Origin: the human T2T-CHM13v2.0 reference genome, Homo sapiens
Assembly: GCF_009914755.1 (NCBI RefSeq)
Contig: NC_060933.1
Reading direction: 5' to 3' (one strand)
Length of the DNA stretch: 64,000 nt
In this document: in pieces, positions 1 through 64,000 of the stretch
Numbering within the stretch: position 1 is the first letter of the stretch
Layout of the letters: every line of letters starts with the position of its first letter
Program-made: the position numbers and the translations under genes
Notes under the pieces: model-generated
Told to the model about the DNA's origin: nothing
Database searches by the model: none
What the model saw: only the letters and a program-made list of their open reading frames with translations

Positions 1-2279
1 CATTCCATTCCATTCCGTTCCGTTCCATTGCATTCCATTCCATTCCATTCCGTTCCGTTCCATTCCATTCCATTCCATTCTATTCGGGTTACTTCCATTC
101 CATTCCATTCGATTGCAATCGAGTTGTTTCCATTCCATTCCATTCCATTGCATTCCATTCCATTCCTTTCCATTCCATTACGGATGATTCCATTCCATTG
201 CATTCCATTCCATTCCATTCCCCTGTACTCGGGTTGATTCCATTCCATTCCATTCCAATCCATGCCATTCCACTCGTGTTGTTTCCATTCTTTCCATTCC
301 ATTCAAGTTGATTCCATTCCATTGCATTCCATTCCATTCGATTCCATTCGATTGCACTCGGGTTGATTCCATTCCATAACATTCCATTCCATTCCATTCC
401 ATTCCATTCCATTCCATTCCATTCCATTGCATTCGGATTGATTCTATTCAATTCCCTTACACTCCATTACATTCCATTCCATTCGGGTAGTTTCCATTCC
501 ATTCCATTCCATTCCTCTCCATTTCATTGCACTCGGGTTGATTCCATTCCATTGCATTCCATTCCATTCCATTCCATTCTATTCCTTTCCATTCCATTCC
601 ATTACATTCCGGAATATTCCATTCCATTGCATTCCATTCCATTCCATTCCCCTTCACTCGCGTTGATTCCAATCTATTCCATTCTATTCCATTCCATTCC
701 CTTCCTTTCCGTTCCATTCCATTCCATTCCATTCCATTCCATTCCGTTCCGTTCCATTCCATTCCATTCCATTCTATTCGGGTTAATTCCATTCCATTCC
801 ATTCGATTGCAGTCGAGTTGATTCCATTCCATTCCATTCCATTCCATTCCATTCCATTCCATTCCTTTCCATTCCATTACGGATGATTCCATTCCATTGC
901 ATTCCATTCCATTCCATTCCCCTGTACTCGGGTTGATTCCATTCCTTTCCATTCCAATCCATGCCCTTCCACTCGTGTTGATTCCATTCTTTCCATTCCA
1001 TCCTAGTTGAATCCATTCCATTGCATTCCATTCCATTCGATTCCATTCGAGTGCAGTCGGGTTGATTCCATTCCATTGCATTCCATTCCATTCCATTCCC
1101 CTGCACTCGCGTTGATTCCATTCTATTCCATTCTATTCCATTCCATTCCCTTCCTTTTCGTTCCATTCCATTCCATTCCATTCCATTCCATTCCGTTCCG
1201 TTCCATTCCATTCCATTCCATTCTATTCGGGTTAATTCCATTCCATTCCATTCGATTGCCATCGAGTTGATTCCATTCCTTTCCATTCCATTCCATTCCA
1301 TTCCTTTCCATTCCATTCCTTTCCATTCCATTACGGATGACTCCATTCCATTGCATTCCATTCCCCTGTACTCGGGTTGATTCCATTGCATTCCATTCCA
1401 CTCCATTCGGTTCCGTTGCATTCCATTCTATTGCATTCCCTTCTATTCGGGTTAATTCCATTCCATTCTATTCCATTCCATTCCATTCCATTCCATTGCA
1501 ATGGAGTTGATTCCATTCCATTCCATTCCATTCAGGATGATTCCATTCCATTGCATTCCATTCCATTCCATTCCCCTGCACTCGTGTTGATTCCATTCCC
1601 TTCCATTCCATTCCATTCCGTTCCATTCCATTCCATTCCATTCTATTCCGGTTAATTCCATTCCATTCCATTCCATTCCATTCCATTCCATTGCAATCGA
1701 GTTGATTCCATTCCATTCCTTTCCATTCCATTCCATTGCCTTGCATTCCACTCGGGTTGATTCCATTCCCTTCTTTCCACTCCATTACATTCTCTTCCAT
1801 TCCACTCGGAATGATTGATTCCATTCCATTCCATTCCATTTCATTCCATTTTAATCCATTCCAATCCATTCCATTCCATTCCATTCCACTCGAGTTGACT
1901 TCATTCCATTCCTTTCCATTCCATTCCATTCCTTTCCACTCGAGTTGATTCCATTCCATTCCAATCCATTGCAATCCATTCCATGCCATTCCACTCGGGT
2001 TGATTCCATTCCTTTGCATTCCATTCCATTCCATTCCATTGCATTCCATTCCATTCCATTCCGTTGCATTCCATTCCATTACATTCGGATTGATTCTATT
2101 CAACTCCCTTACTCTCCATTCCATTCCATTCCATTCGGGTTGTTCCATTCCATTCCATTCCATTCCACTCCATTCCATTGCACTCGGGTTTATTCCATTC
2201 GATTCCATTCCATTCCATTCCATTCCATTCCATTCTATTCCATTCCATTGCAATCGAGTTGAATCCATTGCATTTCATT

Positions 2280-5200
2280 CCATTGCATTCCATTCCATTC
2301 CATTCCCCTGTACTCGGGTTGATTCCATTCCATTTCATTCCAATCCATGCCATTCCACTCGTGTTGATTCCATTCTTTACATTCCATTCAAGTTGAATCC
2401 ATTCCATTGCATTCCATTCCATTCCATTCCCCTGCAGTCGGGTTGATTCCATTCCATTCCATTCCATTCCAATCCGTTCCGTTCCGTTCCATTCCATTCC
2501 ATTCCATTCCTTTCTATTCGGGTTAATTCCATTCCATTCCATTCCATTCCATTCCATTCCAATCAAGTTGATTCCATTCCATTCCATTCCATTCCATTCC
2601 ATTCCATTCCATTCCACTGCATTCCAGTCCTTTCCATTCCATTCCACTCGGGTTGATTCCAATGTATTCCTTTCCATTCCATTCCATTCCATTGCAATCG
2701 AGTTGATTCCATTGCTTTGCATTCCATTCCATTCCATTCCATTCCGGATGATTCCATTCCATTGCATTCCATTCCATTCCATTCCCCTGCATTCGGGTTG
2801 ATTCCATTCCATTCCACTCCATTCCGTTCCATTCCATTCCATTCCATTGTATTCGGGTTAATTCCATTCCATTCCATTCCATTCCATTCCATTACAATCG
2901 AGTTGATTCCATTCCATTCCATTCCATTCCAGTCCTTTCCATTCCATTCCTCTCTGGTTGAGTCCATTCTATTAGTTTCCATTCCATTCCATTCCCTTCC
3001 ATTCCACTCTGGTTGATTCCATTCCTTTCCATTCCACTCGAATACATTCCCTCCTATTCCACTCGGAACGATTCCATTCCATTCCATTCCATTCCGTTCC
3101 ATTCCATTCCATTCCATTCCATTCCATTGTACTCGTGTTGATTCCATTCCATTGCATTCCATTCCATTCCATTCCTTTCCATTCGGATTGATTCTATTCA
3201 ACTCCCTTACTCTCCATTACATTACATTCCATTCGGGTTGTTCCATTCCATTCCATTCCATTCCACTCCATTCCATTGCACTCGGGTTGATTCCATTCCA
3301 TTCAATTCCATTCCATTCCATTCCAGATGATTCCATTCCATTGCATTCCTTTCCATTACATTCCCCTGCACTCGCGTTGATTCCATTCCATTCCATTCAA
3401 TTCCATTCCATTACAATTCGTTCCATTCCATTCTATTCCGTACCATTCCATTCCATTCCATACCATTCCATTCCATTCCATTCCATTCCATTCTTTTCCA
3501 TTCCGTTCCATTCCATTCCATTCCATTCTATTGAGATTAATTCCATTCCATTCCATTCCATTCTATTCCATTCCATTGCAATCGAGTTGAATCCATTGCA
3601 TTTCATTCCATTCCATTCCATTCTATTCCATTCCGGAAGATTCCATTCCATTGCATTCCATTCCATTCCATTCCCCTGCACTCGCGTTGATTCCATTCCA
3701 TTCCATTCCATTCCATTCCGCTCCGTTCCATTCCATTCCATTCCATTCCATTCCGTTCCGTTCCATTCCATTCCATTCCATTCTATTCGGGTTAATTCCA
3801 TTCCATTCCATTCGATTGCAATCGAGTTGATTCCATTCCATTCCATTCCATTCCATTCCATTCCATTCCTTTCCATTCCATTACGGATGATTCCATTCCA
3901 TTGCATTCCATTCCATTCCATTCCCCTGTACTCGGGTTGATTCCATTCCATTCCATTCCAATCCATGCCATTCCACTCGTGTTGATTCCATTCTTTCCAT
4001 TCCATTCAAGTTGAATCCATTCCGTTGCATTCCATTCCATTCCATTCCCCTGCAGTCGGGTTGATTCCATTCCATTCCATTCCATTCCATTCCATTCCAT
4101 TCCGTTCCGTTCCGTTCCGTTCCATTCCATTCCATTCCTTTCTATTCGGGTTAATTCCATTCCATTCCATTCCATTCCATTTCATTCCATTCCAATCAAG
4201 TTGATTCCATTCCATTGCATTCCATTCAATTCCATTCCATTCCATTCCTCTCCATTCCAGTCCTTTCCATTCCATTCCACTCGGGTTTATTCCAATGTAT
4301 TCCTTTCCATTCCATTCCTTTCCATTGCAATCGAGTTGATTCCATTGCTTTGCATTCCATTCCATTCCATTCCATTCCGGATGATTCCATTCCATTGCAT
4401 TCCATTCCATTCCATTCCCCTGCACTCGGGTTGATTCCATTCCATTCCACTCCATTCCATTCCATTCCATTCCATTCCATTGTATTCGGGTTAATTCCAT
4501 TCCATTCCATTCCATTCCATTCCATTCCATTACAATCGAGTTGATTCCATTCCATTCCATTGCATTCCAGTCCTTTCCATTCCATTCCACTCGGGTTGAT
4601 TCCATTCTATTAGTTTCCATTCCATTCCATTCCCTTCCATTCCACTCTGGTTGATTCCATTCCTTTAAATTCCACTCGAATACATTCCCTCCTATTCCAC
4701 TCGGAACGATTCCATTCCATTCCATTCCATTCCATTCCATTCCATTCCATTCCATTCCATTACGGATGATTCCATTCCATTGCATTCCATTCCATTCCAT
4801 TCCCCTGTACTCGGGTTGATTCCATTCCATTTCATTCCAATCCATGCCATTCCACTCGTGTTGATTCCATTCTTTACATTCCATTCAAGTTGAATCCATT
4901 CCATTGCATTCTATTCCATTCCATTCCCCTGCAGTCGGGTTGATTCCATTCCATTCCATTCCATTCCAATCCGTTCCGTTCCGTTCCATTCCATTCCATT
5001 CCTTTCTATTCGGGTTAATTCCATTCCATTCCATTCCATTCCATTCCATTCCAATCAAGTTGATTCCATTCCATTCCATTCCATTCCATTCCATTCCATT
5101 CCATTCCACTGCATTCCAGTCCTTTCCATTCCATTCCACTCGGGTTGATTCCAATGTATTCCTTTCCATTCCATTCCATTCCATTGCAATCGAGTTGATT

Positions 5201-7255
5201 CCATTGCTTTGCATTCCATTCCATTCCATTCCATTCCGGATGATTCCATTCCATTGCATTCCATTCCATTCCATTCCCCTGCATTCGGGTTGATTCCATT
5301 CCATTCCACTCCATTCCGTTCCATTCCATTCCATTCCATTGTATTCGGGTTAATTCCATTCCATTCCATTCCATTCCATTCCATTACAATCGAGTTGATT
5401 CCATTCCATTCCATTCCATTCCAGTCCTTTCCATTCCATTCCTCTCTGGTTGATTCCATTCTATTAGTTTCCATTCCATTCCATTCCCTTCCATTCCACT
5501 CTGGTTGATTCCATTCCTTTCCATTCCACTCGAATACATTCCCTCCTATTCCACTCGGAACGATTCCATTCCATTCCATTCCATTCCGTTCCATTCCATT
5601 CCATTCCATTCCATTCCATTGTACTCGTGTTGATTCCATTCCATTGCATTCCATTCCATTCCATTCCTTTCCATTCGGATTGATTCTATTCAACTCCCTT
5701 ACTCTCCATTACATTACATTCCATTCGGGTTGTTCCATTCCATTCCATTCCATTCCACTCCATTCCATTGCACTCGGGTTGATTCCATTCCATTCAATTC
5801 CATTCCATTCCATTCCAGATGATTCCATTCCATTGCATTCCTTTCCATTACATTCCCCTGCACTCGCGTTGATTCCATTCCATTCCATTCAATTCCATTC
5901 CATTACAATTCGTTCCATTCCATTCTATTCCGTACCATTCCATTCCATTCCATACCATTCCATTCCATTCCATTCCATTCCATTCTTTTCCATTCCGTTC
6001 CATTCCATTCCATTCCATTCTATTGAGATTAATTCCATTCCATTCCATTCCATTCTATTCCATTCCATTGCAATCGAGTTGAATCCATTGCATTTCATTC
6101 CATTCCATTCCATTCTATTCCATTCCGGAAGATTCCATTCCATTGCATTCCATTCCATTCCATTCCCCTGCACTCGCGTTGATTCCATTCCATTCCATTC
6201 CATTCCATTCCGCTCCGTTCCATTCCATTCCATTCCATTCCATTCCGTTCCGTTCCATTCCATTCCATTCCATTCTATTCGGGTTAATTCCATTCCATTC
6301 CATTCGATTGCAATCGAGTTGATTCCATTCCATTCCATTCCATTCCATTCCATTCCATTCCTTTCCATTCCATTACGGATGATTCCATTCCATTGCATTC
6401 CATTCCATTCCATTCCCCTGTACTCGGGTTGATTCCATTCCATTCCATTCCAATCCATGCCATTCCACTCGTGTTGATTCCATTCTTTCCATTCCATTCA
6501 AGTTGAATCCATTCCGTTGCATTCCATTCCATTCCATTCCCCTGCAGTCGGGTTGATTCCATTCCATTCCATTCCATTCCATTCCATTCCATTCCATTCC
6601 GTTCCGTTCCGTTCCGTTCCATTCCATTCCATTCCTTTCTATTCGGGTTAATTCCATTCCATTCCATTCCATTCCATTTCATTCCATTCCAATCAAGTTG
6701 ATTCCATTCCATTGCATTCCATTCAATTCCATTCCATTCCATTCCTCTCCATTCCAGTCCTTTCCATTCCATTCCACTCGGGTTTATTCCAATGTATTCC
6801 TTTCCATTCCATTCCTTTCCATTGCAATCGAGTTGATTCCATTGCTTTGCATTCCATTCCATTCCATTCCATTCCGGATGATTCCATTCCATTGCATTCC
6901 ATTCCATTCCATTCCCCTGCACTCGGGTTGATTCCATTCCATTCCACTCCATTCCATTCCATTCCATTCCATTCCATTGTATTCGGGTTAATTCCATTCC
7001 ATTCCATTCCATTCCATTCCATTCCATTACAATCGAGTTGATTCCATTCCATTCCATTGCATTCCAGTCCTTTCCATTCCATTCCACTCGGGTTGATTCC
7101 ATTCTATTAGTTTCCATTCCATTCCATTCCCTTCCATTCCACTCTGGTTGATTCCATTCCTTTAAATTCCACTCGAATACATTCCCTCCTATTCCACTCG
7201 GAACGATTCCATTCCATTCCATTCCATTCCATTCCATTCCATTCCATTCCATTCC
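2280..7255. repeat. Recent tandem duplication, 2 x ~2.49 kb (~2280-4770 and ~4775-7255)
   Basis: Identical ORF translations at offset 2492 (3152/5644, 2523/5015) and 2497 (4201/6698). Shared rare variants include ttgagattaa (~3531/~6023) and cctttaaattcc (~4662/~7159). Confidence 0.92.
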
Positions 7256-10200
7256 ATTTCGTTCCGTTCCATTCTATTCCGAATCATTCCATTCCATTCC
7301 ATTGCATTCCATTCCATTCCATTCCATTCCATTCCGTTGCATTCCATTCCATTACATTCGGATTGATTCTATTCAACTCCCTTACTCTCCATTACATTAC
7401 ATTCCATTCGGGTTGTTCCATTCCATTCCACTCCATTCCATTGCACTCGGGTTGATTCCATTCCATTCCATTCCATTCCGGATGATTCCATTCCATTGCA
7501 TTCCGTTCCATTACATTCCCCTGCACTCGCGTTGATTCCATTCCATTCCATTCCATTCCATTCAATTCCATTCCATTACAATTCGTTCCATTCCATTCTA
7601 TTCCGTACCATTCCATTCCATTCCATACCATTCCATTCCATTCCATTCCATTCCATTCCGTTCCATTCCGTTCCATTCCATTCCATTCCATTCTATTCGG
7701 ATTAATTCCATTCCATTCCATTCCATTACATTCTATTCCATTCCATTGCAATCGAGTTGAATCCATTGCATTTCATTCCATTCCATTCCATTCCATTCCA
7801 TTCCATTCCGGAAGATTCCATTCCATTGCATTCCTTTCCATTCCATTCCCCTGCACTCGCGTTGATTCCATTCCATACCATTCCATTCCATTCCGTTCCG
7901 TTCCATTCCATTCCATTCCATTCCATTCCATTCCGTTCCCTTCCATTCTATTCCATTCCATTCCATTCGGGTTAATTCCATTCCATTCCATTCGATTGCA
8001 ATCCAGTTGATTCCATTCCATTCCATTCCATTCCATTCCATTCCATTCCATTCCTTTCCATTCCATTACGGATGATTCCATTCCATTGCATTCCATTCCA
8101 TTCCATTCCCCTGTACTCGGGTTGATTCCATTCCATTCCATTCCAATCCATGCCATTCCACTCGTGTTGATTCCATTCTTTCCATTCCATTCAAGTTGAA
8201 TCCATTGCATTGCATTCCATTCAATTCGATTCCATTCGATTGCACTCGGGTTTATTCCATTCCATTGCATTCCATTCCATTCCATTCCATTCCATTCCAT
8301 TCCATTCCATTCCATTCGGATTGATTCTATTCAACTCCCTTACTCTCCATTACATTCCATTCCATTCGGGTTGTTCCATTCCATTCCATTCCATTCCACT
8401 GCATTCCACTGCACTCGGGTTGATTCCATTCCATTCCATTCCATTCCATTCCATTCCAGTCCTTTCCATTCCATTCCACTCGGGTTGATTCCATTCTATT
8501 GGTTTCCATTCCATTCCATTCCCTTCCATTCCACTCTGGTTGATTCCATTCCTTTCCATTCCACTCGAATACATTCTCTCCTATTCCACTCGGAATGATT
8601 CCATTCCATTCCATTCCATTCCATTCCATTCCATTTCGTTCCATTCCATTCTATTCCGTATCATTCCATTCCATTCCATTCCATTCCGTTCCATTGTACT
8701 CGGGTTGATTCCATTCCATTGCATTCCATTCCATTCCATTCCATTCCATTCCATTCCATTCCATTGCGTTCCATTCCATTCCATTCCATTCGGATTGATT
8801 CTATTCAATTCCCTTACACTCCATTACATTCCATTCCATTCGGGTAGTTTCCATTCCATTCCATTCCATTCCTCTCCATTCCATTGCACTCGGGTTGATT
8901 CCATTCCATTGCATTCCATTCCATTCCATTCAATTCCATTCCGTTCCATTCCATTCCATTACATTCGGATTGATTCTATTCAACTCCCTAACTCTCCATT
9001 ACATTCCATTCCATTCGGGTTGATCCATTCCATTCCATTCCATTCCACTCCATTCCATTGCACTCGGGTTGATTCCATTCCATTCCATTCCATTCCATTC
9101 CATTCCATTCCATTCCATTCCGGATGATTCCATTCCATTGCATTCCGTTCCATTACATTCCCCTGCACTCGGGTTGATTCCATTCCATTCCATTCCATTC
9201 CATTCCATTCCATTCCATTCCATTCCAATTCTTTCCATTCCATTCTATTCCGTACCATGCCATTCCATTCCATACAACACCATTCCATTCCATTCCACTC
9301 CGTTCCGTTCCGTTCCGTTCCGTTCCGTTCCATTCCATTCCATTGCATTCTATTCGGGTTAATTCCATTCCATTCCATTCGATTGCAATCGAGTTGATTC
9401 CATTCCATTCCATTCCATTCCATTCCATTCCATTCCATTCCATTCCTTTCCATTCCATTACGGATGATTCCATTCCATTGCATTCCATTCCATTCCATTT
9501 CCCTGTACTCGGGTTGATTCCATTCCATTTCATTCCAATCCATGCCATTCCACTCGTGTTGATTCCATTCTTTCCATTCCATTCAAGTTGAATCCATTCC
9601 ATTGCATTCCATTCCATTCCATTCCCCTGCATTCGGGTTGTTTCCATTCCATTCCATTCCATTCCATTCCATTCCATTCCATTCCATTCCGTTCTGTTCC
9701 ATTCCATTCCATTCCATTCTATTCGGGTTAATTCCATTCCTTTCCATTCCATTCCATTCCATTCCATTCCAATCTAGTTGATTCCATTCCATTCCATTCC
9801 ATTCCATTCCACTCCATTCCAGTCCATTCCATTCCATTCCACTCGGGTTGATTCCAATGTATTCCTTTCCATTCCATTCCATTCCATTGCAATCGAGTTG
9901 ATTCCATTGCTTTGCATTCCATTCCATTCCATTCCATTCCGGATGATTCCATTCCATTGCATTCCATTCCATTCCATTCCCCTGCACTCGGGTTGATTCC
10001 ATTCCATTCCACTCCATTCCATTCCATTCCATTCCATTCCGTTGTATTCGGGTTAATTCCATTCCATTCCATTCCATTCCATTCCATTCCCTTCCATTCC
10101 ATTCCAATCCATTACAATCGAGTTGATTCCATTCCATTCCATTCCATTCCATTCCATTCCATTCCATTCCATTCCTTTCCATTCCATTCCACTCGGGTTG

Positions 10201-13200
10201 ATTCCATTCTATTAGTTTCCATTCCATTCCATTCCCTTCCATTCCACTCTGGTTGATTCCATTCCTTTCCATTCCACTCGAATACATTCCCTCCTATTCC
10301 ACTCGGAACGATTCTATTCCATTCCATTCCATTCCATTCCATTCCATTCCATTTCGTTCCATTCCATTCTATTCCGTACCATTCCATTCCATTCCATTCC
10401 TTTCCATTCCATTCCATTCCACTCGTGTTGATTCCATTCCTTTCCATTCCATTCGGTTTGAAAGCATTCCATTCCATTCAATTCCACTCCATTCCATTCC
10501 ATTCCATTCCATTCCATTCCATTCCATTCCATTCCATTGTACTCGGGTTGATTCCATTCCATTGCATTCCATTCCATTCCATTCCATTCCATTCCATTCC
10601 ATTCCATTCCATTCCGTTGCATTCCATTCCATTCCATTCCCCTGCACTCGCGTTGATTCCATTCCATTCCATTCCATTCCATTCCATTCCGTTCCGTTCC
10701 ATTGCATTCCATTCCATTCCATTCCGTTCCGTTCCATTCCATTCCATTCCATTCTATTCGGGTTACTTCCATTCCATTCCATTCGATTGCAATCGAGTTG
10801 ATTCCATTCCATTCCATTCCATTGCATTCCATTCCATTCCTTTCCATTCCATTACGGATGATTCCATTCCATTGCATTCCATTCCATTCCATTCCCCTGT
10901 ACTCGGGTTGATTCCATTCCATTCCATTCCAATCCATGCCCTTCCACTCGTGTTGATTCCATTCTTTCCATTCCATTCAAGTTGAATCCATTCCATTGCA
11001 TTCCATTCCATTCGATTCCATTCGATTGCACTCGGGTTGATTCCATTCCATTGCATTCCATTCCATTCCATTCCATTCCATTCCATTCCGTTCCATTCCA
11101 TTCCATTATATTCGGATTGATTCTATTCAATTCCCTTACACTCCATTACATTCCATTCCATTCGGGTAGTTTCCATTCCATTCCATTCCATGCCTCTCCA
11201 TTCCATTGCAATCGGGTTGATTCCATTCCATTGCATTCCATTCCATTCCATTCAATTCCATTCCGTTCCATTCCATTCCATTACATTCGGATTGATTCTA
11301 TTCAACTCCCTTACTCTCCATTACATTCCATTCCATTCGGGTTGTTCCATTCCATTCCATTCCATTCCACTCCATTCCATTGCACTCGGGTTTATTCCAT
11401 TCGATTCCATTCCATTCCATTCCATTCCATTCCATTCTATTCCATTCCATTGCAATCGAGTTGAATCCATTGCATTTCATTCCATTGCATTCCATTCCAT
11501 TCCATTCCCCTGTACTCGGGTTGATTCCATTCCATTTCATTCCAATCCATGCCATTCCACTCGTGTTGATTCCATTCTTTACATTCCATTCAAGTTGAAT
11601 CCATTCCATTGCATTCCATTCCATTCCATTCCCCTGCAGTCGGGTTGATTCCATTCCATTCCATTCCATTCCAATCCGTTCCGTTCCGTTCCATTCCATT
11701 CCATTCCTTTCTATTCGGGTTAATTCCATTCCATTCCATTCCATTCCATTCCATTCCAATCAAGTTGATTCCATTCCATTCCATCCCATTCCATTCCATT
11801 CCATTCCATTCCACTGCATTCCAGTCCTTTCCATTCCATTCCACTCGGGTTGATTCCAATGTATTCCTTTCCATTGCATTCCATTCCATTGCAATCGAGT
11901 TGATTCCATTGCTTTGCATTCCATTCCATTCCATTCCATTCCGGATGATTCCATTCCATTGCATTCCATTCCATTCCATTCCCCTGCATTCGGGTTGATT
12001 CCATTCCATTCCACTCCATTCCGTTCCATTCCATTCCATTCCATTGTATTCGGGTTAATTCCATTCCATTCCATTCCATTCCATTCCATTACAATCGAGT
12101 TGATTCCATTCCATTCCATTCCATTCCAGTCCTTTCCATTCCATTCCTCTCTGGTTGATTCCATTCTATTAGTTTCCATTCCATTCCATTCCCTTCCATT
12201 CCACTCTGGTTGATTCCATTCCTTTCCATTCCACTCGAATACATTCCCTCCTATTCCACTCGGAACGATTCCATTCCATTCCATTCCATTCCGTTCCATT
12301 CCATTCCATTCCATTCCATTCCATTGTACTCGTGTTGATTCCATTCCATTGCATTCCATTCCATTCCATTCCTTTCCATTCGGATTGATTCTATTCAACT
12401 CCCTTACTCTCCATTACATTACATTCCATTCGGGTTGTTCCATTCCATTCCATTCCATTCCACTCCATTCCATTGCACTCGGGTTGATTCCATTCCATTC
12501 CATTCCATTCCATTCCATTCCATTCCATTCCGGAAGATTCCATTCCATTGCATTCCATTCCATTCCATTCCCCTGCACTCGCGTTGATTCCATTCCATTC
12601 CATTCCACTCCATTGCATTCCATTCCATTCCTTTCCGTTCCATTCCATTCCATTCCATTCCATTCCAATCCATTCCATTCCGTTCCGTTCCGTTCCATTC
12701 CATTCCATTCCATTCTATTCGGGTTAATTCCATTCCATTCCATTCGATTGCAATCGAGTTGATTCCATTCCATTCCATTCCATTCCATTCCATTCCATTC
12801 CATTCCATTACTTTCCATTCCATTACGGATGATTCCATTCCATTGCATTCCATTCCATTCCATTCCCCTGTACTCGGGTTGATTCCATTCCATTCCATTC
12901 CAATCCATGCCATTCCACTCGTGTTAATTGCATTCTTTCCATTCCATTCAAGTTGAATCCATTCCATTGCATTCCCTTGCATTCCATTCCCCTGCAGTCG
13001 GGTTGATTCCATTCCATTCCATTCCATTCCGTTCCATTCCATTCCATTCCGTTCTGTTCCATTCCATTGCATTCCATTCTATTCGGGTTAATTCCATTCC
13101 ATTCCATTCCATTCCATTCCAATCGAGTTGATTCCATTCGATTCCATTCCATTCCATTCCACTCCATTCCAGTCCTTTCCATTCCATTCCACTCGGGTTG

Positions 13201-16200
13201 ATTCCAATGTATTCCTTTCCATTCCATTCCATTCCACTGCATTCGTGTTGATTCCATTGTTTTGCATTCCATTCCATTCCATTCCATTCCGGGTGATTCC
13301 ATTCCATTGCATTCCATTCCATTCCATTCCCCTGCACTCGGGTTGATTCCATTCCATTCCACTGCATTCCATTCCATTCCATTCCATTCCATTACAATCG
13401 AGTTGATTCCATTCCATTCCATTCCATTCCAGTCCTTTCCATTCCATTCCACTCGGTTTGATTCCATTCCATTAGTTTCCATTCGATTTCATTTCCTTCC
13501 ATTCCACTCTGGTTGATTCCATTCCTTTCCATTCCACTCGAATACATTCCTTCCTATTCCACTCGGAACGATTCCATTCCATTCCATTCCATTCCATTCC
13601 ATTCCATTCCATTTCGTTCCATTCCATTCTATTCCGTATCATTCCATTTCATTCCATTCCATTCCATTCCATTCCATTCCATTCCATTCCATTCCATTGT
13701 CCTCGGGTTGATTCCATTCCATTGCATTCCATTCTATTCCATTCCATTCCATTCCGTTGCATTCCATTCCATTACATTCGGATTCATTCTATTCAACTCC
13801 CTTACTATCCATTACATTCCATTCCATTCGGGTTGTTCCATTCCATTCCATTCCATTCCACTCCATTCCATTGCACTCGGGTTGATTCCATTCCATTCCA
13901 TTCCATTCCATTCCATTCCATTCCGGATGATTCCATTCCATTGCATTCCGTTCCATTACATTCCCCTGCACTGGCGTTGATTCCATTCCATTCCATTCCA
14001 TTCCATTCAATTCCATTCCATTACAATTCGTTCCATTCCATTCTATTCCGTACCATTCCATTCCATTCCATACCATTCCATTCCATTCCATTCCATTCCA
14101 TTCCGTTCCATTCCGTTCCATTCCATTCCATTCCATTCTATTTGGGTTAATTCCATTCCATTCCATTCCATTCCATTCCATTCTATTCCATTCCATTGCA
14201 ATCGAGTTGAATCCATTGCATTTCATTCCATTCCATTCCATTCCATTCCATTCCATTCCGGAAGATTCCATTCCATTGCATTCCATTCCATTCCATTCCC
14301 CTGCACTCGCGTTGATTCCATTCCATTCCATTCCATTGCATTCCATTCCATTCCGTTCCGTTCCGTTCCGTTCCGTTCCATTCCATTCCATTCCGTTCCG
14401 TTAAGTTCCATTCCATTCCATTGCATTCTATGCGGGTTAATTCCATTCAATTCCATTCGATTGCAATCGAGTTGATTCCATTCCATTCCATTCCATTCTA
14501 TTCCATTCCTTTCCATTCCATTACGGATGATTCCATTCCATTGCATTCCATTCCATTCCATTCCCGTGTACTCGGGTTCATTCCATTCCATTCCATTCCA
14601 ATCCATGCCATTCCACTCGTGTTGATTCCATTCTTTCCATTCCATTCAAGTTGAATCCATTCCATTGCATTCCATTCCATTCCATTCCCCTGCAGTCGGG
14701 TTGATTCCATTCCATTCCATTCCATTCCATTCCATTCCATTCCAATCAAGTTGATTCCATTCCATTCCATTCCATTCCATTCCATTCCATTCCACTCCAT
14801 TCCAGTCCTTTCCATTCCATTCCACTCGGGTTGATTCCAATGTATTCCTTTCCATTCCATTCCATTCCATTGCAATCGAGTTGATTCCATTGCTTTGTAT
14901 TCCATTCCATTCCATTCCATTCCGGATGATTCCATTCCATTGCATTCCATTCCATTCCATTCCCCTGCACTCGGGTTGATTCCATTCCTTTCCACTCCAT
15001 TCCATTCCATTCCATTCCATTCCATTGTATTCGGGTTAATTCCATTCCATTCCATTCCATTCCATTCCATTCCATTCCATTCCATTACAATCGAGTTGAT
15101 TCCATTCCATTCCATTCCAGTCCAGTCCGTTCCATTCCATTCCACTCGGGTTGATTCCATTCTATTAGTTTCCATTCCATTCCATTCCCTTCCATTCCAC
15201 TCTGGTTGATTCCATTCCTTTCCATTCCACTCGAATACATTCCCTCCTATTCCACTCGGAACGATTCCATTCCATTCCATTCCATTCCATTCCATTCCAT
15301 TCCATTCCATTTCGTTCCATTCCATTCTATTTCGTATCATTCCATTCCATTCCATTCCATTCCATTCCATTCCATTCCATTCCATTGTAGTCGGGTTGAT
15401 TCCCTTCCATTGCATTCTATTCCATTCCATTCCATTCCATTCCGTTGCATTCCATTCCATTACATTCGGATTGATTCTATTCAACTCCCTTACTCTCCAT
15501 TACATTCCATTCCATTCGGGTTGTTCCATTCCATTCCATTCCATTCCACTCCATTCGATTGCACTCGGGTTGATTCCATTCCATTCCATTACATTCCGTT
15601 CCATTCCGGATGATTCCATTCCATTGCATTCCGTTCCATTACATTCCCCTGCACTCGCGTTGATTCCATTCCATTCCATTCCATTCCATTCCATTCAATT
15701 CCATTCCATTACAATTCGTTCCATTCCATTCTATTCCGTACCATTCAATTCCATTCCATACCATTCCATTCCACTCCATTCCATTCCATTCCGTTCCATT
15801 CCGTTCCATTCCATTCCAGTCAATTCTATTCGGATTAATTCCATTCCATTCCATTCCATTCCATTCCATTCTATTCCATTCCATTGCAATCGAGTTGAAT
15901 CCATTGCATTTCATTCCATTCCATTCCATTCCATTCCATTCCGGAAGTTTCCATTCCATTGCATTCCATTCCATTCCATTCCCCTGCATTCGCGTTGTTT
16001 CCATTCCATCCCATTCCATTCCATTCCATTCCATTCCATTCCAATCCATTCCATTCCATTCCATTCCATTCCTTTCCATTCCATTCCATTCCATTCCATT
16101 CCATTCCATTCCATTCCATTCCGTTCCATTCCATTCCATTACATTCGGATTGATTCTATTCAATTCCCTTACACTCCATTACATTCCATTCCATTCGGGT

Positions 16201-19200
16201 AGTTTCCATTCCATTCCATGCCATTCCTCTCCATTCCATTGTACTCGGGTTGATTCCATTCCATTCCATTCCATTCCATTCCATTCCATTGCAATCGAGT
16301 TGAATCCATTGCATTTCATTCCATTCCATTCCATTCCATTCCATTCCATTCCGGAAGATTCCATTCCATTGCATTCCATTCCATTTGATTCCCCTGCACT
16401 CGCGTTGATTCCATTCCATTCCATTCCATTCCATTCCATTCCATTCCATTCCATTCCATTCCATTCCTTTCCGTTCCATTCCATTCCATTCCATTCCATT
16501 CCAATCCATTCCATTCTGTTCCGTTCCATTCCATTCCATTCCATTCCATTCTATTCGGGTTAATTCCATTCCATTCCATTCGATTGCAATCGAGTTGATT
16601 CCATTCCATTCCATTCCATTCCATTCCATTCCTTTCCTTTCCATTCCATTACGGATGATTCCATTCCATTGCATTCCATTCCATTCCATTCCCCTGTACT
16701 CGGGTTGATTCCATTCCATTCCATTCCAATCCATGCCATTCCACTCGTGTTGATTCCATTCTTTCCATTCCATTCAAGTTGAATCCATTCCATTGCATTC
16801 CATTCCATTCGCTTCCATTCGATTGCACTCGGGTTGATTCCATTCCATTGCATTCCATTCCATTCCATTTCATTCCATTCCATTCCTTTCCATTCCATTC
16901 CATTCCATTCCATTCCATTCCATTGCAATCGAGTTGATTCCATTCCATTCCTTTCCATTCCATTCAATTGCCTTGCATTCCACTCGGGTTGATTCCTTTC
17001 CCTTCTTTCCACTCCATTACATTCCCTTCCATTCCACTCGGAATGATTGATTCCATTCCATTCCATTCCATTTCATTCCATTGCAATCCATTCCTATCCA
17101 TTCCATTCCATTCCATTCCACTCGAGTTGACTTCATTCCACTCCTTTGCATTCCATTCCATTCCTTTCCACTCGAGTTGATTCCATTCCATTCCAATCCA
17201 TTGCATTCCATTCCATGCCATTCCACTCGGGTTGATTCCATTCCTTTGCATTCCATTCCATTCCATTCCATTGCATTCCATTCCATTCCATTCCGTTACA
17301 TTCCATTCCATTACATTCGAATTGATTCTATTCAACTCCCTTACTCTCCATTACATTCCATTCCATTCGGGTTGTTCCATTCCATTCCATGCCATTCCAC
17401 TCCATTCCATTGCACTCGGGTTGATTCCGTTCCATTCCATTCCATTCCATTTCATTCCAGATGATTCCATTCCATTGCATTCCGTTCCATTACATTCCCC
17501 TGCACTCGCGTTGATTCCATTCCATTCCATTCCATTCCATTCCATTCAATTCCATTCCATTACAATCATTTCCATTCCATTCTATTCCGTACCATTCCAT
17601 TCCATTCCATACCATTCCATTCCATTCCATTCCATTCCATTCCATTCGATTCCGTTCCATGCCGTTCCATTCAGTTCCATTCCATTCCATTCCATTCCAT
17701 TCCATTCTATTCTGGTTAATTCCATTCCATTCCATTCCATCCCATTCTATTACATTCCATTGCAATCGAGTTGAATCCATTGCATTTCATTCCATTCCAT
17801 TCCATTCCATTCCATTCCGGAAGATTCCATTCCATTGCATTCCATTCAATTCCATTCCCCTGCACTCGCGTTGATTCCATTCCATTCCATTCCATTCCAT
17901 TCCGTTCCGTTCCATTCCATTCCATTCCATTCCATTCCATTCCATTCCATTCCATTCCGTTCCGTTCCATTCCATTCCATTCTATTCGGGTTAATTCCAT
18001 TCCATTCCATTCCATTGCAATCGTGTTGATTCCATTCCATTCCATACCATTCCATTCCATTCCATTCCTTTCCATTCCATTACGGATGATTCCATTCCAT
18101 TGCATTCCATTCCATTCCATTCCCCTGTACTCGGGTTGATTCCATTCCATTGCATTCCAATCCATGCCCTTCCACTCGTGTTGATTCCATTCTTTCCATT
18201 CCATTCAAGTTGAATCCATTCCATTGCATTCCATTCCATTCGATTCCATTCGATTGCACTCGGGTTGATTCCATTCCATTGCATTCCATTCCATTCCATT
18301 CCATTCCATTCCGTTCCATTCCATTTCATTACATTCAGATTGATTCTAATCAATTCCCTTACACTCCATTATATTCCAATCCATTCTGGTTGTCTCCATT
18401 CCATTCCATTCCATTTCACTCCATTCCATTGCTCTCGGGTTGATTCCATTCCATTCCATTCCATTCCATTCCATTCCATTCCATTCCGGATGATTCCATT
18501 CCATTGCATTCCGTTCCATTACATTCCCCTGCACTCGCATTGATTCCATTCCATTCCATTCAATTCCATTCCATTACAATTCGTTACATTCCATTCTATT
18601 CCGTACCATTCCATTCCATTCTATACCATTCCATTTCATTCCATTCCATTCCATTCCATTCCATTCCGTTCCATTCCGTTCCATTGCATTCCATTCCATT
18701 CTATTCGGGTTAATTCCGTTCCATTCCATTCCATTCCATTCTATTCCATTCCATTGCATTCGAGTTGAATCCATTGCATTTCATTCCATTCCATTCCATT
18801 CCATTCCATTCCGGAAGATTCCATTCAATAGCATTCCATTCCATTCCATTCCCCTGCACTCGCGTTGATTCCATTCCATTCCATTCCATTCCATTCTGTT
18901 CCGTTCCATTCCATTCCATTCCATTCCATTCCGTTCCGTTCCTTTCCATTCCATTCCATTCCTTTCTATTCGGGTTAATTCCATTCCATTCCATTCGATT
19001 GCAATCGAGTTGATTCCATTCCATTGCATTTCATTCCATTCGATTCCATTCGATTGCACTCGGGTTGATTCGATTCCATTGCATTCCATTCCATTCCATT
19101 CCATTCCATTCCGTTCCAATCCTTTCCATTACATTCGGATTGATTCTATTCAATTCCCTTACACTCCATTACATTCCATTCCATTCGGTTAGTTTCCACT

Positions 19201-22200
19201 CCATTCCATTCCATTCCTCTCCATTCCATTGCACTCGGGTTGATTCCATTCCATTGCATTCCATTCCATTCCATTCCATTCCATTCCGTTCCATTCCATT
19301 CCATTACATTCGGATTGATTCTATTCAACTCCCTTACTCTCCATTACATTCCATTCCATTCGGGTTGTTCCATTCCATTCCATTCCATTCCACTCCATTC
19401 CATTGCACTCGGGTTTATTCCATTCCATTCCATTCCATTCCATTCCATTCCATTCCATTCCATTCCATTCCGGAAGATTCCATTCCATTGCATTCCATTC
19501 CATTCCATTCCCCTGCACTCGCGTTGATTCCATTCCATTCCATTCCATTCCATTCCATTCCATTCCATTCCGTTCCGTTCCGTTCCATTCCATTCCATTC
19601 CATTCCATTCCGTTCCGTTCCGTTGCATTCCATTCCATTCCATTCCATTCTATTTGGGTTAATTCCATTCCATTCCATTCGATTGCAATCGAGTTGATTC
19701 CATTCCATTCCATTCCATTCCATTCCATTCCATTCCATTACGGATGATTCCATTCCTTTGCATTCCATTCCATTCCATTCCCCTGTACTCGGGTTGATTC
19801 CATTCCATTCCATTCCAATCCATGCCATTCCACTCGTGTTGATTCCATTCTTTCCATTCCATTCAAGTTGAATCCATTCCATTGCATTCCATTCCATTCG
19901 ATTCCATTCGATTGCACTCGGGTTGATTCCATTCCATTGCATTCCATTCCATTCCATTCCATTCCATTCCATTCCATTCCGTTCCATTCCATTCCATTAC
20001 ATTCGGATTAATTCTATTCAATTCCCTTACACTCCATTATATTCCATTCCATTCGGGTAGTTTCCATTCCATTCCATTCCATTCCTCTCCATTCCATTGC
20101 ACTCGGGTTGACTGCATTCCATTGCATTCCATTCCATTCCATTCAATTCCATTCCGTTCCATTCCATTCCATTATATTCGGATTGATTCTATTCAACTCC
20201 CGTACTCTCCATTACATTCGATTCCATTCGGGTTGTTCCATTCCATTCCATTCCATTCCACTCCATTTCATTGCACTCGGGTTGATTCCATTCCATTCCA
20301 TTCCATTCCGGAAGATTCCATTCCATTGCATTCCCTTACATTCCAATCCCCTGCACTCGCGTTGATTCCATTCCATTCCATTCCATTCCATTCCATTCCA
20401 TTCCATTCCTTTCCGTTCCATTCCATTGCATTCCATTCCATTCCATTCCATTCCATTCCATTCCGTTCCGTTCCGTTCCATTCCATTCCATTCCATTCTT
20501 TTCGGGTTAATTCCATTCCATTCCATTCCATTGCAATCGAGTTGATTCCATTCCATTCCATTCCATTCCATTCCATTCCATTCCTTTCCATTCCATTACG
20601 GATGATTCCATTCCATTGCATTCCATTCCATTCCATTCCCCTGTACTCGGGTTGATTCCATTCCATTCCATTCCAATCCATGCCATTCCACTCGTGTTGA
20701 TTCCATTCTTTCCATTCCATTCAAGTTGAATCCATTCCATTGCATTCCATTCCATTCCATTCCATTCCCCCGCAGTCGGGTTGATTCCATTCCATTCCAT
20801 TCCATTCCGTTCCTTTCCATTTAATTCCATTCCATTCTATTCGGGTTAATTCCATTCCATTCCATTCCATTCCATTCCATTCCATTCCAATCGAGTTGAT
20901 TCCATTCCATTCCATTCCATTCCATTCCACTCCATTCCAGTCCTTTCCATTCCATTCCCCTCGGGTTGATTCCAATGTATTCCTTTCCATTCCATTCCAT
21001 TTCATTGCAATCGAGTTGATTCCATTTCTTTGCATTCCATTCCATTCTATTCCATTCCGGATGATTCCATTCCATTGCATTCCATTCCATTCCGTTCCCC
21101 TGCACACGGGTTGATTCCATTCCATTCCACTCCATTCCGTTCCATTCCATTCCATTCCGTTGTATTCGGGTTAATTCCATTCCATTCCATTCCATTCCAT
21201 TCCATTCCATTCCAATCCATTACAATCGAGTTGATTCCATTCCATTCCATTCCATTCCATTCCATTCCATTCCAGTCCTTTCCATTCCATTCCACTCGGG
21301 TTGATTCCATTCTATTAGTTTCCATTCCATTCCATTCCCTTCCATTCCACTCTGGTTGATTCCATTCCTTTCCATTCCACTCGAATACATTCCCTCCTAT
21401 TCCACTCGGAACGATTCCATTCCATTCCATTCCATTCCATTCCATTCCATTCCATTCCATTTCGTTCCATTCCATTCTATTCCGTACCATTCCATTCCAT
21501 TGCATTCCTTTGCATTCCATTCCATTCCACTCGTGTTGATTCCATTCCTTTCCATTCCACTCGAATACATTCCCTCCTATTCCACTCGGAACGATTCCAT
21601 TCCATTCCATTCCATTTCGTTCCATTCCTTTCTATTCCGTACCATTCCATTCCATTCCATTCCATTCCATTCCATTCCATTCCATTCCATTCCATTGTAC
21701 TCGGGTTGATTCCATTACATTGCATTCCATTCCATTCCATTCCATTCCATTCTATTCCATTCCATTCCGTTGCATTCCATTCCATTACATTAGGATTGAT
21801 TCTATTCAACTCACTTACTCCCCATTACATTCCATTCCATTCGGGTTGTTCCATTCCATTCCATTCCATTCCACTCCATTCCATTGCACTCGGGTTGATT
21901 CCATTCCATTCCATTCCATTCCATTCCATTCCATTCCGGATAATTCCATTCCATTACATTCCGTTCCATTACATTCCCCTGCACTCGCGTTGATTCCATT
22001 CCATTCCATTCCGTTCCATTCCATTCCATTCCATTCCATTCGATTCCGTTCCTTTCCATTCCGTTCCATTCCATTCTATTCGGGTTAATTCCATTCCATT
22101 CCATTCGATTGCAATCGAGTTGATTCCATTCCATTGCATTCCATTCCATTCGATTCCATTCGATTGCACTCGGGTTGATTCCATTCCATTGCATTCCATT

Positions 22201-25200
22201 CTATTCCATTCCATTCCATTCCATTCCATTCCATTCCATTCCATTCCATTCCTTTCAGTTCCATTCCTTTCCATTACATTCGTATTGATTCTCTTCAATT
22301 CCCTTACACTCCATTACATTCCATTCCATTCGGGTAGTTTCCACTCCATTCCATTCCATTCCTCTCCATTCCATTGCACTCGGGTTGATTCCATTCCATT
22401 GCATTCCATTCCATTCCATTCAATTCCATTCCGTTCCATTCCATTCCATTCCATTACATTCGGATTGATTCTATTCAACTCCCTTACACTCCATTACATT
22501 CCATTCCATTCGGGTTGTTCCATTCCATTCCATTCCATTCCACTCCATTCCATTGCACTCGGGTTGATTCCATTCCATTCCATTCCATTCCATTCCGGAA
22601 GATTCCATTCCATTGCATTCCATTACATTCCATTCCCCTGCACTCGCTTTGATTCCATTCCATTCCATTCCATTCCATTCCATTCCATTCCGTTCCGTTC
22701 CGTTCCATTCCATTCCATTCCATTCCATTCCATTCCGTTCCGTTCCATTCCATTCCATTCCATTCTATTCGGGTTAATTCTATTCCATTCCATTCCATTC
22801 CATTCCATTCCGGAAGATTCCATTCCATTGCATTCCATTCCATTCCATTCCACTGCACTCGCGTTGATTCCATTCCATTCCATTCCATTCCATTCCATTC
22901 CATTCCATTCCTTTCCGTTCCATTCCATTTTATTCCATTCCATTCCGTTCCGTTCCCTTCCGTTCCGTTCCATTCCATTCCATTCCATTCTATTCGGGTT
23001 AATTGCATTCCATTTCATTCGACTGCAATCGAGTTGATTCCATTCCATTCCATTCCATTCCATTCCATTCCATTCCATTCCATTCCTTTCCATTCCATTC
23101 CGGATGATTCCATTCCATTGCATTCCGTTCCATTACATTCCCCTTCACTGGCGTTGATTCCATTCCATTCCATTCCATTCCATTCAATTCCATTCCATTA
23201 CAATTCGTTCCATTCCATTCTATTCCGTACCATTCCATTCCATTCCATACCATTCCATTCCATTCCATTCCATTCCATTCCATTCCATTCCGTTCCATTC
23301 CTTTCCATTCCATTCCATTCCATTCTATTTGGGTTAATTCCATTCCAATCCATTCCATTCCATTCCATTCCATTCTATTCCATTCCATTGCAATCGAGTT
23401 GAATCCATTGCATTTCATTCCATTCCATTCCATTCCATTCCATTCCATTCCGGAAGATTCCATTCCATTGCATTCCATTCCATTCCATTCCCCTGCACTC
23501 GCGTTGATTCCATTCCATTCCATTCCATTGCATTCCATTCCATTCCGTTCCGTTCCGTTCCGTTCCGTTCCATTCCATTCCATTCCGTTCCGTTAAGTTC
23601 CATTCCATTCCATTCCATTCTATGCGGGTTAATTCCATTCAATTCCATTCGATTGCAATCGAGTTGATTCCATTCCATTCAATTCCATTCTATTCCATTC
23701 CTTTCCATTCCATTACGGATGATTCCATTCCATTGCATTCCATTCCATTCCATTCCCGTGTACTCGGGTTCATTCCATTCCATTCCATTCCAATCCATGC
23801 CATTCCACTCGTGTTGATTCCATTCTTTCCATTCCATTCAAATTGAATCCATTCCATTGCATTCCATTCCATTCCATTCCCCTGCAGTCGGGTTGATTCC
23901 ATTCCATTCCATTCCATTCCATTCCATTCCATTCCATTCCACTCCAATCAAGTTGATTCCATTCCATTCCATTCCATTCCATTCCATTCCATTCCACTCC
24001 ATTCCAGTCCTTTCCATTCCATTCCACTCGGGTTGATTCCAATGTATTCCTTTCCATTCCATTCCATTCCATTGCAATCGAGTTGATTCCATTGCTTTGT
24101 ATTCCATTCCATTCCATTCCATTCCGGATGATTCCATTCCATTGCATTCCATTCCATTCCATTCCTCTGCACTCGGGTTGATTCCATTCCTTTCCACTCC
24201 ATTCCATTCCATTCCATTCCATTCCATTGTATTCGGGTTAATTCCATTCCATTCCATTCCATTCCATTCCAGTCCGTTCCATTCCATTCCAGTCGGGTTG
24301 ATTCCATTCTATTAGTTTCCATTCCATTCCATTCCCTTCCATTCCACTCTGGTTGATTCCATTCCTTTCCATTCCACTCGAATACATTCCCTCCTATTCC
24401 ACTCGGAACGATTCCATTCCATTCCATTCCATTCCATTCCATTCCATTCCATTTCGTTCCATTCCATTCTATTCCGTATCTTTCCATTCCATTCCATTCC
24501 ATTCCATTCCATTCCATTCCATTCCATTCCATTCCATTCCATTGTAGTCGGGTTGATTCCCTTCCATTGCATTCTATTCCATTCCATTCCATTCCATTCC
24601 GTTGCATTCCATTCCATTACATTCGGATTGATTCTATTCAACTCCCTTACTCTCCATTACATTCCATTCCATTCGGGTTGTTCCATTCCATTCCATTCCA
24701 TTCCACTCCATTCCATTGCACTCGGGTTGATTCCATTCCATTCCATTACATTCCATTCCGGAAGATTCCATTCCATTGCATTCCATTACATTCCATTCCC
24801 CTGCACTCGCTTTGATTCCATTCCATTCCATTCCATTCCATTCCATTCCGTTCCGTTCCATTCCATTCCATTCCATTCCATTCCATTCCGTTCCGTTCCA
24901 TTCCATTCCATTCCATTCTATTCGGGTTAATTCCATTCCATTCCATTCCATTCCGGAAGATTCCATTCCATTGCATTCCATTCCATTCCATTCCCCTGCA
25001 CTCGCGTTGATTCCATTCCATTCCATTCCATTCCATTCCATTCCATTCCATTCCTTTCCGTTCCATTCCATTGCATTCCATTCCATTCCGTTCCGTTCCC
25101 TTCCGTTCCGTTCCATTCCATTCCATTCCATTCTATTCGGGTTAATTCCATTCCATTCCATTCGACTGCAATCGAGTTGATTCCATTCCATTCCTTTCCA

Positions 25201-28200
25201 TTCCATTCCATTCCTTTCCATTCCATTACGGATGATTCCATTCCATTGCATTCCATTCCATTCCATTCCATTTTATTCGGGTTAATTCCATTCCATTCCA
25301 TTCCATTCCATTCTATTCCATTCCATAGCAATCGAGTTGAATCCATTGCATTCCATTCCATTCCATTCCGGAAGATTCCATTCCATTGTATTCCATTCCA
25401 TTCCATTCCCCTGCACTCGCGTTGTTTCCATTCCATTCCATTCCATTCCATTCCATTCCGTTCCGTTCCGTTCCATTCGATTCCATTCCATTCCGTTCCG
25501 TTCCGTTCCGTTCCATTCCATTCCATTCTATTCGGGTTAATTCCATTCCATTCCATTCGATTGCAATCGAGTTGATTCCATTCCATTCTATTCCGTTCCA
25601 TTCCATTCCATTCCATTCCTTTCCATTCCATTACGGATGATTCCATTCCATTGCAATACATTCCATTCCATTCCCTTGTACTCGGGTTGATTCCATTCCA
25701 TTCCATTCCATTCCATTCCATTCCATTCTATTCCATTCCATTCCATTCCATTCCGGAAGATTCCATTCCATTGCATTCCATTCCATTCCATTCCCCTGCA
25801 ATCGCGTTGATTCCATTCCATTCCATTCCATTCCATTCCATTCCGTTCCGTTCCATTCCATTCCATTCCATTCCATTCCGTTCCGTTCCGTTCCGTTCCA
25901 TTCCATTCCATTCCATTCTATTCGGGTTAATTCCATTCCATTCCATTCGATTGTAATCGTGTTGATTCCATTCCATTACATTCCATTCCATTCCATTCCA
26001 TTCCTTTCCATTCCATTACGGATGATTCCATTCCATTGCATTCCATTCCATTCCATTCCCCTGTACTCGGGTTGATTCCATTCCATTGCATTCCAATCCA
26101 TGCCCTTCCACTCGTGTTGATTCCATTCTTTCCATTCCATTCAAGTTGAATCCATTCCATTGCATTCCATTCAATTTGATTCCATTCGATTGCACTCGGG
26201 TTGATTCCATTCCATTGCATTCCATTCCATTCCACTCCATTCCATGCCATTCCATTCCGTTCTATTCCATTCCATTACATTCGGATTGATTCTATTCAAC
26301 TCCCTTACTCTCCATTACATTCCATTCCATTCGGGTTGTTCCATTCCATTCCATTCCCTTCCACTCCATTCCATTGCACTCGGGTTGATTCCATTCCTTT
26401 CCATTCCATTCCATTCCATTCCGGATGATTACATTCCATTGCATTCCATTCCATTACATTCCCCTGCACTCGCGTTGATTCCATTCCATTCCATTCCATT
26501 CAATTCCATTCCATTACAATTCGTTCCATTCTATTCTATTCCGTACCATTCCATTCCATTCCATGCCATTCCATTCCATTCCATTCCATTCCATTCCATT
26601 CCGTTCCATTCCGTTCCATTCCATTCCATTCTATTCGGGTTAATTCCATTCCATTCCATTCGATTGCAATCGAGTTGATTCCATTCCATTCCATTCCATT
26701 CCATTCCATTCCATTCCATTCCATACCATTCCTCTCCATTCCATTGCACTCGGGTTGATTCCATTCCATTGCATTCTATTCCATTCATTCAATTCCATTC
26801 CGTTCCATTCAATTCCATTACATTCGGATTGATTCTATTCAACTCCCTTACTCTCCATTCCATTCCATTCCATTCCACTCCATTCCATTGCACTCGGGTT
26901 GATTCCATTCCATTCCATTCCATTCCATTCCATTCCATTCCATTACAATCGAGTTGATTCCATTCCATTCCATTCCATTCCAGTCCTTTCCATTCCTTTC
27001 CACTCGGGTTGATTCCATTCTATTAGTTTCCATTCCATTCCATTCCCTTCCATTCCACTCTGGTTGATTCCATTCCTTTCCATTCCACTCAAATACATTC
27101 CCTCCTATTCCACTCGGAACGATTCCATTCCATTCCATTCCATTCAATTCCATTCCATTCCATTTCGTTCCATTCCATTCTATTCCATATCATTCCATAC
27201 CATTCCATTCCATTCCATTCCATTCCATTCCATTCCATTCCATTCCATTCCATTGTACTCGGTTTGATTCCATTCCATTGCATTCCATTCCATTCCATTC
27301 CATTCCATTCCATTCCATTCCATTCCATTCCGTTCCATTCCATTACATTCGGATTGATTCTTTTCAACTCCCTTACTCTCCATTACATTCCATTCCATTC
27401 GGATAGTTCCATTCCATTCCATTCCATTCCACTCCATTCCATTGCACTCGGGTTGATTCCATTCCATTCCATTGCATTCCATTCCGGATGATTCCATTCC
27501 CTTGCATTCCGTTCCATTACATTCACCTGCACTCGGGTTGATTCCATTCCATTCCATTCCATTCCATTCCATTCCATTCCTTTCCATTCCAGTCCTTTCC
27601 ATTCCATTCCACTCGGGTTGATTCCATTCTATTAGTTTCCATTCCATTCCATTCCCTTCCATTCCACTCTGGTTTATTCCATTCCTTTCCATTCCACTCG
27701 AATACATTCCCTCTTATTCCACTCGGAACGATTCCATTCCATTCCATTCCATTCCATTCCATTCCATTCCATTCCATTTCGTTCCATTCCATTCTATTCC
27801 GTATCATTCCATTCCATTCCATTCCATTCCATTCCATTCCACTCGTGTTGATTTCATTCCTTTCCATTCCATTCGGTTTGAAGGCATCCCATTCCATTCC
27901 ATTCCATTCCATTCCATTCCATTCCATTCCATTCCATTGTACTCGGGTTGATTCCATTCCATTGCATTCCATTCCATTCCATTCCATTCCATTCCATTCC
28001 GTTGCATTCCAATTCTTTCCATTCCATTCTATTCGGTACCATTCCATTCCATTCCATACAATTCCATTCCATTCCATTCCACTCCGTTCGGTTCCGTTCC
28101 GTTCCGTTCCGTTCCATTCCATTCCATTCCATTCTATTCGGTTTAATTCCATTCCATTCCATTCCATTCCATTCCATTCCATTCCATTCTATTCCATTCC

Positions 28201-30409
28201 ATTGCAATCGAGTTGAATCCATTGCATTCCATTCCATTCCATTCCGGAAGATTCCATTCCATTGCATTCCATTCCATTCCATTCCATTCCATTCCATTCC
28301 ATTCCATTCCATTCCATTCCATTGTACTCGGATTGATTCCATTCCATTGCATTCCATTCCATTCCATTCCATTCCATTCCATTCCATTCCGTTCCATTCC
28401 ATTCCATTACATTCGGATTGATTCTTTTCAACTCCCTTACTCTCCATTACATTCCATTCCATTCGGGTTGTTCCATTCCATTCCATTCCATTCCACTCCA
28501 TTCCATTGCACTCGGGTTGATTCCATTGCATTCCATTCCATTCCATTCCGGATGATTCCATTCCATTGCCTTCCGTTCCATTACATTCCCCTGCACTCGG
28601 GTTGATTCCATTCCATTCCATTCCATTCCATTCGATTCCATTCCATTCCCCTGCACTCGCGTTGATTCCATTCCATTCCATTCCATTCCTTTCCATTCCA
28701 GTCTTTTCCATTCCATTCCACTCGGGTTGATTGCATTCTATTAGTTTCCATTCCATTCCATTCCCTTCCATTCCACTCTGGTTGATTCCATTCCTTTCCA
28801 TTCCACTCGAATACATTCCCTCCTATTCCACTCGGAACGATTCCATTCCATTCCATTCCATTCCATTCCATTCCATTCCATTCCATTTCGTTCCATTCCA
28901 TTCTATTCCGTATCATTCCATTCCATTCCATTCCATTCCATTCCATTCCATTCCTCTCGCGTTGATTCCAATCCTTTCCATTCCATTCGGTTTGAAGGCA
29001 TTCCATTCCATTCCATTCCATTCCATTCCATTCCATTGTACTCGGGATGATTCCATTTCATTGCATTCCATTCCATTCCATTCCATTCCATTCCATTCCA
29101 TTCCATTCCGTTGCATTCCATTCCATTACATTCGGATTGATTCTATTCAACTCCCTTACTCTCCATTACGTTCCATTCCATTTGGGTTGTTCCATTCCTT
29201 TCCATTCCATTCCACTCCATTCCATTGTACTCGGGTTGATTCCATTCCATTCCATTCCATTCCATTCCGGATGATTACATTCCATTGCATTCCGTTCCAT
29301 TACATTCCCCTGCACTCGCGTTGATTCCATTCCATTCCATTCCATTCCATTCAATTCCATTCCATTACAATTCGTTCCATTCCATTCTATTCCGTACCAT
29401 TCCATTCCATTCCATACCATTCCATTCCATTCCATTCCATTCCATTCCATTCCATTCCGTTCCATTCCGTTCCATTCCATTCCATTCCATTCTATTCGGG
29501 TTAATTCCATTCCATTCCATTCCATTCCATTCCATTCCATTCCATTCCATTCTATTCCATTCCATTGCAGTCGAGTTGAATCAATTGCATTTCATTCCAT
29601 TCCATTCCATTCCATTCCATTCCGGAAGAGATTATTCCATTCCATTGCATTCCATTCCATTCCATTCCCCTGCACTCGCGTTCATTCCATTCCATTCCAT
29701 TCCATTCCATTCCATCCATTCCGTTCCGTTCCGTTCCATTCCATTCCATTCCATTCCGTTCCGTTCCATTCCATTCCATTCCATTCTATTCGGGTTAATT
29801 CCATTCCATTCCATTCGATTGCAATCGAGTTGATTCCATTCCATTCCATTCCATTCCATTCCATTCTTTCCAATCCATTACGGATGATTCCATTCCATTG
29901 CATTCCATTCCATTCCATTCCCCTGTACTCGGGTTGATTCCATTCCATTCCATTCCAATCCATGCCATTCCACTCGTGTTGATTCCATTCTTTCCATTCC
30001 ATTCAAGTTGAGTCCATTCCATTGCATTCCATTCCATTCGATTCCATTCGATTGCACTCGGGTTGATTCCATTCCATTGCATTGCATTCCATTCCATTCC
30101 ATTCCATTCCATTCCATTCCGTTCCATTCCATTCCATTACATTCGGATTGATTCTATTCAATTCCCTTACACTCCATTACATTCCATTCCATTCGGGTAT
30201 TTTCCATTCCATTCCATTCCATTCCCCTCCATTCCATTCCCTTCCATTCCATTCCATTACATTCGGATTGATTCTATTCAACTCCCTTACTCTCCATTAC
30301 ATTCGATTCCATTCGAGTTGTTCCATTCCATTCCATTCCATTCCACTCCATTCCATTGCACTCGGGTTTATTCCATTCCATTCCATTCCATTCCATTCCA
30401 TTCCATTCC

Positions 30410-30424
30410 ATTCCGGAAGATTCC
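30410..30424. promoter_or_regulatory. Perfect trimeric heat-shock element motif (nearest copy left of the breakpoint)
   Basis: aTTCc-gGAAg-aTTCc matches nTTCnnGAAnnTTCn. This is a motif match only; binding is not shown. Confidence 0.55.
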
Positions 30425-31987
30425 ATTCCATTGCATTCCATTCCATTCCATTCCCCTTCACTCGCGTTGATTCCATTCCATTCCGTTCCATTCCATTCCA
30501 TTCCATTCCATTCCATTCCTTTCCATTCCATTCCATTCCATTCCATTCCAATCCATTCCATTCCGTTCCTTTCCGTTCCATTCCATTCCATTCCATTCTA
30601 TTCGGGTTAATTCCATTCCATTCCATTCGATTGCAATCGAGTTGATTCCAATCCATTCTATTCCATTCCATTCCATTCCTTTCCATTCCATTACGGATGA
30701 TTCCATTCCATTGCATTCCATTCCATTCCATTCCCCTGTACTCGGGTTGATTCCATTCCATTCCATTCCAATCCATGCCATTCCACTCGTGTTGATTCCA
30801 TTCTTTCCATTCCATTCAAGTTGAATCCATTCCATTGCATTCCATTCCATTCCATTACCCTGCAGTCGGGTTGATTCCATTCCATTCCATTCCATTCCAT
30901 TGCATTCCATTCCATTCCATTCCGTTCCGTTCCATTCCATTCCATTCCATTCTATTCGGGTTAATTCCATTCCATTCCATTCCATTGCATTCCATTCCAA
31001 TCGAGTTGATTCCATTCCATTCCATTCCATTCCATTCCACTCCATTCCAGTCCTTTCCATTCCATTCCACTCGCGTTGATTCCAATGTATTCCTTTCCAT
31101 TCCATTCCATTCCATTGCAATCGAGTTGATTCCATTGCTTTGCATTCCATTCCATTCCATTCCATTCCGGATGATTCCATTCCATTGCATTCCATTCCAT
31201 TCCATTCCCCTGCACTCGGGTTGATTCCATTCAATTCCACTCCATTCCGTTCCATTCCATTCCATTCCATTGTATTCGGGTTAATTCCATTCCATTCCAT
31301 TCCATTCCATTCCATTCCATTCCATTACAATCGAGTTGATTCCATTCCAATCCATTCCATTCCAGTCCTTTCCATTCCATTCCACTCGGGTTGATTCCAT
31401 TCTATTAGTTTCCATTCCAATCCATTCCCTTCCATTCCACTCTGGTTGATACCACTCCTTTCCATTCCACTCGAACACATTCCCTCCTATTCCACTCGGA
31501 ACGATTCCATTCCATTCCATTCCATTCCATTCCATTCCATTCCATTCCATTCCATTTCGTTCCATTCCATTCCATTTCGTTCCATTCCATTCTATTCCGT
31601 ATCTTTCCATTCCATTCCATTCCATTCCATTCCATTCCATTGTACTCGGGTTGATTCAATTCCATTGCATTCCATTCCATTCCATTCCATTCCATTCCGT
31701 TGCATTCCATTCCATTACATTCGGATTGATTCTATTCAACTCCCTTACTCTCCATTACATTCCACTCCATTCGGGTTGTTCCATTCCATTCCATTCCATT
31801 CCACTCCATTCCATTGCACTTGGGTTGATTCTATTCCATTGCATTCCATGCCATTCCATTCCATTCCGGATGATTCCATTCCATTGCATTCCGTTCCATT
31901 ACATTCCCCTGCACTCGCGTTGATTCCATTCCATTCCATTCAATTCCATTCCATTACAATTCGTTCCATTCCATTCTATTCCGTACC

Positions 31988-32091
31988 ATTCCATTCCATT
32001 CCATACCATTCCTTTCCATTCCATTCCATTCCGAATGGAATGGAATGGAATGGAATGGAATGGAAAGGAATGGTATGGAATGGAATGGAAT
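31988..32091. repeat. Perfect 45-bp inverted repeat (31988-32032 / 32047-32091) with 14-nt loop
   Basis: The reverse complement of 31988-32032 is ggaatggaatggaatggaaaggaatggtatggaatggaatggaat, identical to 32047-32091. It includes two non-consensus pentamers (GAAAG, GTATG) at identical spacing. Confidence 0.9.
32021..32045. other. Strand-inversion breakpoint inside the satellite array
   Basis: The sequence reads ...ccattccattcc|gaatggaatgg... with the switch between 32032 and 32033 and no inserted foreign bases. It is the only orientation switch seen in the window. Confidence 0.97.
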
Positions 32092-32286
32092 CAACTCGAT
32101 TGCAATCGAATGGAATGGAATGGAATTAACCTGAATAGAATGGAATGGAATGGAATGGAACGGAACGGAATCGAATGGAATGGAATGGAATGGAACGGAA
32201 AGGAAGGGAATGGAATGGAATAGAATGGAATGGAATGGAATCAACGCGAGTGCAGGGGAATGGAATGGAATGGATTGCAATGGAAT

Positions 32287-32301
32287 GGAATCTTCCGGAA
32301 T
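32287..32301. promoter_or_regulatory. Perfect trimeric heat-shock element motif (nearest copy right of the breakpoint)
   Basis: gGAAt-cTTCc-gGAAt matches nGAAnnTTCnnGAAn. A second copy lies at 32891-32905. Motif match only. Confidence 0.55.
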
Positions 32302-34334
32302 GGAATGGAATGGAATGGAATGGAATGGAATGGAATGGAATGGAATCAACTCGAGTGCAATGGAATGGAGTGGAATGGAATGGAATGGAATGGAACAACC
32401 CAGATGGAATGGAATGTAATGGAGAGTAAGGGAGTTGAATAGAATCAATCCGAATGTAATGGAATGGAATGGAAAGGAATGGAATGGAATGGAATGCAAT
32501 GGAATGGAATCAACCCGAGTACAATGGAATGGAATGGAATGGAACGGAATGGAATGGAATGGAATGGAATCAACCCGAGTACACGGGAATGGAATGGAAT
32601 GGAATGCAATGGAATGGAATCATCCGTAATGGAATGGAAAGGAATGGAATGGAATGGAATGGAATGGAATGGAATGGAATGGAATCAACTCGACTGCAAT
32701 CGAATGGAATGGAATGGAATTAACCCGAATAGAATGGAATGGAATGGAATGGAACGGAACGGAACGGAATGGAATGGAATGGAATGGAATGGAATGGAAC
32801 GGAACGGAACGGAGTGGAATGGAATGGAATGGAATGGAATGGAATCAACGCGAGTGCAGGGGAATGGAATGGAATGGAATGCAATGGAATGGAATCTTCC
32901 GGAATGGAATGGAATGGAATGGAATGGAAGGAAATGCAATGGATTCAACTCGATTGCAATGGAATGGAAAAGAATGGAATGGAATGGAATGGAATGGAAT
33001 TAATCCGAATGGAATGGAATGGAACGGAATGGAACGGAATGGAATGGAATGGAATGGTATGGAATGGAATGGAATGGTACGGAATATAATGGAATGGAAC
33101 GAATTGTAATGGAATGGAATTGAATGGAATGGAATGGAATGGAATGGAATCAACGCGAGTGCCGGGGAATGTAATGGAACGGAATGCAATGGAATGGAAT
33201 CATCCGGAATGGAATGGAATGGAATGGAATGGAATGGAATGGAATGGAATGGAATCAACCCGAGTGCAATGGAATGGAGTGGAAAGGAATGGAATGGAAT
33301 GGAACAACCCGAATGCAATGGAATGTAATGGAGAGTAAGGGAGTTGAATAGAATCAATCCGAATGTAATGGAATGGAATGCAACGGAATGGAATGGAATG
33401 GAATGGAATGGAATGCAATGGAATGGAATGCAATGGAATTGAATCAACCCGAGTACAATGGAATGGAATGGAATGGAATGGAATGGAATGGAATGGAATG
33501 GAATGATACGGAATAGAATGGAATGGAACGAAATGGAATGGAATGGAATGGAATGGAATGGAATGGAATGGAATGGAATGGAATGGAATCGTTCCGATTG
33601 GAATAGGAGGGAATGTATTCGAGTGGAATGGAAAGGAATGGTATCAACCAGAGTGGAATGGAAGGGAATGGAATGGAAAGGAAATTAATAGAGTGGAATC
33701 AACCCGAGTGGAATGGAATGGAAAGGACTGGAATGGAATGGAATGGAATGGAATCAACTCGATTGTAATGGAATGGAATGGAATGGAATGGAATGGAATG
33801 GAATTAACCCGAATACAATGGAATGGAATGGAACGGAACGGAATGGAGTGGAATGGAATGGAATCAACCCGAGTGCAGGGGAATGGAATGGAATGCAATG
33901 CAATGGAATGGAATCATCCGGAATGGAATGGAATGGAATGGAATGGAATGCAAAGCAATGGAATCAACTCGATTGCAATGGAATGGAATGGAATGGAAAG
34001 GAATACATTGGAATCAACCCGAGTTGAATGGAATCGAAAGGACTGGAATGAGTGGAATGGAATGGAATGGAATGGAATGGAATCAATTCGATTGGAATGG
34101 AATGGAATGGAATGGAATGGAATGGAATGGAATTAACCCGAATGGAATGGAATGGAATGGAATGGAACGGAACGGAATGGAATGGAATGGAATGGAATGG
34201 AACGGAATGGAATGGAATCAACCCGACTGCAGGGGAATGGAACGGAATGGAATGCAATGGAATGGATTCAACTTGAATGGAATGGAAAGAATGGAATCAA
34301 CACGTGTGGAATGGCATGGATTGGAATGGAATGG

Positions 34335-37300
34335 AATGGAATCAACCCGAGTACAGGGGAATGGAATGGAATTGAATGCAATGGAATGGAATCATCAGTA
34401 ATGGAATGGAATGGAAAGGAATGGAATGGAATGGAATGGAATGGAATAGAATGGAATGGAATCAACTCGATTGCAATCGAATGGAATGGAATGGAATTAA
34501 CCTGAATAGAATGGAATAGACTGGAATGGAACGGAACGGAACGGAATGGAATGGATTGGAATGGAATGGAATGGAATGGAACGGAAAGGAATGGAATGGA
34601 ATGGAATGGAATGGAATGGAATGGAATGGAATGGAATCAACGCGAGTGCAGGGGAATGGAATGGAATGGAATGCAATGGAATGGAATCTTCCGGAATGGA
34701 ATGGAATGGAATGGAATGGAATGGAATGGAATAAACCTGAGTGCAATGTAATGGAGTGGAATGGAATGGAATGGAATGGAACAACCCGAATGGAATGGAA
34801 TGTAATGGAGAGTAAGGGAGTTGAATAGAATCAATCCGAATGTAATGGAATGGAATGGAACGGAATGGAATTGAATGGAATGGAATGGAATGCAATGGAA
34901 TGGAATCAACCCGAGTGCAATGGAATGGAGAGGAATGGAATGGAATGGAATGGAAACTACCCGAAAGGAATGGAATATAATGGAGTGTAAGGCAATTGAA
35001 TAGAATAAATCCGAATGTAATGGAATGGAATGGAACGGAATGGAATGGAATGGAATGGAATGGAATGGAATCAACCCGAGTGCAATGGAATGGAATCAAA
35101 TGGAATGGAATGGATTCAACCCGAATGGAATGGAAAGGTATAGAATCAACCCGAGTGGAACGGCATGGAATGGAATGGAATGGAATGGAATGGAATGGAA
35201 CGGAACGGAACGGAATGGAATGGAATGGAATGGAACGGAACGGAACGGAATGGAATGGAATGGAATGGAATGGAATGGAATGGAATCAACGCGAGTGCAG
35301 GGGAATGGAATGAAATGGAATGCAATGGAATGGAATCTTCCGGAATGCAATGGAATGGAATGGAATGGAATGAAATTCAATCGATTCAACTCGATTGCAA
35401 TGGAATGGAATAGAATGGAATGGAATGGAATGGAATGGAATTAATCCGAATAGAATGGAATGGAATGGAATGGAACGGAATGGAACGGAATGGAATGGAA
35501 TGGAATGGAATGGTATGGAATGGAATGGAATGGTACGGAATAGAATGGAATGGAACGAATTGTAATGGAATGGAATTGAATGGAATGGAATGGAATGGAA
35601 TGGAATCAACGCGAGTGCAGGGGGATGTAATGGAACGGAATGCAATGGAATGGAATCATCCGGAATGGAATGGAATGGAATGCAATGGAATGGAATCAAC
35701 CCGAGTACAATGGAATGGAGTGGAATGGAATGGAATGGAATGGAATCAACCGGAATGGAATGGAATGGAATGGAATGGAATGGAATCAACCCGAGTGCAA
35801 TGGAATGCAGAGGAATGGAATGGAATGGAATGGAAACTACCCGAATGGAATGTAATGTAATGGAGTGTAAGGGAATTGAATAGAATGAATCCGAATGGAA
35901 TGTAAAGGAATGGAAAGGAATGGAATGGAATGGAATGGAATGGAATGGAATGGAATGCAATGCCATGGAATCAACACGAGTGCAATCGAATGGAATCGAA
36001 TGGAATGGGATGTAATGGAATGGATTCATCTTGAATGGAATGGAAAGAACGGAATCAACACGAGTGGAATGGCATGGATTGGAATGGAATGGATTGGAAT
36101 CAACCCGAGTACAGGGGAATGGCATGGAATGGAATGAAATGGAATCGAATCATCCGTAACGTAATGGAAAGGAATGGAATGGAATGGAATGGAATGGAAG
36201 GGAATGGAATCAACCCGAGTACAGGGGAATGGAATGGAATTGAATGCAATGGAATGGAATCATCAGTAATGGAATGGAATGGAAAGGAATGGAATGGAAT
36301 GGAATGGAATGGAATAGAATGGAATGGAATCAACTCGATTGCAATCGAATGGAATGGAATGGAATTAACCCGAATAGAATGGAATAGACTGGAATGGAAC
36401 GGAACGGAACGGAATGGAATGGATTGGAATGGAATGGAATGGAATGGAACGGAAAGGAATGGAATGGAATGGAATGGAATGGAATGGAATGGAATGGAAT
36501 GGAATGGAATCAACGCGAGTGCAGGGGAATGGAATGGAATGGAATGCAATGGAATGGAATCTTCCGGAATGGAATGGAATGGAATGGAATGGAATGGAAT
36601 GGAATAAACCTGAGTGCAATGTAATGGAGTGGAATGGAATGGAATGGAATGGAACAACCCGAATGGAATGGAATGTAATGGAGAGTAAGGGAGTTGAATA
36701 GAATCAATCCGAATGTAATGGAATGGAATGGAACGGAATGGAATTGAATGGAATGGAATGGAATGCAATGGAATGGAATCAACCCGAGTGCAATGGAATG
36801 GAGAGGAATGGAATGGAATGGAATGGAAACTACCCGAAAGGAATGGAATATAATGGAGTGTAAGGCAATTGAATAGAATAAATCCGAATGTAATGGAATG
36901 GAATGGAACGGAATGGAATGGAATGGAATGGAATGGAATGGAATCAACCCGAGTGCAATGGAATGGAATCAAATGGAATGGAATGGATTCAACCCGAATG
37001 GAATGGAAAGGTATAGAATCAACCCGAGTGGAATGGCATGGAATGGAATGGAATGGAATGGAATGGAATGGAACGGAACGGAACGGAACGGAATGGAATG
37101 GAATGGAATGGAACGGAACGGAACGGAATGGAATGGAATGGAATGGAATGGAATGGAATGGAATGGAATCAACGCGAGTGCAGGGGAATGGAATGAAATG
37201 GAATGCAATGGAATGGAATCTTCCGGAATGCAATGGAATGGAATGGAATGGAATGAAATTCAATCGATTCAACTCGATTGCAATGGAATGGAATAGAATG

Positions 37301-38085
37301 GAATGGAATGGAATGGAATGGAATTAATCCGAATAGAATGGAATGGAATGGAATGGAACGGAATGGAACGGAATGGAATGGAATGGAATGGAATGGTATG
37401 GAATGGAATGGAATGGTACGGAATAGAATGGAATGGAACGAATTGTAATGGAATGGAATTGAATGGAATGGAATGGAATGGAATGGAATCAACGCGAGTG
37501 CAGGGGGATGTAATGGAACGGAATGCAATGGAATGGAATCATCCGGAATGGAATGGAATGGAATGCAATGGAATGGAATCAACCCGAGTACAATGGAATG
37601 GAGTGGAATGGAATGGAATGGAATGGAATCAACCGGAATGGAATGGAATGGAATGGAATGGAATGGAATCAACCCGAGTGCAATGGAATGCAGAGGAATG
37701 GAATGGAATGGAACGGAAACTACCCGAATGGAATGTAATGTAATGGAGTGTAAGGGAATTGAATAGAATGAATCCGAATGGAATGTAAAGGAATGGAAAG
37801 GAATGGAATGGAATGGAATGGAATGGAATGGAATGGAATGCAATGCCATGGAATCAACACGAGTGCAATCGAATGGAATCGAATGGAATGGGATGTAATG
37901 GAATGGATTCATCTTGAATGGAATGGAAAGAACGGAATCAACACGAGTGGAATGGCATGGATTGGAATGGAATGGATTGGAATCAACCCGAGTACAGGGG
38001 AATGGCATGGAATGGAATGAAATGGAATCGAATCATCCGTAACGTAATGGAAAGGAATGGAAAGGAATGGAATGGAATGGAATGG
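34335..38085. repeat. Recent tandem duplication, 2 x ~1.87-1.88 kb (~34335-36200 and ~36205-38085)
   Basis: ORF pairs at offsets 1873 (34637/36510) and 1883 (35286/37169, 35895/37778). Shared rare variants include catcagtaa, taaggcaattg, ggaaaggtataga, gaaattcaatcgattc and catccgtaac. Confidence 0.92.
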
Positions 38086-41000
38086 AATGGAATGGAATGG
38101 AATGGAATGGAATGGAATCAACTCGATTGCAATCGAATGGAATGGAATGGAATTAACCCGAATAGAATGTAATGGAATGGAATGGAATGGAACGGAACGG
38201 AATGGAGTGGAATGGAATGGAATGGAAAGGAATGGAACGGAACGGAACGGAACGGAACGGAATGGAATGGAATGGAATGGAATGGAATCAACGCGAGTGC
38301 AGGGGAATGGAATGGAATGGAATGCAATGGAATGGAATCTTCCGGAATGGAATGGAATGGAATGGAATAGAATGGAATGGAATGGAATGGAATGGAATGG
38401 AATCAACCCGAGTACAAGGGAATGGAATGGAATGTAATGCAATGGAATGGAATCATCCGTAATGGAATGGAAAGGAATGGAATGGAATGGAATGGAATGG
38501 AATGGAATTAACTCGATTGCAATCGAATGGAATGGAATGGAATTAACCCAAATAGAAAGGAATGGAATGGAACGGAACGGAACGGAACGGAATGGAATGG
38601 AATGGAATGGAATGGAATGGAACGGAATGGAACGGAACGGAATGGAATGGAATGGAATGGAATGGAATCAACCCGAGTGCAGGGGAATGGAATGGAATGG
38701 ATTGCAATGGAATGGAATCTTCCGGAATGGAATGGAATGGAATGCAATGGATTCAACTCGATTGCAATGGAATGGAATAGAATGGAATGGAATGGAATGG
38801 AATGGAATTAACCCGAATAGAATGGAATGGAATGGAATGGAACGGAATGGAATGGAATGGTATGGAATGGAATGGAATGGAATGGAATGGTATGGAATGG
38901 AATGGAATGGTACGGAATAGATTGGAATGGAACGAATTGGAATGGAATGGAATCGAATGGAATTGAATGGAATGGAATGGAATCAACCGGAGTGCAGGGG
39001 AATGTAATGGAACGGAATTCAATGGAATGGAATCATCCGGGATGGAATGGAATGGAATGGAATGGAATGGAATGGAATGGAATGCAATGGAATGGAATCA
39101 ACCCGAGTACAATGGAATGGAATGGAATGGAATGGAATGGAATGGAATGGAATGGAATGGAATGCAATGGAATGGAATGGAATCAACCCGAGTGCAATGG
39201 AATAGAGAGGAATGGAATGGAAAGGAATGGAAACTACCCGAATGGAATGGAATGTAATGGAGTGTAAGGGAATTGAATAAAATCAATCCGAATGGAATGG
39301 AATGGAATGGAACGGAATGTAATGTAATGGAATGGAATGGAATCAACCCGAGTGCAGGGGAATGGAATGGAATGGAATGCAATGGAATGGAATCATCCAG
39401 AATGGAATGGAATGGAATGGAATCAACTCCATTGCAATGGAATGGAATCGAATGGAATGGAATAGAAAGGAATGGAATTAACCCGAATAGAATGGAATGC
39501 AATCGAATGGAATGCAATGGAACCGAATGGAGGTGAATGGAATGGAATGGAATCAACCCGAGTACAGAGGAATGGAATGGAATGGAATGCAATGGAATGG
39601 AGTCATCCGTAATGGAATGGAATGGAATGGAATGGAATGGAATGGAATGGAATGGAATCAACTCGATGGCAATCGAATGGAATGGAATGGAATTAACCCG
39701 AATAGAATTGAATGGAATGGAATGGAACGGAACGGAATGGAATGGAATGGAATCGTTCCGAGTGGAATAGGAGGGAATGTATTCGAGTGGAATGGAAAGG
39801 AATGGAATCAACCAGAGTGGAATGGAAGGGAATGGAATGGAATGGAAACTAATAGAATGGAATCAACCCGAGTGGAATGGAATGGAAAGGACTGGAATGG
39901 AATGGAATGGAATGGAATGGAATGGAATCAACTCGATTGTAATGGAATGGAATGGAATGGAATGGAATGGAATGGAATGGAATTAACCCGAATACAATGG
40001 AATGGAATGGAATGGAACGGAATGGAGTGGAATGGAATGGAATCAACCCGAGTGCAGGAGAATGGAATGGAATGGAATGCAATGGAATGGAATCATCCGG
40101 AATGGAATGGAATGGAATGGAATCAACACGATTGCAATCGAATGGAATGGAATGGAATTAACCCGAATAGAATGGAATGGAATGGATTGGAACGGAACGG
40201 AATGGAATGGAATGGAATGGAATGGAATGGAACGGAACCGAACGGAATGGAATGGAATGGAATGGAATGGAATGGAATGGAATCAACGCGAGTGCAGGGG
40301 AATGGCATGGAACGGAATGCAATGGAATGGAATCTTCAGGAATGGAATGGAATGGAATGGAATGGAATGAAATGCAATGGATTCAACTCGATTGCAATGG
40401 AATGGATTAGAATGGAATGGAATGGAATGGAATGGGATTAACCCGAATAGAATGGAATGGAATGGAATGGAACGGAATGTAACGGAATGGAATGGAATGG
40501 AATGGAATGGAATGGAATGGAATGGTATGGAATGGAATGGAATGGTACGGAATAGAATGGAATGGAACGAATTGTAATGGAATGGAATTGAATGGAATGG
40601 AATGGAATGGAATGGAATCAATGCGAGTGAAGGGGAATGTAATGGAACGGAATGCAATGGAATGGAATCATCCGGAATGGAATGGAATGGAATGGAATGG
40701 AATGCAATCAACCCGAGTGCAATGGAATGGAGTGGAATGGAATGGAATGGAATGGAACAACCCGAATGCAATGGAATGTAATGGAGAGTAAGGGAGTTGA
40801 ATAGAATCAATCCGAATGTAATGGAATGGAATGCAACGGAATGGAATGGAATGGAATGGAATGGAATGGAAGGGAATGGAATGCAAAGGAATGGAATCAA
40901 CCCGAGTGGAATGGCATGGAATGGAATGCAATGGATTGGAATGGAATGGAATCAACTCGACAGAAAAGGAATGGAATAGAATGGAAAGGAATGGAATGAA

Positions 41001-44000
41001 GTCAACTCGAGTGGAATGAAATGGAATGGAATGGAATGGAATCAATCATGGAAGGGAATGTAATGCAGTGGAAAGAAGGGAATGGAATCAACCCGAGTGG
41101 AATGCAAGGCAATGGAAAGGAATGGAAAGGAATGGAATGGAATCAACTCGATTGCAATGGAATGGAATGGAATGGAATGGAATGGAATGGAATGGAATTA
41201 ACCGGAATAGAATGGAATGGAATGGAATGGAACGGAATGGAATGGAATGGAATGGAAGGGAATGGAATCAACACGAGTGCAGGGGAATGGAATGGAATGG
41301 AATGCAATGGAATGGAATCATCCGGAATGGAATGGAATGGAATGGAGTCAACTCCATTGCAATGGAATGGAATGGAATGGAATGGAATAGAATGGAATGG
41401 AATTAACCCGAATAGAATGGAATGCAATAGAATGGAATGCAATGGAACCGAATGGAGTGGAATGGAATGGAATGGAATCAACCCGAGAACAGAGGAATGG
41501 AATGGAATGGAATGCAATGGAATGGAGTCATCCGTAATGGAATGGAAAGGAATGGAATGGAATGGAATGGAATGGAATGGAATGGAATGGAATGGAATCA
41601 ACTCGATGGCAATCGAATGGAATGGAATGGAATTAACCCGAATAGAATGGAATGGAATGGAATGGAACGGAACGGAATGGAATGGAATGGAATGGAATGG
41701 AATGGAACGGAACGGAACGGAATGGAATGGAATGGAATGGAATGGAATGGAATGGAATCAACGCGAGTGCAGGGGAATTGAATGGAATGGAATGCAATGG
41801 AATGGAATCTTCCGGAATGGAATGGAATGGAATGGAATGGAATGGAATGAAAGGCAATGGATTCAACTCGATTGCAATGGAATGGAATAGAATGGAATGG
41901 AATGGAATGGAATGGAATTGAATGTAATGGAATGCCTTCAAACCGAATGGAATGGAAAGGAATGGAATCAACACGAGTGGAAAGGAATGGAATGGAAAGG
42001 AATGGAAATGAATGGAATGGTACGGAATAGAACGGAATGGAACGAACTGGAATGGAATGGAATGGAATGGAATGGAATGGAATGGAATGGAATGGAATGG
42101 AATCGTTCCGAGTGGAATAGGAGGGAATGTATTCTAGTGGAATGGAAAGGAATGGAATCAACCAGAGTGGAATGGAAGGGAATGGAATGGAATGGAAACT
42201 AATAGAATGGAATCAACCCGAGTGGAATGGAATGGAAAGGACTGGAATGGAATGGAATGGAATGGAATGGAATGGAATCAACTCGATTGTAATGGAATGG
42301 AATGGAATGGGATGGAATGGAATGGAATTAACCCGAATACAATGGAATGGAATGGAATGGAACGGAATGGAGTGGAATGGAATGGAATCAACCCGAGTGC
42401 AGGGGAATGGAATGGAATGGAATGCAATGGAATGGAATCATCCGGAATGGAATGGAATGGAATGGAATGCAAAGCAATGGAATCAACTCGATTGCAACGG
42501 AATGGAATGGAATGGAAAGGAATACATTGGAATCAACCCGAGTGGAATGGAATGGAAAGGAATGGAATGGAGTGGAATGGAATGGAATGGAATGGAATGG
42601 AATTAACCCGAATAGAATGGAAAGGAATGGAATGGAACGGAACGGAACGGAACGGAATGGAATGGAATGGAATGGAATGGAATGGAATGGAATCAACCCG
42701 ACTGCAGGGGAATGGAATGGAATGGAATGCAATGGAATGGATTCAACTTGAATGGAATGGAAAGAATGGAATCAACACGAGTGGAATGGCATGGATTGGA
42801 ATGGAATGGAATGGAATCAACCCTAGTACAGGGGAATGGAATGGAATGTAATGCAATGGAATGGAATCATCCGTAATGGAATTTAAAGGAATGGAATGGA
42901 ATGGAATGGAATGGAATGGAATGGAATGGAATCAACTCGATTGCAATCGAATGGAATGGAATGGAATTAACCCGAATGGAATGCAATGGAATGGAATGGA
43001 AGGGAACGGAACGGAACGGAATGGAATGGAATGGAATGGAATGGAATGGAATGGAACGGAAAGGAATGGAATGGAATGGAATGGAATGGAATGGAATGGA
43101 ATGGAATGGAATCAACGCGAGTGCAGGGGAATGGAATGGAATGGAATGCAATGGAATGGGATCTTCCGGAATGGAATGGAATGGAATGGAATGGAATGGA
43201 ATGAAATGGAATAAACCCGAGTGCAATGGAATGGAGTGGAATGGAATGGAATGGAATGGAACAACCCGAATGGAATGGAATGTAATGGAGAGTAAGGGAG
43301 TTGAAAAGAATCAATCCGAATGTAATGGAATGGAATGGAACGGAATGGAATGGAATGGAATGGAATGGAATGGAATGCAATGGAATGGAATCAACCCGAG
43401 TGCAATCGAATGGAATCGAATGGAATGGAATGCAATGGAATGGATTCAACTTGAATGGAATGGAAAGAATGGAATCAACACGAGTGGAAGGGCATGGATT
43501 GGAATGCAATGGAATGGAATCAACCCGAGTACAGGGGAATGGAATGGAATGGAATGCAATGGAATGGAATCATCCGTAATGGAATGGAAAGGAATGGAAT
43601 GGAATGGAATGGAATGGAATGGAATGGAATTGAATCAACTCGATTGCAATCGAATGGAATGTAATGGAATTAACCCGAATTGAATGGAATTGAATGGAAT
43701 GGAACGGAATGGAATGGAATGGAATGGAACGGAATGGAATGGAACGGAATGGAATGGAATGGAATGGAATGGAATGGAATCAACCCGAGTGCAGGGGAAT
43801 GTAATGGAACGGAATGCAATGGAATGGAATCATCCGGAATGGAATGGAATGCAATGGAATGGAATGGAATCAACCCGAGTGCAATGGAATGGAGTGGAAT
43901 GGAATGGAATGGAATGGAACAACCCGAATGGAATGGAATGTAATGGAGAGTAAGGGAGTTGAATAGAATCAATCCGAATGTAATGGAATGAAACGGAATG

Positions 44001-47000
44001 GAATGGAATGGAATCAACCCGACTGCAGGGGAATGGAATGGAATGGAATGCAATGGAATGGATTCAACTTGAATGGAATGGAAAGAATGGAATCAACACG
44101 AGTGGAATGGCATGGATTGGAATGGAATGGAATGGAATCAACCCGAGTACAGGGGAATGGAATGGAATGGAATGCAATGGAATGGAATCATCCGTAATGG
44201 AATGGAAAGGAATGGAATGGAATGGAATGAAATGGAATCAAATCGATTGCAATCGAATGGAATGGAATGGAATTAACCCGAATAGAATGGAATGGAATGG
44301 AATGGAACGGAGCGGAACGGAACGGAACGGCATGGAATGGAATGGAATGGAATGGAATGGAATGGAATGAACGCGAGTGCAGGGGAATGGAATGGAATGG
44401 AATGCAATGGAATGGAATCTTCTGGAATGGAATGGAATGGAATGCAATGGAATGGAATGGAATAAACCCGAGTGCAATGGAATGGAGTGGAATGGAATGG
44501 AATGGAATGGAACAACCCGAATGGAATGGAATGTAATGGAGAGTAAGGGAGTTGAAAAGAATCAATCCGAATGTAATGGAATGGAATGGAACGCAATGGA
44601 ATGGAATGGAATGGAATGGAATGGAATGGAATGCAATGGAATGGAATCAACCCGAGTATAATGGAATGGAATGGAATGGAATGGAATGGAATGCAATGGA
44701 ATGGAATCTTCCGGAATGGAATGGAATGGAATGCAATGGAATAAACCCGAGTGCAATGGAATGGAGTGGAATGGAATGGAATGGAATGGAACAACCCGAA
44801 TGGAATGGAATGTAATGGAGAGTAAGGGAGTTGAATAGAATCAATCCGAATGTAATGGAATGGAATGGAACGGAATGGAATTGAATGGAATGGAATGGAA
44901 TGCAATGGAATGGAATCAACCCGAGTGCAATGGAATGGAGAGGAATGGAATGGAATGGAATGGAAACTACCCGAATGGAATGGAATGTAATGGAGTGTAA
45001 GGGAATTGAATAGAATCAATCCGACTGTAATGGAATGGAATGGAACGGAATGGAATGGAATGGAATGCAGTGGAATGGAATGGAATTCAATGGAATGGAA
45101 TCAACCCGAGTGCAATCGAATGGAATCGAATGGAATGGAATGCAATGGAATGGATTCATCTTGAATGGAATGGAAAGAATGGAATCAACACGAGTGGAAT
45201 GGCATGGATTGGAATGGAATGGAATGGAATCAACTCGATGGCAATCGAATGGAATGGAATGGAATTAACCCGAATAGAATGGAATGGAATGGAATGGAAC
45301 GGAACGGAATGGAATGGAATGGAATGGAATGGAATGGAACGGAATGGAATGGAATGGAATGGAATGGAATGGAATGGAATGCCTTCAAAGCGAATGGAAT
45401 GGAAAGGAATGGAATCAACACGAGTGGAAAGGAATGGAATGGAAAGGAATGGAATGGAATGGAATGGTACGGAATAGAACGGAATGGAACGAACTGGAAT
45501 GGAATGGAATGGAATGGAATCAACACGATTGCAATCGAATGGAATGGAATGGAATTAACCCGAACAGAATGGAATGGAATGGAATGGAACGGAACGGAAT
45601 GGAATGGAATGGAATGGAATGGAATGGAATGGAACGGAACGGAATGGAATGGAATGGAATGGAATGGATTGGAATGGAATCAACGCGAGTGCAGGGGATT
45701 GGAATGTAATGGAAAGCAATGGAATGGAATCTTCCGGAATGGAATGGAATGGAATGAAATGCAATGGATTCAACTCGATTCCAATGGAATGGAATAGAAT
45801 GGAATGGAATGGGATTAACCCGTATAGAATGGAATGGAATGGAATGGAACGGAATGGAATGGAATGGAATGGAATGGAATGGAATGGAATGGTATGGAAT
45901 GGAATGGAATGGTACGGAATAGAATGGAATGGAACGAATTGTAATGGAATGGAATTGAATGGAATGGAATGGAATGGAATGGAATCAACGCGAGTGCAGG
46001 GGAATGTAATGGAACGGAATGCAATGGAATGGAATCATCCGGAATGGAATGGAATGGAATGGAATGGAATGGAATCAACCCGAGTGCAATGGAATGGAAT
46101 GGAATGGAATGGAATGGAACAACCCGAATGGAATGGAATGTAATGGAGAGTAAGGGAGTTGAATAGAATCAATCCGAATGTAATGGAATGGAATGCAACG
46201 GAATGGAATGGAATGGAATGGAATGGAATGGAATGGAATGCAAAGGAATGGAATCAACCCGAGTGGAATGGCATGGAATGGAATGCAATGGATTGGAATG
46301 GAATGGAATCAACTCGAGTGGAAAGGAATGGAATGGAATGGAAAGGAATGGAATGAAGTCAACTCGAGTGGAATGGAATGGAATGGAATGGATTGGAATG
46401 GATTGCAATGGAATGAAATGGAATGGAATGGAATGGAATCAATCATGGAAGGGAATGTAATGGAGTGGAAAGAAGGGAATGGAATCAACCCGAGTGGAAT
46501 GCAAGGCAATGGAATGGAATGGAAAGGAATGGAATGGAATCAACTCGATTGCAATGGAATGGAATGGAATGGAATGGAATGGAATTAACCGGAATAGAAT
46601 GGAATGGAATGGAATGGAACGGAATGGAATGGAATGGAAGGGAATGGAATCAACACGAGTGCAGGGGAATGGAATGGAATGGAATGCAATGGAATGGAAT
46701 CATCCGGAATGGAATGGAATGGAATGGAATCAACTCCATTGCAATGGAATGGAATGGAATGGAATGGAATAGAATGGAATGGAATTAACACGAATAGATG
46801 GAATGCAATAGAATGGAATGCAACGGAACCGAATGGAGTGGAATGGAATGGAATGGAATCAACCCGAGTACAGGGGAATGGAATGGAATGGAATGCAATG
46901 GAATGGAGTCATACGTAATGGAATGGAAAGGAATGGAATGGAATGGAATGGAATGGAATGGAATGGAATGGAATCAACTCGATGGCAATCGAATGGAATG

Positions 47001-50000
47001 GAATGGAATTAACCCGAATAGAATGGAATGGAATGGAATGGAACTGAACGGAATGGAATGGAATGGAATGGAATGGAATGGAATGGAACGGAACAGAATG
47101 GAATGGAATGGAATGGAATGGAATGGAATCAACGCGAGTGCAGGGGAATGGAATGGAATGGAATGCAATGGAATGGAATCTTCCGGAATGGAATGGAATG
47201 GAATGAAAGGCAATGGATTCAACTCGATTGCAATGCAATGGAATAGAATGGAAGGGAATGGAATGGAATGGAATGGAATGGAATGGAATGGAATGGAATG
47301 CCTTCAAACCGAATGGAATGGAAAGGAATGGAATCAACACGAGTGGAAAGGAATGGAATGGAAAGGAATGGAATGGAATGGAATGGTATGGAATAGAACG
47401 GAATGGAACGAACTGGAATGGAATGGAATGGAATGGAATGGAATGGAATCAACTCGATTGGAATGGAATGGAATGGAATGGAATGGAATTAACCCGAATA
47501 GAATGGAATGGAATGGAATGGAACGGAACGGAACGGAACGGAATGGAATGGAATGGAATGGAATGGAATGGAATGGAATGGAATCAACCCGACTGCAGGG
47601 GAATGGAATGGAATGGAATGCAATGGAATGGATTCAACTTGAATGGAATGGAAAGAATGGAATCAACACGAGTGGAATGGCATGGATTGGAATGGAATGG
47701 AATGGAATCAACCCGAGTACAGGGGAATGGAATGGAATGGAATGCAATGGAATGGAATCATCCGTAATGGAATGGAAAGGAATGGAATGGAATGGAATGA
47801 AATGGAACCAAATCGATTGCAATCGAATGGAATGGAATGGAATTAACCCGAATAGAATGGAATGGAATGGAATGGAACGGAGCGGAACGGAACGGAATGG
47901 CATGGAATGGAATGGAAAGGAATTGAATGGAATGGAATGAACGCGAGTGCAGGGGAATGGAATGGAATGGAATGCAATGGAATGGAATCTTCTGGAATGG
48001 AATGGAATGGAATGCAATGGAATGGAATGGAATAAACCCGAGTGCAATGGAATGGAGTGGAATGGAATGGAATGGAATGGAACAACCCGAATGGAATGGA
48101 ATGTAATGGAGAGTAAGGGAGTTGAAAAGAATCAATCCGAATGTAATGGAATGGAATGGAACGGAATGGAATGGAATGGAATGGAATGGAATGGAATGGA
48201 ATGGAATGCAATGGAATGGAATCAACCCGAGTACAACGGAATGGAATGGAATGGAATGGAATGGAATGGAATGGAATGGAATGGAATGCAATGGAATGGA
48301 ATCTTCCGGAATGGAATGGAATGGAATGGAATGGAATGGAATGGAATGGAATAAACCCGAGTGCAATGGAATGGAGTGGAATGGAATGGAATGGAATGGA
48401 ACAACCCGAATGGAATGGAATGTAATGGAGAGTAGGGGAGTTGAATAGAATCAATCCGAATGTAATGGAATGGAATGGAACGGAATGGAATTGAATGGAA
48501 TGGAATGGAATGCAATGGAATGGAATCAACCCGAGTGCAATGGAATGGAGAGGAATGGAATGGAATGGAATGGAAACTACCCGAATGGAATGGAATGTAA
48601 TGGAGTGTAAGGGAATTGAATAGAATCAATCCGACTGTAATGGAATGGAATGGAACGGAATGGAATGGAATGGAATGCAGTGGAATGGAATGGAATGCAA
48701 TGGAATGGAATCAACCCGAGTGCAATCGAATGGAATCGAATGGAATGGAATGCAATGGAATGGATTCATCTTGAATGGAATGGAAAGAATGGAATCAACA
48801 CGAGTGGAATGGCATGGATTGGAATGCAATGGAGTGGAATCAACCCGAGTACAGGGGAATCGAATGGAATGGAATGCAATGGAATGGAACCATCCGTAGT
48901 GGAATGGAAAGGAATGGAATGGAATGGAATGGAATGGAATGGAATGGAATCAACACGATTGCAATAGAATGGAATGGAATGGAATTAACCCGAAAAGAAT
49001 GGAATGGAATGGAATGGAACGGAACGGAATGGAATGGAATGGAACGGAATGGAATGGAATTGAATGGAATGGAATGGAATGGAATCAACGCGAGTGCAGG
49101 GGAATGGAATGTAGTGGAATGCAATGGAATGGAATCTTCCGGAATGGAATGGAGTGGAATGGAATGGAATCAACCCGAGTGCAATGGAATGGAGTGGAAT
49201 GGAATGGAATGGAATGGAACAACCAGAATGGAATCGAATGTAATGGAGAGTAAGGGAGTTGAATAGAATCAATCCGAATGTAATGGAATGGAATGGAAAG
49301 GAATGGAATTGAATGGAATGGAATGGAATGCAATGGAATGGAATCAACCCGAGTGCAATGGAATGGAGAGGAATGGAATGGAATGGAGTGGAAACTACCC
49401 GAATGGAATGGAATGTAATGGAGTGTAAGGGAATTGAATAGAATCAATCCGAATATAATGGAAAGGAATGGAACGGAATGGAATGGAATGGAATGGAATG
49501 GAATGGAATGGAATGCAATGGAAAGAAATCAACCCGAGTGCAATCGAATGGAATCGAATGGAATGGAATGCAATGGAATGAAATCAACTCGATTGCAATC
49601 GAATGGAATGGAATGGAATTAACCCGAATAGAATGGAATGGAATGGAATGGAAAGGAACGGAACAGAACGGAATGGAATGGAATGTAATGGAATGGAATG
49701 GAATGGAATGGAATCAACCCGACTGAAGGGGAATGGAATGGAATGGAATGCAATGGAATGAATTCAACTTGAATGGAATGGAAAGAATGGAATCAACACG
49801 AGTGGAATGGCATGGATTGCAATGGAATGGAATGGAATCAACCCGAGTACAGGGGAATGGAATGGAATGGAATGCAATGGAATGGAATCATCCGTAATGG
49901 AATGGAAAGGAATGGAATGGAATGGAATGGAATGGAATGGAATGGAATGGAATGGAATCAACTCGATTTCAATGGAATGGAATGGAATGGAATTAACCCG

Positions 50001-51436
50001 AATAGAATGGAATGGAACGGAATGGAACGCAATGGAATGGAATCATCCGGAACGGAACGGAATGGAATGGAATGGAATCAACTCGATTGCAATGGAATGG
50101 AATGGAATGGAATGGAATGGAATGGAGTGGATTCAACCCGAGTGAAGGGGAATGGAATGGAATTGAATGCAATGGAATGGAATCATCCGGAATGGAATGG
50201 AATGGAATGGAATGGAATGAACCCGATGCAATGGAATGGAATGGAATGGAATGGAATGGAATGGAATGGAATGGAATGGAAAAATCCCGAATGGAATGGA
50301 ATGTAATGGAGTGTAAGGGAATTGAATAGAATCAGTCCGAATGTAATGGAATGGAATGGAATGAAATGGAATGGAATGGAATAGAATGGAATCAACCCGA
50401 GTGGAATGGAATGCAAAGGACTGGAATGCACTGGAATGGAATGGAATGGAATGGAATCAAATCGATTGCAATGGAATGGAATGGAATGGAATCAACTCGA
50501 TTACAATGGAATGGAATGGAATGGAATGGAATGGAATTAACCCGAATAGAATGGAATGGAATGGAATGGAACGGAATGTAATGGAATGAAATGGAATGGA
50601 ATCAACCCGAGTGCAGGGGAATGGAATGGAATGGAATGCAATGGAATGGAATCATCCGGAATGGAATTGAATGGAATGGAATGGAATGGAATGGAATGGA
50701 ATGGAATGGAATGGAATCAACTCGATTGCAATGGAATGGAATGGAATGGAAGGGAATGGAAGGGAATGGAGTGGAATGTAATCAACCCGAGTGCAGGGGA
50801 ATGGAATGGAATGGAATGCAATGGAATGGAATCATCCGGAATGGAATGGAATGGAATGGAATGCAATCAACCCAATGCAATGGAATGGAGTGGAATGGAA
50901 TGGAAAGGAATGGAAACATCCCGAATGGAACGGAATGGAATGGAGTGTAAGGGAATTGAATAGAATCAATCCGAATTTAATGGAATGCAATGGAATGAAA
51001 TGGAATGGAATGGAATGGAATGGAATCAACCCGAGTGCAATGGAATGGATACGAATGGAATGGAATGGAATGGATTCAACAAGAATGGAAGGGAAAGGAA
51101 TGGAATCAACCCGAGTGTAATGGCATGGAATGGAATGGAATGGAATGGAATGGGATGGAATGGAATGGTACGGAATAGAATGGAATGGAATGAAATGGAA
51201 TGGAATGGAATGGAATGGAATGGAATGGAATGGAATGAACCCGTGTGCAATGTAATGGAATGGAATGGAATGGAATGGATTCAACTCGAATGGAATCAAC
51301 TCGATTGCAATGGAATGGAATGGAATGGAAAGGAATAGAATGGAATCAACCCGAGTGGAATGGAATGGAAAGGACTGGAATGGAGTGGAATGGAATGGAA
51401 TGGAATTAACCCGAATAGAATGGAATGGAATGGAAT

Positions 51437-51481
51437 GGAACGGAACGGAACGGAACGGAACGGAACGGAACGGAACGGAAC
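51437..51481 (+). repeat. (GGAAC)9 variant-pentamer run
   Basis: Nine consecutive GGAAC units, the longest such run seen in the window. Confidence 0.9.
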
Positions 51482-54400
51482 GGAATGGAATGGAATGGAA
51501 TGGAATGGAATGGAATGGAATGGAATTAACACGAATAGAATGGAATGGAATTGAATTGAATGGAATGGAATGGAACAGAAAGGAATGGAATGGAATGGAA
51601 TGGAATCAACCCAAGTGCAGGGGAATGGAATGGAATCATCCGGAATGGAATGGAATGGAATGGAATGGAATGGAATGGAATGGAATGGAATCAACCCGAG
51701 TGCAATGGAATGGAGAGGAATGGAATGGAATGGAATGGAAACTACCCGAATGCAATGTAATGTAATGGAGTGTAAGGGAATTGAATAGAATGCATCCGAA
51801 TGGAATGGAATGGAATGGAAAGGAATGGAATGGAATGGAATGGAATGGAATGGAATGCAATGCCATGGAATCAACACGAGTGCAATCGAATGGAATCGAA
51901 TGGAATGGAATGCAATGGAATAGATTCATCTTGAATGGAATGGAAATAATGGAATCAACACGAGTGGAATGGCATGGATTGGAATGGAATGGAATGGAAT
52001 CAACCCGAGTACAGGGGAATGGAATGGAATGGAATGAAACGGAATGGAATCATCCGTAATGTAATGGAAAGGAATGGAATGGAATGGAATGGAATGGAAT
52101 GGAATCAACTCGATTGCAATCGAATGGAGTGGAATGGAATAAACACGAATAGAATGGAATGGAATGGAATGGAATGGAACGGAACGGAATGGAATGGAAT
52201 GGAATGGAATGGATCGGAACGGAACGGAACGGAATGGAATGGAATGGAATGGAATGGAATCAACCCGAGTACAGGGGAATGGAATGGAATGGAATGCAAT
52301 GGAACGGAATCATCCGTAATGGAATGGAAAGGAATGGAATGGAATGGAATGGAATGGAATGGAATTAACTCGATTGCAATCGAATGGAATGGAATGGAAT
52401 TAACCCGAATAGAATGGAATGGAATGGAACGGAATGGAACGGAACGGAATGGAAAGGAATGGAATGGAACGGAATGGAACGGAATGCAATGCAATGGAAT
52501 GGAATGGAATGGAATCAACGCGAGTGCAGGGGAATGGAATGGAATGGATTGCAATGGAATGGAATCTTCCGGAATGGAATGGAATGGAATGGAATGCAAT
52601 GGATTCAACTCGATTGCAATGGAATGGAATAGAATAGAATGGAATGGAATGGAATGGAATTAACCCGAATAGAATGGAATGGAATGGAATGGAATGGAAC
52701 GGAATGGAACGGAATGGAATGGAATGGAATGGAATGGAATGGAATGGTATGGAATGGAATGGAATCGAATGGTACGGAATAGAATGGAATGGAACGAATT
52801 GGAATGGAATGGAATCGAATGGAATCGAATGGAATGGAATGGAATCAACCCGAATGCAGGGGAATGTAATCGAACGGAATGCAATGGAATGGAATCATCC
52901 GGAATGGAATGGAATGGAATGGAATGGAATGGAATCAACCCGAGTGCAATGGAATGGAGTGGAATGGAATGGAATGGAATGGAACAACCCGAATGGAATG
53001 GAATGTAATGGAGAGTAAGGGAGTTGAATAGAATCAATCCGAATGTAATGGAAAGGAATCGAACGGAATGGAATTGAATGGAATGGAATGGAATGGAATG
53101 CAATGGAATGGAATCAACCCGAGTACAATGGAATGGAATGGAATGGAATGGAATCAACCCGAGTGCAATGGAATAGAGAGGAATGGAATGGAAAGGAATG
53201 GAAACTAACCGAATCGAATGGAATGTAATGGAGTGTAAGGGAATTGAATAGAATCAATCCGAATGGAATGGAATGGAATGGAACGGAATGTAATGCAATG
53301 GAATGGAATGGAATCAACCCGAGTGCAGGGTAATGGAATGGAATGGAATGCAATGGAATGGAATCATCCGGAATGGAATGGATTGGAATGGAATGGAATT
53401 AACCCGAGTGCAAAGGAATGGAGTGAAATGGAATGGAATGGAAGGGAAACAACCAGAATGGATTGGAATATAATGGAGTGTAAGGGAATTGAATAGAATC
53501 AATCTGAATGTAATGAAATGGAATGGAACGGAATGGAATTGAGTGGAATGGAAAGGAATGCAATGGAATGGAATCAACCCGAGTGCAATCGAATGGAATC
53601 GAATGGAATGGAATGCAATGGAATGGATGCAACTTGAATGGAATGGAAAGAATGGGATCAACACGATTGGAATGGCATGGATTGGAATGGAATGGAATGG
53701 AATCAACCCGAGTACAGGGGAATGGAATGGAATGGAATGCAATGGAATGGAATCATCCGTAATGGAATGGAAAGGAATGGAATGGAATGGAATGGAATGG
53801 AATGGAATGGAATGGAATGGAATCAACTCGATTGCAATCGAATGGAATGGAATGGAATTAACCCGAATAGAATGGAATGGAATGGAATGGAATGGAACGG
53901 AACGTAATGGAATGGAATGGAATCAACGCGAGTGCAGGGGAATGGAATGGAATGGAATGCAATGGGATGGAAACTTCCGGAATGGAATGGAATGGAATGG
54001 AATGGAATGGAATCAACCCGAGTACAGGGGAATGGAATGGAATGGAATGCAATGGAATGGAAACATCCGTAATGGAATGGAAAGGAATGGAATGGAATGG
54101 AATGGAATGGAATGGAATGGAATGGAATGGAATCAACTCGATTGCAATCGAACGGAATGGAATGGAATGGAATGGAATGGAATCAACTCGATTGCAATGG
54201 AATGGAATGGAATGGAATGGAATGGAATAGAATTAACCCGAATAGAATTGAATGGAATGGAATGGAAAGGAATGGAAGGAAATGGAATGGAATGTAATCA
54301 ACCCAAGTGCAGGGGAATGGAATGGAATTGAATGCAATGGAATGGAATCATCCGGAATGGAATGGAATGGAATGGAATGGAATGAACCCGATGCAATGGA

Positions 54401-57400
54401 ATGGAATGGAATGGAATGGAATGGAATGGAATGGAATGGAAAAATCCCGAATGGAATGGAATGTAATGGAGTGTAAGGGAATTGAATAGAATCAGTCCGA
54501 ATGTAATGGAATGGAATGGAATGAAATGAAATGGAATGGAATGGAATGGAATCAAACCGAGTGCAATGGAATGGATTCGAATGGAATGAAATGGAATGCA
54601 AAGTATTAGAATGGAATCAACCCGAGTGGAATGGAATGGAAAGGACTGGAATGGATTGGAATGGAATGGAATGGAATGGAATGGAATCAACTCCATTGTA
54701 ATGGAATGGAATGGAATGGAATGGAATGGAATGGAATGCAATGGAATGGAATCAACCCGAGTGCAATCGAATGGAATCGAATGGAATGGAATGCAATGGA
54801 ATGGATTCAACTTGAATGGAATGGAAAGAATGGAATCAACACGAGTGGAATGGCATGGATTGGAATAGAATGGAATGGAATCAACCCGAGTACAGGGGAA
54901 TGGAATGGAATGGAATGCAATGGAATGGAATCATCCGTAATGGAATGGAAAGGAATGGAATGGAATGGAATGGAATGGAATGGAATGGAATGGAATGGAA
55001 TGGTATGGAATGGAATGGAATGGAATGGAATCAACGCGAGTGCAGGGGAATGTAATGGAACGGAATGCAATGGAATGGAATCATCCGGAATGGAATGGAA
55101 TGGAATGGAATGGAATGGAATCAACCCGAGTGCAATGGAATGCAGTGGAATGGAATGGAATGGAATGGAACAACCCGAATGGAATGGAATGTAATGGAGA
55201 GTAACGGAGTTGAATAGAATCAATCCGAATGTAACGGAATGGAATGGAACGGAATGGGATGGAACGGAATGCAATGGAATGGAATCAACCAGAGTACAAT
55301 GGAATGGAATGGAATGGAATGGAATGTAATGGAATGGAATGGAATGGAGTGGAATTGCATGGAATGGAATGGCTTCAAACCGAATGGAATGGAAAAGAAT
55401 GGAATCAACACGAGTGAAATGGAATGGAATGGAATGGAATGGAATGCTGTGGAATGGAATGGAATGGTACGGAATAGAATGGAATGGAACGAATTGGAAT
55501 GGAATGGAATCGAATGGAATGGAATGGAATGGAATGGAATCAACGCGATTGCAGGGGAATGTAATAGAACGGAATGCAATGGAATGGAATCATCCGGAAT
55601 GGAATGGAATGGAATGGAATGGAATGGAATGCAATGGAATGGAATCAACCCGAGTGCAATGGAATGGAGTGGAATGGAATGGAATGGAATGGAAGAACCC
55701 GAATGGAATGGAATGTAATGGAGAGTAAGGGAGTTAAAAAGAATCAATCCGAATGTAATGGAATGGAATGGAACGGAATGGAATGGAACGGAATGGAATG
55801 GAATGGAATGGAATGGAATCAACCCGAGTACAGGGGAATGGAATGGAATGGAATGCAATGGAATGGAATCATCCGTAATGGAATGGAAAGGAATGGAATG
55901 GAATGGAATGGAATGGAATGGAATGGAATGGAATGGAATCAACTCGATTGCAATCGAATGGAATGGAATGGAATTAACCCGAATAGAATGGAATGGAATG
56001 GAATGGAATGGAACGGAACGGAATGGAATGGAATGTAATGGAATGGAATGGAATCAACGCGAGTGCAGGGGAATGGAATGGAATGGAATGCAATGGGATG
56101 GAAACTTCCGGAATGGAATGGAATGGAATGGAATGGAATGGAATCAACCCGAGTACAGGGGAATGGAATGGAATGGAATGCAATGGAATGGAAACATCCG
56201 TAATGGAATGGAAAGGAATGGAATGGAATGGAATGGAATGGAATGGAATGGAATGGAATGGAATCAACTCGATTGCAATCGAATGGAATGGAATGGAATT
56301 AACCCGAATAGAATGGAATGGAATGGAATGGAACGGAGCGGAACGGAACGGAATGGCATGGAATGGAATGGAAAGGAATTGAATGGAATGGAATGAACGC
56401 GAGTGCAGGGGAATGGAATGGAATGGAATGCAATGGAATGGAATCTTCTGGAATGGAATGGAATGGAATGCAATGGAATGGAATGGAATAAACCCGAGTG
56501 CAATGGAATGGAGTGGAATGGAATGGAATGGAATGGAACAACCCGAATGGAATGGAATGTAATGGAGAGTAAGGGAGTTGAAAAGAATCAATCCGAATGT
56601 AATGGAATGGAATGGAACGGAATGGAATGGAATGGAATGGAATGGAATGGAATGGAATGGAATGCAATGGAATGGAATCAACCCGAGTACAACGGAATGG
56701 AATGGAATGGAATGGAATGGAATGGAATGGAATGGAATGGAATGGAATGCAATGGAATGGAATCTTCCGGAATGGAATGGAATGGAATGGAATGGAATGG
56801 AATGGAATGGAATAAACCCGAGTGCAATGGAATGGAGTGGAATGGAATGGAATGGAATGGAACAACCCGAATGGAATGGAATGTAATGGAGAGTAGGGGA
56901 GTTGAATAGAATCAATCCGAATGTAATGGAATGGAATGGAACGGAATGGAATTGAATGGAATGGAATGGAATGCAATGGAATGGAATCAACCCGAGTGCA
57001 ATGGAATGGAGAGGAATGGAATGGAATGGAATGGAAACTACCCGAATGGAATGGAATGTAATGGAGTGTAAGGGAATTGAATAGAATCAATCCGACTGTA
57101 ATGGAATGGAATGGAACGGAATGGAATGGAATGGAATGCAGTGGAATGGAATGGAATGCAATGGAATGGAATCAACCCGAGTGCAATCGAATGGAATCGA
57201 ATGGAATGGAATGCAATGGAATGGATTCATCTTGAATGGAATGGAAAGAATGGAATCAACACGAGTGGAATGGCATGGATTGGAATGCAATGGAGTGGAA
57301 TCAACCCGAGTACAGGGGAATCGAATGGAATGGAATGCAATGGAATGGAACCATCCGTAGTGGAATGGAAAGGAATGGAATGGAATGGAATGGAATGGAA

Positions 57401-59892
57401 TGGAATGGAATCAACACGATTGCAATAGAATGGAATGGAATGGAATTAACCCGAAAAGAATGGAATGGAATGGAATGGAACGGAACGGAATGGAATGGAA
57501 TGGAACGGAATGGAATGGAATTGAATGGAATGGAATGGAATGGAATCAACGCGAGTGCAGGGGAATGGAAGGTAGTGGAATGCAATGGAATGGAATCTTC
57601 CGGAATGGAATGGAGTGGAATGGAATGGAATCAACCCGAGTGCAATGGAATGGAGTGGAATGGAATGGAATGGAATGGAACAACCAGAATGGAATCGAAT
57701 GTAATGGAGAGTAAGGGAGTTGAATAGAATCAATCCGAATGTAATGGAATGGAATGGAAAGGAATGGAATTGAATGGAATGGAATGGAATGCAATGGAAT
57801 GGAATCAACCCGAGTGCAATGGAATGGAGAGGAATGGAATGGAATGGAGTGGAAACTACCCGAATGGAATGGAATGTAATGGAGTGTAAGGGAATTGAAT
57901 AGAATCAATCCGAATATAATGGAAAGGAATGGAACGGAATGGAATGGAATGGAATGGAATGGAATGGAATGGAATGCAATGGAAAGAAATCAACCCGAGT
58001 GCAATCGAATGGAATCGAATGGAATGGAATGCAATGGAATGAAATCAACTCGATTGCAATCGAATGGAATGGAATGGAATTAACCCGAATAGAATGGAAT
58101 GGAATGGAATGGAAAGGAACGGAACAGAACGGAATGGAATGGAATGTAATGGAATGGAATGGAATGGAATGGAATCAACCCGACTGAAGGGGAATGGAAT
58201 GGAATGGAATGCAATGGAATGAATTCAACTTGAATGGAATGGAAAGAATGGAATCAACACGAGTGGAATGGCATGGATTGCAATGGAATGGAATGGAATC
58301 AACCCGAGTACAGGGGAATGGAATGGAATGGAATGCAATGGAATGGAATCATCCGTAATGGAATGGAAAGGAATGGAATGGAATGGAATGGAATGGAATG
58401 GAATGGAATGGAATGGAATCAACTCGATTTCAATGGAATGGAATGGAATGGAATTAACCCGAATAGAATGGAATGGAACGGAATGGAACGCAATGGAATG
58501 GAATCATCCGGAACGGAACGGAATGGAATGGAATGGAATCAACTCGATTGCAATGGAATGGAATGGAATGGAATGGAATGGAATGGAGTGGATTCAACCC
58601 GAGTGAAGGGGAATGGAATGGAATTGAATGCAATGGAATGGAATCATCCGGAATGGAATGGAATGGAATGGAATGGAATGAACCCGATGCAATGGAATGG
58701 AATGGAATGGAATGGAATGGAATGGAATGGAATGGAAAAATCCCGAATGGAATGGAATGTAATGGAGTGTAAGGGAATTGAATAGAATCAGTCCGAATGT
58801 AATGGAATGGAATGGAATGAAATGGAATGGAATGGAATAGAATGGAATCAACCCGAGTGGAATGGAATGCAAAGGACTGGAATGCACTGGAATGGAATGG
58901 AATGGAATGGAATCAAATCGATTGCAATGGAATGGAATGGAATGGAATCAACTCGATTACAATGGAATGGAATGGAATGGAATGGAATGGAATTAACCCG
59001 AATAGAATGGAATGGAATGGAATGGAACGGAATGTAATGGAATGAAATGGAATGGAATCAACCCGAGTGCAGGGGAATGGAATGGAATGGAATGCAATGG
59101 AATGGAATCATCCGGAATGGAATTGAATGGAATGGAATGGAATGGAATGGAATGGAATGGAATGGAATGGAATCAACTCGATTGCAATGGAATGGAATGG
59201 AATGGAAGGGAATGGAAGGGAATGGAGTGGAATGTAATCAACCCGAGTGCAGGGGAATGGAATGGAATGGAATGCAATGGAATGGAATCATCCGGAATGG
59301 AATGGAATGGAATGGAATGCAATCAACCCAATGCAATGGAATGGAGTGGAATGGAATGGAAAGGAATGGAAACATCCCGAATGGAACGGAATGGAATGGA
59401 GTGTAAGGGAATTGAATAGAATCAATCCGAATTTAATGGAATGCAATGGAATGAAATGGAATGGAATGGAATGGAATGGAATCAACCCGAGTGCAATGGA
59501 ATGGATACGAATGGAATGGAATGGAATGGATTCAACAAGAATGGAAGGGAAAGGAATGGAATCAACCCGAGTGTAATGGCATGGAATGGAATGGAATGGA
59601 ATGGAATGGGATGGAATGGAATGGTACGGAATAGAATGGAATGGAATGAAATGGAATGGAATGGAATGGAATGGAATGGAATGGAATGGAATGAACCCGT
59701 GTGCAATGTAATGGAATGGAATGGAATGGAATGGATTCAACTCGAATGGAATCAACTCGATTGCAATGGAATGGAATGGAATGGAAAGGAATAGAATGGA
59801 ATCAACCCGAGTGGAATGGAATGGAAAGGAGTGGAATGGAGTGGAATGGAATGGAATGGAATTAACCCGAATAGAATGGAATGGAATGGAAT

Positions 59893-59937
59893 GGAACGGA
59901 ACGGAACGGAACGGAACGGAACGGAACGGAACGGAAC
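59893..59937 (+). repeat. (GGAAC)9 variant-pentamer run, duplicate copy
   Basis: Same run at offset 8456 in the second copy of the 8.46 kb unit. Confidence 0.9.
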
Positions 59938-62900
59938 GGAATGGAATGGAATGGAATGGAATGGAATGGAATGGAATGGAATTAACACGAATAGAATGGA
60001 ATGGAATTGAATTGAATGGAATGGAATGGAACAGAAAGGAATGGAATGGAATGGAATGGAATCAACCCAAGTGCAGGGGAATGGAATGGAATCATCCGGA
60101 ATGGAATGGAATGGAATGGAATGGAATGGAATGGAATGGAATGGAATCAACCCGAGTGCAATGGAATGGAGAGGAATGGAATGGAATGGAATGGAAACTA
60201 CCCGAATGCAATGTAATGTAATGGAGTGTAAGGGAATTGAATAGAATGCATCCGAATGGAATGGAATGGAATGGAAAGGAATGGAATGGAATGGAATGGA
60301 ATGGAATGGAATGCAATGCCATGGAATCAACACGAGTGCAATCGAATGGAATCGAATGGAATGGAATGCAATGGAATAGATTCATCTTGAATGGAATGGA
60401 AATAATGGAATCAACACGAGTGGAATGGCATGGATTGGAATGGAATGGAATGGAATCAACCCGAGTACAGGGGAATGGAATGGAATGGAATGAAACGGAA
60501 TGGAATCATCCGTAATGTAATGGAAAGGAATGGAATGGAATGGAATGGAATGGAATGGAATCAACTCGATTGCAATCGAATGGAGTGGAATGGAATAAAC
60601 ACGAATAGAATGGAATGGAATGGAATGGAATGGAACGGAACGGAATGGAATGGAATGGAATGGAATGGAATGGATCGGAACAGAACGGAACGGAATGGAA
60701 TGGAATGGAATGGAATGGAATCAACCCGAGTACAGGGGAATGGAATGGAATGGAATGCAATGGAACGGAATCATCCGTAATGGAATGGAAAGGAATGGAA
60801 TGGAATGGAATGGAATGGAATGGAATTAACTCGATTGCAATCGAATGGAATGGAATGGAATTAACCCGAATAGAATGGAATGGAATGGAACGGAATGGAA
60901 CGGAACGGAATGGAAAGGAATGGAATGGAACGGAATGGAACGGAATGCAATGCAATGGAATGGAATGGAATGGAATCAACGCGAGTGCAGGGGAATGGAA
61001 TGGAATGGATTGCAATGGAATGGAATCTTCCGGAATGGAATGGAATGGAATGGAATGCAATGGATTCAACTCGATTGCAATGGAATGGAATAGAATAGAA
61101 TGGAATGGAATGGAATGGAATTAACCCGAATAGAATGGAATGGAATGGAATGGAATGGAACGGAATGGAACGGAATGGAATGGAATGGAATGGAATGGAA
61201 TGGAATGGTATGGAATGGAATGGAATCGAATGGTACGGAATAGAATGGAATGGAACGAATTGGAATGGAATGGAATCGAATGGAATCGAATGGAATGGAA
61301 TGGAATCAACCCGAATGCAGGGGAATGTAATCGAACGGAATGCAATGGAATGGAATCATCCGGAATGGAATGGAATGGAATGGAATGGAATGGAATCAAC
61401 CCGAGTGCAATGGAATGGAGTGGAATGGAATGGAATGGAATGGAACAACCCGAATGGAATGGAATGTAATGGAGAGTAAGGGAGTTGAATAGAATCAATC
61501 CGAATGTAATGGAATGGAATCGAACGGAATGGAATTGAATGGAATGGAATGGAATGGAATGCAATGGAATGGAATCAACCCGAGTACAATGGAATGGAAT
61601 GGAATGGAATGGAATCAACCCGAGTGCAATGGAATAGAGAGGAATGGAATGGAAAGGAATGGAAACTAACCGAATCGAATGGAATGTAATGGAGTGTAAG
61701 GGAATTGAATAGAATCAATCCGAATGGAATGGAATGGAATGGAACGGAATGTAATGCAATGGAATGGAATGGAATCAACCCGAGTGCAGGGTAATGGAAT
61801 GGAATGGAATGCAATGGAATGGAATCATCCGGAATGGAATGGATTGGAATGGAATGGAATTAACCCGAGTGCAAAGGAATGGAGTGAAATGGAATGGAAT
61901 GGAAGGGAAACAACCAGAATGGATTGGAATATAATGGAGTGTAAGGGAATTGAATAGAATCAATCTGAATGTAATGAAATGGAATGGAACGGAATGGAAT
62001 TGAGTGGAATGGAAAGGAATGCAATGGAATGGAATCAACCCGAGTGCAATCGAATGGAATCGAATGGAATGGAATGCAATGGAATGGATGCAACTTGAAT
62101 GGAATGGAAAGAATGGGATCAACACGATTGGAATGGCATGGATTGGAATGGAATGGAATGGAATCAACCCGAGTACAGGGGAATGGAATGGAATGGAATG
62201 CAATGGAATGGAATCATCCGTAATGGAATGGAAAGGAATGGAATGGAATGGAATGGAATGGAATGGAATGGAATGGAATGGAATCAACTCGATTGCAATC
62301 GAATGGAATGGAATGGAATTAACCCGAATAGAATGGAATGGAATGGAATGGAATGGAACGGAACGTAATGGAATGGAATGGAATCAACGCGAGTGCAGGG
62401 GAATGGAATGGAATGGAATGCAATGGGATGGAAACTTCCGGAATGGAATGGAATGGAATGGAATGGAATGGAATCAACCCGAGTACAGGGGAATGGAATG
62501 GAATGGAATGCAATGGAATGGAAACATCCGTAATGGAATGGAAAGGAATGGAATGGAATGGAATGGAATGGAATGGAATGGAATGGAATGGAATCAACTC
62601 GATTGCAATCGAACGGAATGGAATGGAATGGAATGGAATGGAATCAACTCGATTGCAATGGAATGGAATGGAATGGAATGGAATGGAATAGAATTAACCC
62701 GAATAGAATTGAATGGAATGGAATGGAAAGGAATGGAAGGAAATGGAATGGAATGTAATCAACCCAAGTGCAGGGGAATGGAATGGAATTGAATGCAATG
62801 GAATGGAATCATCCGGAATGGAATGGAATGGAATGGAATGGAATGAACCCGATGCAATGGAATGGAATGGAATGGAATGGAATGGAATGGAATGGAATGG

Positions 62901-64000
62901 AAAAATCCCGAATGGAATGGAATGTAATGGAGTGTAAGGGAATTGAATAGAATCAGTCCGAATGTAATGGAATGGAATGGAATGAAATGAAATGGAATGG
63001 AATGGAATGGAATCAAACCGAGTGCAATGGAATGGATTCGAATGGAATGAAATGGAATGGAAAGTATTAGAATGGAATCAACCCGAGTGGAATGGAATGG
63101 AAAGGACTGGAATGGATTGGAATGGAATGGAATGGAATGGAATGGAATCAACTCCATTGTAATGGAATGGAATGGAATGGAATGGAATGGAATGGAATGC
63201 AATGGAATGGAATCAACCCGAGTGCAATCGAATGGAATCGAATGGAATGGAATGCAATGGAATGGATTCAACTTGAATGGAATGGAAAGAATGGAATCAA
63301 CACGAGTGGAATGGCATGGATTGGAATAGAATGGAATGGAATCAACCCGAGTACAGGGGAATGGAATGGAATGGAATGCAATGGAATGGAATCATCCGTA
63401 ATGGAATGGAAAGGAATGGAATGGAATGGAATGGAATGGAATGGAATGGAATGGAATGGAATGGTATGGAATGGAATGGAATGGAATGGAATCAACGCGA
63501 GTGCAGGGGAATGTAATGGAACGGAATGCAATGGAATGGAATCATCCGGAATGGAATGGAATGGAATGGAATGGAATGGAATGGAATCAACCCGAGTGCA
63601 ATGGAATGCAGTGGAATGGAATGGAATGGAATGGAACAACCCGAATGGAATGGAATGTAATGGAGAGTAACGGAGTTGAATAGAATCAATCCGAATGTAA
63701 CGGAATGGAATGGAACGGAATGGGATGGAACGGAATGCAATGGAATGGAATCAACCAGAGTACAATGGAATGGAATGGAATGGAATGGAATGTAATGGAA
63801 TGGAATGGAATGGAGTGGAATTGCATGGAATGGAATGGCTTCAAACCGAATGGAATGGAAAAGAATGGAATCAACACGAGTGAAATGGAATGGAATGGAA
63901 TGGAATGGAATGCTGTGGAATGGAATGGAATGGTACGGAATAGAATGGAATGGAACGAATTGGAATGGAATGGAATGGAATGGAATGGAATGGAATGGAA

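What the first reader, a model, noticed from the sequence alone, without database searches (positions are those of the whole stretch)
606..62445. A recurrent satellite module is a perfect trimeric heat-shock element, roughly one per 1.5 kb
Seen: ATTCCGGAAGATTCC / GGAATCTTCCGGAAT equals nTTCnnGAAnnTTCn. Manual count gives about 21 copies on the left (e.g. 3630, 6122, 7805, 12527, 14255, 16348, 22592, 24950, 28241, 30410) and about 25 on the right (e.g. 32287, 32891, 34683, 38334, 41804, 47175, 52561, 61022). Most variants noticed change only n positions (gaat/gaag at 606, gttt at 15938, cttca ~40330, cttct ~44414, gaaac ~53969), with few core-breaking ones (~29620, ~43158). The sister module TTCCGGATGATTCC is a one-mismatch HSE. 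Established: HSF1 trimers bind alternating inverted nGAAn units, and HSF1 drives SatIII transcription in nuclear stress bodies; plain (GGAAT)n is head-to-tail and not a canonical HSE. Inference: this module may be the specific HSF1 landing site that makes some HSat3 subfamilies stress-inducible.
Basis: partly seen in the sequence, partly recalled or inferred. Interest (0 to 1): 0.7.

Follow-up and report, generated by a model that had tools for sequence, protein, structure and literature searches.

The report
Heat-shock elements in chromosome 9 satellite
The large satellite repeat block on human chromosome 9 carries a textbook three-part heat-shock element about every 1.4-2 kb (an estimated 14,000 copies), which is likely where the stress factor HSF1 docks to start nuclear stress bodies; the general idea is already in print, but the exact site is untested.

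Summary
Confirmed: 46 perfect nTTCnnGAAnnTTCn sites (21 left, 25 right of a strand switch at 32032/33); 37 are exactly ATTCCGGAAGATTCC. The site is one of three paralogous variants (GAA, GAT, TAC-GAT) of a fixed HSat3B5 sub-repeat, so it arose once and was amplified. Genome-wide the exact 14-mer occurs 12,854 times. It is in 19 of 20 chr9 samples, extrapolation puts about all copies on chr9, and a rare variant maps 83 of 83 to chr9. Y-chromosome DYZ1, the other primary stress-body site, has three unrelated perfect HSEs; small chr14/15/20 HSat3 and chr1/16 HSat2 samples had none. Chr9 plus Y hold roughly 37% of the genome's 76,189 perfect three-unit sites (estimate). Prior art: HSF1 ChIP follows motif density in HSat3 (bioRxiv 2024), perfect HSEs in DYZ1 (2021), unpublished putative HSEs at 9q12 (2022 review). 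I did not find the exact sequence or a census in print. Binding to this 15-mer is inferred. A canonical HSE in a known target; moderate interest because it gives a direct test of why 9q12 is chosen.

The parts
1..32032 (+). HSat3 (CATTC)n block, C-rich strand on +; chr9 HSat3B5 array
   Evidence: TRF period 5, 6,416 copies; B5 label from the hsat3_9_3(B5) interval in PMC11622622, which contains the window
32033..64000 (-). Same satellite inverted (GAATG)n
   Evidence: TRF; strand counts
32028..32037 (.). Strand-switch (inversion) junction at 32032/32033; creates no HSE
   Evidence: over 200 such breakpoints reported for this array and beta-satellite arrays
606..30424 (+). 21 perfect three-unit HSEs, 15-mers starting at 606, 3630, 6122, 7805, 12527, 14255, 15938, 16348, 17814, 18808, 19467, 20305, 22592, 22807, 23447, 24755, 24950, 25365, 25750, 28241, 30410
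32287..62444 (-). 25 perfect three-unit HSEs, 15-mers starting at 32287, 32891, 34683, 35332, 36556, 37215, 38334, 38714, 40329, 41804, 44414, 44703, 45726, 47175, 47984, 48298, 49131, 52561, 53969, 56100, 56440, 56759, 57592, 61022, 62430
3630..3644 (+). Type copy ATTCCGGAAGATTCC: TTC-CG-GAA (tail-to-tail, pyrimidine-purine step, a CpG) then GAA-GA-TTC (head-to-head, A before TTC)
   Evidence: geometry compared with PMC8379338 section 11
2742..63551 (.). 49 GAT sister modules (TTCCGGATGATTCC), one mismatch from a perfect HSE at the third base of the middle unit
3879..3894 (+). Example of the TAC-GAT paralog (ATTACGGATGATTCC, 37 copies), not an HSE; typically 220-305 bp downstream of a GAA module; used as control
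29619..29640 (+). Broken module (indel after GGAAGA)
43158..43172 (-). Broken module (one core substitution)

Best explanation
The 15-mer is a canonical three-unit heat-shock element fixed in the chr9 HSat3B5 repeat and amplified with it to an estimated 14,000 copies, and it is likely the main sequence-specific docking site by which activated HSF1 trimers pick out 9q12. Shown: the sequence, its geometry, copy number, near restriction to chr9, and unrelated perfect HSEs at similar density in DYZ1. Inferred: one trimer binds each site after stress; a site every 1.4-2 kb over 27.6 Mb, helped by weaker GAT sisters, raises local HSF1 enough to nucleate a stress body and recruit coactivators and Pol II. 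Origin (inferred): a single T/A difference between paralogous sub-repeats, spread by satellite turnover, with no clear sign of selection on individual copies.
For: 46 sites in the window. 148 of 150 HSEs in window plus chr9 samples have the pyrimidine-purine step and 138 of 150 the A before the last TTC, both favoured in HSF-DNA structures. 104 HSEs in 200 kb, 19 of 20 chr9 stretches. Exact 14-mer 12,854 genome-wide against 12,434 (bootstrap 9,532-15,473) extrapolated for chr9 alone; only 7 scattered hits on chr1-8; a rare variant 83 of 83 on chr9. Of 18,965 HSEs with CA..CAT flanks, 13,780 are the chr9-type family and 4,374 one DYZ1 word, leaving 811. DYZ1: 5 HSEs of three types in 6.6 kb; chr14, 15, 20 HSat3 and chr1, 16 HSat2: 0 in 21.6 kb, about 11 expected at chr9 density. 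Chr9 and Y are the reported primary HSF1 targets. HSF1 ChIP is enriched where HSat3 motif density is high. Heat-induced RNA maps along the whole chr9 array, as do the sites.
Against: No binding data for this 15-mer. Only three units; no four-unit site in 264 kb, and about 47,000 other perfect three-unit sites lie elsewhere in the genome, most presumably unbound (recalled). HSF1 bound the 158-bp pHuR98 probe, whose nGAAn units the authors called non-canonical, and a crystal with head-to-tail SatIII repeats exists (cited). Published matrix-based HSF1 enrichment is about 10 for chr9 B5 segments, about 16 for Y A6, but 18.6 for chr15 A5 and 9-47 for A1/A2 arrays, so a looser motif does not single out chr9 and Y. 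HT1080 cells form bodies on Y and not on chr9, so sequence is not sufficient. 139 of 150 sites contain a CpG of unknown methylation effect. My non-chr9 sampling is small and missed A1/A2 arrays. Core conservation is inconclusive.
Confidence: 0.65

Rival explanations
1. Bulk avidity: HSF1 binds plain head-to-tail GGAAT runs or structures they form, and chr9 and Y win only because they are the largest arrays; the perfect HSE is a passenger.
For: pHuR98 binding with non-canonical organisation and preference for slow-migrating probe forms; head-to-tail SatIII co-crystal cited; chr9 is the largest array.
Against: HSF1 ChIP is uneven and follows motif density while TEAD, which reads the pentamer, is even; TEAD1 stains the 8-Mb chr15 array, which is not named a primary HSF1 target and had 0 perfect sites in 7.2 kb; pHuR98 needed about 4 times more HSF1 than an HSE.
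Confidence: 0.12
2. Mixed code: perfect and one-mismatch sites (GAT sister and others) contribute comparably, so the GAA module is one of several landing words.
For: One-mismatch sites that keep the G are twice as dense as perfect ones on chr9 (1.07 vs 0.52 per kb) and DYZ1 (1.97 vs 0.76); the GAT 18-mer has 19,083 copies; matrix-based enrichment is broad.
Against: The chr1 HSat2 sample has 1.67 such sites per kb and chr15 0.56, yet neither is named a primary target in the passages read.
Confidence: 0.15
3. Chromatin or cofactor choice: which array forms a stress body is set mainly by methylation, accessibility or a partner protein; the HSE is at most permissive.
For: HT1080 forms bodies only on Y although its chr9 binds HSF1 in vitro; the site carries a CpG.
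Against: Recombinant HSF1 binds 9q12 on protease-treated chromosome spreads (legend); this rival is compatible with the best explanation as a second layer.
Confidence: 0.08

Closest known systems
Canonical heat-shock element (three alternating nGAAn units) bound by HSF1/HSF2 trimers (PMC8379338)
   Same: Three contiguous alternating units, pyrimidine-purine step between TTC and GAA, purine before each GAA, A before TTC.
   Different: Lies in heterochromatic satellite, not a promoter; minimal three units; G rather than A before each GAA; central CpG; thousands of near-identical copies.
Perfect HSEs in DYZ1 / HSat3A6 at Yq12 (PMC7889540)
   Same: Perfect HSEs interspersed in HSat3 at a primary stress-body locus, at similar density (0.76 vs 0.52-0.72 per kb).
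   Different: Different words with no shared spacer bases or flanks; the chr9 word was absent from both DYZ1 samples, pointing to separate origins.
HSF1 motif-dense HSat3 sub-regions bound in heat-shock ChIP-seq (10.1101/2024.10.22.616524)
   Same: HSF1 motifs in HSat3 correlate with HSF1 ChIP signal.
   Different: That work used a JASPAR matrix, gives no site sequence in the text I read, and does not rank chr9 highest; the strict census here singles out chr9 and Y.
pHuR98 / head-to-tail SatIII binding by HSF1 (PMC2173303)
   Same: Direct HSF1 binding to chr9 satellite III.
   Different: Those authors judged the nGAAn arrangement non-canonical; the array in fact holds many canonical sites.

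Membership tests
Canonical HSE | At least three contiguous alternating inverted nGAAn units | tested here: met
   46 sites; definition in PMC8379338
Canonical HSE | Pyrimidine-purine step in the tail-to-tail spacer, purine before GAA | tested here: met
   148 of 150; preference
Canonical HSE | Extended array (four or more units) for cooperative multi-trimer binding (optional, recalled) | tested here: not met
   0 four-unit sites in window and 200 kb of chr9 samples
Canonical HSE | Bound by HSF1 after stress | not testable with these tools
   Only region-level published ChIP
Canonical HSE | Needed for HSF1-dependent transcription nearby | not testable with these tools
   No perturbation data found
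Selected regulatory element | Cores more conserved than spacers, beyond a non-functional control | tested here: inconclusive
   GAA lineage core 0.8% vs n 2.6%; TAC control 1.1% vs 2.3%; GAT lineages core 2.4%; central G variants 1.07% vs 1.37% in the sister
HSat3B5 (chr9) | (CATTC)n-derived array at 9q12 | tested here: met
   hub coordinates fall in the B5 interval given
HSat3B5 (chr9) | Subfamily k-mer assignment | not tested
   Label taken from papers, not recomputed

The most novel reading that the evidence does not exclude
Stress-body site choice is written in sequence: two satellite arrays (chr9 B5 and Y DYZ1) independently fixed perfect HSEs and together hold over a third of all perfect three-unit HSEs in a male genome, forming an HSF1 sink whose size varies with array length and whose central CpG may act as a methylation switch.
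Probability: 0.3. Interest if true: 0.7.

Novelty: new member of a known kind. Interest (0 to 1): 0.45.

Why it matters
Why HSF1 picks 9q12 has stayed vague since 2002, when the repeats were judged non-canonical; a 2022 review says the number of sites is unknown and a 2023 review speaks of 'HSE-like sequences'. A named 15-mer with built-in paralogous controls (GAT, TAC-GAT) turns this into a k-mer query on public ChIP data and a three-oligo EMSA, and gives a count for comparing chr9 with Y and between people.

Tried and rejected
Chance from base composition: rejected. Forty-six independent origins: rejected, copies share flanks and spacing. Selection on cores: not accepted, because the control lineage shows the same trend, distinct substitution types do not differ (5 of 27 vs 7 of 18, p 0.18), pentamer positions A1 and C5 vary more across the array, and copies are not independent. 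HSE created at the inversion junction: no. Six of 12 stretches missed HSat2/3 (L021, L022, L027, L029, L030, L032) and were left out of the density comparison. A BLAST self-comparison timed out and was replaced by k-mer diagonals. The exact-sequence literature search gave 149 papers; none of the 40 listed concerns satellites by title. The 2016 HSF1-SatIII structure paper is not held. No paper was found on CpG methylation and HSE affinity. No ape or other human genome was available.

Full report
Observation. The window is two HSat3 blocks, (CATTC)n at 1-32032 and (GAATG)n at 32033-64000. TTCnnGAAnnTTC occurs 21 times on the left and, reverse-complemented, 25 times on the right; 37 of the 46 are exactly ATTCCGGAAGATTCC. 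Mean spacing is 1,391 bp. Low-order Markov models give about 1 site and order 5 gives 18.5; order 6 and above reproduce the count because the word is a fixed part of the repeat.

Anatomy. The module is one of three paralogs with the same downstream context: GAA (37 exact copies in the window), GAT (47) and TAC-GAT (37). A TAC-GAT module typically follows a GAA module by 220-305 bp. GAA and GAT differ by one base, so the HSE likely arose once and spread by satellite turnover (inference). Across window and chr9 samples, 148 of 150 HSEs have a pyrimidine-purine step between TTC and GAA, 138 have A before the last TTC and 139 contain a CpG; none has four units. The first two features match auxiliary contacts in HSF-DNA structures (PMC8379338, passages and section 11).

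Distribution. The exact 14-mer occurs 12,854 times genome-wide against 21 for the reversed control, with 7 scattered hits on chr1-8 before the listing enters chr9 (listings stop at 100 rows). Twenty 10-kb stretches along the chr9 array held 104 perfect HSEs, in 19 of 20 stretches. Extrapolation gives 12,434 exact 14-mers (9,532-15,473) for chr9 alone (array bounds recalled, 27.6 Mb length). A rare variant whose listing is complete maps 83 of 83 to chr9, and a GAT variant 94 of 94. Of 18,965 HSEs with CA..CAT flanks, 13,780 are the GAAG family and 4,374 one DYZ1 word, leaving 811; this census misses HSEs with other flanks. Two DYZ1 samples held 5 HSEs of three unrelated words; a second word has 4,614 copies, the first 100 all on contig C24 (C24 taken as Y from its length, recalled). 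Of 12 stretches aimed at other arrays, 6 hit HSat2/3 (chr14, chr15 twice, chr20, chr1, chr16; subfamily labels recalled) and held 0 perfect sites in 21.6 kb; the other 6 missed and were dropped. The genome holds 76,189 perfect three-unit sites with a reverse-strand excess of 14,055 that the control pattern lacks and that fits three mostly reverse DYZ1 words. Chr9 (about 14,350 by extrapolation) and Y thus hold about 37% (estimate); a few thousand sites in small arrays are not excluded.

Selection test. I collected 616 family sites, assigned 380 to four lineages by downstream flanks only, and dropped 236 that fit none. GAA lineage: core 9 of 1,107, n positions 19 of 738 (p 0.003). TAC-GAT control: 12 of 1,089 and 17 of 726 (p 0.054). 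The two core rates do not differ (p 0.52), though GAA cores vary less than pooled GAT cores, 29 of 1,224 (p 0.003); distinct substitution types 5 of 27 vs 7 of 18 (p 0.18). Genome-wide, changes of the central G to A or C number 124 in the GAA module and 248 in GAT, about 1.07% and 1.37% of estimated parents; at the spacer G 196 and 94, about 1.69% and 0.52%. Inconclusive.

What is in print. PMC2173303 (passages, section 8): HSF1 binds pHuR98 at over 12.5 ng against over 3 ng for an HSE, and the authors say the nGAAn organisation differs from a canonical HSE. PMC7889540 (passages; supplements unreadable, and they may show site sequences): four perfect HSEs per DYZ1 unit, ChIP support, and a guess that Y has more HSEs than chr9; I saw three words per unit and similar totals. 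PMC9032817 (passages): number of sites unknown, putative 9q12 HSEs unpublished. PMC10505914 (passages): 'HSE-like sequences'. 10.1101/2024.10.22.616524 (passages, section 5, supplementary table rows): HSF1 motifs lie in HSat3 sub-regions and heat-shock ChIP follows them; matrix enrichment is about 10 on chr9 B5, about 16 on Y A6, 18.6 on chr15 A5 and 9-47 on A1/A2 arrays, which does not single out chr9 and Y and counts against a simple reading of my census. PMC11622622 (passages): heat-induced RNA along the whole chr9 array and at other HSat3 loci. PMC4022460 and 10.1101/2021.07.12.452052 (passages): B5 on chr9, inversions. PMC13634412, PMC13705371 and PMC5499866 (passages) name no site. The 2016 SatIII co-crystal is known to me only through. 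Searches did not turn up the exact word or a count; figures and subscription papers were not visible.

Mechanism. Most likely (0.65), activated HSF1 trimers dock on these sites; the density over 27.6 Mb, with weaker GAT sisters, concentrates HSF1 enough to nucleate a stress body and recruit coactivators and Pol II. The sequence, count and distribution are shown; binding and causation are inferred. Rivals are a mixed code (0.15), bulk pentamer avidity (0.12) and chromatin choice (0.08). The HSE gives no obvious reason for G-rich strand bias of the RNA.

Verdict. Real, a canonical HSE by sequence, in a known HSF1 target. The concept is largely anticipated; the exact word, its paralogous controls and the chr9/Y census appear unreported in what I could search and make an old question directly testable. 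New member of a known kind; interest 0.45.

Noticed in passing
window 32032/32033: Clean strand switch. If RNA is G-rich on both arms, transcription would diverge from this junction.
   Followed up: partly
G000:C9 about 55-59.3 Mb vs 65.7-70 Mb: Rare variants recur with the same strand at an offset near 10.6 Mb (56,305,234/66,931,494; 56,585,196/67,197,162; 57,218,208/67,838,129; 58,821,405/69,423,247), suggesting a multi-megabase duplication inside the array that would include this window.
   Followed up: no
window right arm and left arm: Strong 8.4-kb self-match in the right arm and 2.4-kb in the left arm, with a 1.8-kb period also seen on the right: local tandem duplications.
   Followed up: partly
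L001 and G000:C9 49.07-49.29 Mb: The array's proximal edge is rich in GAT modules but nearly lacks the GAA module until about 49.287 Mb: a natural GAT-only control region.
   Followed up: partly
G000:C5 49.72-49.91 Mb: Six perfect HSEs in satellite context, a different spacer from the chr9 word in five: sporadic sites in a small array.
   Followed up: no
G000:C24 28.69-29.2 Mb: An inverted DYZ1 block, with a shortened 2.38-kb unit at 28.80-28.83 Mb that keeps one HSE word and lacks another.
   Followed up: no
window, central CG of the module: Variants CA and TG at the CpG fit methyl-C deamination, implying germline methylation inside the HSE.
   Followed up: no

What the first reader, a model, noticed from the sequence alone, without database searches (positions are those of the whole stretch)
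30150..35000. Older ~2 kb inverted duplication with an off-centre axis and ~1 kb unpaired spacer
Seen: the module order of ~30150-32030 is mirrored by ~33030-35000, with coordinate sums of about 65060-65150 (axis ~32.55 kb, about 500 bp right of the strand switch). Two variants were seen only in these two arms: tctggttgatAcc (31441-31453 vs 33640-33652) and gggttgattcAattcc (31651-31660 vs 33438-33447). The arms also differ at many sites, so the event is not recent. Inference: an ancestral fold-back palindrome lost ~1 kb on one side of its centre, the central asymmetry known to stabilise long palindromes, or fold-back priming occurred ~1 kb from a break. Caveat: the same module order also occurs at ~13.0-14.1 kb and ~14.7-15.8 kb, so the case rests on the private variants.
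Basis: partly seen in the sequence, partly recalled or inferred. Interest (0 to 1): 0.7.

Follow-up and report, generated by a model that had tools for sequence, protein, structure and literature searches.

The report
Old U-turn junction in satellite DNA
This is one of the 200-plus known direction switches in the giant satellite block on human chromosome 9: an old join, present in about ten copies, where the DNA likely turned back on a near-identical neighbouring stretch at a 5-base match, and whose centre was likely later rewritten into a small hairpin.

Summary
The window is pure HSat3 with one strand switch at 32031-32033. The mirror is real: 33031-34955 is the best match in the window to 30152-32032 (91.7%), offset by a 1.0-kb spacer. 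The two 'private' variants occur 757 and 1138 times in the genome, and a non-junction unit 1.2 Mb away is closer to the left arm than the mirror is (4 derived sites against 0). New evidence still favours a local inverted-duplication origin. The junction has about 10 copies on chr9. The ancestral-type copies show a 5-bp TCCGT microhomology. All left and all mirror arms differ at only 8 fixed sites in ~1.3 kb. The best outside match of the left 3-4 kb block is the mirror position of a sibling junction. Best reading: a U-turn template switch or fold-back onto a neighbouring sister copy (0.45); strict self fold-back or central deletion (0.35) is not excluded (AU p=0.10). Our sub-family later turned the centre into a ~45-bp-arm palindrome whose loop points either way. 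By-product: about 95 C-to-G switches in the array are copies of only two junctions. A known kind of structure; modest interest.

The parts
30152..32033 (+). Left arm A (C-strand HSat3 modules), ending at its native ...ATTCCG
   Evidence: native continuation GTTCC seen in unbroken units L043, L052-L054
32031..32033 (.). Strand-switch core CCG; reads CGG in four sibling copies, and CCGT in ancestral-type copies (5-bp TCCGT microhomology)
31988..32030 (+). Left arm of the short central palindrome, with the A...T variant doublet at 32005 and 32013
32034..32091 (-). Right arm of the central palindrome, mirrored doublet at 32074 and 32066; likely a templated copy of the left end, absent from ancestral-type copies
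32034..33030 (-). Unpaired spacer B (~1.0 kb), the native continuation of arm A' on the minus strand
33031..34955 (-). Mirror arm A'
   Evidence: 91.7%; tree groups it with right-arm tandem units of sibling copies
28030..30151 (+). Left extension (blocks X, A0, B0): no mirror in this window, but mirrored at offset ~+1.0 kb in the right arm of the 53.80-Mb copy
31441..31453 (+). Variant 1, a subfamily marker (757 copies); mirror at 33640-33652
31648..31663 (+). Variant 2, a common marker (1138 copies); mirror at 33435-33450
34401..38143 (.). Later 1.87-kb direct tandem duplication (97.7%) that overlaps the far end of A'; right arm beyond here differs from sibling copies

Best explanation
The switch is one old join, now in about ten copies, between two near-identical copies of the same 4-5 kb HSat3 block at a 5-base TCCGT match, likely made when a broken or stalled 3' end turned back and primed on a neighbouring sister copy, with the centre likely rewritten later into a short palindrome by template switching. 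Step 1 (shown): ancestral-type copies read ...CATTCCGT|AATGG..., where the left native end (TTCCGT-TCC) and the right native end (ATTACGGA-TG on the other strand) overlap by TCCGT. Step 2 (inferred): reading the minus strand, the molecule runs A' then B, then turns at the microhomology into the reverse complement of an A-type unit, which leaves B as an unpaired 1-kb spacer. Step 3 (inferred from shared variants): the template was a sister block, not A' itself. Step 4 (shown): the junction was copied with the array into at least 9-10 places in both orientations, and each copy's flanks were reshuffled by tandem duplications and deletions. Step 5 (products shown, mechanism inferred): in a six-copy sub-family the right ~50 bp became the reverse complement of the left end (quasi-palindrome correction); the loop then flipped (CCG or CGG), and both lineages regained some asymmetry. 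No function is indicated; it is a fossil of array turnover.
For: Ten copies: six by DNA search, three ancestral-type seen (53.795, 53.840, 62.555 Mb), one inferred from an identical 8,760,077-bp offset (62.600 Mb; not fetched). 5-bp microhomology; 5 bp or more arose in 0.05% of 200,000 random end pairs (end-anchored, post hoc). Local origin: 8 fixed differences between all 6 A and all 6 A' rows over ~1.3 kb; arm-to-arm distance in the ancestral-type copy (28/1291) is about that between orthologous left arms (26/1291); best non-self match of 28030-29050 among 40 scored of 1808 candidates is the mirror position of the 53.80-Mb copy (94%), third best that of its twin; offset stays ~+1.0 kb out to ~4 kb. 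Sister rather than self: the unbroken unit at 70.46 Mb shares 4 of the 5 A-derived sites, while A and A' share no derived site to its exclusion (5 against 0 in the longer alignment); A' groups with right-arm tandem units (87/86); an unbroken X-plus-A-lineage block exists at 65.05 Mb. One-ended event: predicted reciprocal junction absent at up to 1 mismatch. Centre rewrite: L051 keeps the native right end (T 13 nt from ACGG, no A); four copies have symmetric 33/33 arms with a 3-nt loop.
Against: The tree base is nearly a star: key branches are 0.001-0.002 long with 83-87% support, and forcing A+A' together is not rejected (AU p=0.102; with tandem units 0.095). Gene conversion can move variants, so one conversion into A would rescue strict self fold-back. 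No A-lineage template unit was found in any fetched right arm (up to 15 kb; markers), which this model predicts unless it was lost. B0 and its mirror are not sisters in a poorly resolved tree. The left arms of the two ancestral-type copies do not keep block X. The A...T doublet also occurs in the right-arm context at 5 non-junction sites, so the gained A alone could be homoplasy. A missing reciprocal junction may simply have been lost.
Confidence: 0.45

Rival explanations
1. Strict self fold-back: a 3' end at the end of B primed on the A'/B boundary of the same copy, or a perfect palindrome lost ~1 kb across its centre between TCCGT direct repeats. The arms were identical at birth; A was later converted from, or gave rise to, the units that now look closer.
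For: Spacer ~1.0 kb and 5-bp microhomology lie inside the human fold-back range (766-70,466 bp; 2-8 bp; PMC3907307, passages). Arms only 8 fixed sites apart. Constant offset to ~4 kb and best array-wide match of X at the mirror position. AU test does not reject. No reciprocal junction.
Against: Unbroken units at 70.46, 73.27, 59.35 and 59.38 Mb share A-derived sites that A' lacks and run on past the breakpoint; this needs at least one extra conversion or recombination. The cited private variants are not private.
Confidence: 0.35
2. Ordinary two-break local inversion, repaired by microhomology-mediated end joining, with both breaks in a then-homogeneous neighbourhood. In an array with ~2.5-kb units any local switch gives a mirror with an off-centre axis.
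For: Explains non-sister arms with no extra event. The dominant junction family also joins related local sequence without a clean mirror (160 rare 14-mers shared between arms, at most 71 with background pieces; rough count).
Against: No reciprocal junction. Simple G-to-C switches with cores up to 30 nt number only 6 sites on chr9 and none fits. Collinearity spans two different unit types.
Confidence: 0.15
3. Chance mirror between unrelated parts of the array, or an assembly artefact.
For: The module order is generic; variant 1 occurs about once per 36 kb (757 in 27.6 Mb, array size).
Against: The closest array-wide relative of block X sits at the mirror position. Ten naturally diverged copies exist, and the arms differ by 3.5-4.5%, unlike a read fold-back artefact.
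Confidence: 0.05

Closest known systems
Strand switches (inversion breakpoints) of the chr9 HSat3B5 array
   Same: It is one of them: over 200 are reported (10.1101/2021.07.12.452052, passages); hundreds across assemblies, number correlated with array length, r=0.90 (10.64898/2026.07.22.740206, passages).
   Different: The passages seen count switches but do not resolve junction sequence, microhomology or descent. The subfamily label B5 rests on location and these papers, not on a test here.
Fold-back inverted duplications with a disomic spacer (PMC3907307)
   Same: Inverted arms, unpaired spacer near 1 kb, short inverted microhomology at the spacer edge.
   Different: Those are de novo, megabase, with identical arms and a terminal deletion via a dicentric. 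Here the arms are 2-4.5% diverged, traceable for 2-4 kb, not demonstrably sisters, and fixed inside a satellite.
Quasi-palindrome to palindrome correction by template switching (PMC5677150)
   Same: One arm of a short imperfect inverted repeat replaced by a copy of the other, clustered changes, tiny loop (passages).
   Different: Inferred from paralog comparison in human satellite DNA; also shows loop flipping and a 1-nt loss that simple correction does not explain.
9qh+ multi-megabase tandem HSat3 duplication of CHM13 (10.1101/2021.05.26.445798)
   Same: Accounts for twins: our 10 kb has a copy 10.63 Mb away with 0 mismatches and 3 gaps.
   Different: Explains only the youngest pairs, not the older junction lineages.

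Membership tests
HSat3 array strand switch | Diverged (CATTC)n on one side, (GAATG)n on the other | tested here: met
HSat3 array strand switch | Subfamily HSat3B5 by k-mer classification | not tested
   assigned from location and papers
Fold-back inverted duplication | Inverted arms flanking a single-copy spacer of ~0.8-70 kb | tested here: met
   range
Fold-back inverted duplication | 2-8 bp inverted microhomology between spacer end and arm start | tested here: met
   TCCGT in ancestral-type copies; reduced to CCG in this window
Fold-back inverted duplication | Arms copied from one template (sisters) | tested here: inconclusive
   best trees and diagnostic sites say no; AU p=0.10 does not reject
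Fold-back inverted duplication | No reciprocal junction | tested here: inconclusive
   none found, but loss over time is possible
Fold-back inverted duplication | Terminal deletion or dicentric intermediate | not testable with these tools
   ancient fixed event
Quasi-palindrome correction | Ancestral imperfect and derived perfect inverted repeat at one site, changes on one arm matching the other | tested here: met
   L051 and L042 against L032-L035 and the window
   757 and 1138 copies

The most novel reading that the evidence does not exclude
The hundreds of 'inversions' in 9q12 satellite are copies of a handful of ancient fold-back U-turns, each primed at a CpG-variant CCG/CGG match (about 95 C-to-G switches from two junctions). 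This one is a fixed germline fossil of a true fold-back whose centre keeps being rewritten by template switching and loop flips, so junction cores can serve as lineage markers to date the growth of the largest human satellite array.
Probability: 0.3. Interest if true: 0.55.

Novelty: new member of a known kind. Interest (0 to 1): 0.33.

Why it matters
The switches themselves are known, but how they arise is open; a 2026 preprint calls them stochastic by-products of expansion. Base-level anatomy gives a testable answer: few microhomology-primed U-turns, then amplification, which would explain why switch number scales with array length. Junction families are countable markers for ordering duplications in a region that standard alignment excludes. 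No gene or regulatory role is implied.

Tried and rejected
Rare k-mer self plot: the mirror diagonal is the top inverted bin at k=16 (18 pairs) but second or third at k=21 and 31, and weak beside recent direct duplications; no long palindrome. Ungapped inverted-repeat finder uninformative: 3076 pairs at 70-80%, because any C block pairs with any G block. Hairpin folding does not discriminate: -53.2, -51.7 and -48.8 kcal/mol for window, symmetric and ancestral centres; the z-scores reflect pentamer pairing. Reciprocal junction not found. Tree of block B0 unresolved. First idea that the doublet was a two-way chimera rejected: the left doublet is native in unbroken units (23 matches; 6 of 8 non-family sites fetched are unbroken, 2 are ancestral-type junctions). 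Dating in years rejected: satellite mutation and conversion rates are unknown here. Trees used the 34 and 30 best BLAST blocks from fetched loci, not the whole array; lower-scoring blocks were left out, and genome DNA searches scored only 40 candidates each. Literature searches showed no paper describing these junction families; the 2022 HSat review and the journal version of the centromere paper were not held, and preprint supplements (Tables S6, S7 on strand switches) were not seen and may already cover this.

Full report
Setting. The window is entirely diverged (CATTC)n satellite: C-strand up to 32030, G-strand from 32034, with no other switch. The hub places it in chr9 of T2T-CHM13, inside the 27.6-Mb HSat3 array, which is reported to hold over 200 inversion breakpoints (10.1101/2021.07.12.452052, passages) and a recent multi-megabase tandem duplication (10.1101/2021.05.26.445798, passages).

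Observation. Block A (30152-32032) finds its best in-window match in the reverse complement of 33031-34955 (A'): 91.7%, 65 mismatches, 16 gap openings. On the minus strand A' runs on into B (33030-32034), which has no partner on the left. The lead is one of length: in halves, direct copies at 12.27-13.22 and 14.86-15.79 kb score as well. Sibling copies of the junction carry further tandem units with both. They mark a subfamily, not a pair.

The junction is multi-copy. A search with 31900-32200 gives six full-length copies: 69.29 and 58.66 Mb (identical), 65.33 and 54.75 (96%), 72.81 and 72.22 (minus strand, 94-95%). A second core type has the same A, B and A' (53.795 and 53.840 Mb fetched; 62.555 seen; 62.600 inferred from an identical offset). 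This type is ancestral: the left side ends in native TTCCGT, which continues TCC in unbroken units; the right side ends in native ATTACGGA with the usual T 13 nt before it (L051). The overlap is TCCGT, 5 bp; 5 bp or more arose in 0.05% of 200,000 random end pairs (rough null).

Are the arms sisters? By mismatches to A, five non-junction units (33-43 mismatches, 4-10 gap openings) beat A' (48, 14). Trees put the unbroken 70.46-Mb unit with A, and A' with the right-arm tandem units. Of 8 fixed differences between all 6 A and all 6 A' rows, 5 are derived in A, and the 70.46-Mb unit shares 4; the only derived site common to all A and A' rows is variant 1, which that unit also has. An unbroken block with X and an A-lineage unit lies at 65.05 Mb. 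Against this, the basal branches are very short, and a tree forcing A+A' is not rejected (AU p=0.102).

Is the mirror chance? No. The fixed arm difference is only ~0.6%, and arm-to-arm distance in the ancestral-type copy (28/1291) is near the ortholog distance (26/1291), so the arms split shortly before the junction first duplicated. Our left arm maps onto the right arm of the 53.80-Mb copy at a steady +1.0-kb offset to ~4 kb (six of eight 500-bp steps as best hit, one more as second), with the same rare markers. The best non-self match for 28030-29050, of 40 scored candidates, is that mirror position (94%); second is 65.05 Mb (93%), third the twin junction. In three sibling right arms the same block has been pushed to 10-14 kb by tandem duplications. 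In this window the right arm beyond 34955 has been replaced, with a 1.87-kb duplication. The left arms of the two ancestral-type copies lack X, which weakens the reconstruction.

Mechanism. Spacer and microhomology match human fold-back junctions (766-70,466 bp, 2-8 bp; PMC3907307, passages), and the predicted reciprocal junction is absent, so a one-ended U-turn is favoured. The shared derived sites point to a neighbouring sister copy as template (0.45). Strict self fold-back, or a central deletion of a palindrome, with later conversion remains close behind (0.35); a two-break local inversion gets 0.15. An off-centre axis is by itself uninformative in an array of ~2.5-kb units (inference).

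The centre. In four copies the 50 bp either side form a palindrome with 33/33 spacing, one mismatch and a 3-nt loop CGG; in this window the loop reads CCG, the mismatch is absent, and spacing is 28/43. Compared with L051, the right side gained the A, changed its T-to-centre spacing to match the left, and lost bases at the core, as expected from quasi-palindrome correction by template switching (PMC5677150, passages). The doublet also occurs in the right-arm context at 5 other sites, so the A alone is not proof; the matched spacing carries the argument. Both lineages regained asymmetry, in line with the lower instability of imperfect palindromes (PMC7999016, passages), but pentamer slippage is common and n=2.

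Wider picture. An exact pattern for C-to-G switches gives 90 matches; of the 50 listed, 41 are one other core and 9 (5 sites) are this lineage. That other core has 85 matches on chr9, in both orientations, and 1 on chr14. About 95 switches thus trace to two junctions, and all cores contain CCG/CGG. This fits the reported scaling of switch number with array length (10.64898/2026.07.22.740206, passages). My searches found no paper stating it, but the 2022 review, the journal version and the preprint supplements were not seen.

Verdict. A real, old, non-functional-looking rearrangement scar of a known kind. Interest 0.33.

Noticed in passing
chr9 52.3-76.4 Mb; example L048:3478: One C-to-G junction core (ATTGCACACGGAATG) has 85 matches on chr9 in both orientations; its two arms share rare subfamily words but show no clean mirror in the one copy fetched.
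   Followed up: partly
chr9 52.77, 61.51, 63.83, 64.81, 75.37, 76.57 Mb; chr7 58.75, 59.01 Mb: Simple G-to-C switches with cores up to 30 nt are rare (6 sites on chr9) against ~95 C-to-G, so most G-to-C switches must have longer or irregular cores.
   Followed up: no
window 47304-55534 and 55744-64000: Recent 8.4-kb direct tandem duplication, 98.1% identical.
   Followed up: partly
window ~3000-7900: Older ~2.5-kb direct duplication, 92.7%.
   Followed up: partly
window 27033-37032 against L031: Twin 10.63 Mb away has 0 mismatches and 3 gaps in 10 kb; other pairs show offsets of 10.58 and 8.76 Mb, so more than one giant duplication period.
   Followed up: partly
L032-L035, L037, L038, L040 right arms: Tandem 2.46-kb and 3.78-kb expansions of the A'-like unit, differing in number between copies.
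   Followed up: partly
window 33031-34955 and orthologs: A' in the six-copy sub-family sits on a longer branch (0.017) than the matching left arm (0.005), suggesting uneven mutation or conversion.
   Followed up: no
L064 (53.840 Mb copy, ~3.7 kb right of the junction): The right arm changes abruptly into the subfamily found around the dominant junction type.
   Followed up: no
L059:1519 and left arms of L032, L034, L035: A rare variant (GAACTCGG) is shared by three left arms at ~1.7-1.8 kb and the 53.80-Mb right arm at ~5.5 kb; unexplained.
   Followed up: no

What the first reader, a model, noticed from the sequence alone, without database searches (positions are those of the whole stretch)
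32021..32045. Seamless strand inversion joining two >30 kb HSat3 blocks back to back
Seen: CATTC switches to GAATG at 32032/32033 with no linker, TE or unique sequence. The join (ttcc-gaat) is one base short of the symmetric ttcc-ggaat. Established: orientation switches exist in HSat3 arrays of complete human assemblies, notably the chr9q12 block, so the class is not new, but their junction mechanism is poorly understood. Inference: because both flanks are the same pentamer, the region is a giant quasi-palindrome able to form hairpins or cruciforms in many 5-bp registers, making it a candidate fragile or recombination site.
Basis: partly seen in the sequence, partly recalled or inferred. Interest (0 to 1): 0.75.

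Follow-up and report, generated by a model that had tools for sequence, protein, structure and literature searches.

The report
Copied satellite inversion junction, later rewritten
This is a real back-to-back join inside the large chromosome 9 satellite block, one of 17 near-identical copies that likely descend from one old microhomology join, and its centre was likely rewritten later by a short fold-back copying slip; such switches are known, but most appear to be copies of a few events.

Summary
The switch is real: CATTC repeats end at 32031, one C sits at 32032, GAATG repeats start at 32033, with no linker. It lies in the chr9 HSat3B5 array, where strand switches are published (over 200 in CHM13 with beta-satellite; about 129 per HPRC haplotype). 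It is not a giant palindrome: mirror symmetry is a 45-bp perfect inverted repeat with a 14-nt spacer, and beyond 60 bp the mirror identity (0.78-0.84) equals that of random pairs (0.80). The junction has 17 copies on chr9 with shared flanks. Eleven keep a GT centre that matches the native repeat units on both sides through a 5-bp microhomology (chance 0.0014). Six, including this one, form a clade that lost the GT and carry a mirror copy of two left-arm variants, best explained by a short template switch (about 60%). The nearest copy (chr9:58.657 Mb) has no substitutions and belongs to the known multi-megabase duplication. Four junction cores account for 169 of at least 207 switches that I could infer, so most breakpoints look duplicated rather than independent. 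No evidence of gross fragility was found. Known class, new detail; interest 0.42.

The parts
1..32031 (+). HSat3B5 block, CATTC on the + strand; continues upstream of the window
   Evidence: pentamer counts; 18 of 44 HSat3B5 24-mer matches, all on +; upstream samples
32032..32033 (.). Strand-switch junction (chr9:69,286,032/3); C32032 is the unpaired centre base
32033..64000 (-). HSat3B5 block in the opposite orientation (GAATG on +); 38.5 kb in all, ending at chr9:69,324,49x in a GAATG-to-CATTC junction outside the window
   Evidence: 26 of 44 HSat3B5 24-mer matches, all on -
31988..32032 (+). Left arm of the 45-bp perfect inverted repeat
32033..32046 (.). 14-nt spacer of the perfect inverted repeat (GAATG-type units)
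32047..32091 (-). Right arm of the 45-bp perfect inverted repeat
32001..32017 (+). Left-arm marker carrying two variant pentamers (ATACC, TTTCC); likely template of the mirrored copy
   Evidence: this 17-mer occurs in the window only here and at 32062 on the other strand
32062..32078 (-). Mirror copy of the left-arm marker in the right arm; present in 6 of 17 junction copies (4 of them with one further change), absent in the 11 GT-centre copies
47800..64000 (.). 8.46-kb direct tandem duplication inside the GAATG block (approximate ends; second copy runs off the window)

Best explanation
The junction is one of 17 chr9 copies with shared flanks, which likely descend from one old microhomology-mediated join between opposite strands of HSat3B5 and were likely spread by duplication; in the lineage of this copy a short fold-back template switch likely rewrote the centre. 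Step 1 (inferred, about 0.8): a break or stalled fork in a CATTC-strand unit annealed through 5 bp (TCCGT) to a different unit position on the opposite strand, giving the GT-centred join still seen in 11 copies. Step 2 (shared flanks shown; descent inferred, about 0.93): segmental and tandem duplications carried the join to 17 places in both orientations, about 10 lineages after collapsing near-identical pairs; the latest step is the multi-megabase duplication that pairs this copy with chr9:58.657 Mb. Step 3 (inferred, about 0.6): because the join puts (ATTCC)n next to (GGAAT)n, a polymerase at the centre switched strand, copied 33-50 nt of the left arm backwards and rejoined the right arm, removing the GT and lengthening the inverted repeat. 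Step 4 (inferred, weaker): a second small switch or slippage moved the centre in this copy and its twin. The feature is a mutational scar with no known function.
For: Shared flanks: all 17 copies fall in one group at under 6% mismatch from -1400 to +300 bp (alignments). Polarity and microhomology: 80 of 95 non-junction copies of the right unit are preceded by ATGGAATCATCC and 13 of 17 non-junction copies of the left unit continue with GT, so the GT-centre join shares TCCGT with both; random opposite-strand joins reach 5 bp in 0.14% of cases. Clade: the six GT-less copies are one side of a branch with 99/97 support on left-flank sequence alone, and 6 flank columns unite them against the other 11. 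Mirror: the right-arm marker is in 6 of 17 junction copies but only 5 other places genome-wide against 7,923 copies of the adjacent anchor (patterns overlap but are not identical); in four copies it is in exact register, giving 49-bp arms with 1 mismatch and a 1-nt spacer. A four-point fit from GT copies to 54.755 leaves 1 mismatch with a 33-nt reverse-complement insert starting at the centre. Duplication: 0 substitutions in 3,126 aligned bases against 58.657; junctions from 54.6 to 60.7 Mb recur in order 10.57-10.65 Mb downstream; Nurk et al. describe this duplication (PMC9186530, passages).
Against: The four-point margin is thin: a direct-copy control leaves 2 mismatches and a plain deletion 3-4, against 1 for the inverted copy; for the window's own copy the inverted and direct fits tie (2 v 2 from GT copies, 1 v 1 from 54.755). 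The right-arm marker arose at least twice away from junctions (5 copies, two flank types), so point mutation or gene conversion can make it. The left TTTCC variant is at 13 non-junction places and 10 junction places, so it is no sign of arm-to-arm copying. Four copies carry a symmetry-breaking change in the mirrored marker. One conflicting flank column was seen. The downstream junction is not the reciprocal product, so the original event cannot be reconstructed as a simple two-break inversion. No reads, other haplotypes or ape genomes could be examined.
Confidence: 0.6

Rival explanations
1. Same single origin and duplication, but the centre of the six derived copies changed by ordinary means: a small deletion of the GT, pentamer slippage and one to three point changes, or gene conversion from a rare paralogous unit. 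The extra symmetry is coincidence.
For: Plain deletion plus 3-4 substitutions, or a direct copy plus 2, also fits. The marker exists in 5 non-junction copies. Pentamer runs change length often among the 17 copies.
Against: Needs the changes to land in exact mirror register with both left-arm variants and the centre. The 5 possible donors differ from the junction copies within 6-23 bp downstream and in the units upstream. Background frequency is about 5 in 7,900.
Confidence: 0.28
2. The present join was made in one step as a fold-back (hairpin-primed) inversion at the palindrome centre, and the region is an active fragile giant quasi-palindrome.
For: Strong predicted hairpin; longest perfect arm of the 17 copies (45 bp against 22-32); no perfectly symmetric centre with these arms is found in the genome (0 of 25 matches), as expected if such centres are unstable.
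Against: A fold-back origin predicts mirror flanks; they are not mirror images beyond 45-50 bp. Eleven copies with the same flanks keep an older GT centre. Flanks are not more rearranged than at a weaker-hairpin family.
Confidence: 0.06
3. The switch, or only the missing centre base, is a sequencing or assembly artefact (fold-back read, chimera, or homopolymer miscall at a hairpin tip).
For: Both derived centres are one-base shortenings of a dinucleotide run, a common long-read error type (recalled). The twin at 58.657 Mb may share graph nodes with this copy (PMC9186530 Fig. 2C legend), so it is not independent proof.
Against: Fifteen other copies with 1-5% diverged, tree-structured flanks; centre type follows the tree and not the chromosomal orientation; flanks are not mirror images; switches are reported across HPRC and APG haplotypes.
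Confidence: 0.04

Closest known systems
Inversion breakpoints (strand switches) of the chr9 HSat3B5 array (Altemose et al., 10.1101/2021.07.12.452052; 10.64898/2026.09.03.749043; 10.64898/2026.07.22.740206)
   Same: Same array, same kind of orientation switch. Passages read give over 200 breakpoints (with beta-satellite arrays), about 129 switches per HPRC haplotype, and a switch count that scales with array length (r = 0.90).
   Different: The passages I read count switches but give no junction sequences, families or microhomologies; one calls them stochastic by-products of expansion. Here 169 of at least 207 inferred switches share four cores. Supplements were not seen.
Recent multi-megabase HSat3 tandem duplication, 9qh+ at 9q12 in CHM13 (Nurk et al., PMC9186530)
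   Same: Explains the substitution-free twin 10.63 Mb upstream and the colinear repeat of junctions.
   Different: It explains only the last doubling; about 10 older lineages of the junction predate it. The GAATG block differs by 4.4 kb between the twins.
Quasi-palindrome template switching, four-point model (Loytynoja and Goldman, PMC5453318; Ripley mechanism)
   Same: A short reverse-complement copy next to an inverted repeat that perfects the arms and can invert the spacer; the best fit has switch points 1 and 2 one base apart (order 3-1-2-4).
   Different: That study analysed unique, unmasked sequence. Here the repeat is low-complexity, so the fit separates the models by only 1-3 changes.
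Microhomology-mediated rearrangement junctions (MMEJ, MMBIR/FoSTeS; names recalled, the latter two also named in PMC5453318)
   Same: Blunt-looking join with 5 bp shared by both parental sequences and no insertion.
   Different: Both parents are the same satellite on opposite strands; end-joining and replicative switching cannot be told apart from one junction.
Long fragile palindromes and fold-back inverted duplications (review PMC7999016, passages; PMC3907307, search listing only)
   Same: Adjacent inverted repeat able to form a hairpin.
   Different: Perfect arms here are 45 bp; flanks are not mirror copies, so it is not a fold-back inverted duplication.

Membership tests
HSat3 | Array derived from (CATTC)n, not the CATTCGATTC-rich HSat2 type (contrast recalled; HSat2 24-mers in PMC4022460 Table 1 agree) | tested here: met
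   CATTCCATTC 2,551, CATTCGATTC 47; 52.5% of bases in exact pentamers
HSat3B5 (chr9 array) | Subfamily-specific 24-mer of PMC4022460 Table 1 | tested here: met
   44 exact matches on both sides of the join; HSat3B3 and HSat3B1 24-mers 0 each; the other 11 subfamily 24-mers not tested
HSat3B5 (chr9 array) | Location in the 9q12 block | tested here: met
   window is C9:69,254,001-69,318,000; related units span about 49.8-76.4 Mb
chr9 HSat3B5 inversion breakpoints | Switch of satellite strand between two long blocks | tested here: met
chr9 HSat3B5 inversion breakpoints | Listed in the published breakpoint tables | not testable with these tools
   Science paper and review not held; preprint supplements closed
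Simple reciprocal inversion | The other end of the inverted block is the reciprocal product of this junction | tested here: not met
   the downstream junction joins other unit positions through ACTC and shares its core with 43 other places
Microhomology-mediated junction | Bases shared by both parental sequences at the join, above chance | tested here: met
   5 bp in the 11 GT-centre copies, chance 0.0014; erased in the window's copy
Quasi-palindrome template switch product | Cluster of changes explained by a reverse-complement copy better than by controls | tested here: inconclusive
   1 mismatch v 2 (direct) v 3-4 (deletion only) for 54.755; tie for the window's copy
Quasi-palindrome template switch product | Derived state has longer or better-centred arms than the ancestral state | tested here: met
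   45 bp perfect (window), 49 bp with 1 mismatch and 1-nt spacer (four copies) v 22-32 bp perfect in GT copies; predicted folding energy is not lower (-52 to -53 v -50 to -59)
Long palindrome / fold-back inverted duplication | Arms are mirror copies over hundreds of bases or more | tested here: not met
   mirror identity 0.78-0.84 beyond 60 bp; random pairs 0.80
Fragile site | Excess breakage or rearrangement in cells or pedigrees | not testable with these tools
   only indirect: flank conservation among copies shows no excess

The most novel reading that the evidence does not exclude
The 200-odd 'inversions' of the largest human satellite array are not 200 events: about four ancient microhomology joins were amplified by duplication and make up roughly four fifths of all switches, and the head-to-head joins then act as hairpin tips that keep rewriting themselves by template switching, never settling on a perfect centre. 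The junction cores would then be countable k-mer markers for dating and genotyping 9qh expansion from short reads.
Probability: 0.5. Interest if true: 0.62.

Novelty: new member of a known kind. Interest (0 to 1): 0.42.

Why it matters
The chr9 HSat3 array is the only large HSat array described as full of strand switches, and the papers I read count them without explaining them. If most switches are copies of a few joins, the switch count measures duplication history and not inversion rate, which would explain the published scaling with array length. The junction cores are rare 22-27-mers in otherwise unmappable DNA, so they can serve as landmarks for aligning 9qh haplotypes and for counting copies in short reads. 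The 17 copies also form a natural series for testing whether hairpin-driven template switching acts in heterochromatic satellite DNA. No gene or function is involved, and nothing here shows fragility.

Tried and rejected
Giant mirror palindrome: rejected. Simple reciprocal inversion of the 38.5-kb block: rejected, the far junction is not the reciprocal. Three independent one-base changes from a perfect ancestral centre (my first idea): dropped, because the GT centre matches the native units on both sides. Left-arm TTTCC as a copy of the right arm: not supported, 13 of 23 genome matches are away from junctions. Spacer or TE at the opposite-type (GAATG-to-CATTC) junctions: not seen in 3 of 3 read. 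A strict pattern for opposite-type junctions found only 2 chr9 places and a loose one listed mostly other chromosomes; both were uninformative for a census. mis-oriented copies because its anchor lies on both arms; replaced. A self-BLAST of the two arms timed out; replaced by k-mer diagonals. Flanks of the 44-copy core were read for 1 of 44 and of the 28-copy core for 1 of 28, so their common descent stays open. Literature: seven searches gave no paper whose listing or read passages describe junction families or microhomology at chr9 HSat3 switches; the Science version and the 2022 review were not held and preprint supplements were not seen, so prior description there is not excluded.

Full report
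Observation. The sequence reads CATTC-type up to 32031, C at 32032 and GAATG-type from 32033, with nothing between. Per-kb counts switch completely at that point. Both sides carry the HSat3B5 24-mer of PMC4022460 Table 1 (passages): 18 matches on + left of the join and 26 on - right of it, while the HSat3B3 and HSat3B1 24-mers give 0. The window is chr9:69,254,001-69,318,000. The GAATG block ends at chr9:69,324,49x and is 38.5 kb long. Seven of seven samples from 68.95 to 69.22 Mb are CATTC-strand.

How palindromic it is. In the centred register the perfect arms are 18 bp. The longest perfect inverted repeat is 31988-32032 with 32047-32091, 45 bp with a 14-nt spacer, folding at -53.5 kcal/mol. 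Non-junction 120-mers fold at -2.8 +/- 1.8 and 300 random inverted joins of the same satellite at -37.9 +/- 8.1, so any such join makes a hairpin and this one is toward the strong end. Beyond 60 bp the mirror identity is 0.78-0.84 in seven bins, the same as 30 random pairs (mean 0.80), and the longest exact inverted match between the blocks (266 bp) is not in mirror position. The 'giant quasi-palindrome' exists only at the level of the shared pentamer.

A family of copies. A DNA search with the junction scored 40 of 439 candidates and gave 10 full-length hits, all on chr9. An exact centre pattern gave 25 matches at 19 places, 17 on chr9 and 2 on chr7 with other flanks, and 0 for the control. 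All 17 have the same flanks: one group at under 6% mismatch from -1400 to +300 bp, three groups further right, with 1-5% substitutions in most near bins. Copies with a mutated centre would be missed, so 17 is a lower bound. The copy at 58.657 Mb has 0 substitutions in 3,126 aligned bases. Junction cores from 54.6 to 60.7 Mb recur in the same order 10.57-10.65 Mb downstream, and those from 52.1 to 54.6 Mb recur 8.7-8.8 Mb downstream. Nurk et al. describe a recent multi-megabase tandem HSat3 duplication at 9q12 resolved by two traversals of one graph loop (PMC9186530, passages); the twin is therefore not independent evidence. Collapsing near-identical pairs leaves 10 different rows.

The original join. 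Eleven copies read ATTCC-GT-AATGG at the centre. In 272,701 bases of window and loci, 80 of 95 non-junction copies of the right unit are preceded by ATGGAATCATCC, and 13 of 17 non-junction copies of the left unit continue with GT. Both parents thus share TCCGT at the join. Random opposite-strand joins reach 5 bp in 0.14% of 400,000 trials. This fixes the polarity (GT is ancestral) and points to a microhomology-mediated join; whether by end-joining or replicative switching cannot be told (inference). The far end of the GAATG block joins other unit positions through ACTC (chance 0.7%) and is not the reciprocal product, so the block is not a simple two-break inversion.

The rewritten centre. Six copies (54.755, 65.335, 72.221, 72.813; 58.657 and the window's) lack the GT. 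They are one side of a branch with 99/97 support on left-flank sequence, and six flank columns unite them against the other 11; one column conflicts. Their right arm carries GGAAA GGAAT G/CGTAT, the mirror of the left arm's ATACC ATTCC TTTCC. In four copies the mirror is in exact register, 49-bp arms with 1 mismatch around a 1-nt spacer. A four-point template-switch fit (model of PMC5453318, passages) from the nearest GT copies leaves 1 mismatch with a 33-nt reverse-complement insert beginning at the centre. The marker occurs at 11 places genome-wide, 6 at these junctions and 5 elsewhere, against 7,923 copies of the adjacent anchor. Against this reading: controls leave only 2 (direct copy) or 3-4 (deletion alone) mismatches; for the window's own copy inverted and direct fits tie; the marker arose at least twice without a junction; the left TTTCC variant is at 13 non-junction places of 23; and predicted folding energy did not fall. 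I put the template switch at about 0.6. The two derived centres (ATTC-GGAAT, ATTCC-GAAT) are reverse complements, which fits a later spacer inversion or slippage (inference). No symmetric centre was among the 25 matches.

The wider array. A second CATTC-to-GAATG core (GTGTGC centre) has 80 copies, all on chr9; 30 of 80 were read, all are true switches, and 26 and 28 of 30 group together on the near flanks. Two GAATG-to-CATTC cores have 44 and 28 copies; flanks were read for one copy of each, so recurrence at a preferred microhomology is not excluded. Ordering 172 located junctions and requiring alternation gives at least 207 switches, of which 169 share these four cores. The total is a minimum: samples at 68.85-68.95 Mb show a further hidden pair.

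What is known. Altemose et al. report over 200 inversion breakpoints in the chr9 HSat3B5 and beta-satellite arrays (10.1101/2021.07.12.452052, section 7 read). A pangenome preprint gives about 129 switches per haplotype on chr9 (10.64898/2026.09.03.749043, passages). Another finds that switch number scales with array length (r = 0.90) and calls the switches stochastic by-products of expansion (10.64898/2026.07.22.740206, passages; 'microhomology' 0 times in its main text). A palindrome review says short or absent spacers and longer arms raise risk (PMC7999016, passages). PMC11526998 and 10.64898/2026.07.13.738322 (passages) added nothing on junctions. Seven searches showed no junction-level account; the Science paper and the 2022 review were not held and preprint supplements were not seen, which may bear on novelty.

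Artefact and fragility. A fold-back read would give mirror flanks, which are absent, and 15 diverged copies with tree-consistent centres argue against a chimera. A one-base miscall at the hairpin tip cannot be excluded without reads. Flanks of this family are no more rearranged than those of the weaker-hairpin 80-copy family (the families may differ in age), so fragility is unsupported.

Verdict. A real, ordinary member of a known class, whose history can be read: one microhomology join, many duplications, and a likely fold-back rewrite of the centre. The more interesting result is that most chr9 switches share four cores. Interest 0.42.

Noticed in passing
chr9 52.3-76.4 Mb; loci L028-L057: An 80-copy CATTC-to-GAATG junction core (GTGTGC centre, 2-bp microhomology) is the dominant switch of the array, in both orientations.
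   Followed up: partly
L078 around 6,980-7,000 (chr9:69,324,49x): The GAATG-to-CATTC junction closing the block shares its core with 43 other chr9 places; its variant core is found only here and at 58.70 Mb. It is the next located junction on the right-arm side for 12 of the 17 copies, in matching orientation for 10, at 10-69 kb, which suggests a cassette copied as a unit.
   Followed up: partly
L059 around 3,480 (chr9:52,957,865): A second GAATG-to-CATTC core with 28 copies on chr9.
   Followed up: partly
window 47,800-64,000: 8.46-kb direct tandem duplication inside the GAATG block; the block is 38.5 kb here and 42.8 kb in the 58.66-Mb twin, so the twins differ by a 4.4-kb indel.
   Followed up: partly
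L058 (chr9:70,853,800-70,863,600): Two copies of the 80-copy junction only 9.5 kb apart, with a 1.1-kb GAATG block between the first and a further type of opposite junction.
   Followed up: no
L009, L010 (chr7:58.73 and 59.04 Mb): Two copies, in opposite orientation, of a different head-to-head satellite junction on chr7 with a CCAATGG centre; further opposite-type junctions nearby.
   Followed up: no
L085-L087 (chr9:68.85-68.95 Mb): Samples show a hidden pair of switches that none of the four cores marks.
   Followed up: no
window 1809, 8593, 17041, 45778: Isolated opposite-strand pentamers made by point variants inside normal units; not micro-inversions.
   Followed up: yes

What the first reader, a model, noticed from the sequence alone, without database searches (positions are those of the whole stretch)
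31988..32091. 45-bp perfect hairpin at the breakpoint whose arms seem to have swapped diagnostic variants
Seen: 31988-32032 is the exact reverse complement of 32047-32091, including GAAAG-GAATG-GTATG. Elsewhere in the window GTATG is typical of the left-arm context (upstream of GTACGGAATAG, e.g. 33056, 35513). GAAAG is typical of the right-arm context (upstream of CAACTCGATTGCAATCG, e.g. 32637, 38470). Here both arms carry both variants, and the left arm's mirror partner at ~33030-33060 lacks the GAAAG. Inference: this is a footprint of fold-back template switching or quasi-palindrome correction (intrastrand conversion) at the junction, and so a direct clue to how satellite inversions form or are maintained.
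Basis: partly seen in the sequence, partly recalled or inferred. Interest (0 to 1): 0.8.

Follow-up and report, generated by a model that had tools for sequence, protein, structure and literature searches.

The report
Satellite inversion junction with copied arm
Where the chromosome 9 satellite flips strand, 45 bases on one side exactly mirror the other side, most likely through a known one-way copying slip between inverted repeats and not a two-way swap.

Summary
31988-32032 is the exact reverse complement of 32047-32091 (45 nt, 14-nt spacer), at the only strand switch in the window.

The "swapped variants" reading does not hold. The left arm's GGAAA-GGAAT-GGTAT combination is native: it occurs in 13 uninverted copies elsewhere on chr9 and in all 10 copies of this junction.

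The junction exists at exactly 10 chr9 loci, in four states:
- C and D are a plain two-piece join of the native left context to the canonical right context, sharing TCCGT.
- A (this window) and B have the (GGAAT)n run next to CAACTCG replaced by a mirror image of the left arm.

Flank trees split {A,B} from {C,D} with full support, so one event separates them. Only 5 of about 22,600 comparable right contexts carry this motif away from a junction, and those five are not close relatives. Chance is therefore unlikely.

Best reading: a one-way templated copy from left arm to right arm, that is, inverted-repeat arm homogenisation by short-range template switching. It probably happened after the inversion formed, but polarity is not settled. 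This is a new example of a known mutational process, of moderate-to-low interest.

The parts
31976..31987 (-). Left-context landmark CTATTCCGTACC (reverse complement GGTACGGAATAG). The perfect pairing ends here.
31988..32032 (-). Left arm: (ATTCC)3 ATACC ATTCC TTTCC (ATTCC)3, with variant bases at 32005 and 32013. This is native left-context sequence and the proposed template.
   Evidence: exact reverse complement; the same 42-mer occurs at 23 places genome-wide, 13 of them not at a junction; it is present in all 10 junction copies.
32033..32046 (.). Spacer (loop) GAATGGAATGGAAT. The strand switch lies at 32032/32033. The centre CCATTCCGAATGG is the C/D centre CCATTCCGTAATGG minus one T.
32047..32091 (+). 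Right arm: (GGAAT)3 GGAAA GGAAT GGTAT (GGAAT)3, with variant bases at 32066 and 32074. This is the proposed templated copy, and it replaces the canonical (GGAAT)n run.
   Evidence: Types C and D of the same junction have GTAAT GGAAT GGAAA (GGAAT)9 or GTAAT (GGAAT)10 here.
32092..32108 (+). Right-context landmark CAACTCGATTGCAATCG. The right flank from here on is orthologous to that of types C and D (1 mismatch in 360 nt).
33031..34259 (+). Best inverted partner of the left flank 30833-32032 (91.9% identity), lying 998 bp from the junction. It lacks the GGAAA variant. It is no closer to the left flank than the direct paralogue at 14584-15787, so it gives no evidence of a local fold-back duplication.

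Best explanation
The junction first formed as a simple join between an inverted left context and a canonical right context. The left context is ...GTACC(ATTCC)3 ATACC ATTCC TTTCC (ATTCC)n GTTCC..., and it already carried both variants. The right context is ...CATCC GTAAT GGAAT GGAAA (GGAAT)9 CAACTCG.... The join used the shared pentanucleotide TCCGT, and types C and D preserve this state.

The result was a quasi-palindrome: left arm against a plain (GGAAT)n run, with two or three mismatches. Later, in the ancestor of types A and B, a short-range template switch occurred. A nascent strand copying the right arm paired through (GGAAT)3/(ATTCC)3 with the other arm, copied it for about 13-49 nt, and returned. 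This overwrote the run beside CAACTCG with a mirror image of the left arm: GGAAA GGAAT GGTAT (GGAAT)3. Repair of a hairpin heteroduplex would give the same result.

This is one-way homogenisation of inverted-repeat arms (quasi-palindrome correction), from left to right. Pentamer slippage then produced the 14-nt spacer seen in this window (type A). Type B differs at the central base (C to G, which is equivalent to flipping the centre) and by one later G-to-C change in the right arm.

Shown: the four states, their tree, the native status of the left arm and the rarity of the motif. Inferred: the direction of change (C/D to A/B) and the molecular mechanism.
For: 1. The same junction occurs at exactly 10 chr9 loci in four states.
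2. Type C is explained base for base by native left context up to ...ATTCCGT and native right context from TCCGTAAT.... Uninverted left copies such as L011, L016 and L017 read (ATTCC)4 GTTCC. The canonical right motif CATCCGTAATGGAATGGAAAGG occurs 35 times in the window, and GGAAA followed by (GGAAT)9 recurs among its copies listed.
3. The left arm's variant pair is present in all 10 junction copies and at 13 non-junction places. Eight of the 13 were read and all were uninverted; five were not read.
4. {A,B} against {C,D} is one split with 100/99-100 support in both flanks, so one event suffices.
5. A's right flank differs from C and D by 1 mismatch in 360 nt. It differs by 15-25 mismatches from the five non-junction carriers of the 37-mer. 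The motif was therefore not inherited from them.
6. Rarity: 5 non-junction 37-mers against 22,523 canonical sites.
7. C and D already fold as long hairpins with 1-3 mismatches (dG -56.5 and -55.6 kcal/mol). This is the substrate that arm homogenisation needs.
8. The other head-to-head junction family shows only 19-22 nt perfect repeats made of consensus units (10 of its copies examined).
9. The mechanism is established. Template switching between non-identical inverted repeats gives arm homogenisation and spacer inversion (PMC8604942, abstract and passages read). Short-range template switching in great apes is reported in PMC7954356 (abstract only).
Against: - Polarity is not proven. The tree can only be rooted on the left flank, and both stems carry derived states there. 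The A/B stem lost two ATTCC units. The C/D stem carries about 3-5 changes. On branch length alone, a change on the C/D stem is somewhat more likely.
- The two lineages also differ by a patch about 480 nt to the right (window about 32509-32549). Ectopic conversion between paralogues therefore does occur in this region.
- The full motif does exist natively in two unrelated right-context families, and GGTAT(GGAAT)3CAACTCG occurs 91 times.
- The random-join null gives 1-2%, not a vanishing probability.
- Perfecting the arms did not increase predicted hairpin stability: A -53.2 and B -52.0 against C -56.5 and D -55.6 kcal/mol, on segments of slightly different length.
- One extra change, the loss of the T of GTAAT, must be placed in the same event or in a separate one.
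- Only one genome was available.
Confidence: 0.5

Rival explanations
1. The mirror arm was born with the inversion. A fold-back or replication-fork template switch copied about 49 nt of the left arm in reverse. A second switch, through (GGAAT)3 homology, then landed on a right context just before CAACTCG. This leaves a templated insertion at the junction, in the style of microhomology-mediated break-induced replication (MMBIR). On this view types A and B are primary. Types C and D arose later, when the palindrome centre broke and was repaired from a canonical right-context paralogue.
For: - Type B is symmetric about the strand switch itself, with 49-nt arms, one central base and one mismatch.
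- On the left flank the C/D stem carries more derived changes than the A/B stem.
- The lineages differ by a conversion-like patch at about 32509-32549, so patchy replacement does occur.
- Differences between A/B and C/D are about four times denser within about 175 nt of the junction than further out (my count from the site list).
Against: - C and D would have to regain exactly the canonical GTAAT GGAAT GGAAA (GGAAT)9, with the tract ending precisely at the strand switch. Only TCCG(T) is shared there.
- This needs two complex events, where the main reading needs two simple ones.
- The nearest uninverted relative of the left arm (L021) shares (ATTCC)5 and cccAtg with C and D, so A and B are also derived.
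Confidence: 0.25
2. There was no arm-to-arm copying. Either the right context at this locus natively carried GGAAA GGAAT GGTAT (GGAAT)3, or it received it by ectopic gene conversion from some other copy. The match with the left arm is then a coincidence of two rare native variants.
For: - The exact 37-mer occurs in 5 uninverted right contexts belonging to two families.
- GGTAT(GGAAT)3CAACTCG occurs 91 times.
- The 30-mer occurs 100 times genome-wide, on chromosomes 3, 4, 9, 13, 14, 15, 17, 20, 21 and 22.
- Random joins reach the observed level in 1-2% of trials.
- chr9 HSat3 has more than 200 breakpoints, so there were many tries (10.1101/2021.07.12.452052, passage in section 7).
Against: - The frequency in comparable contexts is about 5 in 22,600.
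- The carriers are not close relatives of this right flank: 15-25 mismatches per 360 nt, against 1 for C and D.
- The orthologous C and D copies lack the motif.
- The nearest source of this rare motif is the junction's own left arm, 14 nt away (44 nt between the two 30-mers).
- The many breakpoints reduce to few founder junctions. Of the first 50 listed head-to-head sites, 43 belong to one other family.
Confidence: 0.15
3. One reading: a reciprocal exchange, in which each arm donated its own diagnostic variant to the other. GAAAG went from right to left and GTATG from left to right.
For: Within this window alone, GAAAG is typical of the right context and GTATG of the left. The left arm's two window paralogues lack GAAAG.
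Against: - The left arm carries GAAAG in C and D junctions. There the right-arm GGAAA sits at a different, non-mirror position (type C) or is absent (type D).
- The left arm's variant pair also occurs at 13 non-junction places, of which the 8 read were uninverted.
Confidence: 0.03
4. Assembly artefact: a chimeric fold-back read created a false palindrome.
For: None was found. Palindromes in satellite DNA are hard to assemble (general knowledge).
Against: - The mirrored arm is present at 6 loci in three diverged lineages (A, B1 and B2). These sit inside megabase-scale duplicated blocks, with flanks that differ by about 0.5-1%.
Confidence: 0.02

Closest known systems
Quasi-palindrome correction, also called inverted-repeat arm homogenisation, by short-range template switching. 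The Ripley 1982 model is recalled and is also cited in PMC8604942. See also PMC8604942, PMC7954356 and PMC8794818.
   Same: An imperfect inverted repeat becomes perfect through a cluster of changes, each of which equals the complement of the other arm. The switch points lie in short homology. A sister state differs at the centre in the way a spacer inversion would produce.
   Different: - The tract and arms are longer here (45-49 nt) than typical reported events.
- The arms are pentamer repeats, so register and tract ends cannot be fixed.
- The setting is a satellite inversion junction, not unique DNA.
- The ancestral state is inferred from paralogous copies in one genome, not from orthologues.
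Fold-back inversion or MMBIR/FoSTeS junction, with microhomology and a templated insertion.
   Same: It is a head-to-head junction. The simplest state (C/D) shows 5-nt microhomology (TCCGT). The rival reading treats the 49-nt mirror segment as a templated insertion.
   Different: There is no evidence that the arms are a duplication of adjacent sequence. The left flank's inverted partner, 998 bp away, is 91.9% identical. That is no closer than a direct paralogue 16 kb away (90.9-93.4%).
Strand switches of the chr9 HSat3B5 array (Altemose et al., preprint 10.1101/2021.07.12.452052; also 10.64898/2026.07.22.740206).
   Same: This is one of the "over 200 inversion breakpoints" reported for that array. 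The window lies at chr9:69.25-69.32 Mb of T2T-CHM13.
   Different: The passages I read in those papers count breakpoints, and relate their number to array length. They give no junction sequences, junction families or mechanism.
Arm-to-arm gene conversion in large palindromes, for example the human Y ampliconic palindromes (recalled, not checked here).
   Same: Inverted arms are kept or made identical by copying one arm from the other.
   Different: Those arms are kilobases to megabases long and are continuously homogenised. Here a single short tract changed once, and mismatches persist in sister copies.

Membership tests
Inverted-repeat arm homogenisation by template switching (quasi-palindrome correction) | An imperfect inverted repeat existed before the event. 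| tested here: met
   Types C and D of the same junction fold as 50-nt-class hairpins with 1-3 mismatches. That they represent the earlier state is inferred, not proven.
Inverted-repeat arm homogenisation by template switching (quasi-palindrome correction) | A cluster of nearby changes, each the complement of the opposite arm, makes the arms perfect. | tested here: met
   Compared with types C and D, the right arm of type A gains GGAAA and GGTAT exactly opposite TTTCC and ATACC (32066 pairs with 32013, and 32074 with 32005).
Inverted-repeat arm homogenisation by template switching (quasi-palindrome correction) | The direction of change is established by an outgroup or ancestor. | tested here: inconclusive
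   The {A,B}|{C,D} split is fully supported. The root lies between the two groups, and both stems carry derived states. No close uninverted relative of the right flank was found among the 40 candidates scored out of 3063.
Inverted-repeat arm homogenisation by template switching (quasi-palindrome correction) | The donor arm is unchanged by the event (one-way copying). | tested here: met
   The left arm from GTACC to TTTCC is identical in all four states, and the same sequence occurs in uninverted copies.
Fold-back inversion (inverted duplication with spacer) | The two arms are copies of the same adjacent sequence, closer to each other than to other paralogues. | tested here: not met
   The left flank is 91.9% identical to its inverted partner at 33031-34259. 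It is 90.9-93.4% identical to a direct paralogue at 14584-15787.
Fold-back inversion (inverted duplication with spacer) | Short microhomology at the novel junction. | tested here: met
   In the type C and D junction, TCCGT is shared by the native left context (ATTCCGTTCC) and the native right context (CATCCGTAAT).
HSat3 of chr9 (subfamily B5) | A (CATTC)n-derived satellite within the chr9 pericentromeric array. | tested here: met
   Pentamer composition over the whole window. The window is chr9:69,254,001-69,318,000 (hub note). The subfamily label B5 is taken from the preprint passage and was not tested.

The most novel reading that the evidence does not exclude
The centre of this junction may be a recurrent hotspot of hairpin-driven template switching. 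Five independent lineages of one founder junction show four states: a plain join, a plain join without GGAAA, a perfected palindrome, and a perfected palindrome with the centre flipped. On this reading, satellite inversion junctions perfect and flip themselves over evolutionary time. The several hundred strand switches of chr9 HSat3 would then descend from only a handful of microhomology-mediated founder events, later multiplied by megabase duplications. That would make both the origin and the later remodelling of satellite inversions readable from junction families.
Probability: 0.3. Interest if true: 0.55.

Novelty: new member of a known kind. Interest (0 to 1): 0.35.

Why it matters
Complete assemblies showed that the chr9 HSat3 array holds hundreds of strand switches. 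The passages I read report only their number and its correlation with array length.

This junction shows three things.
- At least some switches are copies of one founder junction, spread by large duplications: 10 copies in 5 lineages.
- The simplest state looks like a microhomology join.
- The junction was later remodelled by a known mutational process, which made a 45-49 nt perfect palindrome.

Junction families could therefore be a practical way to count independent inversion events in satellites and to read how they arose. The individual event is an ordinary example of template-switch mutagenesis. Nothing suggests a function.

Tried and rejected
- Length-only null. Long perfect repeats made of pure pentamers arise in 1-2.5% of random joins, so length alone is weak. 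I replaced it with a null that also counts variant positions. One search showed that at least 2 variant positions inside any perfect repeat of 15 nt or more is common (12-22%), so that statistic was dropped too.
- Hairpin stability as a discriminator. All four states fold about equally well, so it was rejected.
- Rooting the right flank. The best non-junction matches were only 82-89% identical. The search scored 40 of 3063 candidates and missed known junction copies, so it gave no usable outgroup.
- Tail-to-tail junctions as extra comparators. Only one clean site was found genome-wide, on chr7, so they were of no use.
- Local fold-back duplication with a 1-kb spacer. Considered because of the inverted partner at 33031. 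Rejected because that partner is no closer than direct paralogues.
- Type B as a true flip of the centre. The flip is indistinguishable from a single C-to-G change at the central base, so it is not claimed.
- A placed inside B in the right-flank tree. This conflicts with the left-flank tree and is not visible in the substitution columns. Left unexplained.
- The first per-kilobase BLAST scan timed out and was rerun with megablast.
- Literature searches for junction-level work on HSat3 inversions listed no paper that appeared, from its title or abstract start, to describe junction sequences or template switching at HSat3 strand switches. I read passages of only three of these papers, and they give none. 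Supplements were not examined, and those of bioRxiv preprints are closed, so such data could exist there.

Full report
**1. Observation**

The window is HSat3 throughout and has one strand switch. It reads (ATTCC)n up to 32032 and (GGAAT)n from 32033 on. 31988-32032 is the exact reverse complement of 32047-32091. That gives 45-nt arms and a 14-nt spacer, GAATGGAATGGAAT. The next outward bases do not pair.

Written in GGAAT orientation, each arm is (GGAAT)3 GGAAA GGAAT GGTAT (GGAAT)3. After this the left arm continues into GGTACGGAATAG and the right arm into CAACTCGATTGCAATCG. The 15-mer GAAAGGAATGGTATG occurs nowhere else in the window. As single-stranded DNA the region folds into one 46-pair stem, with dG -53.2 kcal/mol and z = -13 against shuffles.

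**2. Chance**

Random joins of the two halves of the window were used as a null.
- A perfect inverted repeat of at least 45 nt arose in 19 of 1500 joins. It arose in 38 of 1500 when both ends had to be clean pentamer runs.
- Requiring at least two non-consensus positions as well gave 37 of 4000 and 80 of 4000.

The hairpin is therefore unusual at the 1-2% level on this null.

For comparison, the other abundant head-to-head junction family on chr9 has the centre ATTGCACAC. It accounts for 43 of the first 50 listed sites among 87 pattern hits per strand. In the 10 copies I fetched, its perfect repeats were only 19-22 nt and were made of consensus units alone.

**3. The same junction elsewhere**

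A search of the window's own assembly with 31940-32140 found the whole junction at 10 places on chr9. A pattern that requires TTTCC(ATTCC)3 followed within 13 nt by AATGGAATGG finds exactly these 10 loci and no others genome-wide.

They fall into five pairs of identical or near-identical copies. The offsets within pairs are 10.63, 10.58, 8.76, 8.76 and 0.59 Mb. The flanks are homologous over at least 1.5 kb on both sides.

The unit maps are:

| Type | Copies | Left of the switch | Right of the switch |
|---|---|---|---|
| A (this window and its twin) | 2 | ...TTTCC (ATTCC)3 | GAAT (GGAAT)5 GGAAA GGAAT GGTAT (GGAAT)3 |
| B | 4 | ...TTTCC (ATTCC)3 ATTC | (GGAAT)4 GGAAA GGAAT CGTAT (GGAAT)3 |
| C | 2 | ...TTTCC (ATTCC)4 | GTAAT GGAAT GGAAA (GGAAT)9 |
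| D | 2 | ...TTTCC (ATTCC)4 | GTAAT (GGAAT)10 |

The left arm from GTACC to TTTCC is identical in all ten copies. The best perfect inverted repeat is 45 nt in A, 29 nt in B, and 24 nt in C and D. B has 49-nt arms with one mismatch.

**4. The left arm is native**

The 42-mer CTATTCCGTACC(ATTCC)3 ATACC ATTCC TTTCC occurs 23 times in the genome. Ten of these are the junction copies and 13 are elsewhere.

I fetched 15 places that matched only the left half of the query.
- All 15 continue in the ATTCC orientation, with no strand switch.
- 14 carry ATACC ATTCC TTTCC exactly, and one has a 1-nt deletion in it.

The GAAAG in the left arm therefore belongs to a subfamily of the left context and was not acquired from the right arm. 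This removes the "swap".

**5. The right arm**

Types C and D carry what is otherwise the standard right context: CATCC GTAAT GGAAT GGAAA (GGAAT)9 CAACTCG. CATCCGTAATGGAATGGAAAGG occurs 35 times in the window, and the nine-unit run after GGAAA recurs among the copies listed.

The type C junction can be read base for base as two native pieces that share TCCGT:
- native left context up to ...ATTCCGT (uninverted relatives read (ATTCC)4 GTTCC);
- native right context from TCCGTAAT... onward.

In types A and B this run is replaced by the mirror image of the left arm.

Genome-wide counts of the relevant motifs are:
- the exact 37-mer GGAAAGGAATGGTAT(GGAAT)3CAACTCG: 7 times, of which 2 are the type A junctions and 5 are uninverted right contexts of two families;
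- GGTAT(GGAAT)3CAACTCG: 91 times, with 20 of 20 sampled copies uninverted;
- the canonical GGAAT(GGAAT)3CAACTCG: 22,523 times;
- the bare 30-mer: 100 times, on ten chromosomes. I classified only the 30 that fall under the two longer patterns.

At about 2 in 10,000 comparable sites, however, it cannot plausibly explain a match 14 nt from an inverted copy of the same rare motif (44 nt between the two 30-mers).

The five non-junction carriers are also not relatives of this locus. Over the first 360 nt of right flank they differ from type A by 15-25 mismatches, like any generic copy in the window (8-38). Types C and D differ from A by 1.

**6. Tree**

Maximum-likelihood trees of either flank separate {A,B} from {C,D} with 100/99-100 support. 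The mirrored and plain right arms therefore map to one change.

With uninverted left-context copies added, the ten junction copies form a clade (100/99) together with one plain copy, L021. The base of that clade is unresolved.

Outgroup states show derived changes on both stems:
- A/B lost two ATTCC units about 60 nt left of the arm;
- C/D carry about 3-5 changes;
- L021 shares two features with C/D.

The tree does not settle which state is ancestral.

**7. Mechanism**

I favour the following order.
1. A microhomology (TCCGT) join created the inversion junction, in the C/D state. This was a quasi-palindrome with two or three mismatches that already folds strongly: -56.5 and -55.6 kcal/mol.
2. 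In the A/B ancestor, a short-range template switch copied the left arm into the right arm. The switch points lay in the (GGAAT)3/(ATTCC)3 homology next to CAACTCG and in the pentamer run near the centre.

If the tract ran from the centre outward (49 nt), this one event accounts for four things: the new GGAAA, the GGTAT, their spacing, and the loss of the T of GTAAT. Type A then differs from a symmetric intermediate only by pentamer slippage, one unit fewer on the left and two more on the right. That slippage produces the 14-nt spacer.

Type B differs from that intermediate at the central base (C to G). This is what a flip of the centre would give, but it is equally a point change. Type B also has G to C in GGTAT.

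This is the arm homogenisation, with optional spacer inversion, described for template switching between non-identical inverted repeats (PMC8604942, abstract and passages; PMC7954356 and PMC8794818, abstracts only).

**8. The main rival**

The main rival reverses the order. The mirror segment would be a templated insertion made during the inversion itself, and C/D would arise later by repair from a canonical paralogue.

In its favour:
- type B is symmetric about the switch;
- the C/D stem is longer;
- a conversion-like patch distinguishes the lineages at about 32509-32549;
- A/B-versus-C/D differences are denser near the junction (my count).

Against it: C/D would have to regain the canonical sequence exactly up to the strand switch, where almost no homology is available on the left.

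In both orders the right arm is a copy of the left arm. I put that shared conclusion at about 0.75.

**9. What is not seen**

There is no sign of continuing maintenance. The single arm mismatch of type B is present in all four B copies, whose flanks have diverged. C and D remain imperfect.

Perfect arms are not predicted to be more stable than the imperfect ones.

The left flank's inverted partner lies 998 bp to the right at 33031-34259 (91.9% identity). It is no closer than a direct paralogue at 14584-15787 (90.9-93.4%). A local fold-back duplication is therefore not supported.

**10. Literature**

- The preprint of Altemose et al. states that the chr9 HSat3B5 array and beta-satellite arrays "contain over 200 inversion breakpoints" (10.1101/2021.07.12.452052, passage in section 7).
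- A 2026 preprint reports hundreds of strand switches in CEN09 HSat3. Their number correlates with array length (r = 0.90), and the authors suggest they are by-products of array expansion (10.64898/2026.07.22.740206, passage in section 6).
- Altemose et al. 2014 set aside reads matching both strands as possible inversion breakpoints (PMC4022460, passage).
- Searches for HSat3 together with "template switching", "inversion breakpoints" or "palindrom" listed no paper that appeared, from title or abstract start, to be a junction-level description. I read passages of only the three papers above. Supplements were not seen.

**11. Verdict**

This is a new example of a known mutational process in a setting where it has not been described. 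It has some value as a way to count founder inversions in satellites and to read how they arose.

Noticed in passing
G000:C9, ten loci: 53795345, 53839640, 54755000, 58656787, 62555422, 62599717, 65334663, 69285940 (window 31940), 72221074, 72813275: The junction copies come in identical or near-identical pairs at offsets of 10,629,153, 10,579,663, 8,760,077 (twice) and 592,201 bp. Types C and D lie 44,295 bp apart in both of their blocks. The chr9 HSat3 array therefore contains megabase-scale duplicated blocks that carry strand switches with them. This would explain why the number of switches scales with array length.
   Followed up: partly
G000:C9, for example 52339059, 52915245, 53239664 (loci L051-L060): There is a second, much more abundant head-to-head junction family, with centre CCATTGCACACGG. 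It occurs in both orientations along the array and makes up 43 of the first 50 listed sites among 87 pattern hits per strand. The many chr9 HSat3 strand switches may descend from very few founder junctions.
   Followed up: partly
window about 32509-32549 (alignment columns 2184-2238 of the ten junction loci): Types A and B differ from types C and D by a compact replaced patch (12 substitutions plus a 14-column gap), in an otherwise about 99% identical right flank. The C/D version resembles the sequence upstream of the plain right-context copies L026 and L028. This looks like an ectopic conversion patch between paralogues. Its direction is unknown.
   Followed up: no
window 1-32032 versus 32033-64000: The two sides of the switch have different long-range periodicity. 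The right side shows about 8,461 bp (also 8,456). The left side shows about 2,492, 6,705 and 9,197 bp. No long mirror diagonal links the halves. Even so, counts of short motifs on the two strands are almost equal (for example 13/13, 63/63, 16/16).
   Followed up: no
window 26677 (minus strand): One right-context copy reads GGAGA GGAAT GGTAT (GGAAT)9 CAACTCG. This is a near relative of the mirrored motif in an uninverted setting inside the window. Its origin was not examined.
   Followed up: no
G000:C7:58746830-58746871 (L061): This is the only clean tail-to-tail pentamer junction in the genome under the pattern (GGAAT)3G N0-12 C(ATTCC)3. It has a 21-nt perfect inverted repeat and a 2-nt spacer.
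   Followed up: no
right-flank tree of the ten junction loci: Type A is placed inside type B, as sister to L010, on the right flank, but outside B on the left flank. If this is real, it would imply recombination between copies, or a second correction of CGTAT back to GGTAT. The substitution columns do not show it clearly.
   Followed up: partly
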